This document shows, piece after piece, positions 1-64,000 of a stretch of 64,000 bases of DNA; positions within the stretch are counted from its first letter, which is position 1; each line of letters starts with the position of its first letter. The stretch comes from an uncultured Chloroflexia bacterium. GTDB taxonomy: Bacteria > Chloroflexota > Limnocylindria > Limnocylindrales > CSP1-4. The stretch lies in contig CAWEHL010000004.1 in assembly GCA_963808895.1 (NCBI GenBank), positions 559,972 to 623,971 of the forward strand. The letters are read 5' to 3'. The notes beneath the pieces were generated by a model that had not been told where the DNA came from, searched no databases, and was given only the letters and a program-made list of their open reading frames with translations. The position numbers and the translations under genes were made by a program.

Positions 1-192
1 ACCGTCGGCGCGTCGGGGACGATGAGTTGCAACCTCGGCACGATCGCGAGCGGCGGGAGCAGCACGATCAACTTCAAGGTCACGGTGCTCGCGAAGAAGG
101 GGACCATCACCAACTCCGTGACGGTCTCGACGACGACGGTCGACACGAACTCGGCCAACAACGCGGCTTCGATAACAACGCGCGTGAAGTAG
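1..192 (+). CDS. C-terminal end of a DUF11 (conserved repeat domain) surface protein, 5'-partial
   Basis: frame 1 reads ...SCNLGTIASGGSSTINFKVTVLAKKGTITNSVTVSTTTVDTNSANNAASITTRVK then TAG at 190-192; typical DUF11/TIGR01451 repeat ending; the track ORF 27..551 is in another frame and compositionally junk. Confidence 0.55.
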   Translation, partial: TVGASGTMSCNLGTIASGGSSTINFKVTVLAKKGTITNSVTVSTTTVDTNSANNAASITTRVK

Positions 193-205
193 GCCGTACG
201 CACGA

Positions 206-229
206 GGGGCCAGCAGTGACTGGCCCCTT
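206..229 (+). terminator. stem-loop ggggccag-cagtga-ctggcccc followed by ttg tgg; likely intrinsic terminator of the DUF11 gene
   Basis: perfect 8-bp inverted repeat 14 nt after the stop codon. Confidence 0.45.
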
Positions 230-246
230 GTGGCTGCGTCCTACGT

Positions 247-336
247 TTTCGAAAGCACGGCACGCGCGGACGGCTGGTCCAAAGCCAAGGACCGTAGCTG
301 GTACGAGCGCGAGGCGTGGCGGTTCGACCGCCGCTG
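247..336 (+). pseudogene. remnant of ATP-dependent DNA ligase 3' end (ligase-tail copy 1)
   Basis: reads YVFESTARADGWSKAKDRSWYEREAWRFDRR*; nucleotide core tggtacgagcgcgaggcgtggcggttcgaccgccgc nearly identical to the end of the ligase gene at 15047-15109; no start codon. Confidence 0.5.
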
Positions 337-755
337 ACCCGTCGGCAGTCGCGGAGAAGCTACGCGCTGGAGATGGCCCTGACGGCGGCGCTCATAGCGG
401 GACTCTATGTCTGGATGACCAACGGAGGTCCGGAGTGGTTCGGCTCCTACTTCAGGGCAAATGGTCAGTACACCGAGACCTAGCGGAGACACGCCTAACG
501 AAGGGCATGGCGAATGAAGTGACCGGCCGACCGAAGCCGTCGCGGCCGTAGCCCACCTCCTCGTCCGAACGCGTCACGCTCCGCGCCCAGCCACTCAAGC
601 GACCGTCCCCCGCATGGCCTGGTGGTCATCGACGGCCGCGATTCAAGATGGAACGAGTCGATTGCCGTCCGACTCATGATGGGTAAGGACGGCCAGTCGG
701 CCGCAACAAGTCCGGTGTCCGATGCAGCGAGACCTCGTCCTTCGCGCTAGGAACG

Positions 756-1280
756 GTGACCACGACGGCCTTCACGGCCCTCGCCTCGGAAGCGTTCGCG
801 CGGCTGCACCGGACCGCACGGCTGATCCTCCGAAGCGACGATCGGGCGGCTGACGCAGTCCAGGACTCGCTCCTGGCCGCCTGGCTGCACATCCGCGCCG
901 TGCGCGACCCGGAGCGGTTCGACGCCTGGCTCAATCGGCTCCTGGTCAACGCCTGCTATCGGGAGGCGCGGCGGGTCAAGCGGCGCGGGGTCGTGGAGAT
1001 CCAGATGACGCTGCCCGACGCACGGGCACCCGGTGACGCGCAGGAGCTGACCGCCGTACGGGACCAGCTGGAGCGAGGCTTTCGTCGGCTGTCCGCCGAG
1101 CAGCGTGCCGTGCTCGTGGTCCACCACTACCTCGGGCTGCCGGATGCCGAGGCGGCCGCTGTCCTCGATATCGCGGTCGGCACCTTCAAGTCCCGGCTCC
1201 ATCGCGCCTCGACCGCTCTCCGGGCCGCCCTCGACGCCGACGACCGCCGACCGACCATCGCCGAGGAGTCCATCGCATGA
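756..1280 (+). CDS. ECF (sigma-70 family, group IV) RNA polymerase sigma factor
   Basis: region 2 (DSLLAAWLHIRAVRDPERFDAWLNRLLVNACYREARR) and region 4 (LSAEQRAVLVVHHYLGLPDAEAAAVLDIAVGTFKSRLHRA); GTG start; stop overlaps next start (ATGA). Confidence 0.9.
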   Translation: MTTTAFTALASEAFARLHRTARLILRSDDRAADAVQDSLLAAWLHIRAVRDPERFDAWLNRLLVNACYREARRVKRRGVVEIQMTLPDARAPGDAQELTAVRDQLERGFRRLSAEQRAVLVVHHYLGLPDAEAAAVLDIAVGTFKSRLHRASTALRAALDADDRRPTIAEESIA

Positions 1281-2551
1281 CCGCCCGCGACGACTTCGAT
1301 CGAACGCTCGCCGACTGGCTCGATGCTGAGGCGGTCTCGCCCGTCCCGCTCGGTGGACTCGACCAGGCGCTCGACGCCACGCGCCGCCGTTCGCCCCGTC
1401 CCGCGTGGTTGGCCCGCATCGGCAGTCACTGGATCGGCGGTACGGGGTCGAGCACAGGCCGCGCTGGCGCTGCGCATAGGTCCGAGCGGGTCGAGGGCGC
1501 TCATCTTGCTGGCCCTGTCGCCGCTATCCTGGGCGGCGCGCTCGCCGGAACGGTTTTGGTCGGCGGCGTCCTCGGTCCACGACCCAGCCCGTCGTTGGTC
1601 CCACATCGAGCCGTGGTCCCGCCACCGTCGTTGGTCCCACCTCGAGCATTGGTCCCATCACCGTCGCCGATCTCAACCCACCGCGTCGCTCGAAACGGCG
1701 CGATCGCGGTGACGAGGGAAGGTGCGATCGCCCTGATCGACCCGGTCACTGGCAAGACGGTGAAGACGATCCCGGTCGGCTCGGCAGAGGTGGGGGACCT
1801 CACATGGGCTCCCGATGGGCGGAGACTGGCGTTCACGGCGACCGGCGGGGTCTGGGTGATGGACGTGTCAGACGGGACGTCGGAGCAGATCCTGAGCTGC
1901 GGCGAGGGAGCCGATGGGTGCACGATCGCATGGTCGCCCGTGGGCTCGCGCATCGCGGTCGCCCACGGTGACACGCTCGAGCTGGTCGATCCCGACGGCA
2001 GCAACCGGGCGACGCTCTGGAGGCAGATCCACCCTGTCGGCAGAGCTGGGCTGTCGCAGCCGACCTGGTCACCCGACGGAAGCCGGATCGCCGTCAATGG
2101 GTGGATCGGCCAGGGAAGGGGTCTCTATACCATCGATCGGGACGGGTCCAATCTGACCCCCCTCCTCGGCCCGCTTCCGGGAATCGGAACGTACGACCCT
2201 GCCTGGTCGCCCGAAGGATCGACGATCGCGTACTTCGGGTCGACCGATATCCGGGTCTGCAGAGAGAATCGAGTTACCTCGACGACCACCTGTGATGACC
2301 AATGGCAGCTCCATGTCATGTCCCTCCGTCTGGACGGCTCGGAGCCACGCGAGCTGCACAAGGCGGGGATCTGTTATTGCATCGGGGGCGCCCCGAGCCT
2401 CACCTGGTCGCCGGACGGGACCAGCCTCGCGTTCGTCGGATTCGGAAGTGACACCTTTCCAGGCGGCCTCACCGTGATGAACGCTGATGGAACCGAGCTG
2501 CGCCAGGTGACGGAGGACGGCGGCGGTCCGGCCTGGCAGCCGGTTCCGTGA
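1277..2551 (+). CDS. putative anti-sigma factor: short cytoplasmic N-domain, one TM helix, Pro-rich linker, extracytoplasmic TolB-like beta-propeller
   Basis: translationally coupled to the ECF gene; TM LAGPVAAILGGALAGTVLVGGVL; repeated WSPDG/WAPDG propeller blades (APDGRRLAF, WSPVGSRIAV, WSPDGSRIAV, WSPEGSTIAY, WSPDGTSLAF). Confidence 0.8.
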   Translation: MTARDDFDRTLADWLDAEAVSPVPLGGLDQALDATRRRSPRPAWLARIGSHWIGGTGSSTGRAGAAHRSERVEGAHLAGPVAAILGGALAGTVLVGGVLGPRPSPSLVPHRAVVPPPSLVPPRALVPSPSPISTHRVARNGAIAVTREGAIALIDPVTGKTVKTIPVGSAEVGDLTWAPDGRRLAFTATGGVWVMDVSDGTSEQILSCGEGADGCTIAWSPVGSRIAVAHGDTLELVDPDGSNRATLWRQIHPVGRAGLSQPTWSPDGSRIAVNGWIGQGRGLYTIDRDGSNLTPLLGPLPGIGTYDPAWSPEGSTIAYFGSTDIRVCRENRVTSTTTCDDQWQLHVMSLRLDGSEPRELHKAGICYCIGGAPSLTWSPDGTSLAFVGFGSDTFPGGLTVMNADGTELRQVTEDGGGPAWQPVP

Positions 2552-2589
2552 GCTAGCTCCAGTTCGCTCTGCGCTTTCCCTCGGTCGCG

Positions 2590-2809
2590 CCACTCCGTGA
2601 CGTCAACCTCCCGGTCGGCACGGCACTGGCCGGCGCGTGGACCGACTGCGACATGTACATCGGTTCGGAGTTCCGGATCGACGTCTCGTCGGAGGCGGGT
2701 AACCGCTTCGACCAGAACGTGACCGGCTTCCGGGCAGAGGAGGAGTTCGGGTTCAACGCGACGCCGTATGTCGCGACCGGCAAGTTCGTGAAGATCCTCG
2801 GGCTGTAGT
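2590..2809 (+). pseudogene. 3' gene fragment, family X copy A (...RFDQNVTGFRAEEEFGFNATPYVATGKFVKILGL*), no start codon
   Basis: open frame begins right after a TAG; last ~100 nt about 92% identical to 20448-20546 (53 nt identical); parent gene not recognised. Confidence 0.4.
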
Positions 2810-2823
2810 CCCGAACATGACTA

Positions 2824-2852
2824 GGCCCCGGTCGGGTTATCCCGCCGGGGCC
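2824..2852 (+). terminator. GC-rich stem-loop ggccccgg...ccggggcc followed by ttctcc
   Basis: inverted repeat immediately after the family X fragment stop. Confidence 0.4.
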
Positions 2853-3024
2853 TTCTCCGTGCCCGCTTTAAGGTAGCGGCGGACGCAAACTGAAACGATT
2901 AACAGCCCTTGTGCGAGCGGACCAACGGGCCCACTATCGAAGTCAGGCAGCGTCACGCGCGCTCCAAGACAGCATCTTCTGCCGGCACCCCTGACGTCTG
3001 ATCCTCCCTGCGAGGAGTCGAACG

Positions 3025-3243
3025 ATGTCGGAACAGCCGATGATGATGTCCGCGGGACAGATCGCCACCACCAAGGCACCGACTGCGACATCGGTGTGGA
3101 CCCCTCGCGCTGGTCACTACGGCGCTGTCGCCGTCGCGAACGCAGAGCGAGCACACCGGGCCATGATCGAGAAGCGACTCGATCAGGTGACGGCTAGGCC
3201 CCGCCGCCAAAGCGCACCACGCCATCGCGTTTGGATGAGCTAG
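3025..3243 (+). CDS. small hypothetical protein (72 aa)
   Basis: ATG preceded by gaggag SD in a lower-GC promoter-like stretch; abuts the next gene; no recognisable domain. Confidence 0.3.
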   Translation: MSEQPMMMSAGQIATTKAPTATSVWTPRAGHYGAVAVANAERAHRAMIEKRLDQVTARPRRQSAPRHRVWMS

Positions 3244-3247
3244 AGCG

Positions 3248-3577
3248 GTGCACATGTCCTCGCGCATCCTGCTGGTCCTTGTCGCCGGTGCCGCGATCGG
3301 CGGCGGGTGGTGGATCCTGTTCGCGATCAACGAGGTCCCCATCGCGGTGATCTACAGCGCCCTCTGGACCATCGGAGTGCTCGTCGCCGCACGCACCCTG
3401 CTGGCACTCGGGTTGGGGTACAACCGGCTAACAGCCAGAGAACCAGCGCCCGGCGTCAGTCCGGCACCGGACACTGCGGCGCACCTCGGCGATCTCCGTG
3501 ATCGAGGGGTGATCTCCAATGAGAGCTACGCCAGCGAGCTGGCGAGCTCGGCGCATTCGGACCCCCTAAAGGGGTGA
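3248..3577 (+). CDS. small membrane protein with C-terminal SHOCT-like domain
   Basis: two hydrophobic helices then HLGDLRDRGVISNESYASELAS (SHOCT-like). Confidence 0.55.
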   Translation: MHMSSRILLVLVAGAAIGGGWWILFAINEVPIAVIYSALWTIGVLVAARTLLALGLGYNRLTAREPAPGVSPAPDTAAHLGDLRDRGVISNESYASELASSAHSDPLKG

Positions 3578-3587
3578 ACCTGGTCGA

Positions 3588-3750
3588 GCCCTCGGTGTTG
3601 GCTCGTCGAACGCATGGAGGATGGTCGACTCGGGGGAACGTCCTCAAGGACCTGATCTCGACCTATCGCGACTGGACCCGCGTAGGCTGGTCCAAGGTGA
3701 AGGACCGGAGCTGGTACGAGCGCGAGGCCTGGCGTTTCGATCGGAGGTAA
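3588..3750 (+). pseudogene. remnant of ATP-dependent DNA ligase 3' end (ligase-tail copy 2)
   Basis: reads LNLVEPSVLARR...VLKDLISTYRDWTRVGWSKVKDRSWYEREAWRFDRR*; colinear with LSALVDPSVSLVEQMTDGRLEGIVLKDRTSTYRDGSRAGWTKVKDRSWYEREAWRFDRR of the ligase gene; internal frameshift; no start. Confidence 0.5.
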
Positions 3751-3753
3751 AGG

Positions 3754-4635
3754 GTGGGGTCGCGGATAGTCGCGTTGACGGCGATGGCGACAGCGGCTCT
3801 CGCTGTCTGTGCCTGCACAGGACAGCTGAGCTCGAGCGTCGCGCCGTCGCTCCCGTCTCCCTCGCCATCGCCTAGCACGGCTTCGACGCCGACCGCGAGC
3901 ACCGCGTCGGTCGTCGCCGATCCGATGGCCAGTCCTAGCGTCCAGGGCAACTTCAAGGTCGCCGCCGATGGGCGCTCACTGGCGATGGACTGCTACGGGA
4001 ACGGCAATTCGACCGTAATCCTCGAGTCGGGCGGCGGCGCGATCGACGAGTTCACCAATGAGCCGCTGACGCGGCTGCTCGCCGCGGAGACCCGGGTATG
4101 CCTGTATAACCGGGCAGGTCGCCCGCCAAGCGATCCTGCCCCGAACAAGCCGCGGGAGGCCGAAGACGCGGCCGCCGATCTCAATGCGCTCATGAAGGCG
4201 GCCGGCGTCCCCGGACCGTATGTCCTGTTCGGTCGATCCTTCGGAGGCATGCTGGTCACCTTCTACGGCTCGAAGTACCCGTCCGATGTGGCCGGTGTCG
4301 TCGTCTTCGACAGTCCGGCTCCTAGCGCCACCATGTCCGCCGCGGAGTTCCCCGAAGGCACTTGGGACTATCCCGAGAACCTCGAGCACCTGAACGTCCG
4401 AACGGGCTTCGAGAACCGGTTCGGCAAGAAGCCCGTGCACATCGACGCACCGCTGACACTGATCAGCACGACGTCAGGCGAGTCGCGTCCCGAGGACCAC
4501 TACTGGCTCCAGGTGAGTCCGACATCGAAACAGGTCGTCCTGCAGGGAGGGATGGAGGTCATCGGCACGCATGCTGACCGGATCGCTTCCGAGATCCTCG
4601 CATTTGTACGCGCCCCTGCGGCATCGGGTTCATAA
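3754..4635 (+). CDS. secreted alpha/beta-hydrolase-fold lipoprotein
   Basis: signal peptide with lipobox LAVCAC; Ser/Pro-rich linker; GRSFGG nucleophile elbow (GxSxG). Confidence 0.8.
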   Translation: MGSRIVALTAMATAALAVCACTGQLSSSVAPSLPSPSPSPSTASTPTASTASVVADPMASPSVQGNFKVAADGRSLAMDCYGNGNSTVILESGGGAIDEFTNEPLTRLLAAETRVCLYNRAGRPPSDPAPNKPREAEDAAADLNALMKAAGVPGPYVLFGRSFGGMLVTFYGSKYPSDVAGVVVFDSPAPSATMSAAEFPEGTWDYPENLEHLNVRTGFENRFGKKPVHIDAPLTLISTTSGESRPEDHYWLQVSPTSKQVVLQGGMEVIGTHADRIASEILAFVRAPAASGS

Positions 4636-4888
4636 CTAGCCCGAAACCACGTCGAAGGGCCTTAGCTTCCACGCCCAGCCACTCCGTGACCGCCGCCCTC
4701 GTCGCCTCTAGCGCCGAGCGTCGGTCGTTCGCGTCTATCGACAGCCACGGGTAGCCGAGGACGTACCAGCGACCGTCCTGGGCCTGCATAGCGCGGTACA
4801 CCGGCCTCTCACCGCGCCCGATCGTGCGGATGGCAACCTGGACGCAGGACGAACTGACGCGGATCGGGGATGCGGAGGAGATCGACAT
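4559..4888 (-). CDS. small conserved hypothetical protein, paralog family S copy 1
   Basis: AIRTIGRGERPVYRAMQAQDGRWYVLGYPWLSIDANDRRSALEATRAAV; a ~130-nt stretch is >90% identical to 18360-18500; C-terminus differs from copy 2 by a 1-nt indel, and an alternative frame ends at 4636 abutting the hydrolase stop. Confidence 0.45.
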   Translation of the reverse strand: MSISSASPIRVSSSCVQVAIRTIGRGERPVYRAMQAQDGRWYVLGYPWLSIDANDRRSALEATRAAVTEWLGVEAKALRRGFGLVMNPMPQGRVQMRGSRKRSGQHACR

Positions 4889-5090
4889 CGCCGCTCGTCG
4901 GCCCGACGGCAGCCTCCGCCAATTCGTGACGATCTGGGTCGTTCGCTACATCGTGTGGTCGCCTACCGGCCTGCTGGGATTCGATCGTCCTGGTGGCTTT
5001 GCGTTGGTCGATCCCGACCGACTTACGCTGGCGCCGGTCGGACTGCACATCGGTCGCTTTCCCAGCTGGGTGGCCCTCGGCGAGGGCTAG
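4824..5090 (+). pseudogene. fragment of a PPOX-class / DUF2255-like (pyridoxamine 5'-phosphate oxidase fold) protein
   Basis: N-terminus TWTQDELTRIGDAEEIDIAARRPDGSLRQFVTIWVVR fits the family, then degenerates with no continuation in any frame; overlaps the 5' end of the opposite-strand small gene. Confidence 0.3.
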
Positions 5091-5319
5091 GAAATGCGAC
5101 GACGCTCGCGGGTCGTCCGGACGCGGTCAAAGGAGCCTGCAGAGGCCCGGTGCGACGCAGGCCACCGGAGAAGGCGCCGGGCCAGACAGAATGGCCCGTC
5201 CTGCGGCGGATGCAGACGTGACGGCCCGGGTCGGCACGTCGTATCGTGGCGCGGGCAGTTACGGCTCGCTCGTCGTGCGATCGGTGACGATGCGTTCGGC
5301 CGTCACAGGAGCGTGCGCT

Positions 5320-5811
5320 ATGGCTCGGCTCCCGTCGCTCGGTCCGCGGGGAGAGGGCTGGGTCCTGCTGCAGGTCGTGCTGATCGTGCTGGTCGTGGCA
5401 GCAGCGTGGTCGCTTGGGCCAGACTGGTCCGGCCCGGTCCGAGTCGCGGGCTATGCGGCCGGGATCTTGTCGCTTGCCTCAGGTCTGTTCCTAATCTTCC
5501 GTGGAGCGACCGACCTTGGGACAGCCCTGACGCCGGTACCGCGTCCACGCGAAGGTGGTGAACTCGTGGAGACCGGCGTGTACGGCGTCGTCCGCCACCC
5601 GATCTACAGCGGCCTCATCCTTGCTGCCTTGGGCGGTGGCCTCATGCAGGCATCGCTGGCCGCTCTCGGGCTGACGCTGTGCCTCGTGCTCGTCCTTTGG
5701 TTGAAGTCGACGGTCGAGGAGCGGTGGCTCGAGCTGCGTTATCCGGGCTATGACGCGTACCGCGCGCGGACGGGCCGGTTCATCCCGCGAGTAGGCGGGT
5801 CTCGCAGCTGA
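5320..5811 (+). CDS. isoprenylcysteine carboxyl methyltransferase (ICMT/PEMT) family membrane methyltransferase
   Basis: TM helices; LVETGVYGVVRHPIYSGLIL and EERWLELRYPGYDAYRARTGRFIP motifs; start at ATG 5320 within track ORF 4993..5811. Confidence 0.8.
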   Translation: MARLPSLGPRGEGWVLLQVVLIVLVVAAAWSLGPDWSGPVRVAGYAAGILSLASGLFLIFRGATDLGTALTPVPRPREGGELVETGVYGVVRHPIYSGLILAALGGGLMQASLAALGLTLCLVLVLWLKSTVEERWLELRYPGYDAYRARTGRFIPRVGGSRS

Positions 5812-6063
5812 GGCATCTCGGCGAGGTACCCGCTCGCCGTCATGCCCACACGAAGCGGTAGGCGTTCGAGCAGTGGACACTGCGCGCGAGGAGTTCCGAG
5901 ACGGCCATCCCGGCTGGGGCGAGCTGGCTCGTGCAGGAGATCTCCTTGGGCAAATACATCCGGCAGGTGACCTTGCCGCGAGCGCGCCATTCGAGCCGGC
6001 GCCCCCGGGTGCGGCTCCCTCCGAGGTACGATGCCTCCACCGATGTGGGGAAGGAGTTCCTCC

Positions 6064-6519
6064 ATGTTCGTGGTCGAGGAGAGCATCGTCATCGACCGAG
6101 CCGCGAACGATGTCTTCGCGCAGGTCAGCGACCAGTCGAACGCGCCGCGGTGGCAGCGTGGGCTCGCGGAGGTCCGCCGGACGACGGCCGGTCCCATCGG
6201 GGTCGGAACCAGGCACAGCGTCGTGCGGAGGTTCATGGGCCGCAGGCTGGAACTGACCAACGAGTACACGCAATACGAGCCGGGCAGGTTGGTCGAGTTC
6301 GCGTTCGAGGGATCGATGCCCGGGGTAGCGTCCTATGTTGTCCAACCGGCGGACGGCGAGCTGACGAACCTGGTCGCCCGGATCGAAGTGCGACCGTCGG
6401 GCCTGGCCAGGCTCGCCGAGCCGCTGATGGCGGCGACCATGCGACGAGACGTCGTGGCCAACCTTGCCAGTCTCAAGACATTGCTCGAAGCCGAGCCGCG
6501 GCGAGGGGCGCCGAGCTAG
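6064..6519 (+). CDS. SRPBCC family protein (polyketide cyclase/dehydrase-like)
   Basis: MFVVEESIVIDRAANDVFAQVSDQSNAPRWQRGL... typical Polyketide_cyc2 N-terminus; ATG 6064 after a GGAG-like SD. Confidence 0.85.
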   Translation: MFVVEESIVIDRAANDVFAQVSDQSNAPRWQRGLAEVRRTTAGPIGVGTRHSVVRRFMGRRLELTNEYTQYEPGRLVEFAFEGSMPGVASYVVQPADGELTNLVARIEVRPSGLARLAEPLMAATMRRDVVANLASLKTLLEAEPRRGAPS

Positions 6520-6534
6520 GCATAAGGACGGGTC

Positions 6535-6612
6535 GGCTGTCGCGACCCCGGCTCCGGTCCCGGACCCTCGATCCCGGCATCCTCCTGGCGGCCCAGTCGG
6601 TTCGGGCCGACC
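6535..6612. repeat. dispersed ~100-nt repeat family D, copy 1
   Basis: ccccggctccggtcccggaccctcgatcc ... gggccgaccggggct; related to 17040-17110, 18745-18832, 22445-22555 and partly 11520-11610. Confidence 0.5.
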
Positions 6613-6639
6613 GGGGCTAGGCGCAGCGAGCATGGTCAC

Positions 6640-6946
6640 CCCTGGAGCGTTTGTCGCCTTCTGGGTTGACGCCGCCGCAGTCTCCAGGATGGACCCAGCC
6701 TGGGTGATCTTCTTGACGTCCAATTTCGGGAAACCGGCGATCACCAGTCGGGCCGCTCGGTCAAAGCCCTCGATCGACTTCTTGTAGTGCGTAAACATCG
6801 AGCGATTGCAGGCGGTGGGCCGGGTGGTACTGAGCCAGGTCTTCTCGCCTTTGGTCCCAATCCCGAAGGTCGTACGCCAGCCCGGACATGGAAGATGGGT
6901 AACTCGCGCGCGTTTTCGTGCGAATTCCCGCGAAACTGACTGACAC
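6640..6946 (-). pseudogene. lower-GC gene fragment in two frames, possibly a degraded foreign or mobile-element gene
   Basis: ~50% GC stretch (gtagtgcgtaaacatcgagcgattgcagg, gcgcgttttcgtgcgaattcccgcgaaactgactgacacg); protein-like peptide ...AYDLRDWDQRREDLAQYHPAHRLQSLDV / FTHYKKSIEGFDRAARLVIAGFPKLDVKKITQAGSILE; family not recognised. Confidence 0.25.
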
Positions 6947-6981
6947 GTCCCCGGATGTGTCGCTGCCTTGTCGCGGTGTGT

Positions 6982-8023
6982 CTAGGCTGCGGCGGGCTCC
7001 AGTGCCAGCACATTAAAGGCGCGAACCCAGTCGCCCTTACCGGCGAGACGCAGGCTGCCGAGGTCCTGCACCACGACCACATCCCGCACGGCCTCATGCG
7101 TGGCCTCATCAATGAGGATCTGGCCGGGTCCGGCGGCGGCCTGCAAACGCGCGGCGATGTTCACGGAGTCCCCGACGACCGCGTAATGCATGCGGCGCTC
7201 CGAGCCGACGTTGCCGGCGATGACCTCGCCGGTGGTGATTCCGATCCCTGCCTGCAAACGCACCTCCGGCATGGTCGGGATCTCGAGGCGCATCACCGCT
7301 GTCTGCACATCGAGTGCCGCACGCACAGCCCGCTCGGCGTCATCGGAGTGCATCACTGGGGCGCCGAAGAAGGCGAAGACGCCGTCGCCGAGGAGATCCG
7401 CTACGGTGCCCCCATGGCTTTCGACGGCATCGCTGACGGCAGTCAGGTAACGGTTCAGGAGCGCCGAGCGTTTCCTCTGGCTCATGCTCAGCGGCCAACG
7501 TCGTGTAACCCCTGATGTCCGCGAACAGCGTCGCGACACGGCGCCGATCACCGCCCAGCGCGACGGCGAATGGATCACGGAGCGCCTCGGCCGCGACGCT
7601 CTCGCTTACGTAGCGCCCGAGCAGCTCTCCGAGCCGGTCCTGAAGCGCCTTCGTCCGGAGGAGTGAGCGCAATCGGGCCGACAGCTCAATCTCGTCGAAG
7701 GGTTTCGATAGGAAGTCGTTGGCTCCAGCCTCCAGCCCGCGCGCCTTGTCTTCGCTCAGGTCGAGTGCGGTGAGCAGCAGGATCGGCAAGCCCGCGTATT
7801 CCGGCTGGCGCCGGAGCCGCTCGCAGACCTCGATGCCGTCGAGCCCCGGCATCATCACGTCCAGGCACACAAGATCGGGTTGCTGCTCCGCGACTGCTTT
7901 GATCGCCGAATGCCCATCGCGCGCCTCGGCCACGTCGTAGCCCTGCCGCGTCAGGAGTTTGCGCAGAAGCGCGAGGTTGGCGGGCTCGTCGTCAACGGCG
8001 AGGATGAGAGGTCGGTCGCGCCT
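6982..8023 (-). pseudogene. response-regulator receiver domain fused to class III adenylate/guanylate cyclase domain, with an apparent frameshift near 7497
   Basis: REC: MRRDRPLILAVDDEPANLALLRKLLTRQGYDV...DFLSKPFD; cyclase: TLFADIRGYTTLAAEHEPE then frame change to ALLNRYLTAVSDAVESHGGTVADLLGDGVFAFFGAP...VVGDSVNIAARL; start ATG overlaps upstream stop (ATGA). Confidence 0.7.
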
Positions 8024-8781
8024 CATGCCAGGAAGCCCGCAACGCTGTCCGCGAATGTCGCGAAGTCGATCGGTTTGCTCAGGTAGCCGTCGAACCCGTT
8101 GGCCAGCGCGCGCTCGCGATCGCCGACCATCGCGTGCGCGGTAAACGCGACGACGCACAACTTGGCGGTGCTTGGACTGGCGCGGAGCTCGTTGATCGCA
8201 TGCCACCCGTCCATGTCGGGAAGCCCGAGATCCATCAGCACGAGGTCGGGAGCTGCTTCCCGAGCGAGCGCGATCCCGGTCGCCGCGGTCTCGGCGCTCA
8301 GCACCTCGTGCCCGGCGGCGCGGAGCAGCTTCGTAGCCAACGCCCGATTCGGCGGGTGTGTCCTCCACCACCAGGATCGTCGCCATCAGTGCCGGACCAG
8401 CGGCCTGCGCGTCGCTGTCCGTCAACGCACGAAGCAGGCTGTCCTTCGCGACCGGCTTGGCGACGTGAGCATCCGCGAGATCTGGCGTGTCGGCCGCATC
8501 GACGACAGCTGACGCACGATCACGGGTATCCCCATTGTCACTGGATCGGTCTTGAGAGCGTGCAGGATCTCGCGGCCGCCATGTCCAGGCACGAGCATTC
8601 CGAGCAGGATCACGTCCGGTGACACGCGTCTCGCGTCGCTCAGTGCCCGGCTCCGGTCGGTCGAGCCGACGACGCGATACCCCTCGCCGGCGAGCATCTT
8701 CTCTAGTAGCGGCGCTACCGAGGGATCATCGTCGATGCTGAGCAGCAAGCGTCTCGCCATCGCCAGCTCCACCCCGCTCAA
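8023..8781 (-). pseudogene. tandem receiver (REC) domain protein(s), two apparent frameshifts
   Basis: REC A: MARRLLLSIDDDPSVAPLLEKMLAGEGYRVV...GIPVIV, C-terminal part in another frame (DAADTPDLADAHVAKPVAKDSLLRAL); REC B: MATILVVEDTPAE then frame change to ATKLLRAAGHEV...MDLGLPDMDGW...GFDGYLSKPIDF. Confidence 0.65.
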
Positions 8782-10379
8782 CCGTCGTCGCCGTGGCCGG
8801 CGCCGTGCGAGCAGTCGACCGGCAGCCTTAGGAAGAACACGCTTCCATGTCCGGGTTCGCTCTCAAGCGTGATGTCGCCTCCCATCGCCCGCGCGAGACG
8901 ACGGCTGATCGCGAGACCCAGACCAGTACCGCCCTCGCCTCCCTCGGCCTGACGGAACTCCTCGAAGATGGCCTCATGCTGATCTGCCTCGATGCCGCGT
9001 CCGGTGTCGCGCACCGATACCATGAAACTCGAGTCTGCCGCGCCGCTGGTCTCCACTTGCACCTCGCCGTCGCTGGTGAACTTGAGTGCGTTCCCGAATA
9101 GGTTGACGAGGATCTGGCGGACCCGCTGTCGGTCGAGCACGACCTCCGTCGGGTGCGCCGGCGTCAAGCCACGCGAAGCTGATCCCTTTCTGTGCGGCCA
9201 ACGACCGGTGTTGCGCCACGACTGATTCGACGAGTTCCCGCGGGTCGAAAGGTTGCGGGTCGAGAGTGAGCTTGCCGGCTTCGATCTTCGACAGGTCGAG
9301 GATCTCGTTGATCAGTCCGAGCAGGTCCCGCCCGCCCTTCTGGACCCAGCCCAGCGACTCGGTCTGCTCCGGGTTTAGGGGGCCATCCACGCCCGCGAGG
9401 AGTGCGTCGGTGAAGCCGAGGATCGCGTTCATCGGCGTTCGCAGCTCGTGGCTTACGCTCGCCAGGAAGCGCGACTTCGCCTCACTCGCGCGCTTGAGGG
9501 AAGCGTTCGTCAGCTCTAGTTGGTGGCCCAACGCACGCTGATCCTCGAATATGCTGCGCCAGACGCTCGCTCGTCTCGTTCAGGTCGCGCGCGAGGCTTC
9601 CGAATTCGTCCCGGTTCGGCACCTCCACGCGTTGCGTGAAGTCTCCCCTAGTGACCGCCGCAAGTGCTCGTTGCATCTTTCGCACCGGGAGGATGATCGG
9701 CCACGAGAAGACGAATCCGAGGATCAGTGCCACGACCACGCTGGAGGCCGAGAACGCGACGACGGCGGAAGTCGAGCAGGATTCGGTCGGACTCGAACGC
9801 GCCCCGCGCCTGGACCATCTGCTGCTCGGCCTCGGTGATCAGGTTCCGCATCGCGGCCTCGAGCACATGCGAGGCTGGGTGCTCCTCCTCCAGATGAAGG
9901 CGCGTGGCAGCGCGGATGTCACCGGCCTCGTACAGCGCCAATGTCCTGGCGCTGGAGGCCGAGAACCCGTCGTTCGTGGCTCTCACCTCGCGGAAGAAGT
10001 TCGCCTCGGCCGGGTCAGCCCGCTCCATCTGGTCGAGGAGGTCGATGAATGTGTTCTTCGCTTCGGCAATCTGCGTGTTGTATTTGTCCTCGTGCGTCAG
10101 GAGCGCCATGGCCCGGAAGTGGCTTTGCGCCGTGACGGCGTAGAGCATCTGCTGCGCTCGGCTGGTCTTCTCTTGGAGGTGGTTGAGCTCGCCGACGCGT
10201 TCGTTCATCCGCCCGATCACGAGGAGACTGAGGATCGCCATTCCCACGAGAAGCAGGGCGCCGGCGAGGAATCCGAAGAGCAGCTTTCGATGGACTCCCG
10301 CACTCGTGCCGGCGACTGCGTCGACCACGGGTCGGAGCCAGCCCGTGAAGCGGGGCAATCCGGGCTCGACAGGCATCAT
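8778..10379 (-). pseudogene. sensor histidine kinase (TM sensor, HAMP, HisKA, HATPase_c) in at least four frame segments
   Basis: sensor with TM (LLFGFLAGALLLVGMAILSLLVIG); HAMP (WPIILPVRKMQRALAAVTRGDFTQRVEVPNRDEFGSLARDLNETSERL); HisKA (RFLASVSHELRTPMNAILGF); HATPase (QILVNLFGNALKFT...GTGLGLAISRRLA); each block in a different frame; stop overlaps REC start. Confidence 0.7.
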
Positions 10380-10662
10380 TGGCTAGGAGTCTGCGCCGGA
10401 CGCCTAGACCCTCGCAAGGACCGCGGCCCGCTTCGTCGCCTGAGAACGACGTCAGCTCGCGACGCCACCGCCGCCCTCAGGGCAGACCGGCGGTCGTCAG
10501 CCCTATCCCCAAATCGCACGCACGCGTCGGCCGGCACGCCGGAGATGCCACGTCGGACTCGACCCAATATGCCTCCGCGACTCAAAGTCCCATCCTCCAG
10601 TGGCTCGAACGGATGCATAACGGCTGCCGCCGCTGTTCGTTGTGACAAGGGCATCGCCCGAC

Positions 10663-10702
10663 GAACCCCGCTCGATGAGTCACCTCCGACCGAGCGGGGT
10701 TC
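10663..10702. other. perfect 12-bp inverted repeat (gaaccccgctcg / cgagcggggttc) with 16-nt loop, in a 550-nt lower-GC non-coding stretch
   Basis: read directly from the sequence; lies upstream of the kinase operon on the minus strand. Confidence 0.5.
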
Positions 10703-11015
10703 TCTGTGTCCCGCACCAGACGCCATAACGGTCCGAGCGCAACTTCCTTGTCACTGTCAGGGGCCTCCGGAGTGGCTCGATCTTCTCCCGGCGGTACGAA
10801 ACTCTCCGCGGGGTCCCCGCGAAACATGCACTCGTTTGTGCGATCGAGTCCCTGATACTCAATCGGAGTCGCTCATCAGGAGGACGACTACGGTGATCTA
10901 TTAAGGCCACCGCGCTCATGGCCGAGCTGGATGGCATGCTCGTCGAAAAACGGAGCCTCACCCCGGAAGAGCGTGCGTCCCTGCCGGAGAGCGTTCGGCG
11001 GTTCTTCGATGAGCC

Positions 11016-11270
11016 CTAGACGAGATAAATCGCAACTAGGCCGTCACTGCGGCAGTTTCCTCGTGTTGTGCTGCTCCACGATCCAGGCCGCGGCGCGGTA
11101 CCAATACTCCGGGTCCTCGGTATGGATGCCGGCAGCGCGCGGTGTGTTTCCCAGGCATCGAGCCACGCGTCGGCCGACTCTGGCGGCATGGCGTGGTTCA
11201 TGAGCCATCCGCGGATGGTCAGTCGCCGACCTTCGTAGCCCCGGCCATGCTCATCGCGTCGGTACTTCAC
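11016..11270 (-). CDS. small hypothetical protein, tandem paralog family T copy A
   Basis: ...RRLTIRGWLMNHAMPPESADAWLDAWETHRAL; paralogous motifs in the next two copies. Confidence 0.35.
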   Translation of the reverse strand: MKYRRDEHGRGYEGRRLTIRGWLMNHAMPPESADAWLDAWETHRALPASIPRTRSIGTAPRPGSWSSTTRGNCRSDGLVAIYLV

Positions 11271-11297
11271 GCTCCCGTTCGCCTGGACCTCCGCTGT

Positions 11298-11507
11298 TCA
11301 TCGATCCACGCGATACCTGCGCCCCAGTTGTCGGGCGACGCACGGTCGACCCGCGAACCTCGGCCTCGACCTCCCAGGCATCGCACCACGCCTCGGCGCG
11401 CTCCAGCGATATCCCGTGTCCGTTAGCCCATTGCGCATCGGGACGCGACGCGCCATGAAGATGCGGTTAGGGTCAGCGCGCCTCGACATGTGGTAAGTGT
11501 CGCCCAA
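11298..11507 (-). pseudogene. family T copy B, frameshifted
   Basis: MSRRADPNRIFMARRVPMRNGLTDTG then +1 frame ISLERAEAWCDAWEVEAEVRGSTV; aligns with copy A (RR-L/V-T/P-I/M-R...E-S/R-A-D/E-AW-L/C-DAWE). Confidence 0.3.
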
Positions 11508-11923
11508 CGGCCGTCAGCTAGTCTGTCGCGGCCCCGGCTGGACCGCTGGCTCGCTATCCCGCTAATCCCCCAGCGGGTCAACCTGTCGCGGCCGACCGGG
11601 GCCCTCCGATGTAGCGGGCACGTAATCCGTAGGTCGGCCTACGCCATTTCTCGGTCGACCGCGTCAGCCCTAGATTCTCGACGTGCGCGGGCGCTCGAAA
11701 TCCGGTGTTGTCGATCTCGACCCAGGGCTCCGGATCATCTGCATCCCGTCGACTGACGCTGAGATCTGCGGCGTCGTCGAGCGCCTGTACAAGTCAATCT
11801 CGTGGGTGACCCCCGACAGGCTCGAGGCCGCGCTACGTGACATCTACCCCAACGCCGTCGTTCGGCGTCGCGAACGATCCGGCGACCCGATGCCGACGTG
11901 GTACGTGTTCCGCGAGCGAGGCG

Positions 11924-12244
11924 CTAGCGGGCTGGACTGACGGCTAGGTCGGTAGCTTCCTCGTCTTCCGCTGGTCCTTGATCCAGTGCGCGGCACCCTT
12001 CCAGTAGTCGGGATGAGCCGTTCAAATCCCTGTCGATCGGCCTGTTCTCGCACGCGTCGACCCACGCCTCGGCCGTCGCCCGGCCATCCCATCTGGCACG
12101 AGACGACTTTCGAGTCGCCGTCGCGAGTCGCCTTGCTGGTGACATTCCCGAACGCTTTGCCAAATTCGCGCCGTTTACCATGACCAGGGACCTCGATGAG
12201 CATGAGCAAACCTTGCGCGCCGCCTGGACCGAAGCATTCGCCAT
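11924..12244 (-). pseudogene. family T copy C, divergent and frameshifted
   Basis: ...ARWDGRATAEAWVDACENRPIDRDL in one frame and ...VVSCQMGWPGDGRG in another. Confidence 0.25.
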
Positions 12245-12932
12245 CGCGAGGGACCTCGGGGCGGGCTACGTCGGGACCGACATGCTGTTGATGGGCTTGA
12301 CCCGCACCGAGGGTGCGGCCGCGGAGGTACTTGCCGCGGCCGGCGCGACAGAGGCCGCTGTCGCGGCGATCGTCACACCGACGAATCGTGACGGAGCGAT
12401 GCCGGCAGACGGAGGCGAATGCCGGCGCATCCGCGCCTGAGTCCCGCGGCGCAAGAAGCACCGGGTCGCGCGGAAGAGGATGGGCATCGCTCTCGGCGTC
12501 GCCGACGGATCGATCCGCCTACTACTCGCCCTCACCTACGACCGCGACGGTATTCACAGCTCGCTCCTACGCCGCGTAGGCATCGACCGTGGGGTCCTCG
12601 TGCAGGCGCTCGCTGATAGCGGCGTACGGGTCCCCCCTAGACCACCCCCGCCCGACCGGACCCCGCACTCCGTATGGGTGACCCTCCCGGACCATCAGGC
12701 GCGCGTCGTGGCGGCCGAACTGGCGCGCCGCTCGACCGAGGACATGGACTATTGGTTCGACTCGTGGGGCGGCGCCAGCTGGGGATACGGCGGCGTCGAG
12801 GACCGGCCCGGTGAGGCACGGATCTACGGCGAGGAGCGGATCGACCTGCCCACTCTGGTGCCGGAAATCCTTGCCGCAAGTGGCTACCCGCCGCCGCCAG
12901 ACGATTCCTCGGAGACCCACCGAGAGGTCTAG
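12180..12932 (+). pseudogene. Clp N-terminal (Clp_N) double-repeat domain protein interrupted by an in-frame TGA at 12438-12440
   Basis: repeat 1 LLMGLTRTEGAAAEVLAAAGATEAAV; stop; repeat 2 LLLALTYDRDGIHSSLLRRVGIDRGVLVQALADSG in the same frame. Confidence 0.45.
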
Positions 12933-13002
12933 GCCCGATGATCGCCCGGTTTCAAGCCCTGCAGTCCATCCACTCTCGTTGGCGACGACGCCATGGGCGC
13001 CC

Positions 13003-13550
13003 CTACACACGTGCGAGCGCCGGAGGTCTCTTCGCGCCCTCGATCAAGAGCCATACAAAGGGGATCAATAGACTGAACACGCCGAGATTCGGAATCGTGA
13101 TTGCAAGGAAGGCGCCAGCCGCGCTGATCAGGTGGTACGCGTAAGGATCGGAATAAGTGCCCAGCCGATAAGCCGCGTCCTGCCCTCGGTGCCCAGGAGC
13201 AAGAGACCGATGAACCAGACGTCGATCCCGAGTACGAGTAGATGTTCCGGCCAATTCCCGAGCAAACCGAACGCGATGTCGTGCAGCGTGGCGTTCTCGG
13301 GAAAGATACTGCTGAGCGCCTGAAGCAGGAAGACCACGGCAAAAAGTCCTGCCGACACGGCCCCTATCACGTCGATCCAACGGGGCAGTCCGAAGTCAAA
13401 GACCGCCCTCACGAACAGCAGCATGCCGACGCCAAGGACGAGATGGACAACGATGTCGGGCGCGCGCTCCCCGAATGCTTGGGACGCCACCGCCAGTGGC
13501 AACGACAGCAGCATGGTGATGGCGGACGAAACCGCCCAGATGGATCTCAT
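13003..13550 (-). CDS. hypothetical integral membrane protein, apparent frameshift near 13170
   Basis: strongly hydrophobic throughout; frame A ends ...LLLGTEGRTRLIGWALIPILTRTT*, frame B continues ...YSDPYAYHLISAAGAFLAITIPNLGVFSLLIPFVWLLIEGAKRP. Confidence 0.4.
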
Positions 13551-13996
13551 GTCATACCTCGATGGCGCCGATCCCCGAAACTTGCGGCAGACCTTACCTT
13601 CGCGGCCGAAGCACCGAAAATGAGCGCAACACCCTATTGGGATGTCCGGCCGGGGCCTAGGTTCGCCGTCAGGAACCTTCGGGCCACGCGGAGGTTGGAC
13701 CGTCGACCGGGAGTCGGCGGCGACTTCGCCGTCGCGACTGGGATCTCACTCCTTGCGTCGAGCATGCGGCCCGCGGTTTGTGTCCGCCCTACCAGCGGGC
13801 GGGCTCGCGATCTGGTGGACTCACTGGCTGTTCCATTTCGTCGAGCGCCAATCGCTCCCACTCCGACCGCAGCTCCTGCTCAATCAATCGGAGCCGGAGC
13901 CATTCGGCGGTCCAGGGCAGGGCGTCATCAAAGGCGCGCTTGGCGTCGTACCACGCGGCGTACGCCTCGGATGGCGCGGCGTCGGCATCGTTGTTG

Positions 13997-14194
13997 CTAT
14001 CCCCTCGACCGGCGCGGGTCGGGCCGACCGATCCGGACTCGGCCGCCCCGGCCCTTTACCACGAGCTCGCCGCCACCGTTCGCCAGTTGCCGTCGAGCTG
14101 CTTGCTCGGCTTCCTGTTGCGTCCTGAACGTTTGCTGCTCGCCCGTCACCTGCCAACCGCCGCCGCTCTTTGGTCCGACCGTCACTCTCGCCAT
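13997..14194 (-). CDS. DUF2188 family small protein
   Basis: MARVTVGPKSGGGWQVTGEQQTFRTQQEAEQAARRQLANGGGELVVKGRGGRVRIGRPDP matches the DUF2188 pattern (GGW.V....F.T..EA...A..LA....ELV.HG.dG.IR); aggaag SD. Confidence 0.6.
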   Translation of the reverse strand: MARVTVGPKSGGGWQVTGEQQTFRTQQEAEQAARRQLANGGGELVVKGRGGRVRIGRPDPRRSRG

Positions 14195-14203
14195 GGTCGC
14201 TTC

Positions 14204-14425
14204 CTATTCGCTTTCGTCGGACGACTCCGGGTCGATGCTTTCCGACTCGTCGATTGCGCCGCGTTGTGCTGGGGGGCGATCACCCTTCAGCCGCCGATCG
14301 CGCTCTACGTCGCCTTGCGCCTCGTCAGCCTCGCGCCATCGTGGAGAGTCCCAATCCACGTCGGACGGGTCCGACGTGCCTCGGTCGTCTGGGCCGTCAG
14401 CCGAACTCCGGCGACCTTCGTCCAT
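14204..14425 (-). CDS. small highly acidic hypothetical protein
   Basis: 73-aa D/E/S-rich ORF 9 nt upstream of DUF2188, divergent from the ligase gene; could be chance. Confidence 0.25.
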   Translation of the reverse strand: MDEGRRSSADGPDDRGTSDPSDVDWDSPRWREADEAQGDVERDRRLKGDRPPAQRGAIDESESIDPESSDESE

Positions 14426-15109
14426 GGCATGTCGCCTCCGAGTAGATGTCTACGCGCCGATATCATGGGCGGATGTCCCGGCGGTCGTCCCACAACTCGT
14501 CGCCAACGACGGAACAAGGGCATTGCGACAGGCGATCGCCGATCCGGATCGCTTCGCCTGCGAGCCGAACGTTCGATGGCGTCCGCGGCCTCGTCATCTA
14601 CCAGCCGGAACACGTTCTCGAGATGCGCAACCGGCGCGGCGAGAAGCGCGATTGGTTGCGCGGAGACCCGTTCGAGAGAGGTCTCCGACGCCTAGCCGAG
14701 CGACTCCCGAACCTCTGGGAAGGGACCGTCCTCGACGGAGAGCTGACCGCCGGACGGTTCGAAGGAACCATGTCGGCGCTGCTCGGGTCCAAACGGTTCC
14801 GACCATCGCTGCGGTTCGTCGTGTTCGACGTGCCGATGTTGCTCGGCGCGGACCTCCGCGGGCCTGCCCTGGCAGGACCGGCGTGAACGGCTCGAACTCC
14901 TCGCCCGTGCCTTCGACGTGCCGTTGGAACTCAGCGCGCTTGTTGATCCGTCCGTGTCGCTCGTCGAGCAGATGACGGATGGTCGGCTCGAGGGCATCGT
15001 TCTCAAGGACCGGACGTCGACCTACCGCGACGGATCGCGGGCAGGGTGGACCAAGGTCAAGGACCGATCGTGGTACGAGCGCGAGGCGTGGCGCTTCGAC
15101 CGCCGCTAA
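14424..15109 (+). pseudogene. minimal ATP-dependent DNA ligase (nucleotidyltransferase domain only, ~215 aa) disrupted by two +1 frameshifts
   Basis: frame 0 MACRLRVDVYAPISWADVPAVVPQLVANDGTRALRQAIADPDRFACEP; one extra c near 14588 shifts into motif I (EP-K-FDGVRGLVIYQ), then VLDGELTAG (motif IV); second extra c near 14865 shifts into LPWQDRRERLELL...EGIVLKDRTSTYRDGSRAGWTKVKDRSWYEREAWRFDRR* (motif V); no OB domain. Confidence 0.7.
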
Positions 15110-15222
15110 CAAGGGGTGGGAGTACCCTGTACGGGCGTCCCGTCCGAGTGCCTCCCGCACGCGACGATTAGCGGGTGCCCCGAGGCCACTCCCCATTGCC
15201 CAATGATGGCAAGACGAACGGT

Positions 15223-15465
15223 GTCGTGCCGGAGCTGACGACGACGTCGGCGGCCCTGACCGAATGGCGGGAAGCCGAACGTTCGGTCGCCGTCGCGCGC
15301 CGCGGACGGGTCGCGGCACAGGCGGCGATGGACGCCGCTGTGCTGGCCACCCAGGCCGCGCAGCGGACTGCGGCGGCGGCCAAGGCGGCCCTCGAGTCCG
15401 CGACATTCGCGCAGGCATCAGCCACGGAGACCGCGACAGCGGCGCGCGTCGTGGTGCGCGGTTGA
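15223..15465 (+). CDS. small Ala-rich coiled-coil protein
   Basis: [79 protein letters not shown]; stop TGA overlaps the next start (TTGA); start codon uncertain. Confidence 0.35.
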
Positions 15466-15776
15466 GTGATCATCCCGCGTTGCCGGCCCTCGAGCCAGAC
15501 GAGGAAATCCGTGTCCGGGTAAGCGCTGGCGACAGCGTCGTCATCCTGACGGACAAGCGGCTCGCGATCGCGTCTCAGGACAATCTCGCACTCGATGTGC
15601 CGCTCGAAAATCTGCTCCGGATCGAGTTTGATATCGAGCGCGGCCGTGGAGCGACACTCGTCATCTTTCCGATGCAGCCGGAGGATATGCCGCAGGTCGT
15701 CATGGTCCCTGCTTCCGCTTACGAGGCCGTCGCCCAGGCACTCGTAGTGATCGGGCGGAGACTCTCGCTCGCGTAG
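15462..15776 (+). CDS. small hypothetical protein with PH-domain-like pattern
   Basis: [60 protein letters not shown]; coupled to upstream gene. Confidence 0.4.
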
Positions 15777-16139
15777 GCCGTCGCGTCCCCGGGCTTTCCG
15801 CGGTCAACCCGCCGCGCTGCAAATCCCTGGAAGCGGCAGGTAAGCGCAGACAGGTACGCTGCCACGACCCCCGCTCCGCGTCCCGGTCCTTCGATCTCGG
15901 GCCACCGGCCAGTCGGTCGGCGCCGACCAACGCTAGCGCGCGGGATCAGGGCTCGGGGATAGGGACCTCCCACGGCTGTCACCGAAGGTCGCATCCCACC
16001 GCGACTTGTGCGGCTCGGGTAGCCGAGGTCGACGGACCCGATGGCCCACATTCTGTCCGCGCTGCGGCAACGGTCTTGCGGCCGTGATGGCGCCCAGATG
16101 GGTGTGGCACCAAGGCTGACCACGACGCGGGGTTGCGGG

Positions 16140-16484
16140 TTACTCCGTCCGATCGTTTGGGCTGTCCACGACCTCGCGAGCCCATTGGTACGCGGCGGCC
16201 GTCGCAGGAAATCCGGCCGTTGGGATCGCGATCGTGATAGCGTGCAGGAGGTCGGGCGCATCGATTCCCTCGCTCAGTCCTCGTCGGACATGGGAGCGTA
16301 CGCCCCCCTCCGACGACAACCCGACCGCCAGCCCGAGTTTCACAAGACGCTGTTCGCGATCGCTCAAAGGGCCGGCGCGCCGGCACACATCGCCGAGCGC
16401 GTCGTACGCCCTAGCGAGCTCAGGGTTTTCCGCACGAAGGTCTCGGTACACCCGTGGTAGGTAGCCGCGTCGCTTCTCGGTCAT
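16140..16484 (-). CDS. carboxymuconolactone decarboxylase (CMD/AhpD-like) family protein
   Basis: LPRVYRDLRAENPELARAYDALGDVCRRAGPLSDREQRLVKLGLAV...HVRRGLSEG; full-length 114 aa. Confidence 0.85.
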   Translation of the reverse strand: MTEKRRGYLPRVYRDLRAENPELARAYDALGDVCRRAGPLSDREQRLVKLGLAVGLSSEGGVRSHVRRGLSEGIDAPDLLHAITIAIPTAGFPATAAAYQWAREVVDSPNDRTE

Positions 16485-16918
16485 GGTCCGCTCCTCTCGC
16501 CTCTTCGTCCGGACCTATGATCATGCCTCGTCGCGCCAACCATTCGGCTCAGGCCCTACGGAGCGCCCCAACGCTCGGCCTGCGGGCGACACGGGCTCGG
16601 AGTCCCGTTGAGAGCGTGACTGCGCACGAGCTGAGTCCACGTCCTCGACGATTGACTCGTACGCCGCCCCAAGGTCCCGTCGATCGTTCGCACCCTGAGC
16701 CACTCGTCCGTCCCAGGCATGGCAAGCGCGGGCTTGGCTGCGTGCTGCGCCTCATACGCCTCAAATCGGTGCGGCCCCGGTCGCCATCAGGACTCCATCG
16801 CTATCCGTTCCATGCGCGATGTGTCGATCTCCGACTTCGACCTGATCGCGGATTCGCCTCCGCGGTCGCGTGGCGACCCTGGACGGCGCTAGCGGTCGGG
16901 GATCGGCCCGGGACGTGA

Positions 16919-17029
16919 GTACGCGCTTCGGTCGGCGTACCCATCGGTAAGGTCCAGAGCGAGCTCAGCGGCGTGCGGGCGCCGACCTGGTACGCCTACC
17001 GTGACGGCCACTTTCCGTGGCCTTCGTGA
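16919..17029 (+). pseudogene. possible remnant of an AlpA/excisionase-type HTH protein (no start codon)
   Basis: open frame VGVPIGKVQSELSGVRAPTWYAYRDGHFPWPS* resembles the recognition helix and C-terminus of AlpA/Xis-family HTH proteins (...LGVSRSTVYRWI.EG.FP.P); only ~35 aa; speculative. Confidence 0.2.
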
Positions 17030-17039
17030 CGCTAAGCTG

Positions 17040-17110
17040 ACTCGGCCCCGGCCCCGGTCCCGGACCTCGATACGTCTCCTCCCCCGAGCCGTCAGTCAGT
17101 CCGGGCCGAC
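17040..17110. repeat. dispersed repeat family D, copy 3
   Basis: ctcggccccggccccggtcccggacctcgata...gtccgggccgaccgg. Confidence 0.45.
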
Positions 17111-17328
17111 CGGGTTCTGCTCGGGGGCTGATCCCCAGCGGTGACGTCCAGCAGCGCGCCGAGAAGGAGGATGATCTCGTCCTGATTGTTCACGATCCGC
17201 TCGAGCGTTTCGCTGGTCGCATGGAGTAGGTCGCGGATCTCAGTCAGACCTCGTGGGTGCCAGCCCCGGCGATCACTGTGGTGCCCGACGTATCCGCGGT
17301 CAGCTGGCACGTTCTCGTCAGTAGCCAT
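17092..17328 (-). CDS. small hypothetical protein
   Basis: helical-looking LTEIRDLLHATSETLERIVNNQDEIILLLGALLDVTAG; follows the upstream small gene by 26 nt. Confidence 0.3.
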   Translation of the reverse strand: MATDENVPADRGYVGHHSDRRGWHPRGLTEIRDLLHATSETLERIVNNQDEIILLLGALLDVTAGDQPPSRTRSARTD

Positions 17329-17353
17329 CGTTTGCCGCTCCCGTGGTCCGGGG

Positions 17354-17576
17354 CTATCGCCTGACGTTCGAACGGACGGGCTGTCCCTTCGGATCGGTCA
17401 GCTTGTAACCCGCCTCGTCCAGCTCGCCATCCGCGAACAACGCAAGGTGCTCCAGGTACCGTTTGCCGGTCTCGCTCGTCACCCCACAGGCGCAGACGAT
17501 GCGGGTTCCGACCACGGCCTTGGGTGGATGGTTGTCGATCGCCATCAAGATAATCTCGCCGACCGTATGTGCCATT
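17354..17576 (-). CDS. small putative winged-helix DNA-binding protein
   Basis: MAHTVGEIILMAIDNHPPKAVVGTRIVCACGVTSETGKRYLEHLALFADGELDEAGYKLTDPKG resembles wHTH regulators (RYLE.L...G.L....Y.LT..G); start taken at the internal ATG of ORF 17354..17656. Confidence 0.4.
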
Positions 17577-17671
17577 GGGTCCCACCTCTGAGCAGGGTCT
17601 AGGGTATCGCCCGAGGCCCGCGCTGCGCGGCGATCCAGTCCCAGCGCGCCCGCCATGCGGAGCCCGTCCTG

Positions 17672-17750
17672 CGCGGGTCGGCTGGTTGAAGGTCAAGGAC
17701 CGCAGCTGGTACGAGCGCGAGGCGTGGCGGTTCGATCGCCGCTCGCTACC
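17672..17750 (+). pseudogene. remnant of ATP-dependent DNA ligase 3' end (ligase-tail copy 3), direct repeat of 15040-15109
   Basis: ...RVGWLKVKDRSWYEREAWRFDRR then read-through; about 55 of 62 nt identical to the end of the ligase gene 2.6 kb upstream, same orientation. Confidence 0.5.
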
Positions 17751-18312
17751 CGTTCGGAGCCAGACCTAGGTCGTCCCGAACGATCGCGGCCTTGTCGGCG
17801 ACAGCGTCGGACGCGCGGTTCGCTGACGCCTGCAAGGAGATAGCGTCGGCCAGCGTCTTGGCTCGGGCCACTGACTTAGCGGGTCGCTGGTACACGATGT
17901 CGGCCTTGATCAGAGCTCGGATGTCGGCTTGGACCTCTGGCGGCCAAGCCACCTTCTTGAGTCCGTCGATGAACTTGTCGTCCGCCTTCGCGATGATCGC
18001 CCAATACGCCCTATACCCGCGAAGTGACGTACTGCCGCCATACAACTAGTCTGCACGGCGGCCCGCGGCGTTGACAGCCTTCGCGAGCTGGTAGTACGCC
18101 GATGCCGCTTGTTTGATGGTCAGGAACGAGGGTGTGGGCGACGCCGCGGCGCTTGCTGACGGCGCGGGCTGTGACGCGGGCGGACCAGGACTCGCAGGCA
18201 CTGGTGTCACTACGATCACGATCGGAGTCGGAGTCGGAGTCGGAGGCGGTGCGGCTTGAGCTGCCCCGCACCCCGCGACAATGAGCACGGTCGCAACGAG
18301 CAAGAGCCTCAT
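17746..18312 (-). pseudogene. lipoprotein (signal peptide, Pro/Thr-rich linker, globular domain) split by an in-frame TAG at 18046-18048
   Basis: MRLLLVATVLIVAGCG lipobox; PPPTPTPTP linker; ...AYYQLAKAVNAAGRRAD * LYGGSTSLRGYRAYWAIIAKADDKFIDGLKK... continues in the same frame. Confidence 0.45.
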
Positions 18313-18327
18313 CCGCGGTCCCTCCGC

Positions 18328-18561
18328 TCAGCCCTCTACGTCGAAAGTGTCGGGGACGACGTCAAGCCACGCTGCGAGCGCGGCCCGCGGCGCCTCTAGC
18401 GCCGAGCGACGCTCCCGGGCGTCTATCGACAGCCACGGGTAGCCGAGGACGTACCAGCGGCCGTCCTCGGCCTGCATAGCGCGGTACACGGGCCGTTCAC
18501 CACGGGCGATCGTCCGGATGGCGGCCTGACGCGCCACTCGCTGTCTATCGGCCTCGGACAT
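18328..18561 (-). CDS. small conserved hypothetical protein, paralog family S copy 2 (77 aa)
   Basis: MSEADRQRVARQAAIRTIARGERPVYRAMQAEDGRWYVLGYPWLSIDARERRSALEAPRAALAAWLDVVPDTFDVEG; >90% nt identity to copy 1 over ~130 nt. Confidence 0.5.
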   Translation of the reverse strand: MSEADRQRVARQAAIRTIARGERPVYRAMQAEDGRWYVLGYPWLSIDARERRSALEAPRAALAAWLDVVPDTFDVEG

Positions 18562-18744
18562 CGCCGCGTCTCGTCACCCGCCGATTGTGAACGAATGTTC
18601 TAGCCAGGTGTTGCCCTAACGCACCACGCCTGGACTCGTTGTCAGAGGTGCGGGGTCCCCGTCCCGCAAAGACGCCCCGGTGTGCGGTGCCCGTGGGGGG
18701 AACGCATACCGGGGCTTTCGTGTGGACGCCGCGACGACGCCGCA

Positions 18745-18832
18745 GCCGTAGCCCGTCGCCCCCGGCTCCGGTCCGCAGACTCGCGATCCTCGGGTCCCCC
18801 CGCGAGCCAGCCTGGCGCGGCGACCGGGGCTC
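18745..18832. repeat. dispersed repeat family D, copy 4
   Basis: gccgtagcccgtcgcccccggctccggtccgcagactcgcgatcctcgggtcccccc...gccagcctggcgcggcgaccggggctcagacgttg; ~85% identical to 22445-22555. Confidence 0.55.
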
Positions 18833-18857
18833 AGACGTTGATCCCGAAGAGCGTTCG

Positions 18858-19412
18858 TCAGTCTCGCCCGAACGTCCAGCGCGTAGGCTTGTGGTGGCGG
18901 TCGTCCTCGAACATTCCCTGCATCCCCGGGAGGCCGAAGACCGTGGTCGGCTCGAGCCGGTAGATCGCGTAGGGCGCCGGTCCCGCGGTCGGGCCATGGG
19001 GGCCGTACACGTCGCTGCCGCGTGCCTCGAGCGGCCAGCCCTCTCCACCGAACTCCTGGGCCAGCCGTTCGACGGTCGACTCGTCGGTGATCCGCCTCGC
19101 GCGACCCTCAACGATGAGGTCCATTGACGGGAGGGCCAGGTTCCCCGTCCCGATCACGCAACGCTCGTCAGCGGCCAGGTTCCGCCCCTTGCGCGTGCTC
19201 TGTCCCGCCAGAAAGTGGAATGCGCCGTCCATCCAGAAGGCGATGATCGGCATGAGGTGCGGCGCCCCGTCCGGCCGAACCGTCGCAAGCCAGTGGTTCT
19301 GTCCCGGCGCCGGATGCTCCAGCCGGTCCAGCGCGACGTCCCACGGCGTCGTCTCCGTCTGGCCGTCGACCATGGGCCTCTCGGATTTGGGGGCGCGAGA
19401 CTCGGCGGTCAT
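18858..19412 (-). CDS. pyridoxamine 5'-phosphate oxidase (PPOX-class) family protein
   Basis: WLATVRPDGAPHLMPIIAFWMDGAFHFLAGQSTRKGRNLAADERCVIG. Confidence 0.75.
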   Translation of the reverse strand: MTAESRAPKSERPMVDGQTETTPWDVALDRLEHPAPGQNHWLATVRPDGAPHLMPIIAFWMDGAFHFLAGQSTRKGRNLAADERCVIGTGNLALPSMDLIVEGRARRITDESTVERLAQEFGGEGWPLEARGSDVYGPHGPTAGPAPYAIYRLEPTTVFGLPGMQGMFEDDRHHKPTRWTFGRD

Positions 19413-19707
19413 CGGGTCGGTCCTCCTCTTCGGTGGCAGTCAGGTTGCTGGTGCCCTCGCTCTCGTCCATGCTCGAACGGGCATTGGGCCGCGACCCTTC
19501 GCGCATATTTGCGCGCGACCTTCACACGTGCGCTGCTAATGGGAGACGAGCGGCATGTTCCGGTCCGGCCAGGGATGTTCCTCGTGGCATTGTCGCTTGG
19601 TTCGTGCTCAACGCCCCCGACTAGACGCCGTCGGACTTACAGGAGACGGCAGCGCGATACGCTCGTCTGACGATCGCGGCGGAGGAGTGATCGACAGGAG
19701 CCAGACA

Positions 19708-20394
19708 GTGGCACGAGTGGTCTCGATCTGTGCGTGGCTGGCGGCGATCTTGCCCCTGGTCGCGTTGGTCGCCTTCGCGGCGGCCTACGACTTCGATGTC
19801 GGTCGACTCGCGGACCTGCCGTCGGTGGTCGGCACCGATCGCGGTTTCGTCATCCGGATCGCGGGCCTGCTCGACATGACCGCGTACCTGGTGACCATTC
19901 CCGTCGTGCTGTATCTCCATCGACGGTTCGAAGGCGCCGGGTCGGACGTCCTCGGGCTGGCGACCTTCTGTGGTCTGGCGTATGCCGTGCTCGGCAGTCT
20001 CGGCGGAGCGACGTTCGCGACGGTCGCCCCGCCACTCATCGACGACGGGTCCGAGGCCGCCCGTGTCACGTTCGCGGCCACCACGACGTTCGTGACCGTC
20101 ACCATCTGGTCCACGCTCGAGTCGATCTTCCTCGGCGTCTGGCTGCTGGGCATCAATCGACTTCTACGCCCACAGCTCGTCGGCCTGGGGACGCTCGGGA
20201 TCGTGGCGGGTATCGGGGCGCTGCTCTCCGCGGTCCGGAGCGGCCTGACGGGACAATCGGTTGCAGACCTGGCTGGACCGGTCGATCTCGTGGTGGTCGG
20301 ATTGCTCGGACTCTACGTGCCCTGGTTCGCTTGGCTTGGCGTCGAGCTCTTCCGAGGACGCAGCAGTGTCCACTCACGGATTGTCCATTCCTAG
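19708..20394 (+). CDS. hypothetical polytopic membrane protein (DUF4386-like)
   Basis: six or more hydrophobic helices; GTG start after gacaggag SD; identity of family tentative. Confidence 0.5.
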   Translation: MARVVSICAWLAAILPLVALVAFAAAYDFDVGRLADLPSVVGTDRGFVIRIAGLLDMTAYLVTIPVVLYLHRRFEGAGSDVLGLATFCGLAYAVLGSLGGATFATVAPPLIDDGSEAARVTFAATTTFVTVTIWSTLESIFLGVWLLGINRLLRPQLVGLGTLGIVAGIGALLSAVRSGLTGQSVADLAGPVDLVVVGLLGLYVPWFAWLGVELFRGRSSVHSRIVHS

Positions 20395-20403
20395 CGCGGG
20401 CCA

Positions 20404-20552
20404 AGGACCGGACCCCGACCTACCGCGACCCAGGCTCGAGGTTCGACCAGAACGTTACGGACTTCCGTGCGGAGGAGGAGTTCGGCTTCAACGCGACGCC
20501 GTATGTCGCGACCGGCAAGTTCGTGAAGATCCTCGGGCTCGAGCACGCCTGA
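20404..20552 (+). pseudogene. composite remnant: ligase motif-V piece (AKDRTPTYRDPGS) joined to family X 3' end (RFDQNVTDFRAEEEFGFNATPYVATGKFVKILGLEHA*)
   Basis: aaggaccggaccccgacctaccgcgac matches ligase aaggaccggacgtcgacctaccgcgac; downstream 100 nt ~92% identical to 2706-2809. Confidence 0.45.
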
Positions 20553-20563
20553 GGAGGCCTGGA

Positions 20564-22088
20564 TCAATCCAACCGCGAGCCAGGAGGCTTCGATTGCCGC
20601 TCGTCATAAACGGACGCCCCAGGGGGCAGCCCGGAGCATCCGCCGGAGCTCGTGCGGCGCCGCCTCGCTAGGAGCTGGACCGCGTCTTCGTGCTGCGCCC
20701 TGCTGTCGTAGCCAGTCGTGGGCGGCAGTGTCGTCGTCGAAGTCGCCGCTCCTTCCTGCTCGCGCGTCTTGGCTTCCATCTCACGCTCACGCTCTCGTTC
20801 GGCCCGCTCTGCCTCGCGAGCCTGACGGTCCTGCTCCGCCTGGGCCTTCTTGGCCTCCGCTTCCTCCTGGCGCTGGCGTTCGGTCTCATCGACCTTGGAG
20901 CGGAGATCCTCGAGCACCGGTGCGCTGATGCCCGGTCCCGATGCGGCCTCGAGGGCGGCCTCGCCGCGCTTCTCGGCTCGCATCTCGTCGCGTTCGAAGG
21001 CGACCTCGCCCTTGAAGACGGATGCAAGCAGGCTATCGAGCGCGCCCGCGTCGTGGGCCCGCTGGACCGCCGCATGGGTGATCAGATCACCGAGGTCGAG
21101 GATGACGCGATCCTCGAGGTCCAGCATCACCTTCGTGACGGGCCGGCCGACAGCATCCTCGATCTCGTCCAGCCGGCGCTTGGTCTGCTCGTGGTCGACG
21201 CGCTGACCAGCCGCGTCGGTCATCTCGCCGACCTTGCGCGTGAACTTATCCCACAGGCTCGCGGCATTGTCGCCGGCCGCGCCGAGCGCATCCTTGGCGT
21301 TGGCTGCGGCCAGGCTTGCCTCGCCCACGCCGACTGCCGTCGTCAGGTCCGCCAACTTGTCGGCTGCTCGGGCACGTTCGATGTCGTCGTTCGTGACCCG
21401 CCGTCCGGCCGGGACCACGACCGCGCCGTCGTCATCCTCGACGTCGCGGCCGGTGCGCTTACCGAGGAGGGCATCCTCGGGCCTGGCACCTTCCGTTGCG
21501 GACTTCGCGCCGGCGGCGGCCTCACCCGCCGCGGTCTTGGCCTTGTCGCCGACATCGGCGAGGGCACCGCTGATACCGCCCCGCTGCTGCTCGAGCAACG
21601 CGGCGGTCTCGGGATGGACGTAGGCGACATCCTTGCCGACCCGCACGAGCTCCTCGATGGGAACGTATCGCGTCCCGTGCGCCGCATCGGTGAACATCCC
21701 GCCGGATAACTCCAAGCCGAGGATTCGACCTGTCGCATCATCGAAGTAGACGTCGTTGATCTTGCCCTGGTCGTCGCCGGTCTCGGTGAACACCCGTGTC
21801 CCGAGCAGCGACTGGTCGCGCGCGACGATCGACTCGATCTCGGGAGCCTCCTTCGCGGCTATCACACTCTCGCGCCGCGCGACGACCACCGCGTCGCGGC
21901 CGAAGCTGACGACTTCCGCGAAGGGCACGACGAGCGAACTCGCGAGGAACCCTCCCTCGTCCGCAAGCAGTCCGACGACGGTGTCGTTGCCGCTCCCCAG
22001 GATGACGTCCCTGCACCTCGTGCACACGCTCCCCGTCCGCCAAGCTCAGGAGAGGCTTGCCGACCACGCTCTTGCCCTTGCGCATCAC
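20564..22088 (-). CDS. PRC-barrel domain protein with long charged/coiled-coil C-terminal region; apparent +1 frameshift near 22015
   Basis: MRKGKSVVGKPLLSLADGERVHEVQ then an extra g (caggGacgtc) shifts into DVILGSGNDTVVGLLADEGGFLASSLVVPFAEVVSFGRDAVVV; second PRC barrel GKINDVYFDDATGRILGLELSG. Confidence 0.65.
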
Positions 22089-22444
22089 AAGCCTCCTAAA
22101 GGATCGGCGTGAAGAAGTAGAGGAAGGCCACGACCGCGAGGATGACTAGCACCACCAGCACGAGTGCGGTCAAGCGTCCACGGCTCGACGTCCCTTGGAG
22201 CCTCATGCCGACGAGCCCTCCGACGCGATCTCGCCACCTACCGGGGGCGATCGCGATACGAGAATGTGATCCGTCCACCCTGCCCTTCGATCGTGCCGAC
22301 TCCGTTGGTGTTGAGCAAGGGCGTTCACCTTTGCTGGTGGGGGGCTGGCCCGCCGGTCTCAGACGTTGCCGGACCACGCCTTCGTCCGGTCCCATGAAGA
22401 CTGGTGTGCGGCGCTCTTGGGCGACGTACGCGTCACGCAACGAG

Positions 22445-22555
22445 CGAGCCGTAGCCTGTCACCACCCCGGCTCCGGTCCGCAGACTCGCGATCCCCAGGT
22501 CCCCCCTTGGGCCAGCCTGTCGCGGCCGACCGGCGCTCATAGCGCCAACGTCAAT
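22445..22555. repeat. dispersed repeat family D, copy 5
   Basis: gagccgtagcctgtcaccaccccggctccggtccgcagactcgcgatccccaggtcccccc...gccagcctgtcgcggccgaccggcgctcatag. Confidence 0.55.
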
Positions 22556-22598
22556 GCCAGTCGGCTGGGTAATCGGACCGGGCTAGACTCGGTTGTTA

Positions 22599-22834
22599 TG
22601 ACAGCAGGCAATCAAGGGTCGGGTCGCCTCCGGGCTAGGTGCGACGTATGCGACGAGGAGTTCATCCTCGGGGACGACGTGATTGCGACCGTCGCGCGCG
22701 ACCGGGACTATCGGATACGAGCGATCGAGGTGTTCCTCTATCACGCGGACCACTGGAAACCCGAGAAGCACCGGGGCGAGGTCAAGATCATTCAAGGCGG
22801 TTTCACCGAGCCCGGTCCCGCAGAAGAAGACTAG
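22599..22834 (+). CDS. small hypothetical protein (78 aa)
   Basis: MTAGNQGSGRLRARCDVCDEEFILGDDVIATVARDRDYRIRAIEVFLYHADHWKPEKHRGEVKIIQGG; lower-GC upstream region; followed by a lower-GC spacer. Confidence 0.35.
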
Positions 22835-22920
22835 AGCGTATTCCGGACAGCCGATAACAGGCTAGCGGACGGTGGGGATGCCGCGAATGTATAAGCGGCT
22901 AGTACGGCGGTAGGGCGCTC

Positions 22921-22963
22921 GCTCATGTCAAGCAAGTGCTCTAACCAGCTGAGCTAGCCGCCC
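22921..22963 (-). pseudogene. degenerate 5' half of a tRNA-Val(GAC)-like gene (pseudo-tRNA; acceptor stem, D-arm, anticodon loop only)
   Basis: minus strand reads GGGCGGC-TA-GCTCAGCTGGTTAGAGC-A-CTTGC-TTGACAT-GAGCG; canonical acceptor and D-arm; anticodon loop TTGACAT (GAC); anticodon stem mispaired; no T-arm follows; lower-GC flank. Confidence 0.45.
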
Positions 22964-23162
22964 GAGTCGCCGGTCTCCCGGCCGTCGTGACTGCCCGATC
23001 GGTGGCTCACGGGTGTTCCACGTCCGTGCCGGTCGGATAGCCCCAGCGGTCGAGTCGCCAGCGGCCCGGAGATGCTACCAGAGGGTGCGTGCGAGCGACA
23101 ACGACGCGAGGACCCCTCGGCGTCCGCTCGCGCAAGCGCGTCGCGTTCGGCCTTTGGCCGAT

Positions 23163-23345
23163 TCAGTAGCCGTACTTGCTGCCGCTCGGCGCCGCATCGG
23201 ACGCCGCCGGTGCCGCCTCGGATGCCGCCGGTGCGGCGCTCGCGCCAGTGCTCGTACCACCGCCGGACCCGGCACTCGGCGACGTGCACGCAGCGAGCGC
23301 CGCCGCGAGGACCAGAAGCAACGCGATCATCGATCGTCGGACCAC
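23163..23345 (-). CDS. small secreted lipoprotein (~55 aa)
   Basis: gaaggagg SD; MIALLLVLAAALAACTSPS lipobox; Ala/Ser/Gly-rich mature part. Confidence 0.5.
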   Translation of the reverse strand: MVRRSMIALLLVLAAALAACTSPSAGSGGGTSTGASAAPAASEAAPAASDAAPSGSKYGY

Positions 23346-23394
23346 ACGAACCTCCTTCTCACTCCCTGCATTCCCATTCGGCGTCGCCGGGCGG

Positions 23395-24231
23395 GTGGTT
23401 TCCCGTGATGATGCGCTCGTGGAGGACTACGAGCTCATCGATGCCGGCGACGGCCGTCGGCTGGAACGGTTCGGCCGGTATGTCCTCGACCGACCATACG
23501 CGGGCGCCGACAGTCCTCGGCGCACGCGGGAACGGTGGGATGACGCGGATCTGCGGTTCGAGCGGGACGCCGGCTGGAGCGGTCCGGCAGCGGAGGCGGC
23601 GAGCGAGGGATGGACGGTCGACATCGGCGATCTCCGGTTCGAGCTCCGACCGACGGCCGCCGGACAGGTCGGGCTGTTCCCCGAGCACGCCGTGCTGCTG
23701 CCATGGCTCCGCGAACGCGTGGCCACGACCGGTGCCGCGCCCGCCGTGCTCAACCTCTTCGCCTATACCGGCTTGATCAGCCTCGCCCTGGCGAAGGCCG
23801 GGGCGTCGGTCGTGCACGTCGACGCGGCGAAACCCTCGGTCGACTGGGCCCGCCGCAACGCTGCGCTGGATGCGCTCGACGATCGCCCGATCCGCTGGCT
23901 CGTCGATGACGCGCGTGCCTTCGTCGCGCGCGAGCGCCGTCGCGAGCGCCGCTACGACGGCGTCGTCCTGGACCCACCGACGTATGGGCACGGCGCGTCG
24001 GGCAAGACGTGGAGGCTGGAGCGCGACCTCCCTCCCCTGCTTGACGACATCCAGCGCATCCTGGCCCAGGGCGGCTTTCTGCTCCTGACCGCGCACAGCG
24101 AAGCGCTGGATCCGTTCACGCTGGGCGGCTTCCTCGGCCGCGACGTCGAGATCGGCGAGCTCGTCATCAGCGCGACGTCCGGCGCACTGCTTCACCTTGG
24201 GGCCTTCGCCCGGATCGCGGCCGCATCATGA
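23395..24231 (+). CDS. class I SAM-dependent methyltransferase (RlmI/RlmK-like RNA methyltransferase catalytic half)
   Basis: VLNLFAYTGLISLALAKAGASVVHVDAAKPSVDWARRNAA...YDGVVLDPPTYG; GTG start at 23395. Confidence 0.65.
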   Translation: MVSRDDALVEDYELIDAGDGRRLERFGRYVLDRPYAGADSPRRTRERWDDADLRFERDAGWSGPAAEAASEGWTVDIGDLRFELRPTAAGQVGLFPEHAVLLPWLRERVATTGAAPAVLNLFAYTGLISLALAKAGASVVHVDAAKPSVDWARRNAALDALDDRPIRWLVDDARAFVARERRRERRYDGVVLDPPTYGHGASGKTWRLERDLPPLLDDIQRILAQGGFLLLTAHSEALDPFTLGGFLGRDVEIGELVISATSGALLHLGAFARIAAAS

Positions 24232-25058
24232 CGCCGATGCCAAGTCCGGAGATCGCCAGCCCGTCGAACCCGCGCATCAAGGCGGCCGCTCGCCTCCGGG
24301 ATCGACGTCGGCGCGCTGAGACGGGCCTCACCCTGGTCGACGGAGCACGCGAGCTCCGTCGCGCACTGGACGCCGGCGCCGACGTCGTCGAGGCGTTCGT
24401 CTGCGAACCGCGGCTCGCCGGCGAGGATGCGCGCGCCGTACTCGATGCTCTGGCGGCGCACGCGATCCAGACGACGTCCGCGAGCGAGGCCGCGTTCGGG
24501 AAGATCGCGTTCGGTGACCGTGCCGAAGGTCTGGTCGCGGTCGTCCGGATCCCGTCGATGCGACTCGATGACCTCGCGATGCCCAACGAGCCGTTGATCG
24601 TCGTCGTCGAAGGCGTCGAGAAGCCCGGGAACCTCGGGGCCGTGCTGCGCAGTGCCGACGGAGCCGGGGTCGACGCGCTGATCGCCGCCTCGCCGAAGAC
24701 CGACCTCATGAACCCGAATGCGATCCGTGCGAGCGCCGGCACCATCTTCAGCGTCCCGCTCGCATCGGCCCCGACGGAGGAGGTCCTCGACTGGCTACGG
24801 CGACGCTCGATCCGCATCGTCGCCGCGCTCGTCGACGCGGAGCCGCTCTACACCGACGCCGACCTGACGGGCCCGCTGGCCATCGCGTTCGGGAGCGAGG
24901 CCGCCGGCCTGACCGACGCGTGGCGAACGCCCGAGATCCGTGGCCTGCGTCTGCCGATGCTCGGGATCGCCGACAGCCTCAATGTGTCGGTCTCCGCGGC
25001 GGTGGTGCTGTACGAGGCGAGACGGCAACGCGACCGTCAGCTCCGCACGGCAGACTGA
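24228..25058 (+). CDS. TrmH/SpoU family RNA 2'-O-methyltransferase
   Basis: VEGVEKPGNLGAVLRSADGAGVDALI, AGTIFSVPLA, IADSLNVSVSAAVVLYEARRQR; start overlaps upstream stop. Confidence 0.85.
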   Translation: MTPMPSPEIASPSNPRIKAAARLRDRRRRAETGLTLVDGARELRRALDAGADVVEAFVCEPRLAGEDARAVLDALAAHAIQTTSASEAAFGKIAFGDRAEGLVAVVRIPSMRLDDLAMPNEPLIVVVEGVEKPGNLGAVLRSADGAGVDALIAASPKTDLMNPNAIRASAGTIFSVPLASAPTEEVLDWLRRRSIRIVAALVDAEPLYTDADLTGPLAIAFGSEAAGLTDAWRTPEIRGLRLPMLGIADSLNVSVSAAVVLYEARRQRDRQLRTAD

Positions 25059-25062
25059 CGCG

Positions 25063-26460
25063 ATGGACTCGACCTTCGACCTGATCGTGATCGGTGCCGG
25101 ACCCGGCGGCGAAGCCGCCACGCACAAGGCCCGGTCGCTCGGTGCCGCGGTCGCCGTCGTCGACCGCAAGTGGTTCGGCGGGAGCTGTCCGCACATCGGC
25201 TGTCTGCCGTCGAAGGCGCTGCTTCATTCGGCCGCGGAGCACCACGCCAACCCGGCGCATTACGAGTGGCCGCGGGCGTCGAAGCACCGCGACTTCATGA
25301 TCAACCGGCCCGCCGACGCGGCGGAGCCCGACGATTCGAGCCACGTCCGCTCCCTCGAGAAGTCCGGCGCCGTGGCCTACCGGGGTGATGCCCGGATCAT
25401 CGGCAAGGGTCGCGTAGCTGTGACGCACGATGGCGCCCGGCACGAGCTCTCGGGAGCGAACGTCATCGTCGCCGTCGGATCGGTATCGCGGCCGATCCGC
25501 ATCCCGGGCATCGAGGGGATCGATGTCTGGACCAACGAGCAGGCGACGCTGGCCCGGGAGCCGCCGCGCAGCCTGCTGATCCTCGGCGGCGGCCCGACCG
25601 GCTGCGAGCTAGCACAGGTCTACGCGCGGTTCGGGGTGCCGGTGACGATCGTCCAGTCGGGCCCGCGCCTCGCCCCGACGGATCATCCGCGCAACTCCGA
25701 GGTCGTTCGCGCGACGCTCGAGAAGGATGGCGTCGCGGTGCGCACCGGCGTCCGCGCCGTCGGAGCGCGGGCGGGTGGCGGTGAGGACGGCGCGCACTGC
25801 ATCGACCTGGACGACGGCTCGACGGCGACCGGTCACGTGATCCTCGCCGCGATCGGCCGTGAGATCCCGCTCGACGACCTGGGCCTCGAGCATTACGGCC
25901 TCGACACGAGCGGCCGGACACCGCCCTACCCGCGCGACGGGCGGCTGCGCATCGCGGATGGACTGTATGCCGTGGGTGATGCCGCGGGTCCGGAGCTGCA
26001 TACGCACCAGGGCCATTACCAGGGCGAGCTCGCCGCACGGATGATCAACGGCGAGTCCGTGACGCCCGACTATCGAGCGCTGCCGCGCGCCACCTACACC
26101 GACCCCGAGGCGGCGTTCGTCGGCGTGTCGCTCGATGGCGCCAAGGAGGCCGGCATCGACGCGTTCGAGAAGGTCGCCGAGTTCTCGAAGAGCAGCCGCG
26201 GCTACGCGATCGAGGCCGACCTCGGCCACATCACGATCGTCGTCGACCGGGCGACACGACAGCTCGTCGGAGCTGCCGTCGCTTGCGTAGACGCGTCCGC
26301 GGCGATCCACGAATGCGTCCTTGCGATCCAGGCGCGGGTGCCGATGGACGTGCTCACGAACACGATCCACGCGTTCCCATCGACGTCGCGCATCTTCAAC
26401 GGGTTGTTCGCCGAAGCGTTGGCCGAGCTGGACGGGACGAGCGCGATCCCCGCAGGCTAG
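25063..26460 (+). CDS. FAD-dependent pyridine nucleotide-disulfide oxidoreductase (dihydrolipoyl dehydrogenase / mycothione reductase-like flavoprotein disulfide reductase)
   Basis: FDLIVIGAGPGGEAAT (FAD), GGSCPHIGCLPSK redox-active disulfide, second Rossmann LLILGGGPTGCELA, C-terminal dimerisation domain. Confidence 0.85.
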   Translation: MDSTFDLIVIGAGPGGEAATHKARSLGAAVAVVDRKWFGGSCPHIGCLPSKALLHSAAEHHANPAHYEWPRASKHRDFMINRPADAAEPDDSSHVRSLEKSGAVAYRGDARIIGKGRVAVTHDGARHELSGANVIVAVGSVSRPIRIPGIEGIDVWTNEQATLAREPPRSLLILGGGPTGCELAQVYARFGVPVTIVQSGPRLAPTDHPRNSEVVRATLEKDGVAVRTGVRAVGARAGGGEDGAHCIDLDDGSTATGHVILAAIGREIPLDDLGLEHYGLDTSGRTPPYPRDGRLRIADGLYAVGDAAGPELHTHQGHYQGELAARMINGESVTPDYRALPRATYTDPEAAFVGVSLDGAKEAGIDAFEKVAEFSKSSRGYAIEADLGHITIVVDRATRQLVGAAVACVDASAAIHECVLAIQARVPMDVLTNTIHAFPSTSRIFNGLFAEALAELDGTSAIPAG

Positions 26461-28098
26461 ATCTCGAACACGACCTTCCCGTCGAGCAGCACCATATGCG
26501 GACGGGTCGTGGACAGCGGGCCACCGGCCGTGACCGGTTCGTCGATGGACGCGGCCGTGATCACGACGACGTCTGCGCGCTGGCCGACGACCAACCGGCC
26601 GCGGTCGGTCTCCTTCGCCGATACGGCGGGGTCGATGCAGTTCGCCCGAAGCGCTCGGTCCAACGACAGGGACTGCTCTGGCGCGTACGTCGGCGTCCCC
26701 GCCGGCCAGCGCGCGTCGTCCCGTTGGACGGCGAGCGCGAGGCCGGGCCACGGGTCATAGGGCTCGACCGGAGCGTCGGTGCCGAACGGCATCACGGCAC
26801 CGCTATCGGCGATCGACTTCCACGTGTACCCCTCGACTTCCGCCCGGTCGCCCCACAGCTTCCGGGCAGTGATGGCGTCGGATCCGAGGTGGACGGGTTG
26901 GACGCTGGCGGCGATCCCGGCTGCGGCGAAGCGCGGCCGATCGTCCGGATGCAGCATCTGGACGTGCTCGATGCGCGGCATCAGCGGCGAGGTCGCCGCG
27001 AGTGGCTCGAGGACCGTCAACGCGGCCCGGATCGCGGCATCGCCGATCGCGTGGATCGTCGTGGCGATCCCGCCGGCGGCCGCCCGTTCGGCGCGCTCTC
27101 GCAGCCCGTCCGGATCGGTCATCCACACGCCGCGCCGCTGCGCGGGCGGCAGCGGGCGGTCGGCTTCTGGCTCGATGTCCTCGAGCAGTGCCGCGGTCCG
27201 GGAACCGAGCGAGCCATCGGCGAAGCACTTCTGCCAGCCGACCGTCGCGCGACCATCGGGGTTCGACCCGAGTCGCGCGCCGCTGCGATGCCCGGCCTGG
27301 ATCGCTGCGGCGACCGCGTCGTCGCGCATGCAGGCGTGGACGCGCACCGGTAGGCGACCAGCGTCGGACAGGCGGGCATAGGCCGGGAACGAGTACTGGA
27401 GGTCGGGGTCGGGAGCGACGCCGCCTGGGTCATGGCACGCGACGACGCCGAGCCGCAGCAGATCCTGGCTCACCTCGATGAGCGCCCGGTCGAGCTCGTC
27501 GGCGGTGGGCGCCGGGACGTGGATCGTGACGAGCCGGGTGGCGCCCTCATACAGCACGCCCTCGGCGGATCCGTCGGCGGCGCGCCTGATGACGCCCCCG
27601 CTCGGGTCGCCAGCCGGAAGACTCGCCTCGCGCAGTGCCGCGTGGCTTGCCCACAACGCGTGGTGGTCGTGCGCCCAGATCGCCGCGCGGCGACCGGGCG
27701 CCACCGCCTCGAGTGCATCCGCCGTCGGCCAGCCACCCCATCGATCGGAGTCCCAGCCGTGGCCTTCGAGCCAGGCACCGTCCGGCAGCCGCTCATGCGC
27801 CACGCGGAGTCGCGCCAGGCCCTCATCGAGGGTCGGCGGCGTCATCGAGGTCGACGTGCCGCGAGGCCATCGCCGCCTGCGTCAGATGCAGATGGGCATC
27901 GGTCAGGCCCGGGATCGCGACCTGATCAGGCTCGAGCCGGATCCGCTCGGTGAACGGATCGGCGCGCGTCTCCAGATAGACCTCGGAACCGGCGAATGCG
28001 ATCCGCCCGTCGCGGATGCCGATCGCCTCGACCCAGCCGAAGCCCTCATCGCCCGCGAGCGTGGCGATACGGCCCGTGATGAGGGTGTCCAGCGGCAT
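26457..28098 (-). CDS. metal-dependent amidohydrolase (Amidohydro_3-like); apparent +1 frameshift near 27840
   Basis: N-part MPLDTLITGRIATL...IPGLTDAHLHL (HxH metal site) ends after HVDLDDAADPR*; C-part starts TPPTLDEGLARL... in the next frame and continues 460 aa to the stop at 26457. Confidence 0.75.
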
Positions 28099-28104
28099 GG
28101 TCGG

Positions 28105-29092
28105 TCAGCCTACCGGCTCAGCCATGAGCCGCGCGAGGCCGTCATGGTCGAGGCCCGCCGCCAGCCCGAGCGAGAGTGCGACCCGCGCCTTGATCGCGCA
28201 GAGGGTTCCCGCCGGGATCGCTCCGGCGCGCACCCACGTCGCCGCCGCCGCCGGGGAACGCGTAGGCCGTGGTCACGGCGCCGGCCGGACATCGGGATGC
28301 CAGGACCACGGCGATCCCGTTCGTCATGGCACGTTCCGCGGCGGCGAGCATCAGCGGCGAGGTGTTCCCCGCTCCCGTTGCTGCGACGACGACGCCACGC
28401 GCGCCTGCCGCGACCGCCGCATCGATCAGCGCGCCATCGGTACCGATGCCAGCCTCGACGAGCTCGACGCGGGCCCCGTCTGACGGCGCGGGCCGGAGGC
28501 GGCGCCGCGGCCCGCGTACCCCGGCCTGGACGTCGCTCGCCTCACCGATCGTGCCGAGCGAGCCACGGTTCGGCGAGCGGAACGTGTCGAACGCCGTCGT
28601 GTGCATCTTGGTGACGTCGTCGGCAGCCTCGATCGTCCCGGCGAGCGCGACGACGACGCCGGCATCGCGAAGTGTCGGGGAGGCGGCGGCGGCCACGGCC
28701 CGACGCAGGTTCGCGGGCCCGTCGTAGCCGTCCTCGTGCGACGCTCGCATCGCACCCGTCACGACGACCGGCTTCGACGACTCGAGGACGAGATCCCACG
28801 CGAACGACGTCTCCTCGATCGTATCGGTCCCCTGGACGACCACGACCCCGTCGATGGCGTCGTCGTCGAGGGCGGCCTGGATAACGCCAGCGAGCGTCAT
28901 CAGGTCGCGGAACGTGAAATGGCTCGCCGGGGTCAGCCCGCGGTCGATGGGAACGACGTCGGCGAGCGCGTCCAGACCGGGCGTGCGTGCCAGGATCGCG
29001 GCACCGTCGAGGGACGGCACGTTGCCACCGGCCACGGGATCGAATCCCATGCTGATCGTCCCGCCGGTGAAGACGACGGCGACACGTGGCAT
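28105..29092 (-). CDS. L-asparaginase (type I/II family); apparent +1 frameshift in a ggcggcggcggc run near 28235
   Basis: MPRVAVVFTGGTISM, VVVQGTDTIEETS; after AFPGGG the native C-terminus ATWVRAGAIPAGTLCAIKARVALSLGLAAGLDHDGLARLMAEPVG* is in the +1 frame. Confidence 0.8.
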
Positions 29093-29095
29093 CGG

Positions 29096-30616
29096 TCAGT
29101 CGCGGTCGGCGGGGTCGGCGGGCCCCGGCGGCGCCCAGGGCGGCGGCGGAGGAGGTGGCGCGGTGGCCGGCCGCTGTGGGTCCGCGCGCCACGACGGCCG
29201 GTCGGCGCCGAGCGCGGCCGCGATCGGGTCTTCGGCGTGCGGGTCCGCGGTCACGCCGGCAAGACCCGGCGTCGTGCCCCGTTTGAGCACGCTCGCGACG
29301 CCCGCCACGATGACCGCGATGGCCACGACGAGCATCACGGCCGCCGTGCCGATGAGATCGGAGATGGGCCCGACGATGATGATCGGCAGGAAGCTCGACA
29401 CGGAGACGAGCATGTTCAGGACCCCGAAGACGCGCCCGCGAGCGTCCTCCGGCAGATCCTCCTGGAGCTGCGTCTGGGCCGGGATGGCCACGGCACCGTA
29501 GGCGATGCCGGCGATGAACGCGATGAACACGACGATCGCGAGCAGCGACGTGATCGCCGACAGGTCGAGCAGGTCGCCCGCCGCGTCGACGCGCTGCAGG
29601 AACTGGCTGATCGGCCCGGCGATCGATAGCAAGGCAAGGGCCACGCCGAGCACGATCAGGCCACCCTCGATCACGCGGCGTCGTGGCAGGAACTTGCCGT
29701 ACGCGTTGAGCAGCAGGATGCCCATCACGATGCCGGCGCCGAGCGGCAGGACGATGACGGCGATGTCCTTCGGCCGCAGGCCGAGCGCCGACTGGGCGAA
29801 GTCCGGCCCGAGCACGCCGAGGACGCCGACGAGCGACGCCGTGATGCCGAGGTACAGCAGCGACCAGGCGATCGATCGGTTCTCCCGGATGATCGCGAAC
29901 CCTTCGCGCAGCTGCGCGGCGGTCGAGTGCATCGCGGCCTGGGTCTCGCCGACCGCGGTGGCGCCACGGCTCGCCCTCGACGGCGGTGGCGATGGCGGCA
30001 GCGTGAAGCAGAAGACCGCCGCCAGGAAGTACAGCCCCGAGACCACCAGGATCACGGCCTGTGGCCCGGCGATGTTGATCACCAGCGGCCCGAGAAGCGC
30101 GAAGCCGAGCGCGAAGGCTGCGTTGAGCGTGAGCGTGAAGACGCCGTTCGCCGACAGCAGCTGCCGGCGCGGCACGACCTGCGGGATCATGGCCGCCTCG
30201 GCCGGCGCGAAGAAGACCGTCACCGTCGAGATGAACAGGTTGAGGAGTATCAACAGCAGCAGGTAGTCGCCGACGAGCACGAGCCCGATGCTCGCGATAC
30301 CACGCAAGACGTTCGTTGCGATGAGCACGAGCCGGCGATCGACCCGGTCGACGTAGACGCCCGCGACCGCCGAGAACAGCACGGCCGGCACAAGGAACGA
30401 CAGGATCAGCAGGCTGACCGCGGTGTTCGGGTTGTTCTCGGAGATGACGACGGTCAGCCCGAACAGCACCATGTTGCCGCCGATCTGCGTCGCGGCCTGT
30501 GACAGCCAGAGGCGCAGGAACGGCGGGTTGCGGAAGACGGAAAGCGCGCCTTCGCCGGATCCCTCAGCGTCGCTCTCGAGCGCCTCGGCCTCCAGCGGTA
30601 CCCCGGTTTCCGTCAC
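29096..30616 (-). CDS. MFS transporter
   Basis: 12-14 TM helices; FRNPPFLRLWLSQAATQIGGNMVLFGLTVV, VDRVDRR motifs; Pro-rich C-tail. Confidence 0.85.
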   Translation of the reverse strand: MTETGVPLEAEALESDAEGSGEGALSVFRNPPFLRLWLSQAATQIGGNMVLFGLTVVISENNPNTAVSLLILSFLVPAVLFSAVAGVYVDRVDRRLVLIATNVLRGIASIGLVLVGDYLLLLILLNLFISTVTVFFAPAEAAMIPQVVPRRQLLSANGVFTLTLNAAFALGFALLGPLVINIAGPQAVILVVSGLYFLAAVFCFTLPPSPPPSRASRGATAVGETQAAMHSTAAQLREGFAIIRENRSIAWSLLYLGITASLVGVLGVLGPDFAQSALGLRPKDIAVIVLPLGAGIVMGILLLNAYGKFLPRRRVIEGGLIVLGVALALLSIAGPISQFLQRVDAAGDLLDLSAITSLLAIVVFIAFIAGIAYGAVAIPAQTQLQEDLPEDARGRVFGVLNMLVSVSSFLPIIIVGPISDLIGTAAVMLVVAIAVIVAGVASVLKRGTTPGLAGVTADPHAEDPIAAALGADRPSWRADPQRPATAPPPPPPPWAPPGPADPADRD

Positions 30617-30918
30617 GTGGCTGGGTCGCCGCGGATCCCTGCGCTCGGGGGCGGGTCGGTCGCGAGTGCGGCGGTGATCGAGGGATCACCGCGTTCCACG
30701 AACCCGGCGAGCCGGCGTTCGAGCGTCGCGCGCTCGATCAGCACATGTCTTCCACACGTCTGGCAGCGCAGCCCGATGTCTGCCCCGAGACGGTCGACGA
30801 GCCAGGTGTCGCCGCCGCAGGGATGCGTCTTCCGGAGACGCACGACATCGCCGAGCAGCAGATCGAGGACAGGACGGTCCGGCACGGCGGGGAGGGTATC
30901 AGAGGCGTGGATGCCCAT
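30613..30918 (-). CDS. DUF951 family small protein (Cys-cluster)
   Basis: VVRLRKTHPCGGDTWLVDRLGADIGLRCQTCGRHVLIERATLERRL. Confidence 0.6.
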   Translation of the reverse strand: MGIHASDTLPAVPDRPVLDLLLGDVVRLRKTHPCGGDTWLVDRLGADIGLRCQTCGRHVLIERATLERRLAGFVERGDPSITAALATDPPPSAGIRGDPAT

Positions 30919-31573
30919 GGCTCGGGACGAGTTGCCGGTCCGTTGCGGGGACGCCGATGCGGTCGAGCGGCGTCACCTCGACGCTTACCTCGGGTTGGGT
31001 CGCCGACAACTGGGCGATGATCCCACCCGGTCGGGTCAGCGAGCCGGTCAGCTTGTCGGGTGCGCCGATGGCGTCCAGCGTGAACGTGTCGCCGAGCTGC
31101 TGTGCGCCCAAGGTCACCGCGCCGGCGGCACCGAGCGCCACGACCCCGGGCACGAGTCGGACGTCATCGATCGACATCGCCTCGGCACCGGCATTGCGCA
31201 GCTCGTTGACGAGATCCTCGATCCCCGAGCCGTCGATCGGGCCTCGGACCATGACCGCGACGCCGGGCCCCATCGCCGGATCGATCCCCGCGTAGAGGCG
31301 GACACGGCGAAGGTCGGCGCGCAGCTCATCGACCGAGACGTCGCCGCGGGCGGTGTTCTGGGAAAGCACGCCGAGCTCCTGCTCGAGCGTGGCCACCTCG
31401 GTCCGGAGCTGGTCGTTGCGGTCGTCCAGGTTCGCCACGAGCACCGTCAGGTCCTGCGACGAGAGGCCTGCGAACGCCGCGCCGCTCGCCTGCGTGCGCA
31501 GCTGGACGACGACGAGCACGCCGAGCAGGAAGGTCACCGCGGCGATCGTGAGTTGGTTCCGACGTCGTCGCAT
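30899..31573 (-). CDS. DUF881 domain membrane-anchored protein
   Basis: N-terminal TM, coiled-coil, then ...LYAGIDPAMGPGVAVMVRG...; paralog of next gene. Confidence 0.7.
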   Translation of the reverse strand: MRRRRNQLTIAAVTFLLGVLVVVQLRTQASGAAFAGLSSQDLTVLVANLDDRNDQLRTEVATLEQELGVLSQNTARGDVSVDELRADLRRVRLYAGIDPAMGPGVAVMVRGPIDGSGIEDLVNELRNAGAEAMSIDDVRLVPGVVALGAAGAVTLGAQQLGDTFTLDAIGAPDKLTGSLTRPGGIIAQLSATQPEVSVEVTPLDRIGVPATDRQLVPSHGHPRL

Positions 31574-31575
31574 CG

Positions 31576-32337
31576 TTACGGCGAGGCCCCGGGCGACGGC
31601 TCGGGACGCGCGTAGCGGAGCGTGACGGTGCCAGCGAACGCCGGGATGTCGACGGCCTCGGGCTCCGCGATCGAGACCTGGATGCCGAAGCCCTGCGCTC
31701 GCGTCCGGATGAGATCGACGAAGCCGGGCGACGCGCTGAGCCGTGCGTACAGGTCGTCCGGGCCGATGGCGGAGACCTGATACGGGCCGGCGAGATACGC
31801 GGCGTTCACGAGGATCGACGGACCGACATCGATGACAGCGCTGGTCGGCGTCATCCGCTCTCCGTTGATCGCGACTGCTTCCGCGCCGGCCGCCCAGAGC
31901 TCCTCGACGACCGACCGCAGGTCGCGCGCGCCGACGAGGTAGTCAGCCTGGTCTGCGCCTGGCGCGACCGGCTCCTGCGAGTCCTGGAGCTGGAGCACGA
32001 TCCCCGTCCCGGTGAGCGGGATCAGACCAGCGGCGATACGCGCCTGCTGGAGCTGATCGTTCAGCTGACGGACCTGCTCGGCCGATCCCTCGCTCGTCTG
32101 CTCGTTCGCCTGGATCTGTCCTCGCAGCTCGAGGATCCGTGCCTTCAGCTGGTCCTGCCGCTGCTGGAGCTGGGTCGCGGTCTCGATCAGCGGCGCGCGT
32201 TCCTGCGTCGTGTAGCGCACCCGCGGGCCCTGCGCCGCCAGCTGTGCCGCGATCAGGAAGCCGAGGCCGAGCAGTGCCGCCCCGAGGGTGATCTGCCAGC
32301 TCGGGATCGACCGCAGGCGGGCGGCCATCGAGGTCAT
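31576..32337 (-). CDS. DUF881 domain membrane-anchored protein (paralog)
   Basis: TM, Gln-rich coiled-coil (QLQQRQDQLKARILELRGQIQANEQ), LIPLTGTGIVLQLQD. Confidence 0.7.
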   Translation of the reverse strand: MTSMAARLRSIPSWQITLGAALLGLGFLIAAQLAAQGPRVRYTTQERAPLIETATQLQQRQDQLKARILELRGQIQANEQTSEGSAEQVRQLNDQLQQARIAAGLIPLTGTGIVLQLQDSQEPVAPGADQADYLVGARDLRSVVEELWAAGAEAVAINGERMTPTSAVIDVGPSILVNAAYLAGPYQVSAIGPDDLYARLSASPGFVDLIRTRAQGFGIQVSIAEPEAVDIPAFAGTVTLRYARPEPSPGASP

Positions 32338-33716
32338 CGTGCGGGTCGCCGCGACCGTGCCCAGACCAGCAGACCGATGCCGCCCGCGATCAAGACGGCG
32401 GCGGCGACCAGGCCCGGCGAGGTGGTCCTATCCCGTACCGGCTCATCGAGCGCGACGGACGGTGTCGCGGCCGGCCCGGGTGTCGCGGCCAGCCCGGGTG
32501 TCACGGCCGAGCCGGGTGTCGCCCCGACGACCGCGGGCGGCACCGAGGCCGTCCCTTCCCAGCCCGACGGCACCGGGCCTGGCGCGGCCGGCTTGGGTCC
32601 GAACCTGGTCGGCTGCTTCGCTCCGAGGTCGGCGAGCCACGCGGCGCCGAACGCCGCGGTATCCATGCCGATCGCGCCCTTGAACGCCTCGTCGTCGGTC
32701 TTGCCGTCCGCGTACGACCGAACGAGTGACACCAGGGCGTCCTGACTGTGCTTGCGCACGAGGAAGTCGATCGCGCTGACGCTCTCCGCATACGCGAGAC
32801 CGAACCCCGATCCTGTCGGGAACTGCGCGGTCAACCCGTCGAGTGGGATCAGGTCACCGGATGAGGCGGCGTTCTCGACATCGGACCGGTCGCTGGGGCC
32901 GTACCCGACGCTCAGGTACACGGCCAGCCCCTCGTTGAGCCAGCGCGGCGGGAAGTGATACGGATTGTCGACCGCGGTGTCGAAGACGAGATGGATCAGC
33001 TCGTGCGGGACGACGTTCTCGACCCATGGGTCGTTGATCGCGGAAGGCGCGATGTCGGCGAACAACGTCCGGATCTCGGCATTCGCTTGACCACCGACGT
33101 TCTCGCGTGTCCCGGGTCCGAGCGCGTCGTAGAACGGGCCCTGGTCCGCGTAGATGAAGAAGTCGATGGGCTTGGTCTCGGTCACGCCGAGCAGCTTCGA
33201 TGTCTCGGCGACCTCGCGTTCCCCGATCTTGAGGGCACGCTCGCCGAACGCGCGATCGCCCTTGTACCAATGGACGCGCACCGTGTCGCCGCTCAGGGTC
33301 TGCCAGTCGAACCGCTCATCGACCACGACCGTCCGTGCTTCCGGGCCGATCCGCGTCGTCCCGTCGGCCGTGATCCGCCATCGGACCGAGACCGGGGTGT
33401 TCGGCACGATATGAGCGTCCGGACCGCCGAGCGTGTGCTGGAGCGTCGTCTGGCCGCCTGCGAACGGGATCGTCACCTCGCTCACGAGCGGAGCCGGACT
33501 ATCCGCCATCGTCACGAGGACCTCGATCCGGCTGATGGCTCCCTCGAGGGTCACGGGTTGCGACGCGATGACCCCGCTGTCGAACGAGCCGCTGATCGAT
33601 GGCCGTCCGAACTCGATCGTCGCGGCGCGCGCCGGCGTCGCGGCGAGGCCGGAGGCCCCGAGTGCGAGCGCGAGGACCGCCACGAGGCGCAGCGACCGTG
33701 CCGCCTGACACCTCAT
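32334..33716 (-). CDS. secreted zincin-like metalloprotease (peptidase MA-like, HExxH) with C-terminal membrane anchor
   Basis: signal peptide; VPHELIHLVF HExxH motif; Pro/Ala/Thr linker; C-terminal TM LVAAAVLIAGGIGLLVW. Confidence 0.6.
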   Translation of the reverse strand: MRCQAARSLRLVAVLALALGASGLAATPARAATIEFGRPSISGSFDSGVIASQPVTLEGAISRIEVLVTMADSPAPLVSEVTIPFAGGQTTLQHTLGGPDAHIVPNTPVSVRWRITADGTTRIGPEARTVVVDERFDWQTLSGDTVRVHWYKGDRAFGERALKIGEREVAETSKLLGVTETKPIDFFIYADQGPFYDALGPGTRENVGGQANAEIRTLFADIAPSAINDPWVENVVPHELIHLVFDTAVDNPYHFPPRWLNEGLAVYLSVGYGPSDRSDVENAASSGDLIPLDGLTAQFPTGSGFGLAYAESVSAIDFLVRKHSQDALVSLVRSYADGKTDDEAFKGAIGMDTAAFGAAWLADLGAKQPTRFGPKPAAPGPVPSGWEGTASVPPAVVGATPGSAVTPGLAATPGPAATPSVALDEPVRDRTTSPGLVAAAVLIAGGIGLLVWARSRRPAR

Positions 33717-35272
33717 GGCTTCTCCCAGGCGAGACCGGCGAGCCGCATCGATCCAAGGCCGTTCTGCCCCGCCCCGATGAGCCCGTCGCGAGCGAGGGCC
33801 CAGCCCGTCCCATACGTGATCGGGATGACCGGGACGTCACGCTGGACGACCGCCTCCGCCCGGTCGAACGCTGCGCGCGAGGCCGCCTCATCGGCCGTCG
33901 AACCGGCTTGGGTGATGGCGGCGTCGAACGCATCGGATCGCCAGTGGCCGTAGTTGTTGACCGAGCCCGAGCCGAGAAGGACCCCGAGGAAGTCGTTGCG
34001 CCCCGGGTAGTCGGCGACCCATGACAGGAACCACATCTGCGGCGGATCGGTGTCGAGCCGCGGAAAATACGCATCGAAATCCATCGTCTCCTGATCGACC
34101 GTGATCCCGAGCTCCCGCTCCAGCTCCGCGACCACCGCCTCGTCATACGGGCTACCCCCCGTCACGAGCGTGATCCTCGGGAAGCCGTTGCCACTCGGAT
34201 ACCCGGCTTGCGCCAGGAGCGCGCGAGCCGCCGAAGGATCGTGACGCGGCAGCATGTCGGCCCCTGACCGGTCCGGGATCCCGGGCGGCACCATCGACGT
34301 CGCGACCGCTGCCGGATCGTCGACGGCGAGCTCGGCGATCCGCCGCCAGTCGACGGCCGCGCCGAACGCCTGGCGCACGCGAACGTCGTCGAACGGCGGC
34401 TTGGTCGTATCGAAGCCGTAGTAGTCCGTGGACATCGCCGGCACCGCGAGCAGCCGCGGGCCGAGAGTGCGGTCGTAGGCGATCCAGCGCGCGTCGGCGC
34501 TGTCGATCGAGACGTAGTCGAGATCGCCGGCCTGGAAGCGATCGACCGGGCTCGCGCCCTGGAGCGTGGTCGTGACGGTGATGGTGCCGATCGCCGGTGG
34601 ACCAGCCCAGTAACGCGGGTTCGCCTGCAGCGTCATGTCGGTCGCACCCTCATCGACGAGGCGGTATCCACCGCTGGCGACGAAGTCGCGGCTCGCGGTC
34701 AGCGCGTCCGCTGCGTCGATCGACGCCGGGACGACCGCGAACGTCGGGCTGGCGACGATGGCCGGAAAGTCGGCCGCCGCCCGCTCCATATCGACCGTCA
34801 CTTCGCGTGTCGAGTCGTCCGCGTGGATGCCGACGTCCCCGGCCTTGGCCTCGCCGTCGGCATAAGCCAGGGCACCGCGGACATCGGCGAACAAGGTCAT
34901 GAGCGGCGAGGGGGTGTCGGGATCGATCACGCGGAACCAGCTCCGGGCGACATCCGAGGCACGGAGCGGCGAACCGTCGCTGAACACGAGGTCGGACCGA
35001 AGGCGGAAGACGACCCGGCGCCCGTCGTCCTGGACCCGCCACGCGTCGGCGAGGGCCGGTCGCAGCTGGAGGTCCGCGTCGAACGTCGTGAGCGTTTCGA
35101 ACAGCTGCGCGATGACCGCCGAGCTCTCGGCGTCGCCCGTGCGAGCCGGATCGAGTTCCGAGGGCGCACCGAGCGAGATCCGGGCGGACGCGTCGGACGG
35201 GCCGCCGATCGAGGGCCCCCCGCACGCGCCGACCAGCAGAGCCATGACAAGTACGGACACCCGGCGGCGCAT
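33713..35272 (-). CDS. ABC transporter substrate-binding lipoprotein, family 5 (oligopeptide/nickel type)
   Basis: lipobox LLVGACGG; SBP_bac_5 architecture, 519 aa. Confidence 0.85.
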   Translation of the reverse strand: MRRRVSVLVMALLVGACGGPSIGGPSDASARISLGAPSELDPARTGDAESSAVIAQLFETLTTFDADLQLRPALADAWRVQDDGRRVVFRLRSDLVFSDGSPLRASDVARSWFRVIDPDTPSPLMTLFADVRGALAYADGEAKAGDVGIHADDSTREVTVDMERAAADFPAIVASPTFAVVPASIDAADALTASRDFVASGGYRLVDEGATDMTLQANPRYWAGPPAIGTITVTTTLQGASPVDRFQAGDLDYVSIDSADARWIAYDRTLGPRLLAVPAMSTDYYGFDTTKPPFDDVRVRQAFGAAVDWRRIAELAVDDPAAVATSMVPPGIPDRSGADMLPRHDPSAARALLAQAGYPSGNGFPRITLVTGGSPYDEAVVAELERELGITVDQETMDFDAYFPRLDTDPPQMWFLSWVADYPGRNDFLGVLLGSGSVNNYGHWRSDAFDAAITQAGSTADEAASRAAFDRAEAVVQRDVPVIPITYGTGWALARDGLIGAGQNGLGSMRLAGLAWEKP

Positions 35273-35521
35273 CGGGCGGAGTATAGGGGTGGTCCCCGTC
35301 GAGGCCCTGGAACGGGTCGGCTTGCCGGTCGGAGCGGCGCTCGGAGGCCCCGAGCGGCGAACCCATGATGAGACCCCGCAGGTCTACACCGCCGGGGGAA
35401 CGATGTCTGAACCGCGGGGCCTCTGACTGCATAACGAGGAATGGCGGCGCTTTGTTAGGGCCGGACAAGGGCCGGATCACGGTCGGATCGGACCAGGGTG
35501 GTGCGCCTCTACGATGTCACC

Positions 35522-37057
35522 ATGACGCTCCGGATCCGGAACACCCTGACGCGATCCGTCGAGCCGGTCGAACCGCTCGAAGCGGGCCGCATCCGGATGT
35601 ACACGTGTGGCCCGACCGTCTACCAATTCGCCCACGTCGGCAATCTCCGCTCGAACCTGCTCGCCGACCTGATCCGACGCGTCCTCCTCTACCACGGCCT
35701 CGAGGTCTTCCACGTCAAGAACATCACCGACGTCGGTCACCTCCGCGAGGATCAGTTCGATCGGGGCGAGGACCGGATGCTGGTGCAGGCGGGTCTCGAG
35801 AACAAGACGTCGGCCGAGATCGCCGATGCCTATGAAGCGGCGTTCCACGCCGACGAGGCACTCGTCAACATCCTTCCCGCCCATGTCTTCCCGCGCGCGA
35901 CCGAGCACATCGCCGAGATGGTCGCGTTGGCGGAGGAGCTCGAGGACCGGGGCCATGCCTACACGAGCTTGGCCGGCAACGTGTACTACGCGGTCGGGTC
36001 GTTCTCGGGATACGGCCAGCTCTCGGGGAACTCCCTGGAGGACCTGCGTGCGGGCCATCGCGGCGAGGTCGAGGCCGACAAGCGCGATCCGGCCGATTTC
36101 GCGCTATGGAAGGCCGCCGGTCCGCGGCGCTCGCTGAAATGGCCCACGGCGCGCTGGGGCGACGGGTTCCCGGGCTGGCACCTCGAGTGCTCCGCGATGG
36201 CACGCCGCTACCTCGGCGACCGGTTCGACCTCCATACGGGCGGCATCGACAACATCTTTCCCCACCACGAGGACGAGATCGCCCAGTCGGCGCCGGTCGT
36301 CGGTGGGCCGCCGGCCAGGATCTGGGTCCACGGGGAGCATCTGCTGATGGCCGGTCGGAAGATGGCCAAGTCGGCCGGCAACTTCCAACGGGTGACCGAG
36401 CTGATCGATGAGGGAATCGACCCGCTCGCGTTCCGGTATCTCGTCCTCACCTCACGCTATGCCCACAAGCTGAATTACTCGGACGCCTCGATCGGGGCCT
36501 CTGCGGCAGGCCTGGCCTCGCTGCGGAACGGGCTGACGAAGCTCGGGCCGCCACCGTCGACCGGCCCGTGGGTGGCGCCGCAGGTGCTCACAGCCGGCGC
36601 GGCACCGGATCGTCCACAGGGCGAGGCGGCGGGCGCGAGCGGCTTCGGTGGCGGTCGATACGCGCTCGCGGATCGGGCCCACGCGCCAACGGCACCGCTA
36701 TCGGAGCCCGGCCGCGCTCTCCACGACCGGTTCATCGAGGCGCTCGACGACGACCTCGACCTGCCGGCGGCACTCGTGTGCGTTCGCGAGATCCTGCGCG
36801 CCGACCTTCCGGCCGATGAACGGCGCTGGCTCGTGCTCGATGCCGACGCGGTGCTCGGGCTCGATCTTCATCGGGTCTGGGAAGAGGCAACGGATGCGGG
36901 AGACATCCCGGCGGACATCGCCGCGCTGCTTCGCGACCGGGACGAGGCTCGAGCAGCTCGCGATTACGCGCGCGCCGACGCACTGCGCGACAGGATCGGC
37001 GACGCCGGTTTCGACGTCATCGACGGGCCCGAGGGGTCGACCGCGCGTCGCCGCTAG
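35522..37057 (+). CDS. cysS: cysteine--tRNA ligase
   Basis: MTLRIRNTLTR..., CGPTVY, HVGNLRSNL (HIGH-like), WHLECSAM, KMAKSAGN (KMSKS), C-terminal ARAARDYARADALRDRIGDAGFDVIDG; MshC paralog cannot be fully excluded. Confidence 0.8.
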   Translation: MTLRIRNTLTRSVEPVEPLEAGRIRMYTCGPTVYQFAHVGNLRSNLLADLIRRVLLYHGLEVFHVKNITDVGHLREDQFDRGEDRMLVQAGLENKTSAEIADAYEAAFHADEALVNILPAHVFPRATEHIAEMVALAEELEDRGHAYTSLAGNVYYAVGSFSGYGQLSGNSLEDLRAGHRGEVEADKRDPADFALWKAAGPRRSLKWPTARWGDGFPGWHLECSAMARRYLGDRFDLHTGGIDNIFPHHEDEIAQSAPVVGGPPARIWVHGEHLLMAGRKMAKSAGNFQRVTELIDEGIDPLAFRYLVLTSRYAHKLNYSDASIGASAAGLASLRNGLTKLGPPPSTGPWVAPQVLTAGAAPDRPQGEAAGASGFGGGRYALADRAHAPTAPLSEPGRALHDRFIEALDDDLDLPAALVCVREILRADLPADERRWLVLDADAVLGLDLHRVWEEATDAGDIPADIAALLRDRDEARAARDYARADALRDRIGDAGFDVIDGPEGSTARRR

Positions 37058-37089
37058 CCGGCTCGGCGGGCGGCGCAAGGCCGCTTGGC

Positions 37090-38052
37090 TCAGCGGACCT
37101 TCTGCTCGCTCACCAGGAGGTCGCGTCGCGACCCGAACCGGTCGATGATCCGGTAGAAGTTCCGCTTGGACTGCCGGGTCCGCTCCTCCTCCGGGAGGCT
37201 TTCCCAGCCGCGGTGCTCGTGGCGGACCGCCGGGATGTCGGCGACGCGGACCGCGCGCCGCGGCCCGTTCCCCTCCCCGGCATCCCGCAGCACGAGGCTC
37301 CACCAGATGTCGAGGTTCCGATAGAACCGGAACCGTTCGTCGAGCGGCCCGCGATCAGCGGCGTCGTCCCGACGGAACGCGAGCAGGTAGCCCTCGATGG
37401 CGTCGACGTCGCCTGGCGGCGCATCCTCGAACGTCCGCAGGTCGGTCGACGTGATGCCCCATCCACCGGCGACGGCTACGGCGGGGTCATCCAGGGCGCC
37501 GACGAGCGGCGTGATCACGTCGCCGGTCGGTTCGATGCTCGTGTCCATGAGCACGACCACGGGCGCGGATGCGCGCCGGAGCCCGATATTGGTGGCCGCG
37601 CCCTGGCCCAGCCGTTCGCTCGTCCAGACGATGTCGACCCCGCCGTCGGCCAGAGCGTCGAGTGCAGACGTCGCCTCGTCCGACGGTCCGTCCCCGACCA
37701 CGACGATCGACGTGCCCTCGGGCGAGGTCGCGCGGAGCGACCCGACGGCACGCTCGACATCGGTCGGCCAGTCGGTCGCGATCAGCACGACGGTGGCCAG
37801 ACCGACCGGCGGTTCGTCGAAACGGGACGGGACGTTCCGAGAGGCGCCGTAGCGAACGCGTTCGCCCTCGTCGCGATCGGCCGGCGCGGCTGGCGAGAGG
37901 GCGAAGTCGGTCCCTCGGTCGACGATCGTCCAGCCGGCAGCCTCGATCTCACCACGAAGCCGGTCGGCCGTGGCCCAGTCGCGCTCGGCGCGCGCCTTGG
38001 ACCGGTCGTGCGCGGCGGAGAGGACCTCGTCGGGAATCCGCTGCCGGTTCAC
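37090..38052 (-). CDS. family 2 glycosyltransferase with N-terminal domain resembling the CysRS C-terminal domain
   Basis: N-terminus ARAERDWATADRLRGEIEAAGWTIVDRGTDFAL parallels cysS C-terminus ARAARDYARADALRDRIGDAGFDVIDGPEGSTA; GT2 core VVLIATDW...SIVVVGDGPSDE...DTS; convergent with cysS. Confidence 0.7.
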   Translation of the reverse strand: MNRQRIPDEVLSAAHDRSKARAERDWATADRLRGEIEAAGWTIVDRGTDFALSPAAPADRDEGERVRYGASRNVPSRFDEPPVGLATVVLIATDWPTDVERAVGSLRATSPEGTSIVVVGDGPSDEATSALDALADGGVDIVWTSERLGQGAATNIGLRRASAPVVVLMDTSIEPTGDVITPLVGALDDPAVAVAGGWGITSTDLRTFEDAPPGDVDAIEGYLLAFRRDDAADRGPLDERFRFYRNLDIWWSLVLRDAGEGNGPRRAVRVADIPAVRHEHRGWESLPEEERTRQSKRNFYRIIDRFGSRRDLLVSEQKVR

Positions 38053-38083
38053 CTCGATCCCGTCGCTCGGCGACCGCTGCCGA

Positions 38084-38788
38084 TCAGCTGCGCCGCGCCA
38101 GGGTGATGTAGTAGAGCAGCGTCAGGATCGCGGTCACGGCCGCGGCAACGTACGTCAGCGCCGCCGCGGTCAGCATCGATCGGGCGCCGTCGTGTTCCTT
38201 CTGCGACGTGATGATGCCGGTCTCCTGGAGCATGGCGAGCGCCTTCCGGCTCGCCTGGATCTCGACCGGCAGCGTCGCCACCGAGAACAGCACGGCTATC
38301 CCGAACAGGAGGATGCCGACGGTGAACAGGCCCGTCGCGTTGAGGATCAGCCCACCGATGATGAACAGGTATGCGATCTGTGGACCGACCATCGCCGCGG
38401 GGACGAGCAGCGACCGGATCTGCATCCAGGCACTTCCCTCGGCCAGCTGGGCGGCGTGGCCGACCTCGTGCGCGGCGACGGCCATGGACGCGATGGAGGG
38501 TCGGCTCGCCACCGCCTGCGACAGCGACAACGACCGGTCGCGCGGATCGAAGTGGTCCGACAGGTCGCCCTGGACGACCTTGATCGCCGTGATCGCCTGC
38601 TGGCCGGGCACGTTCCCGAACCGGGCACGCTCACGAAGGACCTCGGCGACCTGGGCGCCATTGAGGACCGCCGCGTTCGGGACACGGTTCCAGCGGGCGT
38701 ATGTCGAGCGGATGTACAGCTGCGCGCCGCCCGAGATCACGAGCGTCGCGACGATGACGATGAGATAGAGGGGGTCGAAGAAGAACAC
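38084..38788 (-). CDS. membrane zinc metallopeptidase (neutral zinc metallopeptidase family)
   Basis: TM helices and HEVGHAAQ HExxH. Confidence 0.85.
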   Translation of the reverse strand: MFFFDPLYLIVIVATLVISGGAQLYIRSTYARWNRVPNAAVLNGAQVAEVLRERARFGNVPGQQAITAIKVVQGDLSDHFDPRDRSLSLSQAVASRPSIASMAVAAHEVGHAAQLAEGSAWMQIRSLLVPAAMVGPQIAYLFIIGGLILNATGLFTVGILLFGIAVLFSVATLPVEIQASRKALAMLQETGIITSQKEHDGARSMLTAAALTYVAAAVTAILTLLYYITLARRS

Positions 38789-38907
38789 GTTCGGGTGCTC
38801 CGCTATGCGATGCGAGGCGCCACCTGCCGTGACGCTGTCGACATCCTACGGCCTCGTCCCTGAGAGCCTCATGAAGTCGACATGAAGAAGCGCGAACGAT
38901 CCGCCCC

Positions 38908-39126
38908 TCACTTCGGTGGCTGCTCCCCGGCGGCCACCTTCGCGACGATCCAGCGGATGCCGTCCTCCCAGCTCTGGGCGCTCGGCTCGAGGCCTCGTCG
39001 GGCGGCTTCCGATTCCCACGCATCGCACCACCGGCCGACGGCGTAGGCCGGCACTTGGAGGGTCAACAGGCGCGCCTTCGTGAGGATGCGAAGGGCCGTC
39101 TCGACGCGTGGCCGGTCGCCAGACAT
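38908..39126 (-). CDS. hypothetical protein
   Basis: MSGDRPRVETALRILTKARLLTLQVPAYAVGRWCDAWESEAARRGLEPSAQSWEDGIRWIV; no domain recognised. Confidence 0.3.
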   Translation of the reverse strand: MSGDRPRVETALRILTKARLLTLQVPAYAVGRWCDAWESEAARRGLEPSAQSWEDGIRWIVAKVAAGEQPPK

Positions 39127-39162
39127 GCGCGGGATGGTACGTCGAGCGGTTACGCTCGGGCC

Positions 39163-39627
39163 GTGAACACCCTCGATGTCCTCATGTACGGCCAACGCAC
39201 CGTCCGCTCGACCATCGACCGCTATGGACCCGACGATTGGGGCCGCATCGCCCTGGGCGTCTGGACGGCCAAGGATCTGCTCGGTCACCTCGGAGCCTTC
39301 GAGGTCCGCTTCGCCGACGTCCTGGCCGGGTTCGTCGGGGAGCCGGCTGAGAGCGATCTCCAGTCAGCAGATTCGCGCACGTTCAACGACGATCAGGCGG
39401 CGATCCGCAAGGACTGGTCGATCGACCGGGTCCGCGGCGAGTTCCTCGACGCGCACGAGCGCGTCATGCGCCACGCCGCCGCGGTCGCGCCCGAGACGTG
39501 GCGTGAGGTCGGCACGATCCCGTGGTACGGGCCCGAGTACAGCCTTGACGACCTCGTCGTCTACCAGATGTACGGCCACAAGCGCGAGCACGATCCGCAG
39601 CTGGGCGCCGTGCTGGAGGCGCGCTAG
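39163..39627 (+). CDS. DinB_2 / mycothiol maleylpyruvate isomerase N-terminal domain family protein
   Basis: TAKDLLGHLGAFEVRFADVL... pattern; GTG start at 39163. Confidence 0.65.
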   Translation: MNTLDVLMYGQRTVRSTIDRYGPDDWGRIALGVWTAKDLLGHLGAFEVRFADVLAGFVGEPAESDLQSADSRTFNDDQAAIRKDWSIDRVRGEFLDAHERVMRHAAAVAPETWREVGTIPWYGPEYSLDDLVVYQMYGHKREHDPQLGAVLEAR

Positions 39628-40094
39628 GTCGAGGCTCGCGACTCGGCCCCGGCGGCCGCGTCCTGCGGTCGGTCGCGTTCGACCGTCGATAGCGCGTCGA
39701 GGATCGCGGCGATGACCTCGGTCGTCGATGCCGCCGGCAGGTCGAGCCGGACCGTCGCCGACTGCGCCATCATCGGGTTATAGGTCCCGGCCTTCCCGGC
39801 CATGTTCCGAAAGTCGGTCCGGACCAGCACGATCGGCTTCCGGCAGCCATAGGCATAGCCGACTTCCCAGCAGGTCCCGGAATCGGGATCGGGGCCGTCC
39901 ATGATCGCCACGAGCCCGTCCGCCCAGTCGATGCCACCGACGTCGGTGGCGAAGATGCCAGCCGCGTCCTTGCCCGGCTCCTGCTCCTGCGGCAGGAAGA
40001 TCTCGTGGCCGGCGGCGCGCAAGGCTGCGACGACGTCCACGTTCCACGTCCGCTCCGGGGTCGTGAACAAGGGACCGGCGAAATAGAGCTTCAT
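39624..40094 (-). CDS. nucleoside 2-deoxyribosyltransferase family protein
   Basis: MKLYFAGPLFTTPERTWN...GHEIFLPQ; ...GTCWEVGYAYG. Confidence 0.8.
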   Translation of the reverse strand: MKLYFAGPLFTTPERTWNVDVVAALRAAGHEIFLPQEQEPGKDAAGIFATDVGGIDWADGLVAIMDGPDPDSGTCWEVGYAYGCRKPIVLVRTDFRNMAGKAGTYNPMMAQSATVRLDLPAASTTEVIAAILDALSTVERDRPQDAAAGAESRAST

Positions 40095-40112
40095 GGGGCG
40101 AGTATCGCGGAG

Positions 40113-40823
40113 TCAGCCCGCCCCGAGGTGGTCGCGAAGGAAGGCGACCGACCGATCGAACGCGAGATCGGCAGCATCGACCCGATATTCGGGGCGCGAC
40201 GGCTCGGCGAACCAGTGGCCCGTGCCGGGGTAGCGGTAGGTGACGATCTCGCGACCGGCGCGTTCATAGGCATCTTCGAGGGCGCGGATGTCGTCCTCGG
40301 AGGTGAACGGATCCGCTTCGGCGAAATGGCCGATCAGCGGCGCGTCCGCCTCACCGACGAAGTCGCCCACCCAACTGCCGTAGTAGGCGACCGTGGCCTG
40401 GACACGATTCCGCAGCGACGGCGCCCAGATCGCATACGACGCACCGAACGACCACCCGAGGACGGCGATCGGCGCGCCGGGGAGCTCGCCCGCCAGCCGG
40501 TCGATCGCCGCCCATGCGACGTCGCCGGCGATCCCCTCGTCCCCCTCCTGTGAGAGGCGCTCCGCGTCATCGGGGCTGGTCGCGACCTGACCCCGGAACA
40601 TGTCGGGCGCGATCACGGCGAAGCCGGCGTCGACGAGCCGATCCGAGTACGCGACGACGTCATCGTTGAGGCCCCACCAAGCGTGGAGCACGACGACCCC
40701 GATCCGGGCGTCGTCGGGAACGCGAAGGTAGGCGCGCACCGTGTCCGCGCCAACGGTCAGCTGTTCGAAGTCAGTCACCTGCTGGACGTCCTCCCAAGGG
40801 TGTACCCGATTCTGACAGCCCAC
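40113..40823 (-). CDS. dienelactone hydrolase family protein
   Basis: VVVLHAWWGLNDDV, GFAVIAPDMFRG, LGWSFGA. Confidence 0.85.
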   Translation of the reverse strand: MGCQNRVHPWEDVQQVTDFEQLTVGADTVRAYLRVPDDARIGVVVLHAWWGLNDDVVAYSDRLVDAGFAVIAPDMFRGQVATSPDDAERLSQEGDEGIAGDVAWAAIDRLAGELPGAPIAVLGWSFGASYAIWAPSLRNRVQATVAYYGSWVGDFVGEADAPLIGHFAEADPFTSEDDIRALEDAYERAGREIVTYRYPGTGHWFAEPSRPEYRVDAADLAFDRSVAFLRDHLGAG

Positions 40824-40867
40824 CCGCGAGAACGTGGCCGCAGTACTCCGCGTCTATCGGTAATCTG

Positions 40868-43264
40868 GTGCTTCCCATGACGACCGCCGCACGAACCGAC
40901 ACGCCCGCGTCCGAGCACATCGCCGACAGCCACGACCTCATCCGCGTCCAGGGCGCCCGCGAGAACAATCTCAAGGACATCAGCGTCGAGCTGCCGAAGC
41001 GTCGATTGACCGTGTTCACCGGCGTTTCCGGATCCGGCAAGAGCTCGCTGGTGTTCGACACGATCGCCGCCGAGTCGCAGCGGATGATCAACGAGACCTA
41101 CAGCACGTTCGTGCAGAACTTCATGCCCACGCTCGCCCGCCCGGACGTCGATGTCCTCGAGGGGCTGACCACGGCGATCATCGTCGACCAGGAACGGATG
41201 GGCGCGAACGTGCGCTCGACCGTCGGGACGGCGACCGATGCCAACGCGATGCTGCGCATCCTGTTCAGCCGGCTGGGCCAGCCGCACGTCGGTTCGCCGC
41301 AGGCCTTCTCGTTCAACATCCCGTCGGTCAAGGGCGCCGGGGCGGTCGTCATCCAGCGCGGCGCCGGCAAGCCGGTCAAGGAGAGCCGCAGCTTCGAATT
41401 GACGGGCGGCATGTGCCCTCGCTGCGAGGGCATCGGGAGCGTCACCGATATCGACCTGACCGAGCTGTACGACGCGACCAAGTCGCTGTCGGAGGGTGCG
41501 ATCAAGGTCCCCGGCTACACCCCCGACGGATGGGCGACGCGAATCTTCGTGGCCGCCGGGCTCGACCCGAACAAGAAGATCGCCGACTACACGGATGCCG
41601 AGCTCGATCGGTTCCTCCGGCAGGAGGCCACCAAGGTCAAGGTCGAGGGCATCAACCTCACCTACGAAGGTCTCGTCCCGAAGGTCCAGAAGACCATGCT
41701 GTCCAAGGACCGCGAAGCGATGCAGCCACACATCCGTGCCTTTGCGGATCGGGCGGTGACGTTCATGCCCTGCCCGGACTGCGGCGGCACCCGGCTCAAC
41801 GATGGCGCTCGCTCGTCGCGGATCGGCGACATCAACATCGCCGACGCCTGCGCGATGCAGATCAGCGACCTCGCCGAGTGGGTCCGGAGGCTCGATGAAC
41901 CGTCGGTCGGCCCGCTGCTGGCCAACCTGCGCGATCTGCTCGACTCGTTCGTCGAGATCGGGCTCGGCTACCTGTCGCTCGACCGGTCGGCCGGCACGCT
42001 CTCCGGCGGCGAGGCCCAGCGCACGAAGATGATCCGCCACCTCGGGTCGTCGCTGACCGACGTGACGTACGTCTTCGACGAGCCCACGATCGGCCTGCAC
42101 CCGCACGACATCCAGCGGATGAACGACCTGCTCCGTCAGCTGCGGGACAAGGGCAACACCGTGCTCGTGGTCGAGCACAAGCCCGAAACCATCGAGATCG
42201 CCGATCACGTCGTGGACCTCGGCCCGGGCGCCGGCACGGGAGGCGGCGAAGTCGTGTTCGAGGGCACGGTCGACGAGCTGCGGTCCAGCGGCACCCTCAC
42301 GGGTCGGCACCTGGACGATCGCGCGTCGCTGAAGTCATCCGTCCGCACGGCGACCGACCGGCTCGAGATCCGCGGTGCCAGCACGAACAATCTCCAAAAC
42401 GTCGACGTCGACATCCCGCTCGGCATGCTCGTGGTGGTCACGGGCGTGGCAGGCTCCGGCAAGAGCTCGTTGATCCACGGGTCCGTGGCGGGTCGTGAGG
42501 GCGTCGTCTCGATCGATCAGGGGGCGATCCACGGCTCGCGCCGCAGCAACCCGGCGACGTACACCGGGCTCCTCGAGCCCATCCGCAAGGCGTTCGCGAA
42601 GGCGAACGGCGTCAAGCCCGCGCTCTTCAGCGCCAACTCCGAGGGTGCCTGCCCGAATTGCAACGGTGCGGGCGTCATCTACACGGAGCTCGGGATCATG
42701 GCCACCGTCGAGACCGTCTGCGAGGTCTGCGGCGGCAAGCGGTTCCAGGCCGACGTGCTCGACTACCACCTCGGCGGACGCGACATCAGCGAAGTGCTGG
42801 CGATGTCGGTGACCGAGGCGGAGGCATTCTTCGGCTCGGGCGACGCGAAGACGCCCGCCGCGCACGCGATCCTCGATCGACTCGCCGATGTCGGGCTCGG
42901 CTACCTGACGATCGGTCAGCCGCTCACGACGCTTTCCGGCGGCGAGCGCCAGCGTCTCAAGCTGGCGACCCACATGGCGGAGACCGGTGGCATCTACATC
43001 CTCGACGAGCCGACGTCGGGCCTCCACCTGGCCGACGTCGAGCAGCTCCTGCGCCTGCTCGATCGACTGGTCGAATCAGGGAAGTCGGTCATCGTGATCG
43101 AGCACCATCAGGCCGTGATGGCACACGCAGACTGGATAATCGACCTTGGCCCCGGCGCGGGCCACGATGGCGGGAAGGTCGTGTTCGAGGGGACGCCGGC
43201 AGACATCGTCGCTGCGCGGTCCACGCTCACTGGGCAGCACCTCGCCGATTACATCCGGGCCTGA
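40868..43264 (+). CDS. UvrA-like ABC ATPase, class II (798 aa; lacks the UvrB-binding and insertion domains of canonical UvrA)
   Basis: two ABC ATPase modules with zinc-finger C-pairs (CPRCEGIG, CPDCGGTR, CPNCNGAG, CEVCGGKRF), signature LSGGEAQR/LSGGERQR; intact. Confidence 0.9.
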   Translation: MLPMTTAARTDTPASEHIADSHDLIRVQGARENNLKDISVELPKRRLTVFTGVSGSGKSSLVFDTIAAESQRMINETYSTFVQNFMPTLARPDVDVLEGLTTAIIVDQERMGANVRSTVGTATDANAMLRILFSRLGQPHVGSPQAFSFNIPSVKGAGAVVIQRGAGKPVKESRSFELTGGMCPRCEGIGSVTDIDLTELYDATKSLSEGAIKVPGYTPDGWATRIFVAAGLDPNKKIADYTDAELDRFLRQEATKVKVEGINLTYEGLVPKVQKTMLSKDREAMQPHIRAFADRAVTFMPCPDCGGTRLNDGARSSRIGDINIADACAMQISDLAEWVRRLDEPSVGPLLANLRDLLDSFVEIGLGYLSLDRSAGTLSGGEAQRTKMIRHLGSSLTDVTYVFDEPTIGLHPHDIQRMNDLLRQLRDKGNTVLVVEHKPETIEIADHVVDLGPGAGTGGGEVVFEGTVDELRSSGTLTGRHLDDRASLKSSVRTATDRLEIRGASTNNLQNVDVDIPLGMLVVVTGVAGSGKSSLIHGSVAGREGVVSIDQGAIHGSRRSNPATYTGLLEPIRKAFAKANGVKPALFSANSEGACPNCNGAGVIYTELGIMATVETVCEVCGGKRFQADVLDYHLGGRDISEVLAMSVTEAEAFFGSGDAKTPAAHAILDRLADVGLGYLTIGQPLTTLSGGERQRLKLATHMAETGGIYILDEPTSGLHLADVEQLLRLLDRLVESGKSVIVIEHHQAVMAHADWIIDLGPGAGHDGGKVVFEGTPADIVAARSTLTGQHLADYIRA

Positions 43265-43312
43265 GCGCGACCCTTGTCAGTCGGGCGACGCTACGGCGCC
43301 TGGCGGTCCGTG

Positions 43313-44107
43313 TCAGGGAGCGGGAGGGCCGATCAAGCGCTGGACGTCGAGGAGCGCCTGCTGGCTGACGTTCAGCAACCCCTCCTGCGGGCGGTCGAGG
43401 TCGACCACCAGGATCGTGACGACGCCGATGACGACGATCAACACGGTCGCGGTGAGCACGCTGCGGCGCCCCTTCAGGCCAGCGCTGTAGCCGACCATCG
43501 CCAGCGACAACGCCGAGCCCCCAAGCAGGAGGAACGTGATCGTCTCCGGTACGCGGGTATAGACGCCTGCGACGATCCGCTGCTCACTCACCGTAACGAT
43601 CCGCGTGAGCGAATCGCCGAGGGACGACATCAGGTCGGGGAAGTAGCCGGTCTGCGCGACGCGAACTTCGATGGTCCACATCTGCTGCGCCAGAGCGGCA
43701 GACTTCACGATGTTCGCCGGCACCTGGGTCGGGTCCTCGACGATCCGAAGCGGTAGATACGCTCGGAGCAGCGCCATGAGCTGCTCGGCGTCCGCCTTCG
43801 GGAGGTAGTCGGCTCGCTGGTATGCCGTGGCGATCGCGTTCGCCTCCTCCACGACCAGTGCGCGCCGCGCGTCATGTCGATCCACCGCGAGGCCCATGGT
43901 GATCGCAAGGATGAACGCGATCAGCCCGAGCAGCGACCCGACCAGCAGGTCAGTAGGCCCCTCTTGCTCGCCCGGCTCGCGCGCCTGCCACCACACGCCC
44001 ACGCGGAAACCGATCTCGAAACATACCAACGAGACGACGATGAACAAGATGAAGACGATGCCGATCGGGATCGGGTCGAGCAGACCCTGGTTCATCACCC
44101 CTCCCAC
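43313..44107 (-). CDS. DUF4239-like membrane protein
   Basis: N- and C-terminal TM helices; family assignment tentative. Confidence 0.55.
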   Translation of the reverse strand: MGGVMNQGLLDPIPIGIVFILFIVVSLVCFEIGFRVGVWWQAREPGEQEGPTDLLVGSLLGLIAFILAITMGLAVDRHDARRALVVEEANAIATAYQRADYLPKADAEQLMALLRAYLPLRIVEDPTQVPANIVKSAALAQQMWTIEVRVAQTGYFPDLMSSLGDSLTRIVTVSEQRIVAGVYTRVPETITFLLLGGSALSLAMVGYSAGLKGRRSVLTATVLIVVIGVVTILVVDLDRPQEGLLNVSQQALLDVQRLIGPPAP

Positions 44108-44329
44108 CGAGATGCGTCGCCCCGCAGCGGCTGATGACGGGCCAGCCTTGGCGGCATCCTATCGAGGGAGTGTCACCGGGACCATAAGGCCGGTTGCTTG
44201 AGCGCGATGCCGGGGTAGGTTGGGAAGGTCGGGTTCGGCGGCGTGGCGTCGCGAGCCCGGGGACGGGCATCCGGGGGAGGATTTCGGGCTCGTCCTGCAC
44301 CACTGCCGATCGGCAGGGAGGTTTCCCGC

Positions 44330-45211
44330 ATGAGACGAACCCGTCTCGGCGTCGCGCTGGGCTTCATCGCAGCCATCGTGTTCGCCGGCAGCACCCAGGC
44401 CTTCACCGGAGCTTCCAACGGCAGCTTCGAGACCGGTGCCTACGCGGACAACGGCAGCGGTTTCGAGCAGCTCGACGCTCCGGATACGAGCATCGATGGC
44501 TGGAGCGTCGACTCCGGCAGCGTCGACTGGGTCGGCACCTACTGGACGGCTCCGGACGGTGCCATGAGCGTCGACTTGAGCGGGGCGGACGCCGGTTCGC
44601 TCAGCCAGACGTTCGACACCACGATCGGTAATACGTACACCGTGGCCTTCCTTCTCTCCGGGAACCCGGCAGGGCCTCCCTCGCTGAAGACGCTCGAGGT
44701 CAGTGCGACCGGCGGCACGACGGGCTTGTACAGCCATGACACCACTGGCAGCGATCTCACGACGATGGTGTGGACCCCGGAGACCTACTCGTTCCTCGCG
44801 ACGAGCGCGAGCACGACGATCACGTTCCAGAGCACCACTGCGGGCCCGTACGGTCCTGCCCTCGACAACGTCGTCGTGAGCGAGACCGTCCCGACCCAGG
44901 ACGAGTGCAAGAACGGTGGCTGGCAGTCGATGATCGACAACGCCGGCAACGGCTTCAAGAACCAGGGTGACTGCGTCAGCTACTTCGCGACGAAGGGCAA
45001 GAACCTCGGTGCCGTGCCGGCGGTCGCGCCGACGGAGGCCGCCGATACCGCTGACGCCGCGACCACATCGGTGAAGCACGCGAGCAAGCATGTCGAGAAG
45101 TCGACCGCCAAGGCCGAGCGACACGCGGCAACGTCAAAGGCAGACAGCAATGGCAAGAAGTCCGGGGCCAAGAGCCACGCTCACGCGTCCGGATCGAAGA
45201 AGCACAAGTAG
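44330..45211 (+). CDS. secreted choice-of-anchor C (DUF642-like) domain protein with Lys/Ala/Ser-rich C-tail
   Basis: gggagg SD; signal peptide; NGSFE...IDGWSVDSGSVDWVG...SVDLSG...YTVAFLLSGNP...YGPALDNVVVSE. Confidence 0.75.
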   Translation: MRRTRLGVALGFIAAIVFAGSTQAFTGASNGSFETGAYADNGSGFEQLDAPDTSIDGWSVDSGSVDWVGTYWTAPDGAMSVDLSGADAGSLSQTFDTTIGNTYTVAFLLSGNPAGPPSLKTLEVSATGGTTGLYSHDTTGSDLTTMVWTPETYSFLATSASTTITFQSTTAGPYGPALDNVVVSETVPTQDECKNGGWQSMIDNAGNGFKNQGDCVSYFATKGKNLGAVPAVAPTEAADTADAATTSVKHASKHVEKSTAKAERHAATSKADSNGKKSGAKSHAHASGSKKHK

Positions 45212-45278
45212 CGCCTGACGGCCTGAACACACGTCGACCCTCTCGGCCCGACCGAGGGGGTCGACTCGTTTTCCGGGG

Positions 45279-45884
45279 TCAGCCCGCGTTCCCGTAGGTC
45301 GGCCGGCCGGCCGCTCTGTACGTTTGGAGCATCACGCCCGACGCGGTCGACCGAGAGTCGACCAGCTCCAGCGCGTGTGCTTGACCGCGTTCGGGGAACA
45401 GCCGCAGGCCATCGCCGACGATGACCGGATAGATCCGCAGGTTCAGCTCGTCGACGAGGTCGCGCTCAAGCAGCCAGCGGAGCAACTCGCCGCTGCCGTG
45501 GACCTGGAGCTCGCGTCCGGGCTGGGCCTTGAGCTCGCGGACCGCCGCCTCGAGGTCACCGGAGATGACGCGGGTGTTCTGCCACGTTGGATCCTTCAGC
45601 GTCGTCGAGGGCACGTACTTGGGCAGCACGTTGATCCCATGTGAGACGGGGTCGCCCGCGTCGTGGAGCGGCCAGTACGGTTCCCAGATCTCCCAGGTCT
45701 TGCGCCCGAGCAGGAACGCGTCGGCGCGCTCGAACCATCCCGTCAGGAACTGCCAGCCCTCGTCGTCGCCATAGGCCGCCGTCCATCCGCCGCGGTCGAA
45801 CCCGTCGCGTCGATCCTCGTCGGGGCCGCCCGGGCCCTGATAGACGCCGTCGAGGGTGAGCATCATCGATGCGGTGAGCTTCAT
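45279..45884 (-). CDS. dihydrofolate reductase family protein (RibD C-terminal domain type)
   Basis: MKLTASMMLTLDGVYQGPGGP...GRKTWEIW...ELQVHGSGELLRWLLERDLVDELNLRIYPVIVGDG. Confidence 0.85.
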   Translation of the reverse strand: MKLTASMMLTLDGVYQGPGGPDEDRRDGFDRGGWTAAYGDDEGWQFLTGWFERADAFLLGRKTWEIWEPYWPLHDAGDPVSHGINVLPKYVPSTTLKDPTWQNTRVISGDLEAAVRELKAQPGRELQVHGSGELLRWLLERDLVDELNLRIYPVIVGDGLRLFPERGQAHALELVDSRSTASGVMLQTYRAAGRPTYGNAG

Positions 45885-45981
45885 GGGTATCGCTCCTGGC
45901 GGCTTCCTTCGACGCTAGGCTACCTTCGAAGCCCGGATCAACGGTGGGCGTGCAACGGAGGCGGTTGCGCGGTTTCCCGAC

Positions 45982-47340
45982 ATGGCGCACCTTGATACCG
46001 TGACCCCGCAGCCACTCCCACCACCGAGCGAGCCATCGCAGGAACCGGCGGTGGAGCCGCCGGCCTTGCCTCCGCCTCCAGCGCCGCCCCTCCAGACGTT
46101 TGGAGGCTGGCTTTTCGAACCGTTCGAGGCGCGCGAGGTCCGCAAGGCACGCGAGCGGGCTGATCGTGCCGCCCGACGAGCGGACCGGGCCGCGCGGCGC
46201 GTCCAAGACGCCCAGGAGCGGGTCGCTCGGAGGTCGGGCGCCCGTCAACTCGTAGACGTCGCTGGTGACGCCGCCACGGCCGCGCTGACCGCGGTCTCCG
46301 CCGCGGCCGACGAGGCCCAGGCCAGGCTCGCCGAGAAGGCAAGGATGCGCGAACTCGAGTATGCCGTCGTCACGGCTCGAGCCGGCGGGCCCGTCGATGT
46401 CACGCCACCGACGCGCGACGAGGCGCTGAAGCTCGCCGACCGCGTGGACCCCGGCTCGTCGGGGGCATCGCTCGTCCGTGGCCTGGGATCCGTGCTGGCG
46501 GGGGTCACAGCACTCACGATGATCCTCGTCGGCGGATTCGGCTGGCTGGGCGTCGCGGTGCCGCTATCCATCCTGATCGCGGGTGGCGCACTCGCGGGCC
46601 GGATCCAGACGGCGGAACGGAGCGGAAAGGCGGCAGTCATCCAGCTCGAGCTCGCGCGCGCCAGCATGGGCGCCACAGCACGTGGACCGCGCACGAACGC
46701 GCAGGTAGCCGAGGCTATGGGACCCGCATCGGCGATGGGGACAAGAGGAGCGACGGCGCCACCCACAGCCGCACGGCCGACGCTGATCGAGAACGACGAT
46801 CCGCGGACCCGCAACGAGATCCTCGCGGTGCTCGACCGTCTCATCGCGAACGTGCTGGGGTCGTTGTCGGAAACCGACATCGCCACCCTGCGGCGCATCC
46901 GTGACAGCGCGGCGCTCGCCCTACCCGCGACCGACGCGCCAGTCGACCTCACCGATCACGAGATGTGGCTACTGCGCCAGATCTGCATCGACTACGTGCC
47001 GGGCGCGCTGGACCACTATCTGGCGCTCCCGTCGGACTTGGCCTCTGCGCCGGTGCTCGATGGTCGATCGGCTCGGCAGGTGTTCGACGAGCAGCTGGCG
47101 CTGATCGAGCGCCGACTGGACGGGATGGCCACCCGCACCTATCGGCTCGAGGCCGGCGGGCTACTCAACCACGCGCGGTTCGTCGCCGACAGCCTTCGCC
47201 CAGACCCATTCCAGGCACAGCTCGCGGAACTTGCGACAAGCGAGGCCGCGGCAGGCACGCCGACACAGGCGCCCGTTGACGCCGTCGAGCGATCGGTGGC
47301 CGAAGAGAAGGTGAGCATCCCAGAGCGAGAGCACGCCTGA
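45982..47340 (+). CDS. hypothetical membrane protein with Pro-rich N-terminus (452 aa)
   Basis: long intact ORF; two TM helices (LGSVLAGVTALTMILVGGFGWLGVAVPLSILIAGGALAG); no domain recognised. Confidence 0.5.
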   Translation: MAHLDTVTPQPLPPPSEPSQEPAVEPPALPPPPAPPLQTFGGWLFEPFEAREVRKARERADRAARRADRAARRVQDAQERVARRSGARQLVDVAGDAATAALTAVSAAADEAQARLAEKARMRELEYAVVTARAGGPVDVTPPTRDEALKLADRVDPGSSGASLVRGLGSVLAGVTALTMILVGGFGWLGVAVPLSILIAGGALAGRIQTAERSGKAAVIQLELARASMGATARGPRTNAQVAEAMGPASAMGTRGATAPPTAARPTLIENDDPRTRNEILAVLDRLIANVLGSLSETDIATLRRIRDSAALALPATDAPVDLTDHEMWLLRQICIDYVPGALDHYLALPSDLASAPVLDGRSARQVFDEQLALIERRLDGMATRTYRLEAGGLLNHARFVADSLRPDPFQAQLAELATSEAAAGTPTQAPVDAVERSVAEEKVSIPEREHA

Positions 47341-47385
47341 CTATCGGCGCGTTTTTCGACCGAGCGGAGGCGCTCGGCTGATCCG

Positions 47386-47877
47386 TCAGAGCCAGCGACG
47401 CACCCGCCGCGTGTAGTCGTCGTACGAAGCGCCGAAGCGTTCCTGCAGGAACCGTTCCTCGGGAAGGATCGCGCCCCAGAACATGAGCAGGACGGCGACC
47501 GGGAACAGGACTAGTCCCCAGAACGTGGGGATGAGCAAGGCCAGTCCGAGATACAGCGCCAGCAGGCCGACGTACAACGGGTTGCGAGAGACGCGGTAGG
47601 GCCCGTCCTCGATGAGCGCCTCCGTCGGCTGCCCCGGTAGCAGGCCGGTCCGATATCGGCCGAACATCCACAACGACCAGCCGTTCCAGACGACGAAGAA
47701 GAGCACAAGCGCCCAGCCGACCGGGATCCGCCACTCGCCAAGGTCGACCGGATCATCCCACGCCGTGGTGGCCAGCCACCCGACGAGCAACGGCACTCCC
47801 ATCGCTACCGGGGGCCAGAGACGGAACCCGACGGTGTCCCCGGGCTCGACCTCCTGGCGTGGATCATCGTGGGCCAT
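47386..47877 (-). CDS. isoprenylcysteine carboxyl methyltransferase (ICMT/PEMT) family protein (paralog of 5320-5811)
   Basis: EDGPYRVSRNPLYVGLLALYLGLAL...EERFLQERFGASYDDYTRRVRRWL. Confidence 0.8.
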   Translation of the reverse strand: MAHDDPRQEVEPGDTVGFRLWPPVAMGVPLLVGWLATTAWDDPVDLGEWRIPVGWALVLFFVVWNGWSLWMFGRYRTGLLPGQPTEALIEDGPYRVSRNPLYVGLLALYLGLALLIPTFWGLVLFPVAVLLMFWGAILPEERFLQERFGASYDDYTRRVRRWL

Positions 47878-47891
47878 CGAGGTTTCAGCGG

Positions 47892-48215
47892 CTAGGTGCG
47901 CAGCACCTTCTCCATTGCCCGGCCCTTCGCCAGCTCGTCCACGAGCTTGTCGAGGTACCGGATCTGCTGCATGAGCGGGTCCTCGATCGCCTCCACGCGC
48001 ACCCCGCAGATCACGCCCGTGATGTGACCAGCGTTCGGATTCAGCTGCGCCCCTGCGAAGAAGTCCGCAAAGGTGGTCCCCGCCGCCAGGTGCCGGCCCA
48101 GCTCGGACTCATCGTATCCGGTCAGCCAGCACACCACCGTATCGAGCTCGGCTTTCGTGCGGCCCTTCTTCTGGACCTTCGCAAGGTAGAGCGGGTAGAC
48201 CGAGGCCACGGTCAT
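47892..48215 (-). CDS. DUF2200 family protein
   Basis: MTVASVYPLYLAKVQKKGRTKAELDTVVCWLTGYD...NAGHITGVICGVRVEAIEDPLMQQIRYLDKLVDELAKG. Confidence 0.7.
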   Translation of the reverse strand: MTVASVYPLYLAKVQKKGRTKAELDTVVCWLTGYDESELGRHLAAGTTFADFFAGAQLNPNAGHITGVICGVRVEAIEDPLMQQIRYLDKLVDELAKGRAMEKVLRT

Positions 48216-48259
48216 CGTGAAGATCCGATGCCGTGGTGCAGTGCCAGCACTCGCGCGCA

Positions 48260-48622
48260 TCACTGCGTCACCGCGAACCAGCGTCCCTCGGGGTCCGCGA
48301 ACGCGAAGCTCGGTGTGCCCGAGTGCTCGCCGACGTCACTCGTCCTCACCCCGCGTCCCACGAGGTCGTCGTGCGCGGTCTCAAGGTCGTCGACGCGAAA
48401 CGCGATCGACGGCGTCGCGAGGTCGAGGTTGTCGGGGTTGTCCTTCATCAGCTCGAGTGGCACGAGCTCGAACGCGAATGTCTGATCTGCGAAGCCCACC
48501 TGCGCGATCGTGAAACCGCCCGCGGCAGAGCGCTGCTTCTCGACCATGCCTATCTGATCGATCCAAAACCTTCGGCACGCTTCGACATCGTTCACGTACA
48601 AGACGACATATCCGACCTTCAA
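48260..48622 (-). CDS. VOC (glyoxalase/bleomycin-resistance) family protein
   Basis: MKVGYVVLYVNDVEACRRFWIDQIGM...AFELVPLE...AFRVDDLETAHDDLVGRGV. Confidence 0.85.
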   Translation of the reverse strand: MKVGYVVLYVNDVEACRRFWIDQIGMVEKQRSAAGGFTIAQVGFADQTFAFELVPLELMKDNPDNLDLATPSIAFRVDDLETAHDDLVGRGVRTSDVGEHSGTPSFAFADPEGRWFAVTQ

Positions 48623-48803
48623 GGCCCAAGCCTCCCAAGCGACTCGAGGACGCGACGACCCCTGGTCACCGACCCTCAGGGGGGCATCGCGGCTCGTCCT
48701 CGCGTTAGCGGCAACATCCCTGATGCATGCCGGGAACGGATGGATGACCCGTGCCCGTCAGTATCTGTGAGCGCGGCACACGCCGCGCTGATGGAAGGGC
48801 ACC

Positions 48804-49364
48804 GTGGATCAGCAAGCACTCGTCGAACGCGCGAGCCAGGGCGATCATGAGGCCTTCGGTTTGCTCGTCGGCGCGCGCCTCGCGCGACTGGACACGGCCG
48901 CCCGCTTGATCCTCCGGGACGCGGAGCTCGCGCGCGACGCGGTCCAGGAGGCGACGCTCCGGGCTTGGCGAAACCTGCGCGGGTTGCGCGACCCGAGCAG
49001 GTTCGATGCCTGGTTGCATCGACTCACCGTCAATGCCTGTCTCGATATCGCCCGGCAGCGTCGCAGCCGGGTCATCGAGATCGAGCTCACGCCCCTCCAT
49101 GACGCGCCGGTGCAGGACGCTTCGTCCCAGGTCACCGACGCGATGTACATCGAACGCATGCTCGCCGTGCTCGACCCCTCGCAACGAGCGGTGGTCGTGC
49201 TGCATTACTACCTTGACCTTTCCCTGCCCGAGACGGCAGGCGCCCTGGGCATCCCGATCGGGACCGCGAAGTCTCGTCTGAACCGGGCGCTCGAGGCGAT
49301 GCGGATCAAGGTCGCCGATGACGAATTGAGTATCTCGTCGGCCCCGAGGGAGCGTTTCGCATGA
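48804..49364 (+). CDS. ECF RNA polymerase sigma factor (paralog of 756-1280)
   Basis: LVERASQGDHEAFGLLV, AVQEATLRAWRNLRGLRDPSRFDAWLHRLTVNACLD, region 4 VVLHYYLDLSLPETAGALGIPIGTAKSRLNRA. Confidence 0.9.
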   Translation: MDQQALVERASQGDHEAFGLLVGARLARLDTAARLILRDAELARDAVQEATLRAWRNLRGLRDPSRFDAWLHRLTVNACLDIARQRRSRVIEIELTPLHDAPVQDASSQVTDAMYIERMLAVLDPSQRAVVVLHYYLDLSLPETAGALGIPIGTAKSRLNRALEAMRIKVADDELSISSAPRERFA

Positions 49365-50647
49365 ACCGCTCGGATCCGCAGCTCCGCTCCATAACGGCCG
49401 ATCGGCTTGGCGCCGCCCTCCATGAGGTCGGTGGCATGGCGCGGCCCGACTATCTCGATGACATCGTCACGCGGGCGCAACACACGCGACAGCGGCCCCC
49501 GTGGACGTTCCTCGAAAGGTGGCTTCCCATGTCCGTCGCGGTTCGACGCGAGGGGATCCCGCGCGTCGCCGTCCTGTTCGCACTACTCGTTCTTCTCCTG
49601 GTGGCCGCATTCGCGACGACCGTCGTGCTGACCGGAGCGCCGACGCGTCTACCCACTCCGTTCGTCGTCACGAACGGCGAGATCGCGTTCGTCGCCGGGA
49701 ACGACATCGTGGAGGTCCAGCCAGACGGCTCGGGCCGGCGCGTGCTCGTCCCTGGATCCCCGCAGCAGAGCGGCGTCTCGTTCTCTCCGGATGGGCGTCG
49801 CATGGTGTACTGGCGACAGAACGGGGCACTCCAGGACCTGGTCGTGGCCGACGCAGACGGGTCCCGGCCCACCACGATCTCGACGGGCGCGATCGAGCCG
49901 ACTGGGTCCGCGATCGTCTGGTCTCCCGATGGGACCCGGGTCGCGTACTCGAGCCGGACCGTACCGTCGACTACGCCAACCTCGTGCCCCGGTTTCGGGA
50001 CGCAGAACGGCGATTTCTGCTCGTCCAGGATCTTCGTCGCGCCGGTCGACGGGTCCGGCGCCCATCAGGTCGGCGATGCGACGCTCGATGCTCGGAGCCC
50101 GGCGTGGTCGCCGGATGGTTCGACGATCGCATTCGGCGGCGGGAACGCCATGCCTGGGCAGAGCCTGCGGCTCTACCTGATGAACGCCGATGGCAGCAAC
50201 GTTCGACAGGTCAGCGCCGTCCGTGGCACGGACTGGGCCTTCATGCGGACCGACTGGTCGCACGACGGATCCAAGATCGCCACCCAGGCGAGTGCCGCCA
50301 ACAACCTCAACCAGTGGGATATCTGGGTCATCGATCCGAAGACCGGGTCGGCGACGGACGTCGCCACGCAGCCCGGCGCCGACGACGTCTTCCCGATGTG
50401 GGCGTCGGACCGGGACGCGCTGGCATGGGCCGGGAACGGCCTCTACCTCCAGGAGCCTGGTGGGCAGCCGGTTGATGTCCAGCCGAGCGGCACCCTTCCG
50501 TACTGGTCACCTGATGGCAAGCTCATCGCGTCGATCACGAACGACGACAAGCTCGAGGTCAGCGACGTCCACGGCATCGTCGTGTTCACAGCCGACGGGG
50601 CGACCGACAACAAGTTGAGCTGGCAGACCATCCGGTCCGGCAGCTGA
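49361..50647 (+). CDS. putative anti-sigma factor with TM helix and extracytoplasmic TolB-like beta-propeller (paralog of 1277-2551)
   Basis: ATGA coupling; TM VAVLFALLVLLLVAAFATTVVL; blades FSPDGRRMVY, WSPDGTRVAY, WSPDGSTIAF, WSHDGSKIAT, WSPDGKLIAS. Confidence 0.8.
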   Translation: MNRSDPQLRSITADRLGAALHEVGGMARPDYLDDIVTRAQHTRQRPPWTFLERWLPMSVAVRREGIPRVAVLFALLVLLLVAAFATTVVLTGAPTRLPTPFVVTNGEIAFVAGNDIVEVQPDGSGRRVLVPGSPQQSGVSFSPDGRRMVYWRQNGALQDLVVADADGSRPTTISTGAIEPTGSAIVWSPDGTRVAYSSRTVPSTTPTSCPGFGTQNGDFCSSRIFVAPVDGSGAHQVGDATLDARSPAWSPDGSTIAFGGGNAMPGQSLRLYLMNADGSNVRQVSAVRGTDWAFMRTDWSHDGSKIATQASAANNLNQWDIWVIDPKTGSATDVATQPGADDVFPMWASDRDALAWAGNGLYLQEPGGQPVDVQPSGTLPYWSPDGKLIASITNDDKLEVSDVHGIVVFTADGATDNKLSWQTIRSGS

Positions 50648-50709
50648 TCGTTGGTGGGCTCCCGACCGCCATAGCCGGGGGCCCACCTTCTTCCCGCCTC
50701 AGGCCTCGG

Positions 50710-51399
50710 TCAGGCGTCCCCTGACTCAAGGTTCGGGCGTATCCCGGGACGCACCATCCCCGACTCATAGGCGAGCACGACGAGCTGCGCCCGATCGCGG
50801 AGGTCGAGCTTCAACAGCAGATGCGATACGTGCGTCTTCACCGTCGGCTCGGCGAGCACCAAGCGCTCGGAGACTTCGCGGTTGGACAGGCCCTGGGCCA
50901 CGAGCTGCAGCACCTCGCGCTCGCGCTCCGTGAGCTGGCTCACGAGCTGATCGCGACGAGCATCGGCTGACGGTGAGGCCTGCACGAAGCGCTCGAGGAG
51001 GCGACGGGTCACGGAAGGGGCGATCAGCGCCTCCCCTGACGCCACCACACGGATCGCGGTCACGAAGTCGGCGGGCGTCACGTCCTTCAGCAGGAACCCG
51101 CTCGCTCCGGCGCGCAGGGCCTCGACGACGTGCTCGTCCGTGTCGAAGGTCGTCAGGACAAGGACACGCGGCGCCGAGTCCGACCCTGTGAGTCGGCGGG
51201 TCGCCTCGACGCCGTCCATCACCGGCATCCGGATGTCCATCACGACGACATCCGGCCGGAGCCGGGCGACAGAGTCGACCGCCTCTCGGCCGTTGGCTGC
51301 CTCCCCGACCACCTCGATCCCCTCCTCGACCGCGAGGATCATCCGGAAGCCCGTCCGGACCAGCTGCTGGTCATCGACGAGCATGACGCGGATCGTCAT
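50710..51399 (-). CDS. two-component response regulator, NarL/FixJ (LuxR) family
   Basis: REC IRVMLVDDQQLVRTG...DVVVMDIRMPVMDG; LuxR HTH LTEREREVLQLVAQGLSNREVSERLVLAEPTVKTHVSHLLLKL. Confidence 0.9.
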   Translation of the reverse strand: MTIRVMLVDDQQLVRTGFRMILAVEEGIEVVGEAANGREAVDSVARLRPDVVVMDIRMPVMDGVEATRRLTGSDSAPRVLVLTTFDTDEHVVEALRAGASGFLLKDVTPADFVTAIRVVASGEALIAPSVTRRLLERFVQASPSADARRDQLVSQLTEREREVLQLVAQGLSNREVSERLVLAEPTVKTHVSHLLLKLDLRDRAQLVVLAYESGMVRPGIRPNLESGDA

Positions 51400-52619
51400 G
51401 CCGCAGACGCCGCGCCATCGATCGGGAGTCGCGCCTTCACGAGGAAGCCGGCCGCCGTCGGGTGGGCGAGGAAGGTCCCGCGGAGCATCGCCGCCCGCTC
51501 GCGCATCCCGATCAGGCCGCGGCCCTCGTGCGGCGGCTCGACCGCGGTCGGAGACCCCGGCCCACGCTCGTCCTCGACGGCGATCTCGAGCGCGTCGGCC
51601 AGGTAGCGCACCTGAACGCGGGCCCGGCCCCCACGGGCGTGCTTCAGCGAATTCGTGAGCGCTTCCTGGACGATCCGGTATGCGGAGACCTCGAGCCCAG
51701 GGTCCAGCGGTCGCGCCTCGCCCTCGACGATGAGCTCGACCGCGAGGCCCGCCGACCGAAGTTGCTCGAGTAGCTCCTCGAGGCGCTCGAGCCCCGGCGC
51801 GGGCTCGGAGGCATCTACCTCGCCGAGGATCCCGATCATGCGGCGCATGTCCGTCAGGGCGAGGCGCCCGGTCGCCCCGATCGCGTCGAGCGCCATACGT
51901 GCCTCATCGGGACGCGTATCGATGACCCGAGACGCCCCACCGGCCTGCACCACCATCACGGTCACGTGATGGGTCACGACGTCGTGGAGCTCACGGGCGA
52001 TCCGCGCGCGCTCGCTCCGGACAGCGCGCTCCGTGCGCTCGTCGCGCTCACGCTCGAGCCGCAGCGCGCGCTCCTCGAGCGCACCCGCGTACAGGCGACG
52101 GATCCGTGCCGCGTCGCCAAGGAGCCACGCCACAACGAAGATCAGCTCCGTCTGGACGAGCGACACGAGGACGGCCGCGATCCCTGCCCGAGCGACGAAG
52201 GCGATCGCCAGGATGCCACCCGCAAGCGCGGTCGCGGCCACCGACCGCCGTCGCTCGACACGCTCGCCGACGGTGTAGACGGCCACCAGGATGCCGAGCC
52301 CAGCCTGCAGCGCCTCGCCCTCGGGAAGGAGCGTGATCTGGACGACGGTCGCACCCACGATCACCGCCAGGACCGCGAGCGGGAACCGGCGGCGGACGAT
52401 CAGCGGCAGGCTCTCGAGCAGCAGCAGCGCCAGGCCGACCGCGCTCGGTTGGCTAGCGGCAGGCCCACCGAAGTTGGCGAGGAGAGAAAGGGCCGCAAGG
52501 AAGAGGGCGATGGCGGAGTCGACGACGAGCGGGCGGGCGGACAGGGCCTCGCGCACGTGCTGGAGCGTCGTCCGCCCGGCGGGCGGGGCTGCGGCGGTCC
52601 GGGCTGCGTGGGGTTCCAT
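51396..52619 (-). CDS. sensor histidine kinase (HisKA_3 / HATPase_c), partner of the LuxR regulator
   Basis: TM sensor; ERARIARELHDVVTHHVTVMVVQAG (H-box); ...VEDERGPGSP...GRGLIGMRERAAMLRG; start set at internal ATG 52619 (track ORF extends to 52790). Confidence 0.8.
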   Translation of the reverse strand: MEPHAARTAAAPPAGRTTLQHVREALSARPLVVDSAIALFLAALSLLANFGGPAASQPSAVGLALLLLESLPLIVRRRFPLAVLAVIVGATVVQITLLPEGEALQAGLGILVAVYTVGERVERRRSVAATALAGGILAIAFVARAGIAAVLVSLVQTELIFVVAWLLGDAARIRRLYAGALEERALRLERERDERTERAVRSERARIARELHDVVTHHVTVMVVQAGGASRVIDTRPDEARMALDAIGATGRLALTDMRRMIGILGEVDASEPAPGLERLEELLEQLRSAGLAVELIVEGEARPLDPGLEVSAYRIVQEALTNSLKHARGGRARVQVRYLADALEIAVEDERGPGSPTAVEPPHEGRGLIGMRERAAMLRGTFLAHPTAAGFLVKARLPIDGAASAA

Positions 52620-52841
52620 GGTCGTGCGCGAACCGTACCGGCCGTGCGCGCGCCGCGCATCCATCTCGAGGATGGTCCCGACCGATACCGCGGTATCGGT
52701 CCCGGCCTGGTAAGCGCGCCGACTCGCTCGGGCAGTTCGAGACGCGCGATGGACGACGCAGGAAGGCTCCCGGCCGGAGGGTATGGCCATCGCGACTCAC
52801 CCGAGTCGCAGCCCTAACGGAACCAGAAAGGTCCCAACACC

Positions 52842-53723
52842 ATGAGCTCGTTCGCCAAGCGCCATCCGATCACCACATTCCTCGCGATCCTGTACAGCGC
52901 CACTGCGGCGATCTTCGTGATCCCGCTGCTGTCGAGCGCCGGCATCGGCGTCATCGACCTCGAATTGCCCGGCATCGGGCCCTTCATCGTGCTATCGGCG
53001 CTGTCGCTCGTCGGTAGCGCCTTCGTCGCCACCGCCCTGGCCGATGGCCGGCCCGGCGTCCGGGAGCTGCGCCGGCGCGTGTTCCACTTCCGCGTCAACC
53101 CGATCTGGTACGTCGTCGCTCTCGTCGCGCTGCCCGGCGCGGCGCTCGCCACCGCCTTCGTCATGAGCGGTGTCGCCCCTCTCGTAGCCCTCGCGTCGAA
53201 CCCGGCGATCATCATCGAGGTGGCCCTCGGCGCCGTCGTCGCCTTCGCCCTCGTCAACTGGTGGGAAGAGGCCGCTTGGACCGGTTTCGCCCTCGAGCGC
53301 CTGCAGGGAGCCCTTGGCCCCATCCGCGCCAGCATCGTCACGACCTGGATGCAGGCGACCCTTCACCTGCCGCTCGTGTTCATCGCCGGTGGTGTGACCG
53401 TCGGCCGTGTGGCTCCCGAGGCCATCCCCTTCTACCTCGTCGCGCTGTACATCCTGCCGATCCCGGTCCGGATGACCCTCACCTGGCTGTACAACAGGAG
53501 CGGTCATAGCGTGCCGATCGTCGGCCTGTATCACGCGGGCCTCGGCGTGGCCTCCGGGGTCGCCTTCCTCCCAGTCCTCGCGCCGAGCGTCGATCCGGTG
53601 TGGGTGTACGCGGGTTTCGCCGTCCTCGCTGCGGTCGTGCTGGTCGCGACCCGCGGCCGACTGGGCTTCCCGGCCGAGCCGCGGCCGCTCACAGGCGGGA
53701 AGGAGGTGGCGGTCGCGGCCTGA
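52842..53723 (+). CDS. CPBP (CAAX protease-like) family intramembrane protein
   Basis: 8 TM helices; NWWEEAAWTGF (EExxxRG-like), later His-containing motifs; assignment moderate. Confidence 0.55.
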   Translation: MSSFAKRHPITTFLAILYSATAAIFVIPLLSSAGIGVIDLELPGIGPFIVLSALSLVGSAFVATALADGRPGVRELRRRVFHFRVNPIWYVVALVALPGAALATAFVMSGVAPLVALASNPAIIIEVALGAVVAFALVNWWEEAAWTGFALERLQGALGPIRASIVTTWMQATLHLPLVFIAGGVTVGRVAPEAIPFYLVALYILPIPVRMTLTWLYNRSGHSVPIVGLYHAGLGVASGVAFLPVLAPSVDPVWVYAGFAVLAAVVLVATRGRLGFPAEPRPLTGGKEVAVAA

Positions 53724-53904
53724 CGACCATCGTCCACTCCTAGCCGGGCGGTCATCGACCGCCCGGCTCTTCTTTGCGTCCGGCTCGCCGGAGTTTGCGG
53801 TATCCCGATCTCGGTCTCGATGCGGACGGCGCAGACTCCAGGGTCACCGACACACTCGAAGGCACGGATCCGCGTCAGGTCCGCGGGGAAGGAGGAACCA
53901 GCCC

Positions 53905-54528
53905 ATGAGATTGACGGCCACCGCACAGGTCTCCGTCGATGGGGTGATGCAGGGACCCGGCGTGAACCCGATCGAGGTCGATGTGGGCGGCTTCGAGCGT
54001 CGGGGGTGGGCGCACTTCGACGACGAGGCCGGGGCGGTGATGGACGGCATCTTCCAGCGCGCCGGCGCGTTCCTGTTCGGCAGAAGAACCTACGAGCACT
54101 TCGCCGAGACCTGGGGAACGTGGGACGATCCGGGCGACAGCCCGATCTGGACGGCGTTGAACGCGCTGCCAAAACACGTCGTCTCCGCGTCGCTAACAGG
54201 GCCGCGCTGGGCGGGCACGACCGTGATCGCCGACGACGTCGCGGCTGAGGTCCGCGACCTTAAGGCGAAGGAGGGAGGCGAATTACAGGTACACGGCAGC
54301 GGCGTCCTGTTCCGCTGGCTCCTCGACAACGACCTCGTCGACGAGATGACCCTGTTCATGTTTCCTGTGCTCGTCGGTCAGGGCACGCGGCTATTCGCGA
54401 CCAGTGGCCCGGACGCGATGCTCGAGCTGGTCTCATCGCGGGCCACGTCCAGTGGGATCACGATCCAGGTGTACCGGCCCAGCGGCCGGCCGCAGTATCC
54501 CAGCGCCGAGCCCACGCAGAGCTCCTGA
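53905..54528 (+). CDS. dihydrofolate reductase family protein (paralog of 45279-45884)
   Basis: MRLTATAQVSVDGVMQGPG...GRRTYEHF...ELQVHGSGVLFRWLLDNDLVDEMTLFMFPVLVGQG. Confidence 0.85.
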   Translation: MRLTATAQVSVDGVMQGPGVNPIEVDVGGFERRGWAHFDDEAGAVMDGIFQRAGAFLFGRRTYEHFAETWGTWDDPGDSPIWTALNALPKHVVSASLTGPRWAGTTVIADDVAAEVRDLKAKEGGELQVHGSGVLFRWLLDNDLVDEMTLFMFPVLVGQGTRLFATSGPDAMLELVSSRATSSGITIQVYRPSGRPQYPSAEPTQSS

Positions 54529-54692
54529 CTGGCGACCGGATCTTCAGATGACGCACGTGGCGTCGTCTCCCGGCCCGTGCAGTCGCCCTCCCACGGTTCG
54601 ACCGTCTGGGCGAGGGCCTATCGGAGAGGCCGCGAACAAAGAAGGCCCGCTCGAGCGGGCCTTCTCCGTTGAACGTGCCGCTTGACCGATGG

Positions 54693-56075
54693 TCAATGGC
54701 CGACCGGTAGGAAGTAGTGCGCGTTCGCGTACCGGGCGACGTTGTTGCCCAGCACCTGGGCCGCAACATCCGAGCTCCGATAGTGGAGGCCAGCCCATAT
54801 GCGTGCCTCGATGAGCTCGGCGAGTGGCTGTGAGAACGTGTCGAACGTGCGGACCATGGACGGGGGCGGCGTTGGGAACTGCGTCGAGAAGCTGGTGATC
54901 GAGAACCTGCCTGGCGTATCGCCGAAGAACAGCCGCAGTGCCGAGACTTCGGAGGCATCGAGGCAGTTGTGCCCTGAGACCCATTCGGGATACGGCGCGC
55001 TGATGAGCGGCGCCCACGTCGCATCGGCCGCCGTGTCCGCGTTGCCATCCTCCGACGCTCGTGCGATCGCGTTCCACGGCCGCCAGAAGTCGAAGTAGTA
55101 CTTGTCGTTCCAGCAGTTGATCGCCGCGTCCGCCCCACCCATATTCAGCAACGCGAGGAGTCTCGCGCTGTCGGCGGCGTTGACATCGTTCCGCGCGATG
55201 AGCTGCCGGGCGACGTCGTTCCAGCTGGTGCCCGGGGCACTCTGCCACCATCTGGCGATGAAGGTCTGATCGTCGGTCCGCGTCGAGCCGGTAGCCCGGC
55301 CCAGGGCCTTGACCTCGTTGAATTGAGTCGCGTAATCCGCACTGTCGAGTGCGGGCGGTGGTGCACTACGGAACTGCGACGAGCTCTTGAGCAAGAAGGG
55401 CTTCACGCCGCCGACCCAGGGGGTCGGATCGAGGATCGGCTGCCCCATCGGATTGAGCACCGGCGACCAGTGGCCGGGGCGGGAGTCCGGCATCCACTGG
55501 GACGGTCCGAACCGTCCGTCGTGCGCCCGCGCGCGGAGCATGGCCTTGGCCGCCGCGTGTCCGATCGCGATGCCCTGACGCTTGTACGTGCCACCGTGAA
55601 TCGCCCCGAGCGATGCCGCGTACTCGTTGGAGAGCGATGTCAGGAGTCCGTCCCGACCCGGGAAGGGAGCTCGCTCGGGTGCCGACGAGACGAGTGCCGA
55701 GAGCACGTCGTACGCCGCTGTTGCCGCGGCCGCGTCGGCCGACGCCTTCGCGCTCGCACGCTTCTTGAGGAGATACGGCTGATGTTGCTTCGGGCCGATC
55801 GCATTGACGGCGTCGTACACCGCGCCCTGCACCATGCCCAGATTGATCTGCATCGCGGGTGCCGCACCGCCGTTCGGTGGCGGGAACGCCATCAGCGTGG
55901 TCACCGCCACCTGATTCCAGTGAGACACCTCACTACCGTCGGTCGCCGGGGCTCCGGCTGATGCGCTGAGGGCGCCAGACCCGCCCAGGAGCGCCAGTAC
56001 CGCCAACGGGATCAAGGCGACAGATCGCCACCGCACAGTCGTTCTGGTCTTCTCGACTCCGCTTCGCTGCGTCAT
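54693..56075 (-). CDS. secreted vanadium-dependent haloperoxidase / PAP2-superfamily protein
   Basis: signal peptide; ...YPEWVSGHNCLDASEVSALRLFFG...WAGLHYRSSD (PAP2/haloperoxidase active-site motifs). Confidence 0.75.
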   Translation of the reverse strand: MTQRSGVEKTRTTVRWRSVALIPLAVLALLGGSGALSASAGAPATDGSEVSHWNQVAVTTLMAFPPPNGGAAPAMQINLGMVQGAVYDAVNAIGPKQHQPYLLKKRASAKASADAAAATAAYDVLSALVSSAPERAPFPGRDGLLTSLSNEYAASLGAIHGGTYKRQGIAIGHAAAKAMLRARAHDGRFGPSQWMPDSRPGHWSPVLNPMGQPILDPTPWVGGVKPFLLKSSSQFRSAPPPALDSADYATQFNEVKALGRATGSTRTDDQTFIARWWQSAPGTSWNDVARQLIARNDVNAADSARLLALLNMGGADAAINCWNDKYYFDFWRPWNAIARASEDGNADTAADATWAPLISAPYPEWVSGHNCLDASEVSALRLFFGDTPGRFSITSFSTQFPTPPPSMVRTFDTFSQPLAELIEARIWAGLHYRSSDVAAQVLGNNVARYANAHYFLPVGH

Positions 56076-56382
56076 CGCGTGCCTCCACTAACTGCCGAGC
56101 CAGCCGTGCCTAGGTATTCCTAACAGCCGTGTGTCATGGCAGCGTCGGGCGCGGGACAAGACCGTCGGCGGTAGGGCGCCAGGTGAGGCCCCCATCGAAC
56201 GTCCGGCTGCGGGCAAATTCGGTGCGCGGTGATCGGCCGCTTCGATCGAAGCGACATCGGAAGCCGGCGATAGCGGAAGCGCCCGGACGCCCGCTGACTC
56301 ACCCGAAAGCCCGACGCCGGGTATCTACCGTGTGAGGCCGGATCCAGACGGATCGGGCCCGCGGGTACTAGCGGAGGCTGGG

Positions 56383-56913
56383 ATGACGGTCCAGGCACTG
56401 CGTCGGGGACGACCCGAGGTGCTGGCCGACCTGCTCGACCGGTACGGCCGGGAGATGCAGGCCGTGGCCTACCTCGTCGTTCGCGACCGGGCCGCGGCCG
56501 AGGACATCGTCGCCGACAGCCTGCTGGCGGCGCTCGACCATGGTCGCAGTCTCCGTGACGACGATGCCCTGCGACCGTGGCTGCTCCGGATCGCCACCAA
56601 CAAGGCGCTTCGATATCGCCAGCGGGCCGCGCGCATCGTCGAACTCGAGGTCGTCGATGGCGCCGCCGCCGAGCACATCGGACCGACCGCCGACGACTCG
56701 TTGGCGCTCTGGCAAGCCGTCCGCGACCTGCCGCCTCGGATGCGTGCCGCGATCGGCCTGCGCTATTACCTCGACCTGCCGGTCGAGACGGTGGCCGAGG
56801 TGCTCGATGTCAGCCCGAACACCATCAAGACCCAGCTGAAGTCGGCGCTCGCGCACCTGCGGACAGCACTTGCCGACGAACCGATGCCCGTCGCGGAGGT
56901 GCGACATGCGTGA
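56383..56913 (+). CDS. ECF RNA polymerase sigma factor (third in window)
   Basis: ggaggctgg SD then ATG 56383; region 2 AVAYLVVRDRAAAEDIVADSLLAAL...PWLLRIATNKALRYRQR; region 4 AAIGLRYYLDLPVETVAEVLDVSPNTIKTQLKSA. Confidence 0.85.
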   Translation: MTVQALRRGRPEVLADLLDRYGREMQAVAYLVVRDRAAAEDIVADSLLAALDHGRSLRDDDALRPWLLRIATNKALRYRQRAARIVELEVVDGAAAEHIGPTADDSLALWQAVRDLPPRMRAAIGLRYYLDLPVETVAEVLDVSPNTIKTQLKSALAHLRTALADEPMPVAEVRHA

Positions 56914-58774
56914 GCTCGACGACGCCGCCCTCGAAGGTCGCCTCCGCGAGGTCCTGAAAGAGCGTCTGGGAGCGCTGCGGCTGGACCTTACCGTCGAAGC
57001 TCTTGATCAGCGCAGGGAGGCCAAGGGGGCTGCCCGACGATCAGGCCGGGGTCGAGGCATCACACTTTTTGCGGCCGCGGCCCTGTTGCTCGTCGGCGGG
57101 GCGTTGGCAGCGGGCTCCGGACTCCTGCGGCTGCCCTCGGTCGTCCCGCCCGTGCCGGACCCATCGGTCGTTGCAGTCGCTACGGCATCGCCAGATGCGA
57201 CGTCGCCCAGCCCGAGCGTCTCCGCTGAACCATCGGCCACACCGATCCCTCCCGCGGGTCCGGGAGGGGCGTGGATCGCCACCGGGACGATGGGCACGCC
57301 TCGCTCTGGAAGCGAAGCACTGCGGCTCCTCGATGGCCGGGTGCTCGTAGTGGGTGGCAGCGGGGCCGAATCCGACCGGCCCACCGCGGAGTTGTACGAC
57401 CCGGCCAGCGGGACATGGTCAACCACCGGAAGCATGCTCAAGGGCATGGCCGGCTTCCCGCTCACGCTGCTGCGGGACGGCCGGGTGATCGTCGGGGATA
57501 CGGACGACATCTCGGCAGATGTCGTGATCATCGGCGCCGAGGTGTACGACCCCGCGACCGGAGTTTGGTCGTCGGCGGGGAAGGTGTGCACCTATGAGGG
57601 GTATGAGTTCAGCCGGACCGCCACGCTCCTCCGCGACGGCCAGGTCCTCTTGGTATCCCAGTGCGGCGCACAGCTGTACGAACCGGACAGCGGAACCTGG
57701 TCCGGGGCAGGGAAGATGATCACACCGCGCCACGGCCACACGGCCACGTTGCTGCCCGACGGCAAGGTGCTCGTGGCAGGCGGGTCGGACGGAGGCGCTC
57801 GCGCCGGTCGCGGAGGCGCGCTGGGCTCGGCCGAGCTGTACGATCCCGACACGGGGTCCTGGACCGCCGTCGGAAAGCCGATCGACACTCGTCGGAAATG
57901 CGGATCCGGCGACACTACCGGCGACAATACGGGCGGCTGCGAGAGTGGGTATGCCTGGGCCACCCTGCTACCGGACGGAACCCTGCTCTTGGTGCCGCGC
58001 GGCGGTTCCGAGTTCAACGCCGAAACCTTCGACCCAGCGACCAGAACCTGGACGGAACTCGCTGGGCCAACCGAGTGCGGCACCCCAAGGGCATTGTTGT
58101 CGGATGGTACCGTGCTGATAACAGACCTCCTGGATCCCTGTACCGATCTCTATGGGTCCTGTACGGCTGCGGCGCTGTATGACCCGCGCACCGGGTCGTC
58201 GACGACCGCTTCGAGCATGCCCCGGTGCCGCAGCTCGTTCACGCTCCTGCTCGATGGCACGATCCTCGTGGCAGGTGGCCGCGACTGTAACGACGACGGC
58301 GTGTGTGGCGCGACGCGCGCCGCGGAGCTGTACATCCCTGCCGGCGTGTCGCCGCCACCGTTGCCAGCCTTCCCGAGCCCGACTCCGCCGGTCTTCCCGA
58401 GCCCGACCCCTGTCCCGAGCCCGACCGCGAGACCGACGCTTTTCCCGCCCGCGGCGGGTCCCGTCCCACCAAACCCGCGGAGCTGGATCGTCACGGTCGA
58501 CAACAACAGCTCAAAGCCGGCGGCGCTGTTCGTGGCCGAGGAGGACGGGCATGGGGGGTTGCGGCTCGTCGGGTCCGCGACGCCCAACGTGGTCCCAGGC
58601 GGCGCCACCGTCAACGTGACCTTCCGCTTCCCTGCCAAAGGGGGTCCCGACGGATGGATCTACGTGAACGCGCGACCGGGCGAGGGAGGATCGTTGGTCC
58701 ACGCGGCCGACATCGGCATCCCAGGCAAGATCGTGATCACAGCGGACGGCCAAGCGGGCTGGTTGAGTCCCTAG
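56906..58774 (+). CDS. putative anti-sigma factor with TM helix, Kelch-repeat beta-propeller, Pro-rich linker and C-terminal beta-sandwich domain
   Basis: ATG 56906 overlaps sigma stop by 8 nt; TM ITLFAAAALLLVGGALAAG; repeated ELYDPASGTWS / EVYDPATGVWS / QLYEPDSGTWS / ELYDPDTGSWT / ETFDPATRTWT / ALYDPRTGS Kelch blades. Confidence 0.75.
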   Translation: MRELDDAALEGRLREVLKERLGALRLDLTVEALDQRREAKGAARRSGRGRGITLFAAAALLLVGGALAAGSGLLRLPSVVPPVPDPSVVAVATASPDATSPSPSVSAEPSATPIPPAGPGGAWIATGTMGTPRSGSEALRLLDGRVLVVGGSGAESDRPTAELYDPASGTWSTTGSMLKGMAGFPLTLLRDGRVIVGDTDDISADVVIIGAEVYDPATGVWSSAGKVCTYEGYEFSRTATLLRDGQVLLVSQCGAQLYEPDSGTWSGAGKMITPRHGHTATLLPDGKVLVAGGSDGGARAGRGGALGSAELYDPDTGSWTAVGKPIDTRRKCGSGDTTGDNTGGCESGYAWATLLPDGTLLLVPRGGSEFNAETFDPATRTWTELAGPTECGTPRALLSDGTVLITDLLDPCTDLYGSCTAAALYDPRTGSSTTASSMPRCRSSFTLLLDGTILVAGGRDCNDDGVCGATRAAELYIPAGVSPPPLPAFPSPTPPVFPSPTPVPSPTARPTLFPPAAGPVPPNPRSWIVTVDNNSSKPAALFVAEEDGHGGLRLVGSATPNVVPGGATVNVTFRFPAKGGPDGWIYVNARPGEGGSLVHAADIGIPGKIVITADGQAGWLSP

Positions 58775-58830
58775 GCGTCGGCAAGGGTCTTCGTCCGTGG
58801 GCGGAAGAGGAGGGGCTGCGTGCGATGTGG

Positions 58831-58903
58831 CGCCCCCGGACGGATTCGAACCGCCGACGCAGGCCTTAGGACGGCCTCGCTCTATCCACTGAGCTACGGG
58901 GGC
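58831..58903 (-). tRNA. tRNA-Arg (anticodon CCT)
   Basis: GCCCCCG-TA-GCTCAGTGGATAGAGCG-AGGCC-GTCCTAA-GGCCT-...GGTTCGAATCC...CGGGGGC-G; 73 nt cloverleaf with 7-bp acceptor stem. Confidence 0.85.
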
Positions 58904-59060
58904 GAGGCCGACATCGTACCCCGGGCCCCGTACGGCTTGGGAACCAGGGCCTGTCTCCCGGCGTCAACGGGCCCAAGCCGTCGTGCCTCCCTGCGACGGC
59001 TTGCTTCTTGCCCACCGCTGACCGGCCGCCAACCGACTCCGACCTACAATCACCGACGCC

Positions 59061-59360
59061 ATGGCCGACGCTCCTCTCCCCCATCTCATCCTGTACAGCC
59101 GAGCGGGCTGCCATCTGTGCGATGAGGCGCGTGACCTACTGCACGCACTCCTCGAGGACCGAGCGAGACAGGGCCTCGCGACGCCCAGGCTGACCGAGAT
59201 CGATATCGAGTCCGACCCCGACCTCGAACGGCGCTTCTTCGCGACGATCCCCGTCGTCGAGCTTGGCGACCGACGGCTCGAGCTCGCGACGAGCGCCGCC
59301 AAGCTCCGCCGATTGCTGAGCGACGTCCTCGATGGGAGCGCGGCAACGACCCCCGCATGA
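59061..59360 (+). CDS. glutaredoxin-like thioredoxin-fold protein (CxxC)
   Basis: LILYSRAGCHLCDEARDLL...ATIPVVELGDRRLE. Confidence 0.7.
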   Translation: MADAPLPHLILYSRAGCHLCDEARDLLHALLEDRARQGLATPRLTEIDIESDPDLERRFFATIPVVELGDRRLELATSAAKLRRLLSDVLDGSAATTPA

Positions 59361-60181
59361 CGTCCGGTACCGATCTCACGATCCTCGTCGCGCTCGCCGC
59401 GGGCCTGATCAGCTTTCTCTCCCCATGCGTGCTGCCGCTCGTGCCGGCGTACCTGGGACAGTTGAGTGCGATCGCCGTCGCGGGTGGCGGGCTGCCCCGG
59501 CCGGGCCGATGGCTCGCCGTGCGTCATGCGATCGCATTCGTCGTCGGGTTCACGGCGGTCTTCGCGCTGCTCGGGCTGACAGCGACCTACCTTGCCCAGG
59601 GCCTGGTCGATATCCTGCCGGTCCTCCGCGTCGTCGGCGGGGCGACCCTCATCGTCCTGGGGCTGAGCCTGGCCGGGATCCTGCACATCTCCGCCCTCGA
59701 ACGGACGTGGCGTCCGCTCGATGCCGGCGCTGCCGGAAGCCTCGCGACGACGACGGGCTCGATCGCCCTGTCCAGCGGCGGGCCGGATGCGCGCCCCACG
59801 ATGGGCGATCGACTGGGGGGCGCGCTCGTCGGCTCGAACGGCGGGCTCCTCGCGTCCTTCGGGCTCGGTTCGATCTTCGCGATCGGCTGGACGCCGTGCA
59901 TCGGGATCATCCTCGGCGGGATCCTGACGATGGCCGCGACGAGCGGCACCGTCGCCCAGGGCACGCTGCTGCTGATCGCGTACTGCATCGGGCTCGGCGT
60001 TCCGTTCTTGATCATCGCGCTCGCCTACGACCGGGCGCCGACGCTCATCCGGCCGCTCCTGCGCCACGGCCGCACCGTCTCGTTGATCGGTGGGCTGCTC
60101 GTGTCGGCGATCGGTGTCGCGATGGTGTTGGACCTGCTGCGTCTGGCACCGCGCTACTTCCAGTTCCTGACCGCGATCTGA
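59357..60181 (+). CDS. ccdA: cytochrome c-type biogenesis protein CcdA (DsbD-like thiol-disulfide transporter)
   Basis: LISFLSPCVLPLVPAYL and GWTPCIGIILGGIL motifs; 6 TM helices. Confidence 0.85.
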   Translation: MTSGTDLTILVALAAGLISFLSPCVLPLVPAYLGQLSAIAVAGGGLPRPGRWLAVRHAIAFVVGFTAVFALLGLTATYLAQGLVDILPVLRVVGGATLIVLGLSLAGILHISALERTWRPLDAGAAGSLATTTGSIALSSGGPDARPTMGDRLGGALVGSNGGLLASFGLGSIFAIGWTPCIGIILGGILTMAATSGTVAQGTLLLIAYCIGLGVPFLIIALAYDRAPTLIRPLLRHGRTVSLIGGLLVSAIGVAMVLDLLRLAPRYFQFLTAI

Positions 60182-60182
60182 C

Positions 60183-60903
60183 GTGACGTCGGAGAGCCAG
60201 CGGCCGGCCTTCACCCATCGACCCGCCCGTCACGGGCTGATCGGGCCGTTCAGCGGGCGCCAGCTGCTGGCCGGGGCGATCGCCGTTCTGGTCATCGCGA
60301 TCATCGGCGTCGTCGTCACCACGCCACTCGGCAATACCGCGAACCGGCCTGACCTCATCGACCCGCTCGCGACGCCGTTCCTCATCGGCGAAGCGCCGGC
60401 CGAGGGGTTGCAGGCGGGTCAGCAGGCACCCGAGCTGTCCATGGACCTCGGCGACGGCAGCACATATCAGCTCAAGGATCTCGACGGGAATCCGGTTCGA
60501 CTCGCCGACCTCCGAGGCAAGGTCGTGTGGCTGAACTTCTTCGCGTCTTGGTGCCCCCCATGTCAGCAGGAGACCCCGATCCTGCGCTCGCTCGCGGACA
60601 CGTACCGCGATCGCGGGCTCGAGGTGGTCGGCGATCAGCGTCCAGGAGACCACGGCAGCCGACGTCAAGGCATACGCCGATCGCTACCGCTTGCGCTACA
60701 CGATCGGCTTCGACGGTTCGGGAAACGTGCTGCGCGAATACCGCGTGTTCGCGCTGCCGACCCAGTTCTTCATCGACACGAACGGCACCATCCAGCAGGT
60801 CGTGAGCGGCCCGGTCGACGAGCAGGGAGCACGAGCGTTGATCGAGTCGATGCTGCCGGGCAGCCCCGCGCCATCGGGATCGCCGTCGCCGGTCGCGTCC
60901 TAG
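60183..60903 (+). CDS. TlpA/ResA-like thiol-disulfide oxidoreductase; apparent +1 frameshift (extra g) near 60631
   Basis: TM anchor; RGKVVWLNFFASWCPPCQQETPIL...DRGLEVVG then the native sequence ISVQETTAADVKAYADRYRLRYTIGFDGSGNVLREYRVFALPTQFFIDTNGTIQQVVSGP...* continues in the +1 frame to TAG 60903. Confidence 0.75.
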
Positions 60904-61766
60904 ATCGGGACGAAGCGGAAGCGGTCTCGGTCGCGCTCGATCCTGCCGATCGGGTGCTTGCGTTCGTGCGAGAGGACGACGTACCAGCCCTCGTCAGCGG
61001 CCTCGGCGAACAGCTCGGCCTTCTTCGCGACCGAGTCGAGCGGGAAGTCGTCGAACGCCGTGACCCAGCGCGGGTTCGCCGCCCACGGGCGCATGAACAG
61101 GTCCCCGAAGAAGACGAGCGTCTTGGCGTCGTCGCCGCTCCCGCTCGCGACGACCGCCTGATGCCCGGACGAGTGTCCGCCGGTCGGCACGACCTTGACG
61201 CCCGGGAGCAGCTCCTTCTCCCCATCCGCCTCGCCCTGTTTGCCCCAGGCCTTGACCAACTCGAGCTCGGGCTGGACATACGAGGCGACGAGCCGCGGGT
61301 TGTCGCCGAGCGCCACATCCCACTCGGCCTGCTGGGCGACGATCGCCGCGTGCGGGAAGGCCTTCTCACCATCTGCCCGCAGCAGCCCGCCGGCATGATC
61401 GAAGTGGAGGTGGCTGAGCGCGACGAACGAGACGGTCTCGGGAAGGAACCCCGCGGTCTCGAGTGCGGGCAGGATCGCCGGGCCCTCGTAGACGCGCATC
61501 GCGCGGGTCTTGTCGTCGACCCGCTCGCCGATGCCGGTCTCGACGAGGACGCGTCCTGACGGGTTCTCGATCAGCAGGCAGTTCAGCGCTTGCAGGATCC
61601 GGTTGTCGGCGTCGATCTCGTCGGTGACGAGGTCGTTCCAGAGCAGCCGCGGCACCGGCCCGAAGAGCGCCCCAGCGTCAGACCGAAAGGTCCCGGCCTG
61701 GACCAACGCGACACGCGTGCCGCCACCGAGGTCCGCCAGCCAGTCGACGGCGTCGTTGATCGCCAT
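60900..61766 (-). CDS. MBL-fold metallo-hydrolase
   Basis: ALSHLHFDHAGG (HxHxDH), GGHSSGHQAV. Confidence 0.85.
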   Translation of the reverse strand: MAINDAVDWLADLGGGTRVALVQAGTFRSDAGALFGPVPRLLWNDLVTDEIDADNRILQALNCLLIENPSGRVLVETGIGERVDDKTRAMRVYEGPAILPALETAGFLPETVSFVALSHLHFDHAGGLLRADGEKAFPHAAIVAQQAEWDVALGDNPRLVASYVQPELELVKAWGKQGEADGEKELLPGVKVVPTGGHSSGHQAVVASGSGDDAKTLVFFGDLFMRPWAANPRWVTAFDDFPLDSVAKKAELFAEAADEGWYVVLSHERKHPIGRIERDRDRFRFVPI

Positions 61767-61770
61767 CCCG

Positions 61771-62358
61771 CTACGGCTTCTTGTCGTTCGTACCGTCGAA
61801 GTCGCGGTGGAACGCGGAGGCGGTCGGTTCCTTCTGTCCCTGGTATCGGGATCGCAGTTCCGGCGAGCCGTACGGCCGCTCGACGGCGGATGACATCTTG
61901 AAGAAGGAGATCTGCCCGATGCGCATGCCGTAGTAGAGCGCGATGGGCAGGTTCGCGACGTTAGACAACTCGAGCGTTAGGTTGCCTTTCCATCCCGGAT
62001 CCACGTACCCCGCGGTGGAGTGGATGAGCAGCCCGAGGCGCCCCAACGACGACTTGCCCTCCAGGCGAGCGACCAGGTCGTCCGGCAGCTCGACCCATTC
62101 GAGCGTCTGGCCGAGCACGAATTCGCCGGGATGGAGGATGAACGGCTCGTCGTCGCCGACCGTCAGCAGTTCGGTCAGGTCGGGCTGTGGCGCCCGGACA
62201 TCGATATACGGGTAGCGGTTGTTCCGGAAGACACGGAACGACCGATCGAGATGCAGATCGACGGACGACGGCTGGAGGTCCTGCGCGTCGTACGGCTGGA
62301 TGGTGACGCGGCCATCATCGAGCGCCGCGCGGATGTCGCGGTCGGAGAGGACGCTCAC
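61771..62358 (-). CDS. dcd: dCTP deaminase
   Basis: [23 protein letters not shown]..., ...[29 protein letters not shown]. Confidence 0.9.
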
Positions 62359-62831
62359 GCGACGGGCTGCCCTTCCCCTTTCTCGGCGTAGAGGTTGTCG
62401 ACTTCGCGCTTGAGGTCCTCGAGATCCTCGAAGCTCTGGTAGACGCTCGCGAATCGGATGTAGGCGATCTGATCGAGCGCCCGCAGCGCCTGCATCGAGA
62501 GGGCCCCGACGCGCGATGACGGCACTTCGGTCATGCCTTCGGCACGCAGCTCGGCCTCGATCCGGTCGCCGGCGATCTCGGCCGCGTTCTCGGGCACGGG
62601 CCGCCGCGTCAGCGCCTTGCGCAGCCCCATGACGAGCTTGTCGCGGTCGAACTCCTGGCGCGTCCCGTCGCGCTTGACCACGACGAGGCGGGCCGCCTCG
62701 ATCCGCTCATAGGTCGTGAAGCGTGTGGAACATGCCGTGCATTCGCGTCGACGCCGAATGGTCGCCGAGTCATCGAGATCACGCGAGTCGACGACGCGGG
62801 TGTCCCGGTCGCCGCATTGGGGGCAACGCAT
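62355..62831 (-). CDS. nrdR: transcriptional repressor NrdR
   Basis: [17 protein letters not shown]...[15 protein letters not shown] zinc ribbon plus ATP-cone. Confidence 0.9.
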
Positions 62832-62852
62832 CGCTCTCCTGTCGTCTCGACA

Positions 62853-62901
62853 CCACTAGGACTTGTGGTGTGGCGGGAGCATACCACTACATGGTGTGGT
62901 C
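62853..62901. promoter_or_regulatory. two NrdR-box-like palindromes (CCACTAGGACTTGTGG and CCACTACATGGTGTGG), centres ~31 bp apart, just upstream of nrdR
   Basis: CCAC-N8-GTGG palindromes at 62853-62870 and 62884-62901; NrdR boxes are described as tandem 16-bp palindromes with about this spacing. Confidence 0.5.
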
Positions 62902-62954
62902 CGGAGCCGTCCGTCAGAGACGGAAACCGGCAGAGGCCGACCGGCGGCAAGCGG

Positions 62955-63527
62955 TCACGGACGGGACGTCGGCGCGGGCGCCGACCCCTTCGGCGCGGCC
63001 TCGACCGGCGGGACCTCGAGCTCCTCGGCTGCCGCGGCGTGGCGGACGATCGCCTCGCGGGCGTGCACGAGGTTGAGATACCCGCGTTTGACGGACGTCT
63101 GCGCCTCGAGCTCGCGACCTCGGCGGCGCGCCTGGGCGAGGATCGTCGCGCCGTGACCCACCATTTCGAGCGCGCGGCCTGCCCGTTCGAGATCCTCGAC
63201 GATCGCGTCCCGGATCGGCTCGCCGGCCTTGGGTCCCTTGATCGTGCGCGCCTCGTCGGCGTAGCGCTCGACGGCGTCGGTCGCGGCGGCGATCGTGGGC
63301 GGGAGCGCTTCGGCGCTGAGCTGACCGCGTCGCATGGCATCGATGCGGCCCACAGCACCTTCGAGCGATTGATCGATGCGCGTCGTCAGCTCGCGCACGG
63401 CCGAGCGGAAATGTTCGACTTCGCGTGTCCGCGCGACGATCCGGCCGGCCCGGCGCAGGACGACAAGGACACCGAATGCCAGCGCGGCGAACGCCGCGAC
63501 TGGCAGGAGGACCGTGAGCTCACCCAT
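62955..63527 (-). CDS. hypothetical membrane-anchored protein
   Basis: N-terminal TM LTVLLPVAAFAALAFGVLVVL then helical Arg/Ala/Glu-rich domain. Confidence 0.5.
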   Translation of the reverse strand: MGELTVLLPVAAFAALAFGVLVVLRRAGRIVARTREVEHFRSAVRELTTRIDQSLEGAVGRIDAMRRGQLSAEALPPTIAAATDAVERYADEARTIKGPKAGEPIRDAIVEDLERAGRALEMVGHGATILAQARRRGRELEAQTSVKRGYLNLVHAREAIVRHAAAAEELEVPPVEAAPKGSAPAPTSRP

Positions 63528-63546
63528 GCTCAGAGGTCCTCAACCG

Positions 63547-64000
63547 TCAGCCGGCGCGCGCCCGCAGCTGGGCGAGCAACGCATTCCCGACCTCGACCAG
63601 GTCACCGATCACGATCATGTCGGCGAAATCGGCGATCGGGGCGTCGGGGTCCCGATTCACCGCGATGATCGTGGATGCGGTCTGCATCCCGACCTTGTGC
63701 TGGATCGCGCCGCTGATGCCCATCGCGAGGTACAGCTGGGGCTTCACGATCTTGCCCGTCTGCCCGATCTGCTGGCTGTACGGGATCCAGCCGGAATCGA
63801 CGGCCGCGCGGGTCGCCCCGACCGCACCACCGAGCGCGTCTGCGAGATCGCGGATGAGTCCGAAACCGTCCGGCCCGCCGACCCCTCGCCCGCCGGCCAC
63901 GATGATCCGGGCGTCGTCGATCTGGGCGGCTTTCGTCTCGGCGTCGAGCCGATCGACGATGGGTACGGCGGGCTGCTGCAGCTCGCCCGTCACGGTCGTG
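63547..64000 (-). CDS. etfA: electron transfer flavoprotein alpha subunit, C-terminal part (gene continues beyond window)
   Basis: ...IIVAGGRGVG...WIPYSQQIGQTGKIVKPQLYLAMGISGAIQHKVGMQTASTIIAVNRDPDAPIADFADMIVIGDL. Confidence 0.85.
   Translation of the reverse strand, partial: TTVTGELQQPAVPIVDRLDAETKAAQIDDARIIVAGGRGVGGPDGFGLIRDLADALGGAVGATRAAVDSGWIPYSQQIGQTGKIVKPQLYLAMGISGAIQHKVGMQTASTIIAVNRDPDAPIADFADMIVIGDLVEVGNALLAQLRARAG

Follow-up and report, generated by a model that had tools for sequence, protein, structure and literature searches.

The analysed stretch of DNA (the window) comprises 64,000 nucleotides of a contig from an uncultured Chloroflexia bacterium. It harbors a ligase pseudogene, which ends in a repeated segment (c3), and three orphan copies of such a ligase 3′ end (c1, c2 and c4) on the same strand. 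The orphans are accompanied by small genes and, in the case of c2, by a hydrolase gene (Table 1).

Table 1. Features of the ligase locus. Positions are those of the window.
Feature	Position	Strand	Remarks
c1, orphan ligase 3′ end	257..336	+	approx. residues 184-211 and TGA
Small membrane-protein ORF	316..483	+	putative native downstream partner of the source ligase copy of c1
c2, orphan ligase 3′ end	3580..3750	+	residues approx. 155-211 and TAA; internal frameshift
Alpha/beta-hydrolase lipoprotein gene	3754..4635	+	Pfam Abhydrolase_1
X1, paralog of small gene X	4559..4888	-	convergent with ligase relic; ends altered
DUF2188 gene	13997..14194	-	Pfam PF09954; divergent from ligase
Ligase pseudogene	14465..15109	+	approx. 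213 codons, nucleotidyltransferase only; c3 is the last 68 nt
Block between c3 and c4	15110..17671		2.6 kb, small ORFs without assigned function
CMD-family gene	16143-16514	-	inside the 2.6-kb block
c4, orphan ligase 3′ end	17672..17743	+	residues approx. 188-211; stop lost (TCG)
X2, 77-aa small gene	18328..18561	-	convergent with c4

Four ligase 3′ ends in one orientation

Repeat analysis identified a 68-nt segment in four direct copies (268-335, 3681-3748, 15040-15107 and 17676-17743), which are 81-90% identical to the reference copy; the core identity had previously been given as 85-90%. With up to three mismatches, a 21-nt core matched four times, on the plus strand only, where 0.02 matches were expected, and a 41-nt pattern matched three times compared with 0.00 expected. 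Of orphan ligase 3′ ends, of which there are three, about zero would be expected by chance. All four copies align in frame with the ligase C-terminus and differ mostly at synonymous positions. The repeat and pattern matches thus confirm the first-pass annotation, which had described a ligase pseudogene with three orphan 3′ ends on the same strand. The locations given there also held, whereas the limits shifted: with flanks included, c1 begins at 257 instead of 247, c2 at 3580 instead of 3588, and c4 extends to 17743 instead of 17750. No further copy of the ligase 3′ end was detected by tblastn across the whole 64 kb. The only hairpin in the repeat is GGCGG-TTCGA-CCGCC, which is not retained in c2, and an Rfam search over 1-24 kb revealed no family match. 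The window also contains an unrelated family of palindromic-ended repeats of approx. 80-95 nt.

The mini-ligase family and the lesions of the window copy

The search for homologs yielded 447 proteins, mostly of 210-213 aa and all ending in ...REAWRFDRR, which were restricted to Chloroflexota / Limnocylindrales MAGs and soil metagenomes. A single MAG carries one or two full copies and two to five fragments, and many of the 'full' copies are frameshifted or have internal deletions. Across 20 family members, motifs I, III, IIIa, IV and V (EPKVDGVRG, VLDGEL, RFVVFDVP, EGIVLKD and GWxKVK) show little or no variation. The proteins stop approx. 15 residues after motif V, bearing out the earlier description of a ligase that lacks an OB domain and ends just past this motif. 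The best solved match is the ligase domain of M. tuberculosis LigD (Rv0938, PDB 1VS0), which shares all five motifs; the alignment covers family residues 25-205 and, in the chain of 310 residues, positions 24-195. In contrast, the OB domain of 1VS0 (about residues 200-310) is entirely missing from the family, as is motif VI of this C-terminal domain. As to the question raised at first, whether the ligase is LigC/LigD-like or a nucleotidyltransferase only, the best NCBIfam match is TIGR02779 (positions 11-187 of 302), with a score of 68 bits that is far under the cut-off of 228 bits. Minimal ligases of 268-298 aa are known, and the family is shorter still with approx. 211 aa. The close family was not found in phage and plasmid collections, and the structure model of the ligase was poor (pLDDT 52). 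We regard these proteins as an undescribed, strongly conserved family of ligase nucleotidyltransferase domains of approx. 211 aa without an OB fold, of which uncultured soil Chloroflexota carry several copies per genome.

The Pfam match of the window ligase (DNA_ligase_A_M, PF01068) reaches the C-terminus. Its reading frame is split into three pieces, which match the intact family at 85-90% identity. The start, formerly placed at 14424, was revised to the ATG at 14465, since the family opens with (V/M)xPAVVPQL. The frame is indeed broken, but by three single-nucleotide insertions at approx. 14475, 14571 and 14862 and not by two extra bases near 14588 and 14865. The insertion at approx. 14571 interrupts motif I and is common to copy A of the related locus L001, and that at approx. 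14862 is located in the W-type body of the gene and is common to L123. Relative to a 98-99% identical relative, the window assembly contains approx. 1.3 single-base insertions per kb, so that frameshifts without corroboration are unreliable here. The insertion at approx. 14475 occurs in this window only and may for this reason be an assembly error. Recurrence of the motif I and 14862 insertions in the independent assemblies of L001 and L123 argues for genuine disabling lesions, and we class the window copy as a pseudogene with lesions other than assembly errors. Furthermore, the gene is a fusion of an A-type 5′ end (14465-14588) and the W-type body, joined precisely where motif I ends (GTCCGCGG, 14588). 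The divergent DUF2188 gene upstream is a recurrent neighbor of ligase copies (twice in L001, and in L006, L007 and L125).

Neighborhoods of the orphans and exchange among ligase copies

The c1 orphan sits just past the terminator-like hairpin of an upstream DUF11 gene. Downstream, it is flanked by sequence homologous to that behind full-length ligases in L043 and L051 and behind a longer relic in L099. Using tblastx, the small membrane-protein ORF was matched to L043 (2775-2969) and L099 (340-558), in both cases directly behind ligase sequence. The c2 orphan is a chimera with a crossover at about 3652-3675. Its left part of approx. 72 nt is of the L017 type, with two differences in the first 72 nt and 17 in the rest, while compared with L090 approx. 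22 differences are followed by none across the last 76 nt and by 96% identity onward into the hydrolase gene. In L090, the hydrolase follows a ligase that is readable in frame from residue 140 onward, at the edge of the contig, and a ligase end with the hydrolase is also present in L015 and L020. The window, L015, L020 and L090 are the four loci in which the hydrolase accompanies a ligase 3′ end; it is missing from L017, the c2 ortholog. The small genes X1 and X2 form an 85% identical 170-nt repeat (4671-4840 versus 18359-18528) and belong to a cluster present in 11 loci. In L002 and L003, X is located 300-600 nt downstream of full-length ligases, the same arrangement as that of c4 and X2. The structure model of X2 was confident (pLDDT 92) and had no match among solved structures.

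Comparison of c3 with c4 revealed 83% identity and a longest identical run of 23 nt, no more than unrelated family members share, and c4 is nearer to ligase ends of other genomes (91-93%) than to c3. The relics themselves bear indels and lost stops. On sequence grounds, c1, c2 and c4 are relics of other ligase loci with downstream partners of their own and not copies of the resident gene.

As described at first, c3 and c4 bracket a 2.6-kb block of small genes. An excisionase-like HTH remnant suggested within it (16916-17029) was not supported, with no Pfam match even at E ≤ 5. The block was found in all three strains compared (window, L001 and L123), with 98-99% identity in L001 and L123. No empty c3/c4 site was detected among approx. 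100 related loci of at most 20 kb each; the block could be compared in these three strains, all of them occupied. The three strains carry different ligase combinations. The window has an A-type 5′ end and a W body, L123 a B-type 5′ end and a W body, and L001 an A-type 5′ stump followed 2.6 kb later by a B-type 5′ end with a B body. The end of motif I is the position of every switch among A, B and W. Up to approx. 5 nt before the stop, the W body and the B body share 88% identity; beyond this point all strains are 98-100% identical. Similarly, L044 and L046 are 99.7% identical through 15 nt beyond the stop and then unrelated. Two 0.85-kb segments of the window are missing from L001, with junctions that lack repeats, and kilobase-scale deletions distinguish close strains in this island. 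Where crossovers between copies of the ligase could be mapped, they lie in its best-conserved coding blocks, namely motif I and the last approx. 100 nt, the pattern expected of homologous recombination. Homologous exchange among the ligase copies is evident from the strain comparisons. As boundaries of different DNA modules the ligase 3′ ends are real, and close strains switch haplotype at or inside them; this part of the original proposal stands, while the site-specific integration proposed along with it is unsupported.

Our preferred explanation, which we consider rather likely, is that each of the four repeats is the 3′ end of a different member of the ligase family, whose paralogs recombine and decay in an island of fast turnover. 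In this scenario c3 would belong to a nearly complete but dead fusion gene, in which a frameshifted W-type body is joined at motif I to an A-type 5′ end whose motif I is broken, and c1, c2 and c4 would be 5′-truncated relics of three other ligase loci. These would have kept their original neighbors: the small membrane ORF next to c1, the hydrolase and X1 next to c2, and X2 next to c4. Homologous recombination among ligase copies together with ordinary deletions would have made, shuffled and eroded the relics. The ligase genes may thereby serve as portable stretches of homology bordering variable DNA, for which neither a dedicated site-specific recombinase nor an att site would be needed.

Integration, cassettes or recombining paralogs

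The first-pass annotation had read the ligase 3′ end as a repeatedly used att target and the upstream copies as attL/attR relics. Integrative elements would use the 3′ end as attB, import a replacement 3′ end and leave the displaced native end as an attR orphan, so that repeated integrations and element decay would produce an array. Phage 21 and e14 integrate in this manner into a protein gene, icd of E. coli; there the duplicated length is set by the att core, and the integrase is encoded within the bracketed DNA. The ligase locus is similar in that a gene is followed by a few kb of unrelated genes and by a same-orientation orphan 3′ end without start codon. All copies share one orientation, the window, L001, L007 and L044/L045 all show the order of full gene, cargo and 3′ orphan, and the orphans keep native downstream flanks as an attR would. 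A survey of the approx. 100 related loci, which are segments rather than whole genomes, nevertheless makes this origin unlikely. The left ends of 32 non-redundant 3′ orphans lie 49, 53, 63, 71, 71, 74, 81, 84, 85, 101 ... 469 nt before the stop, a scatter without any fixed core. The 67 different flanks behind the stop have no motif in common. When amino-acid composition was controlled for, synonymous conservation of the last 23 codons equalled that of the rest of the gene, with none beyond codon bias, so that extra conservation at the DNA level is lacking.

Moreover, no integrase, excisionase or other mobile-element gene was found in the 2.6-kb block or the window. Candidate ORFs of at least 60 aa in 1-20.4 kb, filtered by codon-position GC content, matched no recombinase family of Pfam, and the active-site pattern of tyrosine recombinases did not occur in the whole window. 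Integrases next to other ligase copies, which the first annotation had proposed to look for, were found by this pattern in only four of the approx. 100 related loci: in L002, L020, L101 and L103, tyrosine recombinases lie 0.2-8 kb from ligase sequence, which speaks for integration. Unlike in the icd case, each orphan stems from another paralog and has neighbors of its own. The positions of c1 and c2 are 11-15 kb ahead of the sole gene, and no ligase 5′ part precedes them; c2 is a chimera made by homologous recombination. The short c3/c4 identity corresponds to family background, and phage and plasmid collections, as described above, lack the close family.

The bias of the relics towards the 3′ end would also suit integration. 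Relics keeping the 3′ end outnumber those keeping the 5′ end by 57 to 11 in raw counts and by approx. 32 to 10 after removal of redundancy (approx. 3:1). They are often arrayed downstream of a full gene in the same orientation, and many related genomes have such arrays, in which unrelated genes occupy the 1-3 kb between fragments. However, 5′ relics, internal pieces and inverted partial copies are also present among the related loci, and these are not integrase products. Easier detection of the better-conserved C-terminus accounts for only part of the 3′ excess, and random deletion alone does not predict the excess or the arrays. Duplicated gene 3′ ends alone do not prove site-specific integration, and the recombination and decay of paralogs seen in the strain comparisons indicate that they were over-read as such here.

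Homology-driven cassettes without an integrase were also considered and appear improbable. Recombination between a gene and a 3′ fragment would loop out a circle of fragment and cargo, which could re-enter any ligase copy by a single homologous crossover and restore the order of full gene, cargo and 3′ fragment. The ligase 3′ ends would then be the 'att' joints, and the OB-less ligase would possibly seal or process intermediates. Such cassettes would account for the arrays and their common orientation, for the varied fragment lengths and the crossovers within the 3′ segment, and for the approx. 3:1 retention of 3′ ends and their spacing at 1-3 kb intervals within the variable DNA of many Limnocylindria-type genomes. 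Hydrolase cargo behind ligase ends of differing length across genomes is in line with this idea, as is the downstream unit that L021, L025 and L020 have in common after 70, 52 and 20 nt of ligase end, respectively. Yet a circle or excision product was not observed, stretches of 50-170 nt at 80-90% identity are a poor RecA substrate, and the mirror-image process would yield as many 5′ fragments. Linear DNA exchange and deletions fit all observations too. An integron cassette array was rejected, as no integrase was found, the sole hairpin of the repeat is lost in c2 and no Rfam family matched in 1-24 kb.

A generic intergenic repeat (REP/MITE) or an assembly duplication, for which the palindromic-ended repeats of the window and its indel-prone assembly might speak, is refuted by the in-frame copies with mostly synonymous differences, by their identity of 81-90% instead of 100%, and by the c3-through-c4 arrangement in two independent assemblies (L001 and L123, which do not cover c1 and c2).

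Two further systems invite comparison. In polymorphic toxin loci (cdiA-CT/cdiI and rhs tips), orphan 3′ modules carry a variable toxin tip and the cognate immunity gene. The ligase relics likewise are promoterless direct-orientation 3′ fragments, each followed by a small gene, and exchange with the main gene via homologous recombination in a short conserved block. Unlike the toxin tips, the fragment here encodes the conserved C-terminus of a ligase domain, and it is DNA outside the gene that varies; no toxin or immunity signature was found. Should a mechanism underlie the approx. 3:1 excess of 3′ relics in arrays, this would suggest a new mode of gene-module shuffling. Variable chromosomal hotspots, finally, lie between conserved genes and are exchanged when their flanks recombine homologously. 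The flanking ligase gene differs from such boundaries in being multi-copy and often dead and in leaving partial copies, but as in these hotspots the end of a conserved gene marks a switch in identity between close strains, with runs of small uncharacterised genes alongside.

Repeats and reading frames of the ligase copies

A repeat search of the window revealed one family of four direct 68-nt copies with 81-90% identity to the reference copy. The observation of the first-pass annotation that the 3' end of the ligase gene recurs was confirmed with small corrections. One copy (c3) closes the ligase gene itself and the others lie in orphan 3' ends (c1, c2 and c4). The 21-nt core matched four times, on the plus strand only (0.02 expected), and a 41-nt pattern three times (0.00 expected). 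A fifth copy is absent from the 64 kb, and pattern searches gave no inverted copy of the core near the small gene X. All four copies translate in frame to ...GW(S/T/L)K(A/V)KDRSWYEREAWRFDRR. Most differences between them are found at third codon positions and, therefore, the copies diverged while coding. Neither tRNA nor Rfam features were detected near the repeats; the sole tRNA of the window, a tRNA-Arg(CCT), is far from them. The G+C content is 65-72% across the window, and the coding signal of the first ~20 kb is weaker and patchier than that of the remainder.

Positions of features in the window.
Feature	Position	Strand	Remarks
68-nt repeat copies	268-335, 3681-3748, 15040-15107, 17676-17743	direct	repeat search
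Orphan ligase 3' ends c1, c2, c4	257-336, 3580-3750, 17672-17743
Ligase pseudogene, ending in c3	14465-15109		start codon ATG at 14465
2.6-kb block	15110-17671		small genes between c3 and c4
Histidine-kinase/receiver gene	7340-10382	minus	four frames in window; one 532-aa ORF in L001
~0.85-kb segments	10581-11421, 11952-12802		missing from 98-99% identical L001; no junction repeats
Putative wHTH ORF	17354-17656
X1, X2	4559-4888, 18328-18561	minus	small protein X, 77 aa
Gene fragment	2557-2805		0.8 kb upstream of c2
Fuller paralog of fragment	19671-20549		1.9 kb downstream of c4
Intergenic repeats	6527-6617, 11507-11602, 15849-15941, 17036-17114, 18744-18833, 22447-22539		~80-95 nt
Overlapping ORF series	23170-26460, 32334-35383, 51040-52817		same strand
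tRNA-Arg(CCT)	58828-58903	minus

Two independent assemblies, L001 (a 3.46-Mb ENA contig) and L123, are 98-99% identical to the window. Because the window carries ~1.3 single-base insertions per kb relative to L001 (~23 per 17 kb), mostly outside homopolymers, its frameshifts need corroboration. Nine insertions between 7463 and 9551 are spread over a guanylate-cyclase gene and the histidine-kinase/receiver gene, both single intact ORFs in L001. The excess of insertions, generally at 5.5-25 kb, suggests assembly indel errors. The designation of the ligase as a pseudogene stands. Its insertion at ~14571, within motif I, is common to the window and copy A of L001, the one at ~14862 is shared with L123, and a third at ~14475 occurs in the window only. 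Elsewhere, three runs of overlapping ORFs with good coding statistics probably represent further frameshifts in long genes, real or assembly-derived.

Exchange among ligase paralogs

Comparison of the three strains distinguished paralog lineages of the 5' end or body of the ligase (A-, B- and W-type). In the window, an A-type 5' end with 99% identity to copy A of L001 meets a W-type body at motif I, and the gene is thus a fusion in which two paralogs meet within a conserved block. The L123 ligase combines a B-type 5' end, with the EPKVDGVRG motif intact, and a W body 100% identical to that of the window. L001 retains an A 5' stump that past motif I gives way first to divergent sequence resembling the ligase and then to unrelated DNA; a complete copy with B-type 5' end and body follows 2.6 kb after the stump. 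Every switch between strains is placed precisely where motif I ends (GTCCGCGG). The W body has 88% identity to the B body until ~5 nt short of the stop codon; beyond this point all three strains share 98-100% identity. The gene body, too, was swapped between strains, and the swapped tract begins and ends in the two blocks of highest conservation, the signature of homologous exchange. Furthermore, two simple 0.85-kb indels, neither flanked by repeats, distinguish window and L001 in the island; owing to the second, L001 lacks part of a Clp_N-domain gene. Among the loci compared, no empty site for the 2.6-kb block was found.

The orphan ends c1, c2 and c4 are relics of other ligase loci. The downstream flank of c1, a small membrane ORF, has homologous counterparts after full-length ligases in L043 and L051 and after a longer ligase relic in L099. 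X2 is convergent with c4 and lies 590 nt beyond it; X follows intact ligases by 300-350 nt in L002 and L003, is found near ligase sequence in 11 loci, and is mostly arranged convergently to a ligase copy. Downstream of c2 lie an alpha/beta-hydrolase gene and X1, and this hydrolase is also located behind ligase ends of differing length in L015, L020 and L090. Over its first 72 nt, c2 shows 2 differences from L017 and has the same frameshift; over its last 76 nt it matches L090 without a difference (ligase in frame from residue 140, the contig start), with 96% identity in the hydrolase beyond. The reciprocal halves show 17 (remainder against L017) and ~22 differences (first part against L090). 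c2 is thus a chimera, to which a crossover within the 3' segment of the ligase attached a different downstream module. The earlier proposal that different DNA modules meet at the ligase 3' ends was in this respect right. The gene fragment upstream of c2 and its paralog downstream of c4 share 69% amino acid identity, with related sequence in L017 (1903-2994); the two relic neighbourhoods therefore have more in common than a ligase end and X.

Probable recombination within the family, and the site-specific integration model

A multi-copy ligase family whose members recombine and decay in a fast-changing island is better supported by the evidence than insertion by an integrase. Phenomena of this kind are already known; only the ligase family without OB fold and the 3' bias of its relics are of wider interest. 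Among ~100 related loci compiled from genomes and metagenomes, 40 ligase copies were full-length, 57 were 5'-truncated with an intact 3' end and 11 were 3'-truncated; several internal or inverted pieces were also present. Relics keeping the 3' end outnumber those keeping the 5' end by ~3:1, also after de-duplication. As the C-terminus is the best-conserved segment, detection bias accounts for part of this excess, though not demonstrably for all of it. A putative homology-driven looping-out and re-entry of units consisting of a 3' fragment and its cargo would fit both this excess and the same-orientation arrays (gene or fragment, 1-3 kb, 3' fragment) of L001, L007, L013, L020, L044/L045 and L109-L120.

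Site-specific integration into the ligase 3' end, as proposed in the first-pass annotation, was not supported. The left ends of 32 non-redundant 3' relics lie at distances of 49-469 nt from the stop codon without a single boundary, and no conserved motif follows the stop among 67 different flanks. In five genes, synonymous identity was 0.73 in the ligase 3' end versus 0.52 elsewhere. With 19 genes, synonymous codon identity was 0.61 in the last 23 codons versus 0.51 in the rest, a difference due only to amino-acid composition, as there was no consistent excess per amino acid; a DNA-level site inside the 3' end was therefore rejected. Pfam revealed no recombinase families in the first 20 kb of the window. 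Linkage to an integrase was dismissed, since homology to the L002 integrase and the tyrosine-recombinase active-site pattern, which occurs nowhere in the window, gave only 4 of ~100 loci. Moreover, the gene tables of two contigs with an intact ligase (one of them L125) list no recombinase or mobile-element Pfam families within 10 kb. Both contigs have a run of small unknown ORFs downstream, and one has ordinary metabolic genes upstream.

Inverted partial copies face outward from a full copy in L044 (2625-2936 and 3132-3165, minus strand; 1.25 kb apart) and in the L005/L019 contig (~12 kb apart). Such pairs could invert the intervening DNA.

The ligase family and its small neighbours

Three-frame translation of 14.4-15.1 kb gives one ligase nucleotidyltransferase domain. 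The reconstructed protein retrieved 447 homologs (best 85-90% identical), nearly all of 210-213 aa and all ending in REAWRFDRR, with motifs I, III, IIIa, IV and V invariant or almost so. The nearest solved structure, the M. tuberculosis LigD ligase domain, aligns only over residues 24-195 of 310, and for TIGR02779, the best-scoring NCBIfam model, the match covers positions 11-187 of 302 (68 bits, cut-off 228). These OB-less domains form a real family and are no truncation peculiar to the window. The predicted structure was poor (pLDDT 52) and unusable. Going by titles and abstract openings, none of the papers listed in a literature search on OB-less DNA ligases seems to cover the ~211-aa family. 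All named sources are Chloroflexota/Limnocylindrales MAGs and soil metagenomes; one fragment derives from a bin labelled Patescibacteria. A phage or plasmid origin was rejected: viral, phage and plasmid collections contained no close relatives, IMG/VR gave phage ligases at only ~30% identity, and tblastn against plasmid and phage collections gave no match.

Neighbouring small ORFs were searched in NCBIfam (9 proteins), PADLOC (8) and PHROGs (8), the ligase included, and in a relaxed Pfam search (7). Weak matches came only from DUF2188 (PDC-S16 and phrog_3220); X, the putative wHTH ORF and the excisionase-like peptide yielded none. An excisionase-like HTH remnant, previously suspected in the 2.6-kb block, received no Pfam support, the relaxed search included. 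For X, 40 homologs were found, none of them named, and Pfam, NCBIfam, PADLOC and PHROGs gave no match. Its confident AlphaFold model (pLDDT 92, alpha-beta3-alpha-beta) had no Foldseek match in the PDB at E<0.2; by this search, X is no HTH protein.

The intergenic repeats, which also occur in several related MAGs, with copies in L010, L020, L021 and L025, look REP/MITE-like because their ends, CCCCGG(C/T)CCGGTC ... GGCCGACCGGGG, are inverted complements.

Follow-up and report, generated by a model that had tools for sequence, protein, structure and literature searches.

Overlapping ECF sigma factor and membrane-propeller genes of soil Chloroflexota as putative sigma/anti-sigma modules

ECF sigma factors are a major route of bacterial signalling, and the majority of the anti-sigma factors paired with them are uncharacterised and occur in one group only. 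Class I single-pass anti-sigma factors usually give up their sigma factor through regulated proteolysis, and NepR is comparable to CnrY in shortness. The class I anti-sigma domain averages 101 ± 33 aa and has four helices; class II CnrY has just two, helix 1 lying on sigma4 and helix 2 on sigma2 (PMC7406223). In most ECF groups the gene at +1 encodes a group-specific, single-TM putative anti-sigma factor that has no Pfam match (PMC7826278), and the main text of that classification makes no mention of Chloroflexi, PD40, WD40 or Kelch. A sigma factor tied to a propeller, in many copies per genome, is found in ECF57 of the Planctomycetes, which carries WD40-like C-terminal extensions (PMC8999054, PMC7826278). 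In ECF57, however, sigma factor and propeller form one polypeptide, whereas in the pairs described here the propeller is part of a separate membrane protein.

The first-pass annotation of a 64-kb stretch of DNA from an uncultured Chloroflexia bacterium (the window) had claimed three pairs of an ECF sigma factor and a propeller protein, and all three were recovered in place on the plus strand (Table 1). Each sigma gene (756–1280, 48804–49364 and 56383–56913) overlaps the 5' end of a membrane-propeller gene, and the window holds no sigma genes besides sig1, sig2 and sig3. The start codon of the partner had been said to overlap the sigma stop codon in every pair. This is the case for pairs 1 and 2, where the overlap is 4 nt long and of the ATGA type (CGCATGACC at 1277 and CGCATGAAC at 49361), but not for pair 3, in which the overlap extends over 8 nt (ATGCGTGA) and the two codons are separate (par3 ATG at 56906–56908, sig3 stop at 56911–56913). 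A GGAGG lies 7 nt upstream of the par3 ATG, and the 8-nt overlap is also present in homologues.

All three sigma proteins contain Sigma70_r2 and Sigma70_r4_2 and no other domains, as expected of ECF (group 4) sigma-70 factors, and all pass the sigma70-ECF superfamily model TIGR02937 (54.1, 68.8 and 65.3 bits for sig1, sig2 and sig3; cut-off 42.9 bits). Their best match is the actinobacterial SigE-family model TIGR02983, at 106.7, 111.2 and 96.3 bits, respectively; these scores lie below the cut-off of 141.55, and by this measure the three would not be assigned to the SigE family. The closest solved sigma factors (SigW, Mtb SigE, SigL and RpoE) reach only about E 1e-14.

Table 1. Positions of the sigma genes, partner genes and upstream elements in the window
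Feature	Positions	Strand	Description	Basis
Pair 1 unit	584..2593	+	promoter, sig1 and par1 in one conserved block, 2,014 bp (~2.0 kb)	blastn
Pair 1 promoter	650..679	+	ECF-type: GGAAC (650-654), 17 nt, then ACTCATGA	motif scan, alignment
sig1	722..1280	+	ECF sigma gene; ancestral ATG 722, intact remainder GTG 756-1280 (174 aa)	ORF, homologue alignment
par1	1277..2551	+	424 aa: divergent N-module aa 1-56, TM aa 81-99, Pro-rich linker, PD40 propeller	ORF, domain models
Pair 2 promoter	48733..48763	+	ECF-type: GGAAC, 17 nt, then CCGTCAGTA; 71 nt before sig2 start	motif scan
sig2	48804..49364	+	ECF sigma gene, 186 aa, the length of close homologues	ORF, domain models
par2	49361..50647	+	428 aa: N-module aa 1-58, TM aa 68-91, PD40/TolB-like propeller aa 102-428	ORF, domain models, AF2
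Pair 3 conserved block	56289..56348	+	GCTGACTCACCC...CCGGGTATCTACC...GTGAGGCCGGATCCAG, presumed promoter and 5' leader	alignment with L082, L083
sig3	56383..56913	+	ECF sigma gene, 176 aa from ATG 56383, GGAGG upstream; homologues also 176 aa	ORF, domain models
par3	56906..58774	+	622 aa: conserved N-segment aa 1-51, TM aa 52-74, Pro-rich linker, Kelch repeats	ORF, domain models

The common architecture proposed for the partners, namely a short cytoplasmic N-segment, one TM helix, a Pro-rich linker and a propeller, stands in part. Each of par1, par2 and par3 has a single hydrophobic helix (by sequence, residues 81–99, 71–89 and 52–70, respectively) and a propeller, but the N-segments are alike only in pairs 1 and 2, and the linker, clear in par1 and par3, is reduced in par2 to just ~12 residues with 3 Pro. 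As had been noted, the HxxxCxxC motif is absent; read from the sequence, the three N-segments contain neither this motif nor any Cys. PD40 matches in par1 (2e-13, 50.3 bits) and par2 (1e-17, 63.6 bits) exceed the cut-off of 20.9, as does Kelch_1 in par3 (1e-21, 76.2 bits; cut-off 20.1), which places the ectodomains among PD40 and Kelch propellers, the predicted fold being backed by AF2 for par2 and by repeat models for par3. In the par2 model, the TM helix and propeller have pLDDT >90, and Foldseek ranked TolB first (E 1e-14) and the propellers of S9 peptidases next. The par2 propeller carries a conserved Cys209/Cys220 pair. In par3, the Kelch repeats (~aa 123–480) are followed by a second Pro-rich linker and by a conserved C-terminal domain of ~100 aa (aa 525–622) without a family match; its N-segment is conserved at least as well as the ectodomain (69% versus 57% pairwise identity).

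Such partners are now annotated as 'Tol biopolymer transport system component' or 'hypothetical'. They share the PD40-repeat propeller fold with TolB of the Tol-Pal system and with the N-terminal propellers of S9 peptidases, but par1 and par2 reach only 45.4 and 74.2 bits with TIGR02800, whose cut-off is 343.15, and are not TolB equivalogs. Unlike TolB, the partners are membrane-anchored, lack the N-terminal alpha/beta domain and adjoin a sigma gene, in a gene neighbourhood that has no relation to tol-pal.

Pairs 1 and 2 have in common a cytoplasmic module of ~55 residues that comprises two helices and a RQRPAWTFPERWLPM motif. In par2 the helices span residues 13–23 and 31–40 and the motif reads RQRPPWTFLERWLPM; the par1 N-segment matches the module HMM at E 3e-6. 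The module occurs in 1,489 protein clusters, and nearly all of the best 150 of these representatives carry it at the very N-terminus. The ectodomains fused to it are PD40 (52/66), NHL (6/66) and other propellers, and with such varied ectodomains the module behaves as a portable cytoplasmic adaptor. No family in Pfam or NCBIfam covers it. When the N-segments were searched by sequence and profile against PDB, Pfam and NCBIfam, nothing significant was found, and the anti-sigma models of Pfam and NCBIfam gave no match even at E <= 10. A search of the literature on ECF sigma factors whose anti-sigma partners are WD40, PD40 or beta-propeller proteins, and on Limnocylindria sigma factors, turned up no description of the module. 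One paper remarks solely on the high sigma-factor counts in soil CSP1-4.

The pair-1/2 module and the pair-3 N-segment were aligned by hhalign with a probability of 7.5% and are therefore not treated as homologous. The idea of a single expanded ECF family holds insofar as the set is expanded and pairs 1 and 2 possess homologous N-modules, but pair 3 is separate by this alignment as well as by its sigma factor, sig3 being just 29–35% identical to sig1 and sig2. On these alignments the three pairs fall into two families, one formed by pairs 1 and 2 and the other by pair 3.

When AF2 modelled par2 on its own, the two module helices came out with low confidence (pLDDT 50–63). In P0508, a natural read-through fusion of sigma factor and partner that was modelled at full length on a clean block alignment, the module helices (198–215 and 223–232, with the TM helix at 263–286) have pLDDT 76–83, a rise that speaks indirectly for a sigma-binding interface, in a comparison with par2 that is uncontrolled and involves different proteins and different alignments. 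The W-rich motif, which is the most conserved part of the module, has pLDDT <50 in both models. P0508 and P0512 are the only such fusions seen; they are singletons among unfused cluster mates and probably result from indels. The frameshift-derived fusions P0132, P0374 and P0407 were dropped as AF2 targets because helix 1 or sigma2 is garbled. A Tat signal at the RQRP motif was rejected as well, since the consensus has no twin arginine and the hydrophobic helix is ~20 residues away.

As modelled in par2 and P0508, a two-helix segment before one TM helix corresponds to the class II (CnrY-like) layout. The predicted likeness to CnrY of Cupriavidus metallidurans (with CnrH) extends to a ~50-aa two-helix cytoplasmic domain, a TM helix directly after it, an adjacent sigma gene and the lack of a zinc motif. 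However, the N-module has no detectable sequence similarity to CnrY, contains an additional invariant W-rich motif, and is joined to a large propeller ectodomain in place of the short periplasmic tail through which CnrY cooperates with CnrX. The module profile, run against all PDB sequences, did not return CnrY (E <= 10) and matched NepR at a non-significant E of 1.1, so that by sequence and profile a relationship to either protein is not apparent. With class I factors (RseA, RsiW, RskA and the RslA/ChrR-type ZAS) the pairs share the +1 gene, translational coupling, an N-in single TM helix with an extracytoplasmic sensor domain and, probably, an autoregulated sigma operon. They differ in that the cytoplasmic segment is ~55 aa long with two predicted helices, not ~100 aa with four, and has neither HxxxCxxC nor a match to Pfam or NCBIfam anti-sigma models; the partners are thus outside class I and its ZAS members.

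In order to assess the conservation of the sigma-partner coupling, we compared 80 related Chloroflexota genome loci, mostly from soil MAGs of Ca. Limnocylindria/CSP1-4. These contain 50 ORFs with the N-module. For 47 of them an automatic test detected an ECF sigma domain immediately upstream in the same orientation; the remaining three involve the edge of a locus, an artefact of coordinates and a fusion, and the coupling was counted as 50/50. Tandem arrays of 2–4 sigma-partner pairs were found in five loci (L013, L026, L004, L036 and L075). For PD40 proteins from other phyla without the module, a neighbouring sigma gene is mostly missing. The coupling is also kept in the orthologue of pair 1, and Kelch-type homologues retain the 176-aa sigma gene and the 8-nt overlap in 3/3 contigs. 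We take the modules to be a lineage-specific form of the usual switch between sigma and anti-sigma factor, one that is common among Chloroflexota of soils.

An ECF-type promoter, GGAAC-N17-CGyCA, is conserved ~70–105 nt upstream of sig1 and sig2, and in the window both copies have the layout GGAAC-N17-(C/A)(G/C)TCA. Hence the shared upstream motif that had been thought worth seeking does exist for these two genes; pair 3 has a conserved block of its own, which is unique in the window. The pair 1 promoter is invariant in the window and in two related contigs (L084 and L086), and the sequence further upstream diverges. Among 52 sigma-upstream regions, CGCCATA is present in 28 on the sense strand and in none (0/52) on the opposite strand, and over 650 kb of loci 25 of 30 matches to the full motif fall 40–130 nt upstream of a sigma start. 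A window-wide scan for further promoter copies yielded only those of the sigma genes and chance-level matches. One such match, at 58940, lies upstream of a glutaredoxin-like/CcdA operon. The conserved promoters ahead of the sigma genes point to autoregulation of the sigma operons.

From the gene order and predicted proteins, we regard the pairs as putative modules of ECF sigma and anti-sigma factor, in which the partner contributes a short anti-sigma-like domain of no established class, and each pair is probably a self-contained signalling operon of an ECF sigma factor and its membrane anti-sigma factor. The partner would tether the sigma factor translated along with it to the membrane through its short cytoplasmic N-segment, which is the two-helix module followed by the RQRPAWTFPERWLPM motif in pairs 1 and 2 and another conserved segment of 50 residues in pair 3. 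Input would come through the extracytoplasmic propeller, whether PD40/TolB-like or Kelch: an envelope or ligand signal received there may set the sigma factor free, and regulated proteolysis of the single-pass partner is the most likely means. Once released, the sigma factor would transcribe its own operon from the ECF-type promoter, together with targets outside the window. A more far-reaching proposal, which we advance tentatively and consider somewhat unlikely, is that the ~55-residue N-module, with its two helices and invariant RQRPAWTFPERWLPM motif, constitutes a structural class of ECF anti-sigma domain not described before, a portable cytoplasmic adaptor for PD40/NHL propeller sensors. 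It would have multiplied by tandem duplication in Chloroflexota of soils, and the W-motif would serve either as another contact close to the membrane or as a switch for degradation or release.

Alternatively, the partners could be co-transcribed surface outputs or positive co-factors, with the N-segment used for membrane targeting, turnover or another cytoplasmic partner. The N-segments show no detected homology to known anti-sigma domains, AF2 does not confidently place the membrane-adjacent W-motif against the sigma factor, and the sole promoter target found is the operon itself, which puts the partner among the outputs of the sigma factor. A plain output gene, however, would need neither strict one-to-one translational coupling nor co-duplication in arrays, and the module changes its ectodomains yet always adjoins a sigma gene, in the arrangement by which single-pass anti-sigma factors are ordinarily recognised (PMC7826278). 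We therefore judge this alternative to be unlikely. That the adjacency reflects chance, or mere co-riding in an operon with no functional link, as the first-pass annotation had allowed, is scarcely credible. Its one point in favour is the abundance of PD40 and Kelch proteins in these genomes, against which stand the sigma gene directly upstream of 50/50 module proteins in many MAGs, synteny kept in dozens of independent genomes, the conserved 4-nt and 8-nt overlaps, and a 2.0-kb block in pair 1 that consists of exactly the promoter and both genes and moves as a unit.

This block bears on the earlier suggestion that pair 1 is a moved cassette, which gains support: the discrete unit is 93% identical by blastn to three related contigs (L084–L086), in which the flanks are unrelated on both sides. 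Neither terminal repeats nor mobility genes were found. We regard pair 1 as a relocated, damaged copy that may not be functional. Compared with homologues at least 90% identical, the 185-aa sig1 ORF from ATG 722 is broken by a 1-nt insertion at ~766, which takes the first 14 codons out of frame, and in par1 three 1-nt deletions at ~1460–1520 recode ~19 aa just before the TM helix. The exact par1 sequence has no record in the contig index. Whether pair 1 is a pseudogenised remnant or a working module appears to us evenly balanced: the region is rich in gene fragments and repeats, but the par1 deletions total −3, so the frame is restored and the ORF stays open, the promoter is intact, and GTG 756 is preceded by AGGA 4 nt upstream and still yields a complete Pfam sigma2 match (positions 8–70 of 71). 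The indels could instead be assembly errors.

The sigma-propeller pairs overturn no current model and represent a variant of the known sigma/anti-sigma kind. What they add is a compact, unannotated module that marks more than 1,000 pairs of sigma factor and partner in Ca. Limnocylindria/CSP1-4, a soil lineage that is abundant but uncultured, and a link between this module, propeller ectodomains and a cognate promoter motif. This would allow better annotation and would provide orthogonal sigma/anti-sigma/promoter sets for heterologous testing, and it would open a route to what the extracellular propellers sense.

The window (68.3% G+C) contains exactly three sigma genes, sig1, sig2 and sig3, each followed by a gene for a membrane propeller partner (par1, par2 and par3, respectively; coordinates are collected in the table). 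Sigma70_r2 and Sigma70_r4_2 are the only domains found in the three sigma factors, all of which pass the sigma70-ECF superfamily model TIGR02937 (54–69 bits; cut-off, 42.9 bits). The best curated model for them is TIGR02983, which scores below its cut-off, and even the closest sigma factors of solved structure are distant from them. Sig1 and Sig2 are 47.5% identical, and Sig3 shares 29–35% identity with either. The first-pass annotation had the start codon of every partner overlapping the sigma stop codon; this is the case for pairs 1 and 2 but not literally for pair 3, where the two genes overlap by 8 nt (ATGCGTGA).

Coordinates of the sigma-propeller pairs, their upstream elements and neighbouring features in the window
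Feature	Position	Strand	Remarks
sig1	756-1280	+	Sigma70_r2, Sigma70_r4_2
par1	1277-2551	+	ATGA overlap with sig1
sig2	48804-49364	+	Sigma70_r2, Sigma70_r4_2
par2	49361-50647	+	ATGA overlap with sig2
sig3	56383-56913	+	Sigma70_r2, Sigma70_r4_2
par3	ATG at 56906	+	GGAGG 7 nt upstream
sig1 promoter variant	650	+	GGAAC-N17-ACTCATGA
sig2 promoter variant	48733	+	GGAAC-N17-CCGTCAGTA
sig3 conserved upstream block	56289-56348	+	contains GCTGACTCACCC, CCGGGTATCTACC; common to loci L082, L083
LuxR-type response regulator	50710-51399	-	between pairs 2 and 3
Histidine kinase	51396-52790	-	between pairs 2 and 3
Glutaredoxin-like gene	59061-59360		operon with DsbD_TM-CcdA gene
DsbD_TM-CcdA gene	59357-60181		operon with glutaredoxin-like gene
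End of repeat-domain protein	1-189		pair-1 flank fragment
68-nt 'ligase tail' repeat	268-335, 3681-3748, 15040-15107, 17676-17743		direct copies, 81-90% identical
98-nt fragment (repeat D4)	2707-2804		94% identical to 20442-20539
Repeat D2	4671-4840		vs 18359-18528
Repeat D5	18760		vs 22465

The coupling of sigma and propeller genes is more than adjacency. Full-length homologues of Par2 number in the thousands in metagenomes, and a scan with one genome per species provided 80 loci for comparison; most of them belong to Chloroflexota MAGs that bear the labels Chloroflexia, Ca. Limnocylindrales or CSP1-4. HMMs were built for the sigma factors, the propeller and the N-module (the ∼55-residue cytoplasmic N-terminal segment of partners of the Par1/Par2 type) and searched against all six-frame ORFs of these loci. 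An ECF sigma domain was found upstream on the same strand, ending −1 to +264 nt away, for 47 of the 50 module-bearing ORFs; of the other three, L013 is a case of a locus edge, L032 of a coordinate artefact and L008 of a fusion. The gene overlaps are also kept in relatives: a pair-1 orthologue, located directly after another sigma-PD40 pair, retains the 4-nt overlap, and in each of the three Kelch-type homologues examined, an ECF sigma gene of 176 aa precedes the partner gene and overlaps it by the same 8 nt. Chance adjacency, raised in the first-pass annotation as the alternative to a functional pairing, is contradicted by these observations. Tandem arrays of pairs are frequent (three to four in L013, three in L026 and two each in L004, L036 and L075), and one JGI contig carries sigma-Kelch, sigma-PD40 (par2 orthologue) and sigma-Kelch (par3 orthologue) pairs back to back, together with a fourth sigma gene. 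Module-less PD40 proteins of other phyla mostly have no adjoining sigma gene. In one Limnocylindria and one Actinomycetota MAG (L058, 1231-3096; L064, 3051-4939), an ECF sigma gene directly precedes a PD40 protein without the N-module, and the pairing may thus reach past the module family.

In the window, 5.7 kb (50710-56075) lie between pairs 2 and 3 and encode, besides the LuxR-type response regulator and the histidine kinase, an Rce1-like protease, a RibD_C protein and a 460-aa protein without a family match. Since the orthologous pairs are only ∼330 nt apart in the related JGI contig, these genes look like an insertion or rearrangement. The arms of a 237-nt inverted repeat of 70% identity (45396-45632 and 54160-54396) fall within a minus-strand gene (45279-45884) and the RibD_C gene (53905-54528), respectively, and probably represent a pair of paralogues in opposite orientation. 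A tRNA-Arg(CCT) gene (58828-58903, minus strand) lies 54 nt past the par3 stop codon.

Each partner has a single strongly hydrophobic helix (residues 81–99 in Par1, 71–89 in Par2 and 52–70 in Par3), which bears out the predicted single-pass topology. The segments ahead of it are Arg-rich and Cys-free and therefore lack the HxxxCxxC motif, as had been noted. The ectodomains of Par1 and Par2 match PD40 (E 2e-13 and 1e-17) and that of Par3 matches Kelch_1 (E 1e-21). The earlier label 'TolB-like' for the former two fits the propeller fold alone, since both score far under the cut-off of the TolB equivalog model (45 and 74 bits vs 343). An AF2 model of Par2 (61-sequence alignment; mean pLDDT 85.6) shows a confident TM helix (68–91) and a propeller (102–428, pLDDT mostly >90), with short helices at 13–23 and 31–40 and the W-motif at low confidence (block means 39–63). 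Foldseek against the PDB placed TolB first (E 1e-14), followed by S9 peptidase propellers, and the best target-normalised match was a designed 7-bladed propeller (TMt 0.77). In Par3, a second Pro-rich linker is followed by a conserved C-terminal domain of ∼100 residues (525–622, window 58478-58771), which has a mean identity of 72% across the family and no match in Pfam or NCBIfam.

The cytoplasmic segments fall into two families. In the Par2 alignment the first ∼58 residues are conserved, with W48 invariant and R43, Q44, R45, P46, E52, R53, W54 and M57 nearly so. The N-module consensus is M-x(3-5)-(F/L)(E/D)RxLPxxLx(D/E)LAxxxxPDYxDDxLxxTxRTRQRP(A/G)WTFPERWLPM, and ∼10–15 residues, often with PRxPWR, connect it to the TM helix. 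The Par1 segment matches the module HMM (E 3e-6) and that of Par3 does not. The latter belongs to a highly conserved type, M(P/R)ELDDAALERRLRGVLKEHLGALPLDLTVDALDRRREAKGVARRxGRGRG and then the TM helix; judged by mean pairwise identity (69% vs 57%), it is at least as conserved as the Kelch propeller. Profile-profile comparison of the two alignments gave a probability of 7.5%, so that homology of the two types is not demonstrable. The proposal of one expanded family of ECF modules holds as regards expansion, but the family is in fact two.

Neither Pfam nor NCBIfam gave a match to the N-module, even with the threshold relaxed to E ≤ 10, and nothing significant came up among all PDB sequences, where NepR (E = 1.1) was the sole anti-sigma protein listed. 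Among 1.84 billion representative proteins, a profile search detected 1,489 clusters at E ≤ 1e-3 (388 of them at E ≤ 1e-10). Almost all of the best 150 of these carry the module at the extreme N-terminus, and the internal cases have a frameshifted sigma gene as the upstream part. PD40 was found in 52 of 66 full-length representatives and NHL repeats in six, while several others match other propeller models. Because of its N-terminal position and its fusion to varied propellers, the N-module behaves as a portable cytoplasmic adaptor of proteins with propeller ectodomains, always adjoining an ECF sigma gene.

Two proteins, P0508 (L007, 3359-5263) and P0512 (L008, 3302-5158), are in-frame fusions of an ECF sigma factor with a module/PD40 partner. 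They may be rare genuine one-component fusions; however, each is the only fused member of its cluster, and the fusions are therefore probably indels in long-read MAGs. When P0508, a natural read-through fusion, was modelled with a clean block alignment, the module helices were longer (198–215 and 223–232; pLDDT 76–83) and the W-motif region (236–260) stayed below pLDDT 50. These values, from a different protein than Par2 and hence not a controlled comparison, fit module helices folding against sigma.

The first-pass annotation suggested a search for shared promoter motifs. Module-family sigma genes carry a conserved ECF-type element, (G/T)GAAC-N17-CGCCATAC, ∼74 nt ahead of the start codon. Of 52 sigma upstream regions, 28 contain CGCCATA, against none of 52 when the opposite strand is read. 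In 650 kb of loci (both strands) there are 30 copies of the full motif, 25 of them 40–130 nt upstream of a sigma start and one more before a frameshifted sigma gene. The elements of sig1 and sig2 share the GGAAC-N17 layout, have relatives in L024, L028, L011 and L015, and are subfamily variants of the module-family promoter; that of sig1 is unchanged in L084/L086, with diverging sequence further upstream. A different conserved block precedes sig3. A GGAAC-N17-CGTCA sequence at 58940-58966, ∼95 nt upstream of the glutaredoxin-like/DsbD_TM-CcdA operon, may be a coincidence rather than a regulon member, as matches in the window are at chance level. Since no further convincing promoter copies were found within the window, each sigma factor has no visible target there other than its own operon, which points to the positive autoregulation that is classical for ECF systems.

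Pair 1 was suspected to be a moved cassette, and blastn against L084-L086 agrees: a sharp 2,014-bp block (584-2593; 93% identical) contains exactly the promoter, sig1 and par1, with unrelated flanks on both sides and no terminal repeats visible at its boundaries. Proteins ≥90% identical to Sig1 are all 185 aa long and begin MERDLVLRARNGDHEAF. In the window the ATG at 722 is retained, and an extra C at ∼766 shifts the frame, leaving a 174-aa ORF from GTG 756. Par1 and its orthologue share 87% identity; in par1, three 1-nt deletions (∼1460-1520) recode ∼19 residues ahead of the TM helix before the frame is restored. These indels may be real mutations or assembly errors. The comparison supports pair 1 being a self-contained unit that occurs in different contexts, present here as what would be a relocated, damaged copy. 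Its flanks in the window are gene fragments, namely the tail of a repeat-domain protein, copies of the 68-nt 'ligase tail' repeat on either side (268-335 and 3681-3748) and the 98-nt fragment at 2707-2804. The 68-nt repeat encodes ...GW(S/T)K(A/V)KDRSWYEREAWRFDRR-stop. At 15040 it forms the end of a set of frameshifted ORFs (14446-15110) resembling ATP-dependent DNA ligase, and the other three copies look like orphan tails. Positions 1-23000 hold many fragments and repeats, with clean dense coding from ∼23 kb on; a codon-position G+C test found few confident genes at ∼12900-18300 and more generally across 1-23000.

Putative anti-sigma factors are known for 114 of 157 ECF groups, usually encoded at +1, usually with one TM helix, mostly group-specific and mostly without a Pfam match (PMC7826278). 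Class I anti-sigma domains average 101 ± 33 aa, and the class II factor CnrY has two helices, of which one binds sigma4 and the other sigma2 (PMC7406223). The short N-segments of the partners resemble class II domains in architecture, yet are unclassified; we infer that they bind sigma. In ECF57, WD40-like repeats are fused to the sigma factor itself as a C-terminal extension (PMC8999054). Our literature search found no description of the N-module or of PD40/Kelch anti-sigma partners; one paper merely remarks that soil CSP1-4 genomes are sigma-factor-rich. The ECF sigma/anti-sigma system itself is of a known kind, and what is new in detail is the anti-sigma-like module together with its promoter and its association with propellers. 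We conclude that the three pairs are putative ECF sigma/single-pass anti-sigma operons of two lineage-specific types, expanded in Ca. Limnocylindria-like Chloroflexota and with propellers as input domains.

What the first reader, a model, noticed from the sequence alone, without database searches (positions are those of the whole stretch)
6982..10379. Sensor kinase / multi-receiver / receiver-cyclase operon carrying at least seven single-base frameshifts; similar lesions scattered elsewhere
Every domain of a four-gene signalling operon (TM sensor, HAMP, HisKA, HATPase; REC; REC; REC plus class-III nucleotidyl cyclase) is recognisable but spread over different frames. The junctions examined look like one extra base, for example tggCttgac at ~9185. 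Comparable lesions occur in the ligase (14588, 14865), PRC-barrel gene (22015, gg to ggg), amidohydrolase (27840), asparaginase (28235, in a ggc run), resA-like gene (60631), membrane protein (13170) and family T copy B. In-frame stops occur at 12438 (Clp_N) and 18046 (lipoprotein). Yet several 1.3-2.4-kb genes are intact, including uvrA-like, cysS, the anti-sigma genes, the 51396-52619 kinase and the haloperoxidase, so the lesions are not uniform. Either the 1-23 kb accessory region and a few other genes are really decaying, or they reflect local consensus errors.
Basis: seen in the sequence. Interest (0 to 1): 0.55.

Follow-up and report, generated by a model that had tools for sequence, protein, structure and literature searches.

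The report
Assembly insertion errors, not gene decay
The "frameshifted" signalling operon is an intact three-gene operon into which the genome assembly wrote ten spurious extra bases, mostly where co-occurring strains differ by one letter, so it is a sequencing-consensus artefact rather than a decaying gene cluster.

Summary
The domains are real and do lie in different frames. The cause is ten single-base insertions on the minus strand at about 9774, 9551, 9150, 8810, 8756, 8514, 8508, 8408, 8350 and 7466. Eight relatives and a 98.5%-identical sister contig lack all ten. There are no deletions. No inserted base repeats a neighbouring base. Eight of the ten place the two alleles of a known SNP side by side (P=2.6e-8). 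Removing them restores three genes, as in the short-read relative L001: a hybrid kinase with receiver (661 aa), a receiver (about 120 aa) and a receiver-cyclase (347 aa). The restored genes have no stop in 1129 codons, and pN/pS on the window branch is 0.17. The window's proteins sit on a 1.36-Mb metagenome contig. A sister long-read contig carries the same insertion-only lesions at other positions, at about 1.5 per kb. Short-read contigs of relatives carry almost none. The lesions listed in the ligase, PRC-barrel, amidohydrolase, asparaginase and ResA-like genes are also +1 insertions. All but one (14860, shared with one sister contig) are private to the window wherever a relative covers the site. 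The operon is a strong hotspot, with 10 lesions in 3.4 kb. Verdict: consensus errors of a long-read metagenome assembly, not biology.

The parts
8386..10379 (-). Hybrid sensor histidine kinase gene: TM sensor, HAMP, HisKA, HATPase_c and a C-terminal receiver. It is 661 aa once eight spurious bases are removed.
   Evidence: The corrected translation is 661 aa, like L001 10001-11986. Pfam finds HAMP 224-274, HisKA 300-368, HATPase_c 415-520 and Response_reg 545-649.
8023..8386 (-). Single-domain response regulator (receiver) gene, about 120 aa once one spurious base is removed.
   Evidence: The corrected protein MATILVVEDTPANRALATKLL...FLA matches Response_reg positions 1-108 of 111. The orthologue is L001 11983-12348.
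6982..8026 (-). Receiver plus class III nucleotidyl cyclase gene, 347 aa once one spurious base is removed.
   Evidence: The corrected protein matches Response_reg at 8-119 and Guanylate_cyc at 163-332 (profile 8-175 of 183). The orthologue is L001 12345-13388.
9774..9774 (-). Spurious inserted C (ctgctCgac).
   Evidence: Absent in 8 relatives and in sister contig L118. The next column is a G/C third-position SNP, and the window has both alleles.
9551..9551 (-). Spurious inserted T (gcaTattc).
   Evidence: Absent in 8 relatives and L118. L001 has A and L002 has T at this column. The window has AT.
9150..9150 (-). Spurious inserted G (cacccGacgg).
   Evidence: Absent in 8 relatives and L118. 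L001 has C and L002 has G at a third codon position. The window has CG.
8810..8814 (-). Spurious inserted base (ctgcTcgca). Its placement is ambiguous within 8810-8814.
   Evidence: Absent in 8 relatives and L118. It sits at a C/T third-position SNP.
8756..8757 (-). Spurious inserted C (atggCgaga).
   Evidence: Absent in 8 relatives and L118. Only distant relatives show the second allele at this site.
8508..8514 (-). Two spurious inserted C's six bases apart (gtgCgtcagCtgtc).
   Evidence: Both are absent in 8 relatives. Both sit at G/C or C/T SNP columns. L118 has a different single insertion one base away (gtggCtc).
8408..8409 (-). Spurious inserted G (cgcGcag).
   Evidence: Absent in 8 relatives and L118. 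This site has no clear both-allele signature.
8350..8350 (-). Spurious inserted G (gccGaat) in the small receiver gene.
   Evidence: Absent in 8 relatives and L118. It sits at a C/G third-position SNP.
7462..7466 (-). Spurious inserted base in ctCggcGctc, in the cyclase gene.
   Evidence: The window has one base more than L001, L002, L007, L118 and five other relatives. The string is the union of the L001 and L002 versions.
14570..14570 (+). Spurious inserted C in the ATP-dependent DNA ligase gene, at the catalytic-lysine codon (gaaCgtt).
   Evidence: Absent in L120 and L121. The corrected protein matches DNA_ligase_A_M positions 13-204 of 204.
14860..14860 (+). Extra G in a G-run of the ligase gene.
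   Evidence: Shared with L121 but absent in L120, where the frame continues. Either a recurrent homopolymer error or a real shared mutation.
22012..22014 (-). Spurious inserted base near the start of the PRC-barrel gene.
   Evidence: Absent in L109/L120, L121 and L002. Removing it lengthens the ORF from 493 to 526 codons, and the corrected protein has two PRC domains.
22534..22534 (+).
   Evidence: Absent in L109/L120 but present in L121. Removing it lengthens an ORF from 75 to 172 codons.
27835..27835 (-). Spurious inserted base in the amidohydrolase (YtcJ-like) gene.
   Evidence: Absent in L109 and in the short-read contigs L029, L030 and L031. The window product is 462 aa against 546 aa in members of its 90% cluster.
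28241..28241 (-). Spurious inserted base in the L-asparaginase gene.
   Evidence: Absent in L109, L029, L030 and L031. The window product is 316 aa against 328 aa in cluster members.
60625..60635 (+). +1 frameshift in the ResA-like thiol-disulfide oxidoreductase gene (gtcggcgatc).
   Evidence: The joined protein matches AhpC-TSA positions 2-123 of 124 (99 bits), against 2-64 (56 bits) as it stands. No relative DNA was available for this site.
18046..18048 (-). In-frame TAG in the lipoprotein gene.
   Evidence: Both sister contigs have ATG (Met) here. The difference is a swap of two adjacent bases.

Best explanation
The operon is a normal, functional-looking three-gene signalling module: a membrane hybrid histidine kinase, a stand-alone receiver and a receiver-cyclase. 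Its sequence in this contig was corrupted when the consensus of a long-read metagenome assembly was built.

Inferred mechanism: reads from co-occurring strains, or from a second copy of this mobile operon, differ at synonymous SNP sites. The aligner or polisher represented some of these mismatches as an insertion plus a deletion, and the consensus kept both alleles. Each such site yields a one-base insertion and so a frameshift.

Shown here:
- The insertions are private to this contig.
- All are insertions, and none is in a homopolymer.
- They are tied to SNP sites.
- The underlying coding sequence is intact and constrained.
- A second long-read assembly shows the same error type elsewhere, while short-read assemblies do not.

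Inferred: the sequencing platform and pipeline, and the reason this operon is a hotspot (local strain or paralogue heterogeneity).
For: 1. All ten operon insertions are absent from eight relatives in seven MAGs. They are also absent from sister contig L118, which is 98.5% identical in the operon.
2. The window has 10 insertions and 0 deletions. None of the 10 inserted bases equals a neighbour (null 0.49, P=1.2e-3). Eight of 10 are the second allele of an L001/L002 SNP placed next to the first (null 0.071, P=2.6e-8). With all eight relatives it is 10 of 10 (P=2.3e-5). The adjacent variable columns are mostly third codon positions.
3. Removing the ten bases gives three ORFs collinear with the short-read relative L001, with 0 stops in 1129 codons. 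The window branch has 42 synonymous and 21 non-synonymous changes (pN/pS 0.17), against 0.20 on the intact L001 branch. Pfam domains become full length.
4. The window's proteins are recorded on a 1,361,774-bp contig, and 90%-identity cluster mates have full-length asparaginase and amidohydrolase.
5. Over 15.8 kb aligned with at least two other sequences, private 1-bp insertions/deletions were: sister long-read contig 23/0, window 4/0, short-read contigs 1/0, 0/0 and 2/0. Of the sister's 23 insertions, 12 show the both-allele signature (P=3e-7). The sister's gene calls there are split for the DUF881, MFS, SBP_bac_5, tRNA-synt_1e and amidohydrolase genes.
6. L118 has three lesions of its own in the operon at other sites. 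One is a deletion exactly at a T/G SNP.
7. All 17 polarised single-base lesions in the window are +1 (binomial P=1.5e-5).
8. Frameshift errors are a documented feature of Nanopore metagenome assemblies, and are more frequent in soil data (PMC9262707, PMC13087279). Related MAGs L002, L004 and L008 carry MFD isolate names. The Microflora Danica long-read paper describes a pipeline of Flye assembly and one round of Medaka polishing (PMC12313526).
Against: - No reads were available, so artefact status is inferred from comparison, not observed.
- The window's own record, platform and pipeline are hidden.
- The classic Nanopore error is a homopolymer deletion, not a non-homopolymer insertion, so the exact error mechanism is my inference.
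- One ligase lesion (14860) and the extra C at 22534 are shared with a second contig (L121). These could be real mutations or recurrent errors.
- Substitution differences between the window and its sister peak in the cyclase gene (7001-8000). The insertions peak at 8350-9774. The hotspot is therefore not simply explained by that one measure of divergence.
Confidence: 0.92

Rival explanations
1. Genuine recent pseudogenisation. The strain really carries ten +1 insertions in the operon and scattered ones elsewhere, because an accessory region is decaying.
For: The lesions are concentrated in a variable, accessory-looking part of the window. The operon's flanks are not syntenic with L001 or L002, and strain-specific segments lie at 10582-11420 and 11953-12801. 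An in-frame TAG sits in the lipoprotein gene. The ligase is reduced to a 28-aa remnant in the short-read relative L001, so real gene loss does happen at this locus.
Against: All ten are absent from a 98.5%-identical strain. pN/pS on the window branch is 0.17 and the corrected sequence has no stop in 1129 codons. There are no deletions, no homopolymer events and no larger indels. That is contrary to the deletion-biased, slippage-dominated indel spectrum of bacteria (general knowledge). The both-allele signature has P=2.6e-8. The same lesion type breaks conserved genes in the sister long-read contig, whose gene calls include a split tRNA-synt_1e gene, but not in short-read contigs.
Confidence: 0.04
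2. A mixture. Most lesions are artefacts, but a minority are real mutations in a few dispensable genes. Candidates are the G-run insertion at 14860 shared with L121, the base at 22534 shared with L121, and the stops at 18046 and 12438.
For: 14860 and 22534 appear in two contigs assembled from different samples. The lipoprotein gene is disrupted differently in the window (TAG) and in L120/L121, which share two G-run insertions.
Against: The shared events lie in G-runs or are of the same insertion type as the demonstrable artefacts, so recurrent systematic error explains them equally well. The TAG/ATG difference is an adjacent-base swap. That needs two simultaneous substitutions in nature but only a misplaced base in a consensus.
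Confidence: 0.3
3. Programmed recoding. The frameshifts are bypassed by ribosomal +1 or -1 frameshifting or by transcriptional slippage, so the operon is expressed as written.
For: None specific. The only point in favour is that frames can be rejoined conceptually.
Against: There are ten sites in 3.4 kb with no shared slippery motif and no homopolymer. None is conserved in any relative. Programmed frameshift sites are conserved and rare (general knowledge).
Confidence: 0.005

Closest known systems
Indel and frameshift consensus errors in long-read (Nanopore or PacBio) assemblies and MAGs, as measured by IDEEL-type tests (PMC9262707, PMC13087279; also Watson and Warr 2019, from memory)
   Same: Single-base indels truncate or split otherwise conserved genes. 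Short-read assemblies of the same taxa lack them. They are more frequent in complex soil metagenomes and uneven along a contig.
   Different: The textbook case is a homopolymer-length error, usually a deletion. Here the operon lesions are all insertions and none is in a homopolymer. They sit at population SNP sites with both alleles retained. This points to strain or paralogue mixing during consensus rather than basecalling of homopolymers. I found no paper in the searched library that describes this specific signature.
Genuinely pseudogene-rich bacterial genomes, such as Mycobacterium leprae or recent host-restricted pathogens (general knowledge)
   Same: Recognisable domains are spread over several frames, and lesions cluster in dispensable genes.
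   Different: Real decay shows deletions and insertions of mixed size, nonsense mutations, relaxed dN/dS and lesions shared by close relatives. None of these is seen in the operon.
Two-component phosphorelay with a class III adenylyl/guanylyl cyclase output: hybrid HisKA kinase, stand-alone receiver and receiver-cyclase
   Same: The corrected operon has exactly this domain set and gene order. It is conserved at 72-95% nucleotide identity in seven Chloroflexota or Actinomycetes MAGs.
   Different: Nothing unusual was found. Catalytic residues and nucleotide specificity were not examined.

Membership tests
Assembly consensus artefact (long-read metagenome) | The lesion is absent from independent assemblies of the same or near-identical strains. 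| tested here: met
   All ten operon insertions are absent from L118 (98.5% identical) and from eight other relatives. The insertions at 27835 and 28241 are absent from L109 and from three short-read contigs.
Assembly consensus artefact (long-read metagenome) | The error spectrum is non-biological and shared with other assemblies of the same type, but not with short-read assemblies. | tested here: met
   The window has only insertions (17 of 17). The sister long-read contig has 23 private insertions and 0 deletions in 15.8 kb, against 0-2 in short-read contigs. The both-allele signature has P=2.6e-8 in the window and 3e-7 in the sister.
Assembly consensus artefact (long-read metagenome) | Raw reads do not support the consensus base. 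| not testable with these tools
   No reads are available and the window's source record is hidden.
Assembly consensus artefact (long-read metagenome) | The sequence comes from a long-read assembly. | tested here: inconclusive
   Exact window proteins are recorded on a 1,361,774-bp contig held by NCBI and ENA. Megabase contigs from soil-type metagenomes imply long reads, but the platform is not stated.
True pseudogenes (reductive decay) | Relaxed selection on the disrupted coding sequence (dN/dS approaching 1, accumulating stops). | tested here: not met
   Window-branch pN/pS is 0.17, against 0.20 on the intact L001 branch. There are 0 stops in 1129 corrected codons.
True pseudogenes (reductive decay) | A natural indel spectrum: deletions at least as common as insertions, homopolymer or repeat slippage, and variable length. 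| tested here: not met
   The operon has 10 insertions and 0 deletions, all 1 bp, and none duplicates a neighbouring base.
True pseudogenes (reductive decay) | Lesions inherited by close relatives. | tested here: not met
   None of the ten is shared with the sister contig. Apparent sharing at 9776 and 8513 resolved into different insertions at neighbouring positions. Only 14860 and 22534 are shared with L121.
Hybrid histidine kinase / receiver / receiver-class III cyclase operon | Full-length HAMP, HisKA, HATPase_c, Response_reg and Guanylate_cyc domains in three collinear genes. | tested here: met
   Met after correction, with all matches above the Pfam gathering cut-offs. The architecture is the same as the intact L001 ORFs.
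Hybrid histidine kinase / receiver / receiver-class III cyclase operon | Conserved phospho-acceptor His and Asp residues and cyclase metal- and substrate-binding residues. | not tested
   Residue-level inspection was not done, because it does not bear on the question of artefact versus decay.

The most novel reading that the evidence does not exclude
The ten insertions are real. In that case this strain suffered a very recent burst of +1 insertions aimed at polymorphic or recombining sites of a mobile signalling operon. One conceivable source is error-prone repair of heteroduplex mismatches after recombination with a 90%-identical second copy, which would leave both alleles in tandem.
Probability: 0.03. 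Interest if true: 0.5.

Novelty: not a real feature. Interest (0 to 1): 0.08.

Why it matters
The biology is ordinary: an intact two-component/cyclase operon. The practical value is as a caution. Gene calls, pseudogene counts and 'decaying accessory region' inferences from this contig are unreliable. Its sister contig is worse, at about 1.5 spurious insertions per kb. The diagnostic used here can flag such errors without reads. It looks for private +1 insertions outside homopolymers that place both alleles of a population SNP side by side. Frameshift-aware annotation or re-polishing would restore about 17 or more genes' worth of sequence in this window.

Tried and rejected
- Exact look-ups of window proteins to identify the source record failed or were masked. 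Only the contig length and the holding databases could be learned.
- A codon-usage Viterbi frame scan of the whole window was too noisy in the lower-GC3 region at 10-23 kb to serve as a census.
- A flank-frame classifier and an ORF-lengthening test were only partly informative, because high-GC shadow ORFs interfere.
- Apparent shared insertions between the window and L118 at 9776 and 8513 were an alignment effect. They are different insertions at neighbouring positions.
- I tested whether the Clp_N in-frame stop at 12438 hides a compensated double frameshift. Pfam scored both versions the same, so this is unresolved.
- I tested whether substitution divergence between the window and its sister peaks where the insertions peak. 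It does not: it peaks in the cyclase gene.
- Programmed frameshifting was rejected because no site is conserved.
- The ORFs of loci L001-L108 gave almost no coverage of 10-21 kb. The sister contigs were needed for that region.
Full report
**What is in the sequence.** The minus strand between 6982 and 10379 carries ORF fragments in three frames. Pfam assigns them to HAMP, HisKA, HATPase_c, three Response_reg domains and Guanylate_cyc. Several matches are truncated: the first receiver covers profile positions 2-75 of 111 and the cyclase covers 33-175 of 183. The observation that every domain is recognisable but spread over frames is therefore correct.

**Relatives.** A scan of species-representative genomes with a conceptually joined kinase found the same operon in seven MAGs:
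- L001, a megahit short-read Chloroflexota MAG, 95.4% nucleotide identity over 3455 bp.
- L002 and L007, two copies in one MAG (isolate name MFD09267.bin.2.90), about 89.5%.
- L003 to L008, 72-76%.

The flanks of the operon are not syntenic with L001 or L002, so it behaves as an accessory module. In L001 the operon has three intact ORFs: a 661-aa hybrid kinase that includes the first receiver, a 121-aa receiver and a receiver-cyclase of 347 aa from its ATG.

**The lesions.**
- Multiple alignment shows exactly ten columns where the window has a base and all eight relatives have a gap. They lie at about 9774, 9551, 9150, 8810, 8756, 8514, 8508, 8408, 8350 and 7466. No column has the window alone gapped.
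The true insertion there is the G at 9150.
- No inserted base equals either neighbour (expected 49%, P=1.2e-3).
- At eight of the ten sites, the inserted base and its neighbour are the two alleles that L001 and L002/L007 carry at a single SNP column. An example is L001 caccc-acgg, L002 caccg-acgg and window cacccGacgg. A random insertion would do this 7% of the time (binomial P=2.6e-8). With all eight relatives as the allele source it is ten of ten (P=2.3e-5).
- The variable columns are mostly third codon positions.

**Is the coding sequence decaying?** I deleted the ten bases and used L002 as outgroup.
- The window branch carries 42 synonymous and 21 non-synonymous changes (pN/pS 0.17).
- The intact L001 branch carries 47 and 27 (pN/pS 0.20).
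- The corrected sequence has no stop in 1129 codons.
- The corrected proteins give full-length Pfam matches: receiver 2-109 of 111, receiver 1-108 of 111 and cyclase 8-175 of 183.

Ten frameshifts in a sequence still under purifying selection would require all ten to be extremely recent.

**Where the window comes from.** Exact-sequence look-up shows the window's proteins on a 1,361,774-bp contig held by NCBI and ENA. Its truncated asparaginase (316 aa) and amidohydrolase (462 aa) cluster at 90% identity or more with full-length proteins of 328 and 546 aa from short-read metagenomes. The record itself could not be retrieved.

**Sister contigs.** Two other contigs with Flye-style names were retrieved from ENA assemblies.
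- ERZ25039584 contig_1464 (3.46 Mb) is held as loci L118, L120, L109 and L119. Together they tile window 1-60448 at 97.5-99% identity.
- ERZ25039579 contig_209875 is held as L121 and covers 14454-22627 at 98.9%.
- L118 contains the operon in the same context at 98.5% identity and lacks all ten insertions.
- Two apparent shared insertions resolved into different events at neighbouring positions. L118 has an extra A about 12 bp upstream of the window's C at 9774. It has gtggCtc where the window has gtgCgtc.
- L118 also has a one-base deletion exactly at a T/G SNP.

**Error profile by assembly type.** I aligned 15.8 kb (21.5-37.6 kb of the window) with at least two other sequences covering each column. 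Private one-base insertions and deletions were as follows:

| Contig | Type | Insertions / deletions |
|---|---|---|
| L109 (sister) | long-read | 23 / 0 |
| Window | long-read (inferred) | 4 / 0 |
| L110 | short-read | 1 / 0 |
| L030 | short-read | 0 / 0 |
| L029 | short-read | 2 / 0 |

- Of the sister's 23 insertions, 12 show the both-allele signature (P=3e-7).
- The sister's insertions fall in genes that are intact in the window. Its gene calls in that region are split for the DUF881, MFS, SBP_bac_5, tRNA-synt_1e and amidohydrolase genes.
- Across about 51 kb, the sister has about 75 extra bases relative to the window, and the window about 25 relative to the sister.

This insertion-only, SNP-linked lesion is thus a property of these long-read contigs, not of the organisms.

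- Ligase: a private C at 14570, at the catalytic-lysine codon. An extra G in a G-run at 14860 is shared with L121 but not L120. L120 has its own insertion at 14973. Each contig is broken at different places, and together they define an intact gene. The corrected protein matches DNA_ligase_A_M positions 13-204 of 204.
- PRC-barrel: a private base at 22012-22014.
- Amidohydrolase (27835) and asparaginase (28241): private insertions, absent from the sister and from three short-read contigs.
- ResA-like gene: a +1 shift near 60631. The joined protein matches AhpC-TSA positions 2-123 of 124, against 2-64 as it stands. No relative DNA covers this site.
- A further lesion at 22534 had not been listed.
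- All 17 polarised single-base lesions are +1 (P=1.5e-5).
- The in-frame stop at 18046-18048 is TAG where both sisters have ATG. This is a swap of adjacent bases, which is more easily made by a consensus step than by mutation. In the same gene, L120 and L121 share two G-run insertions where the window reads through.
- Unresolved: the Clp_N stop at 12438 lies in an 849-bp segment that the sister lacks. The membrane-gene lesion near 13170 corresponds to a +4 and a -2 difference from the sister.

**Clustering.** There are ten lesions in the 3.4-kb operon, against 7 confirmed and at most about 15 candidate lesions in the other 60.6 kb (Poisson P between 2e-11 and 2e-8). I infer that the hotspot reflects local heterogeneity among the reads. 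The operon is mobile, duplicated in at least one related genome, and variable among strains. I could not show this. Substitution divergence from the sister peaks in the cyclase gene rather than where the insertions peak.

**Literature context.** Frameshift-causing indels are a recognised residue of Nanopore assemblies. They are reported as more frequent in soil metagenomes than in HiFi data (PMC9262707, PMC13087279). The Microflora Danica long-read paper describes Flye assembly with one round of Medaka polishing and notes high microdiversity in some soils (PMC12313526). Several related MAGs carry MFD isolate names. I found no description of the specific both-alleles-in-tandem signature. That mechanism is my inference from the sequence comparisons.

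**Conclusion.** The finding is real as a description of the sequence, but with about 0.92 confidence it is a consensus artefact. The operon is an ordinary, intact hybrid-kinase / receiver / receiver-cyclase module. A small minority of the lesions outside the operon may be real: 14860, 22534 and the two stops. Read mapping would settle every case.

Noticed in passing
L002 9926-13428 and L007 1800-5302: The same MAG (isolate name MFD09267.bin.2.90) carries two copies of the whole operon on different contigs, 98.6% identical to each other. The operon's flanks are not syntenic between the window, L001 and L002. The operon therefore looks like a mobile or duplicating accessory module.
   Followed up: partly
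window 10582-11420 and 11953-12801: Two unique segments of about 840 bp are present in the window but precisely absent from the 99%-identical sister contig (L118/L120). The second contains the Clp_N-like gene with the in-frame stop at 12438. No flanking repeats were found.
   Followed up: partly
window 14454-14588; L120 13205-15847: The sister contig has about 2.6 kb extra at the ligase locus, holding a Polysacc_deac_1 gene and a DUF2188 gene. It is bounded by two copies of a 135-bp stretch that occurs once in the window. This is either an insertion or a recombination-mediated deletion at the 5' end of the ligase gene.
   Followed up: no
window 17835 and 17918 (lipoprotein gene): L120 and L121, assembled from different samples, share two extra G's in GG/GGG runs that break the gene. 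The window reads through. This looks like a recurrent, sequence-specific error or a real shared mutation.
   Followed up: partly
window 32461-32522: There is an 18-bp tandem repeat of 3.4 copies in the peptidase-MA gene. The window has one more in-frame unit than all five relatives (460 aa against 454-455 aa). This is a copy-number difference, not a frameshift.
   Followed up: partly
L109 1-20762 (ERZ25039584 contig_1464): The sister long-read contig has about 1.5 spurious single-base insertions per kb. Its gene calls are split for the tRNA-synt_1e, SBP_bac_5, MFS, DUF881 and amidohydrolase genes, which are intact in the window. Its annotation is much less reliable than the window's.
   Followed up: yes
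window 753-2551 and 48795-50647: There are two paralogous pairs of an ECF sigma factor gene followed by a TolB/PD40-like gene of about 425 aa. The first sigma gene has an extra A at 765 relative to the sister contig.
   Followed up: no
L001 7619-7743: In the short-read relative L001 only a 28-aa remnant of the ligase is detectable. Real gene loss therefore does occur at this locus in other lineages.
   Followed up: partly
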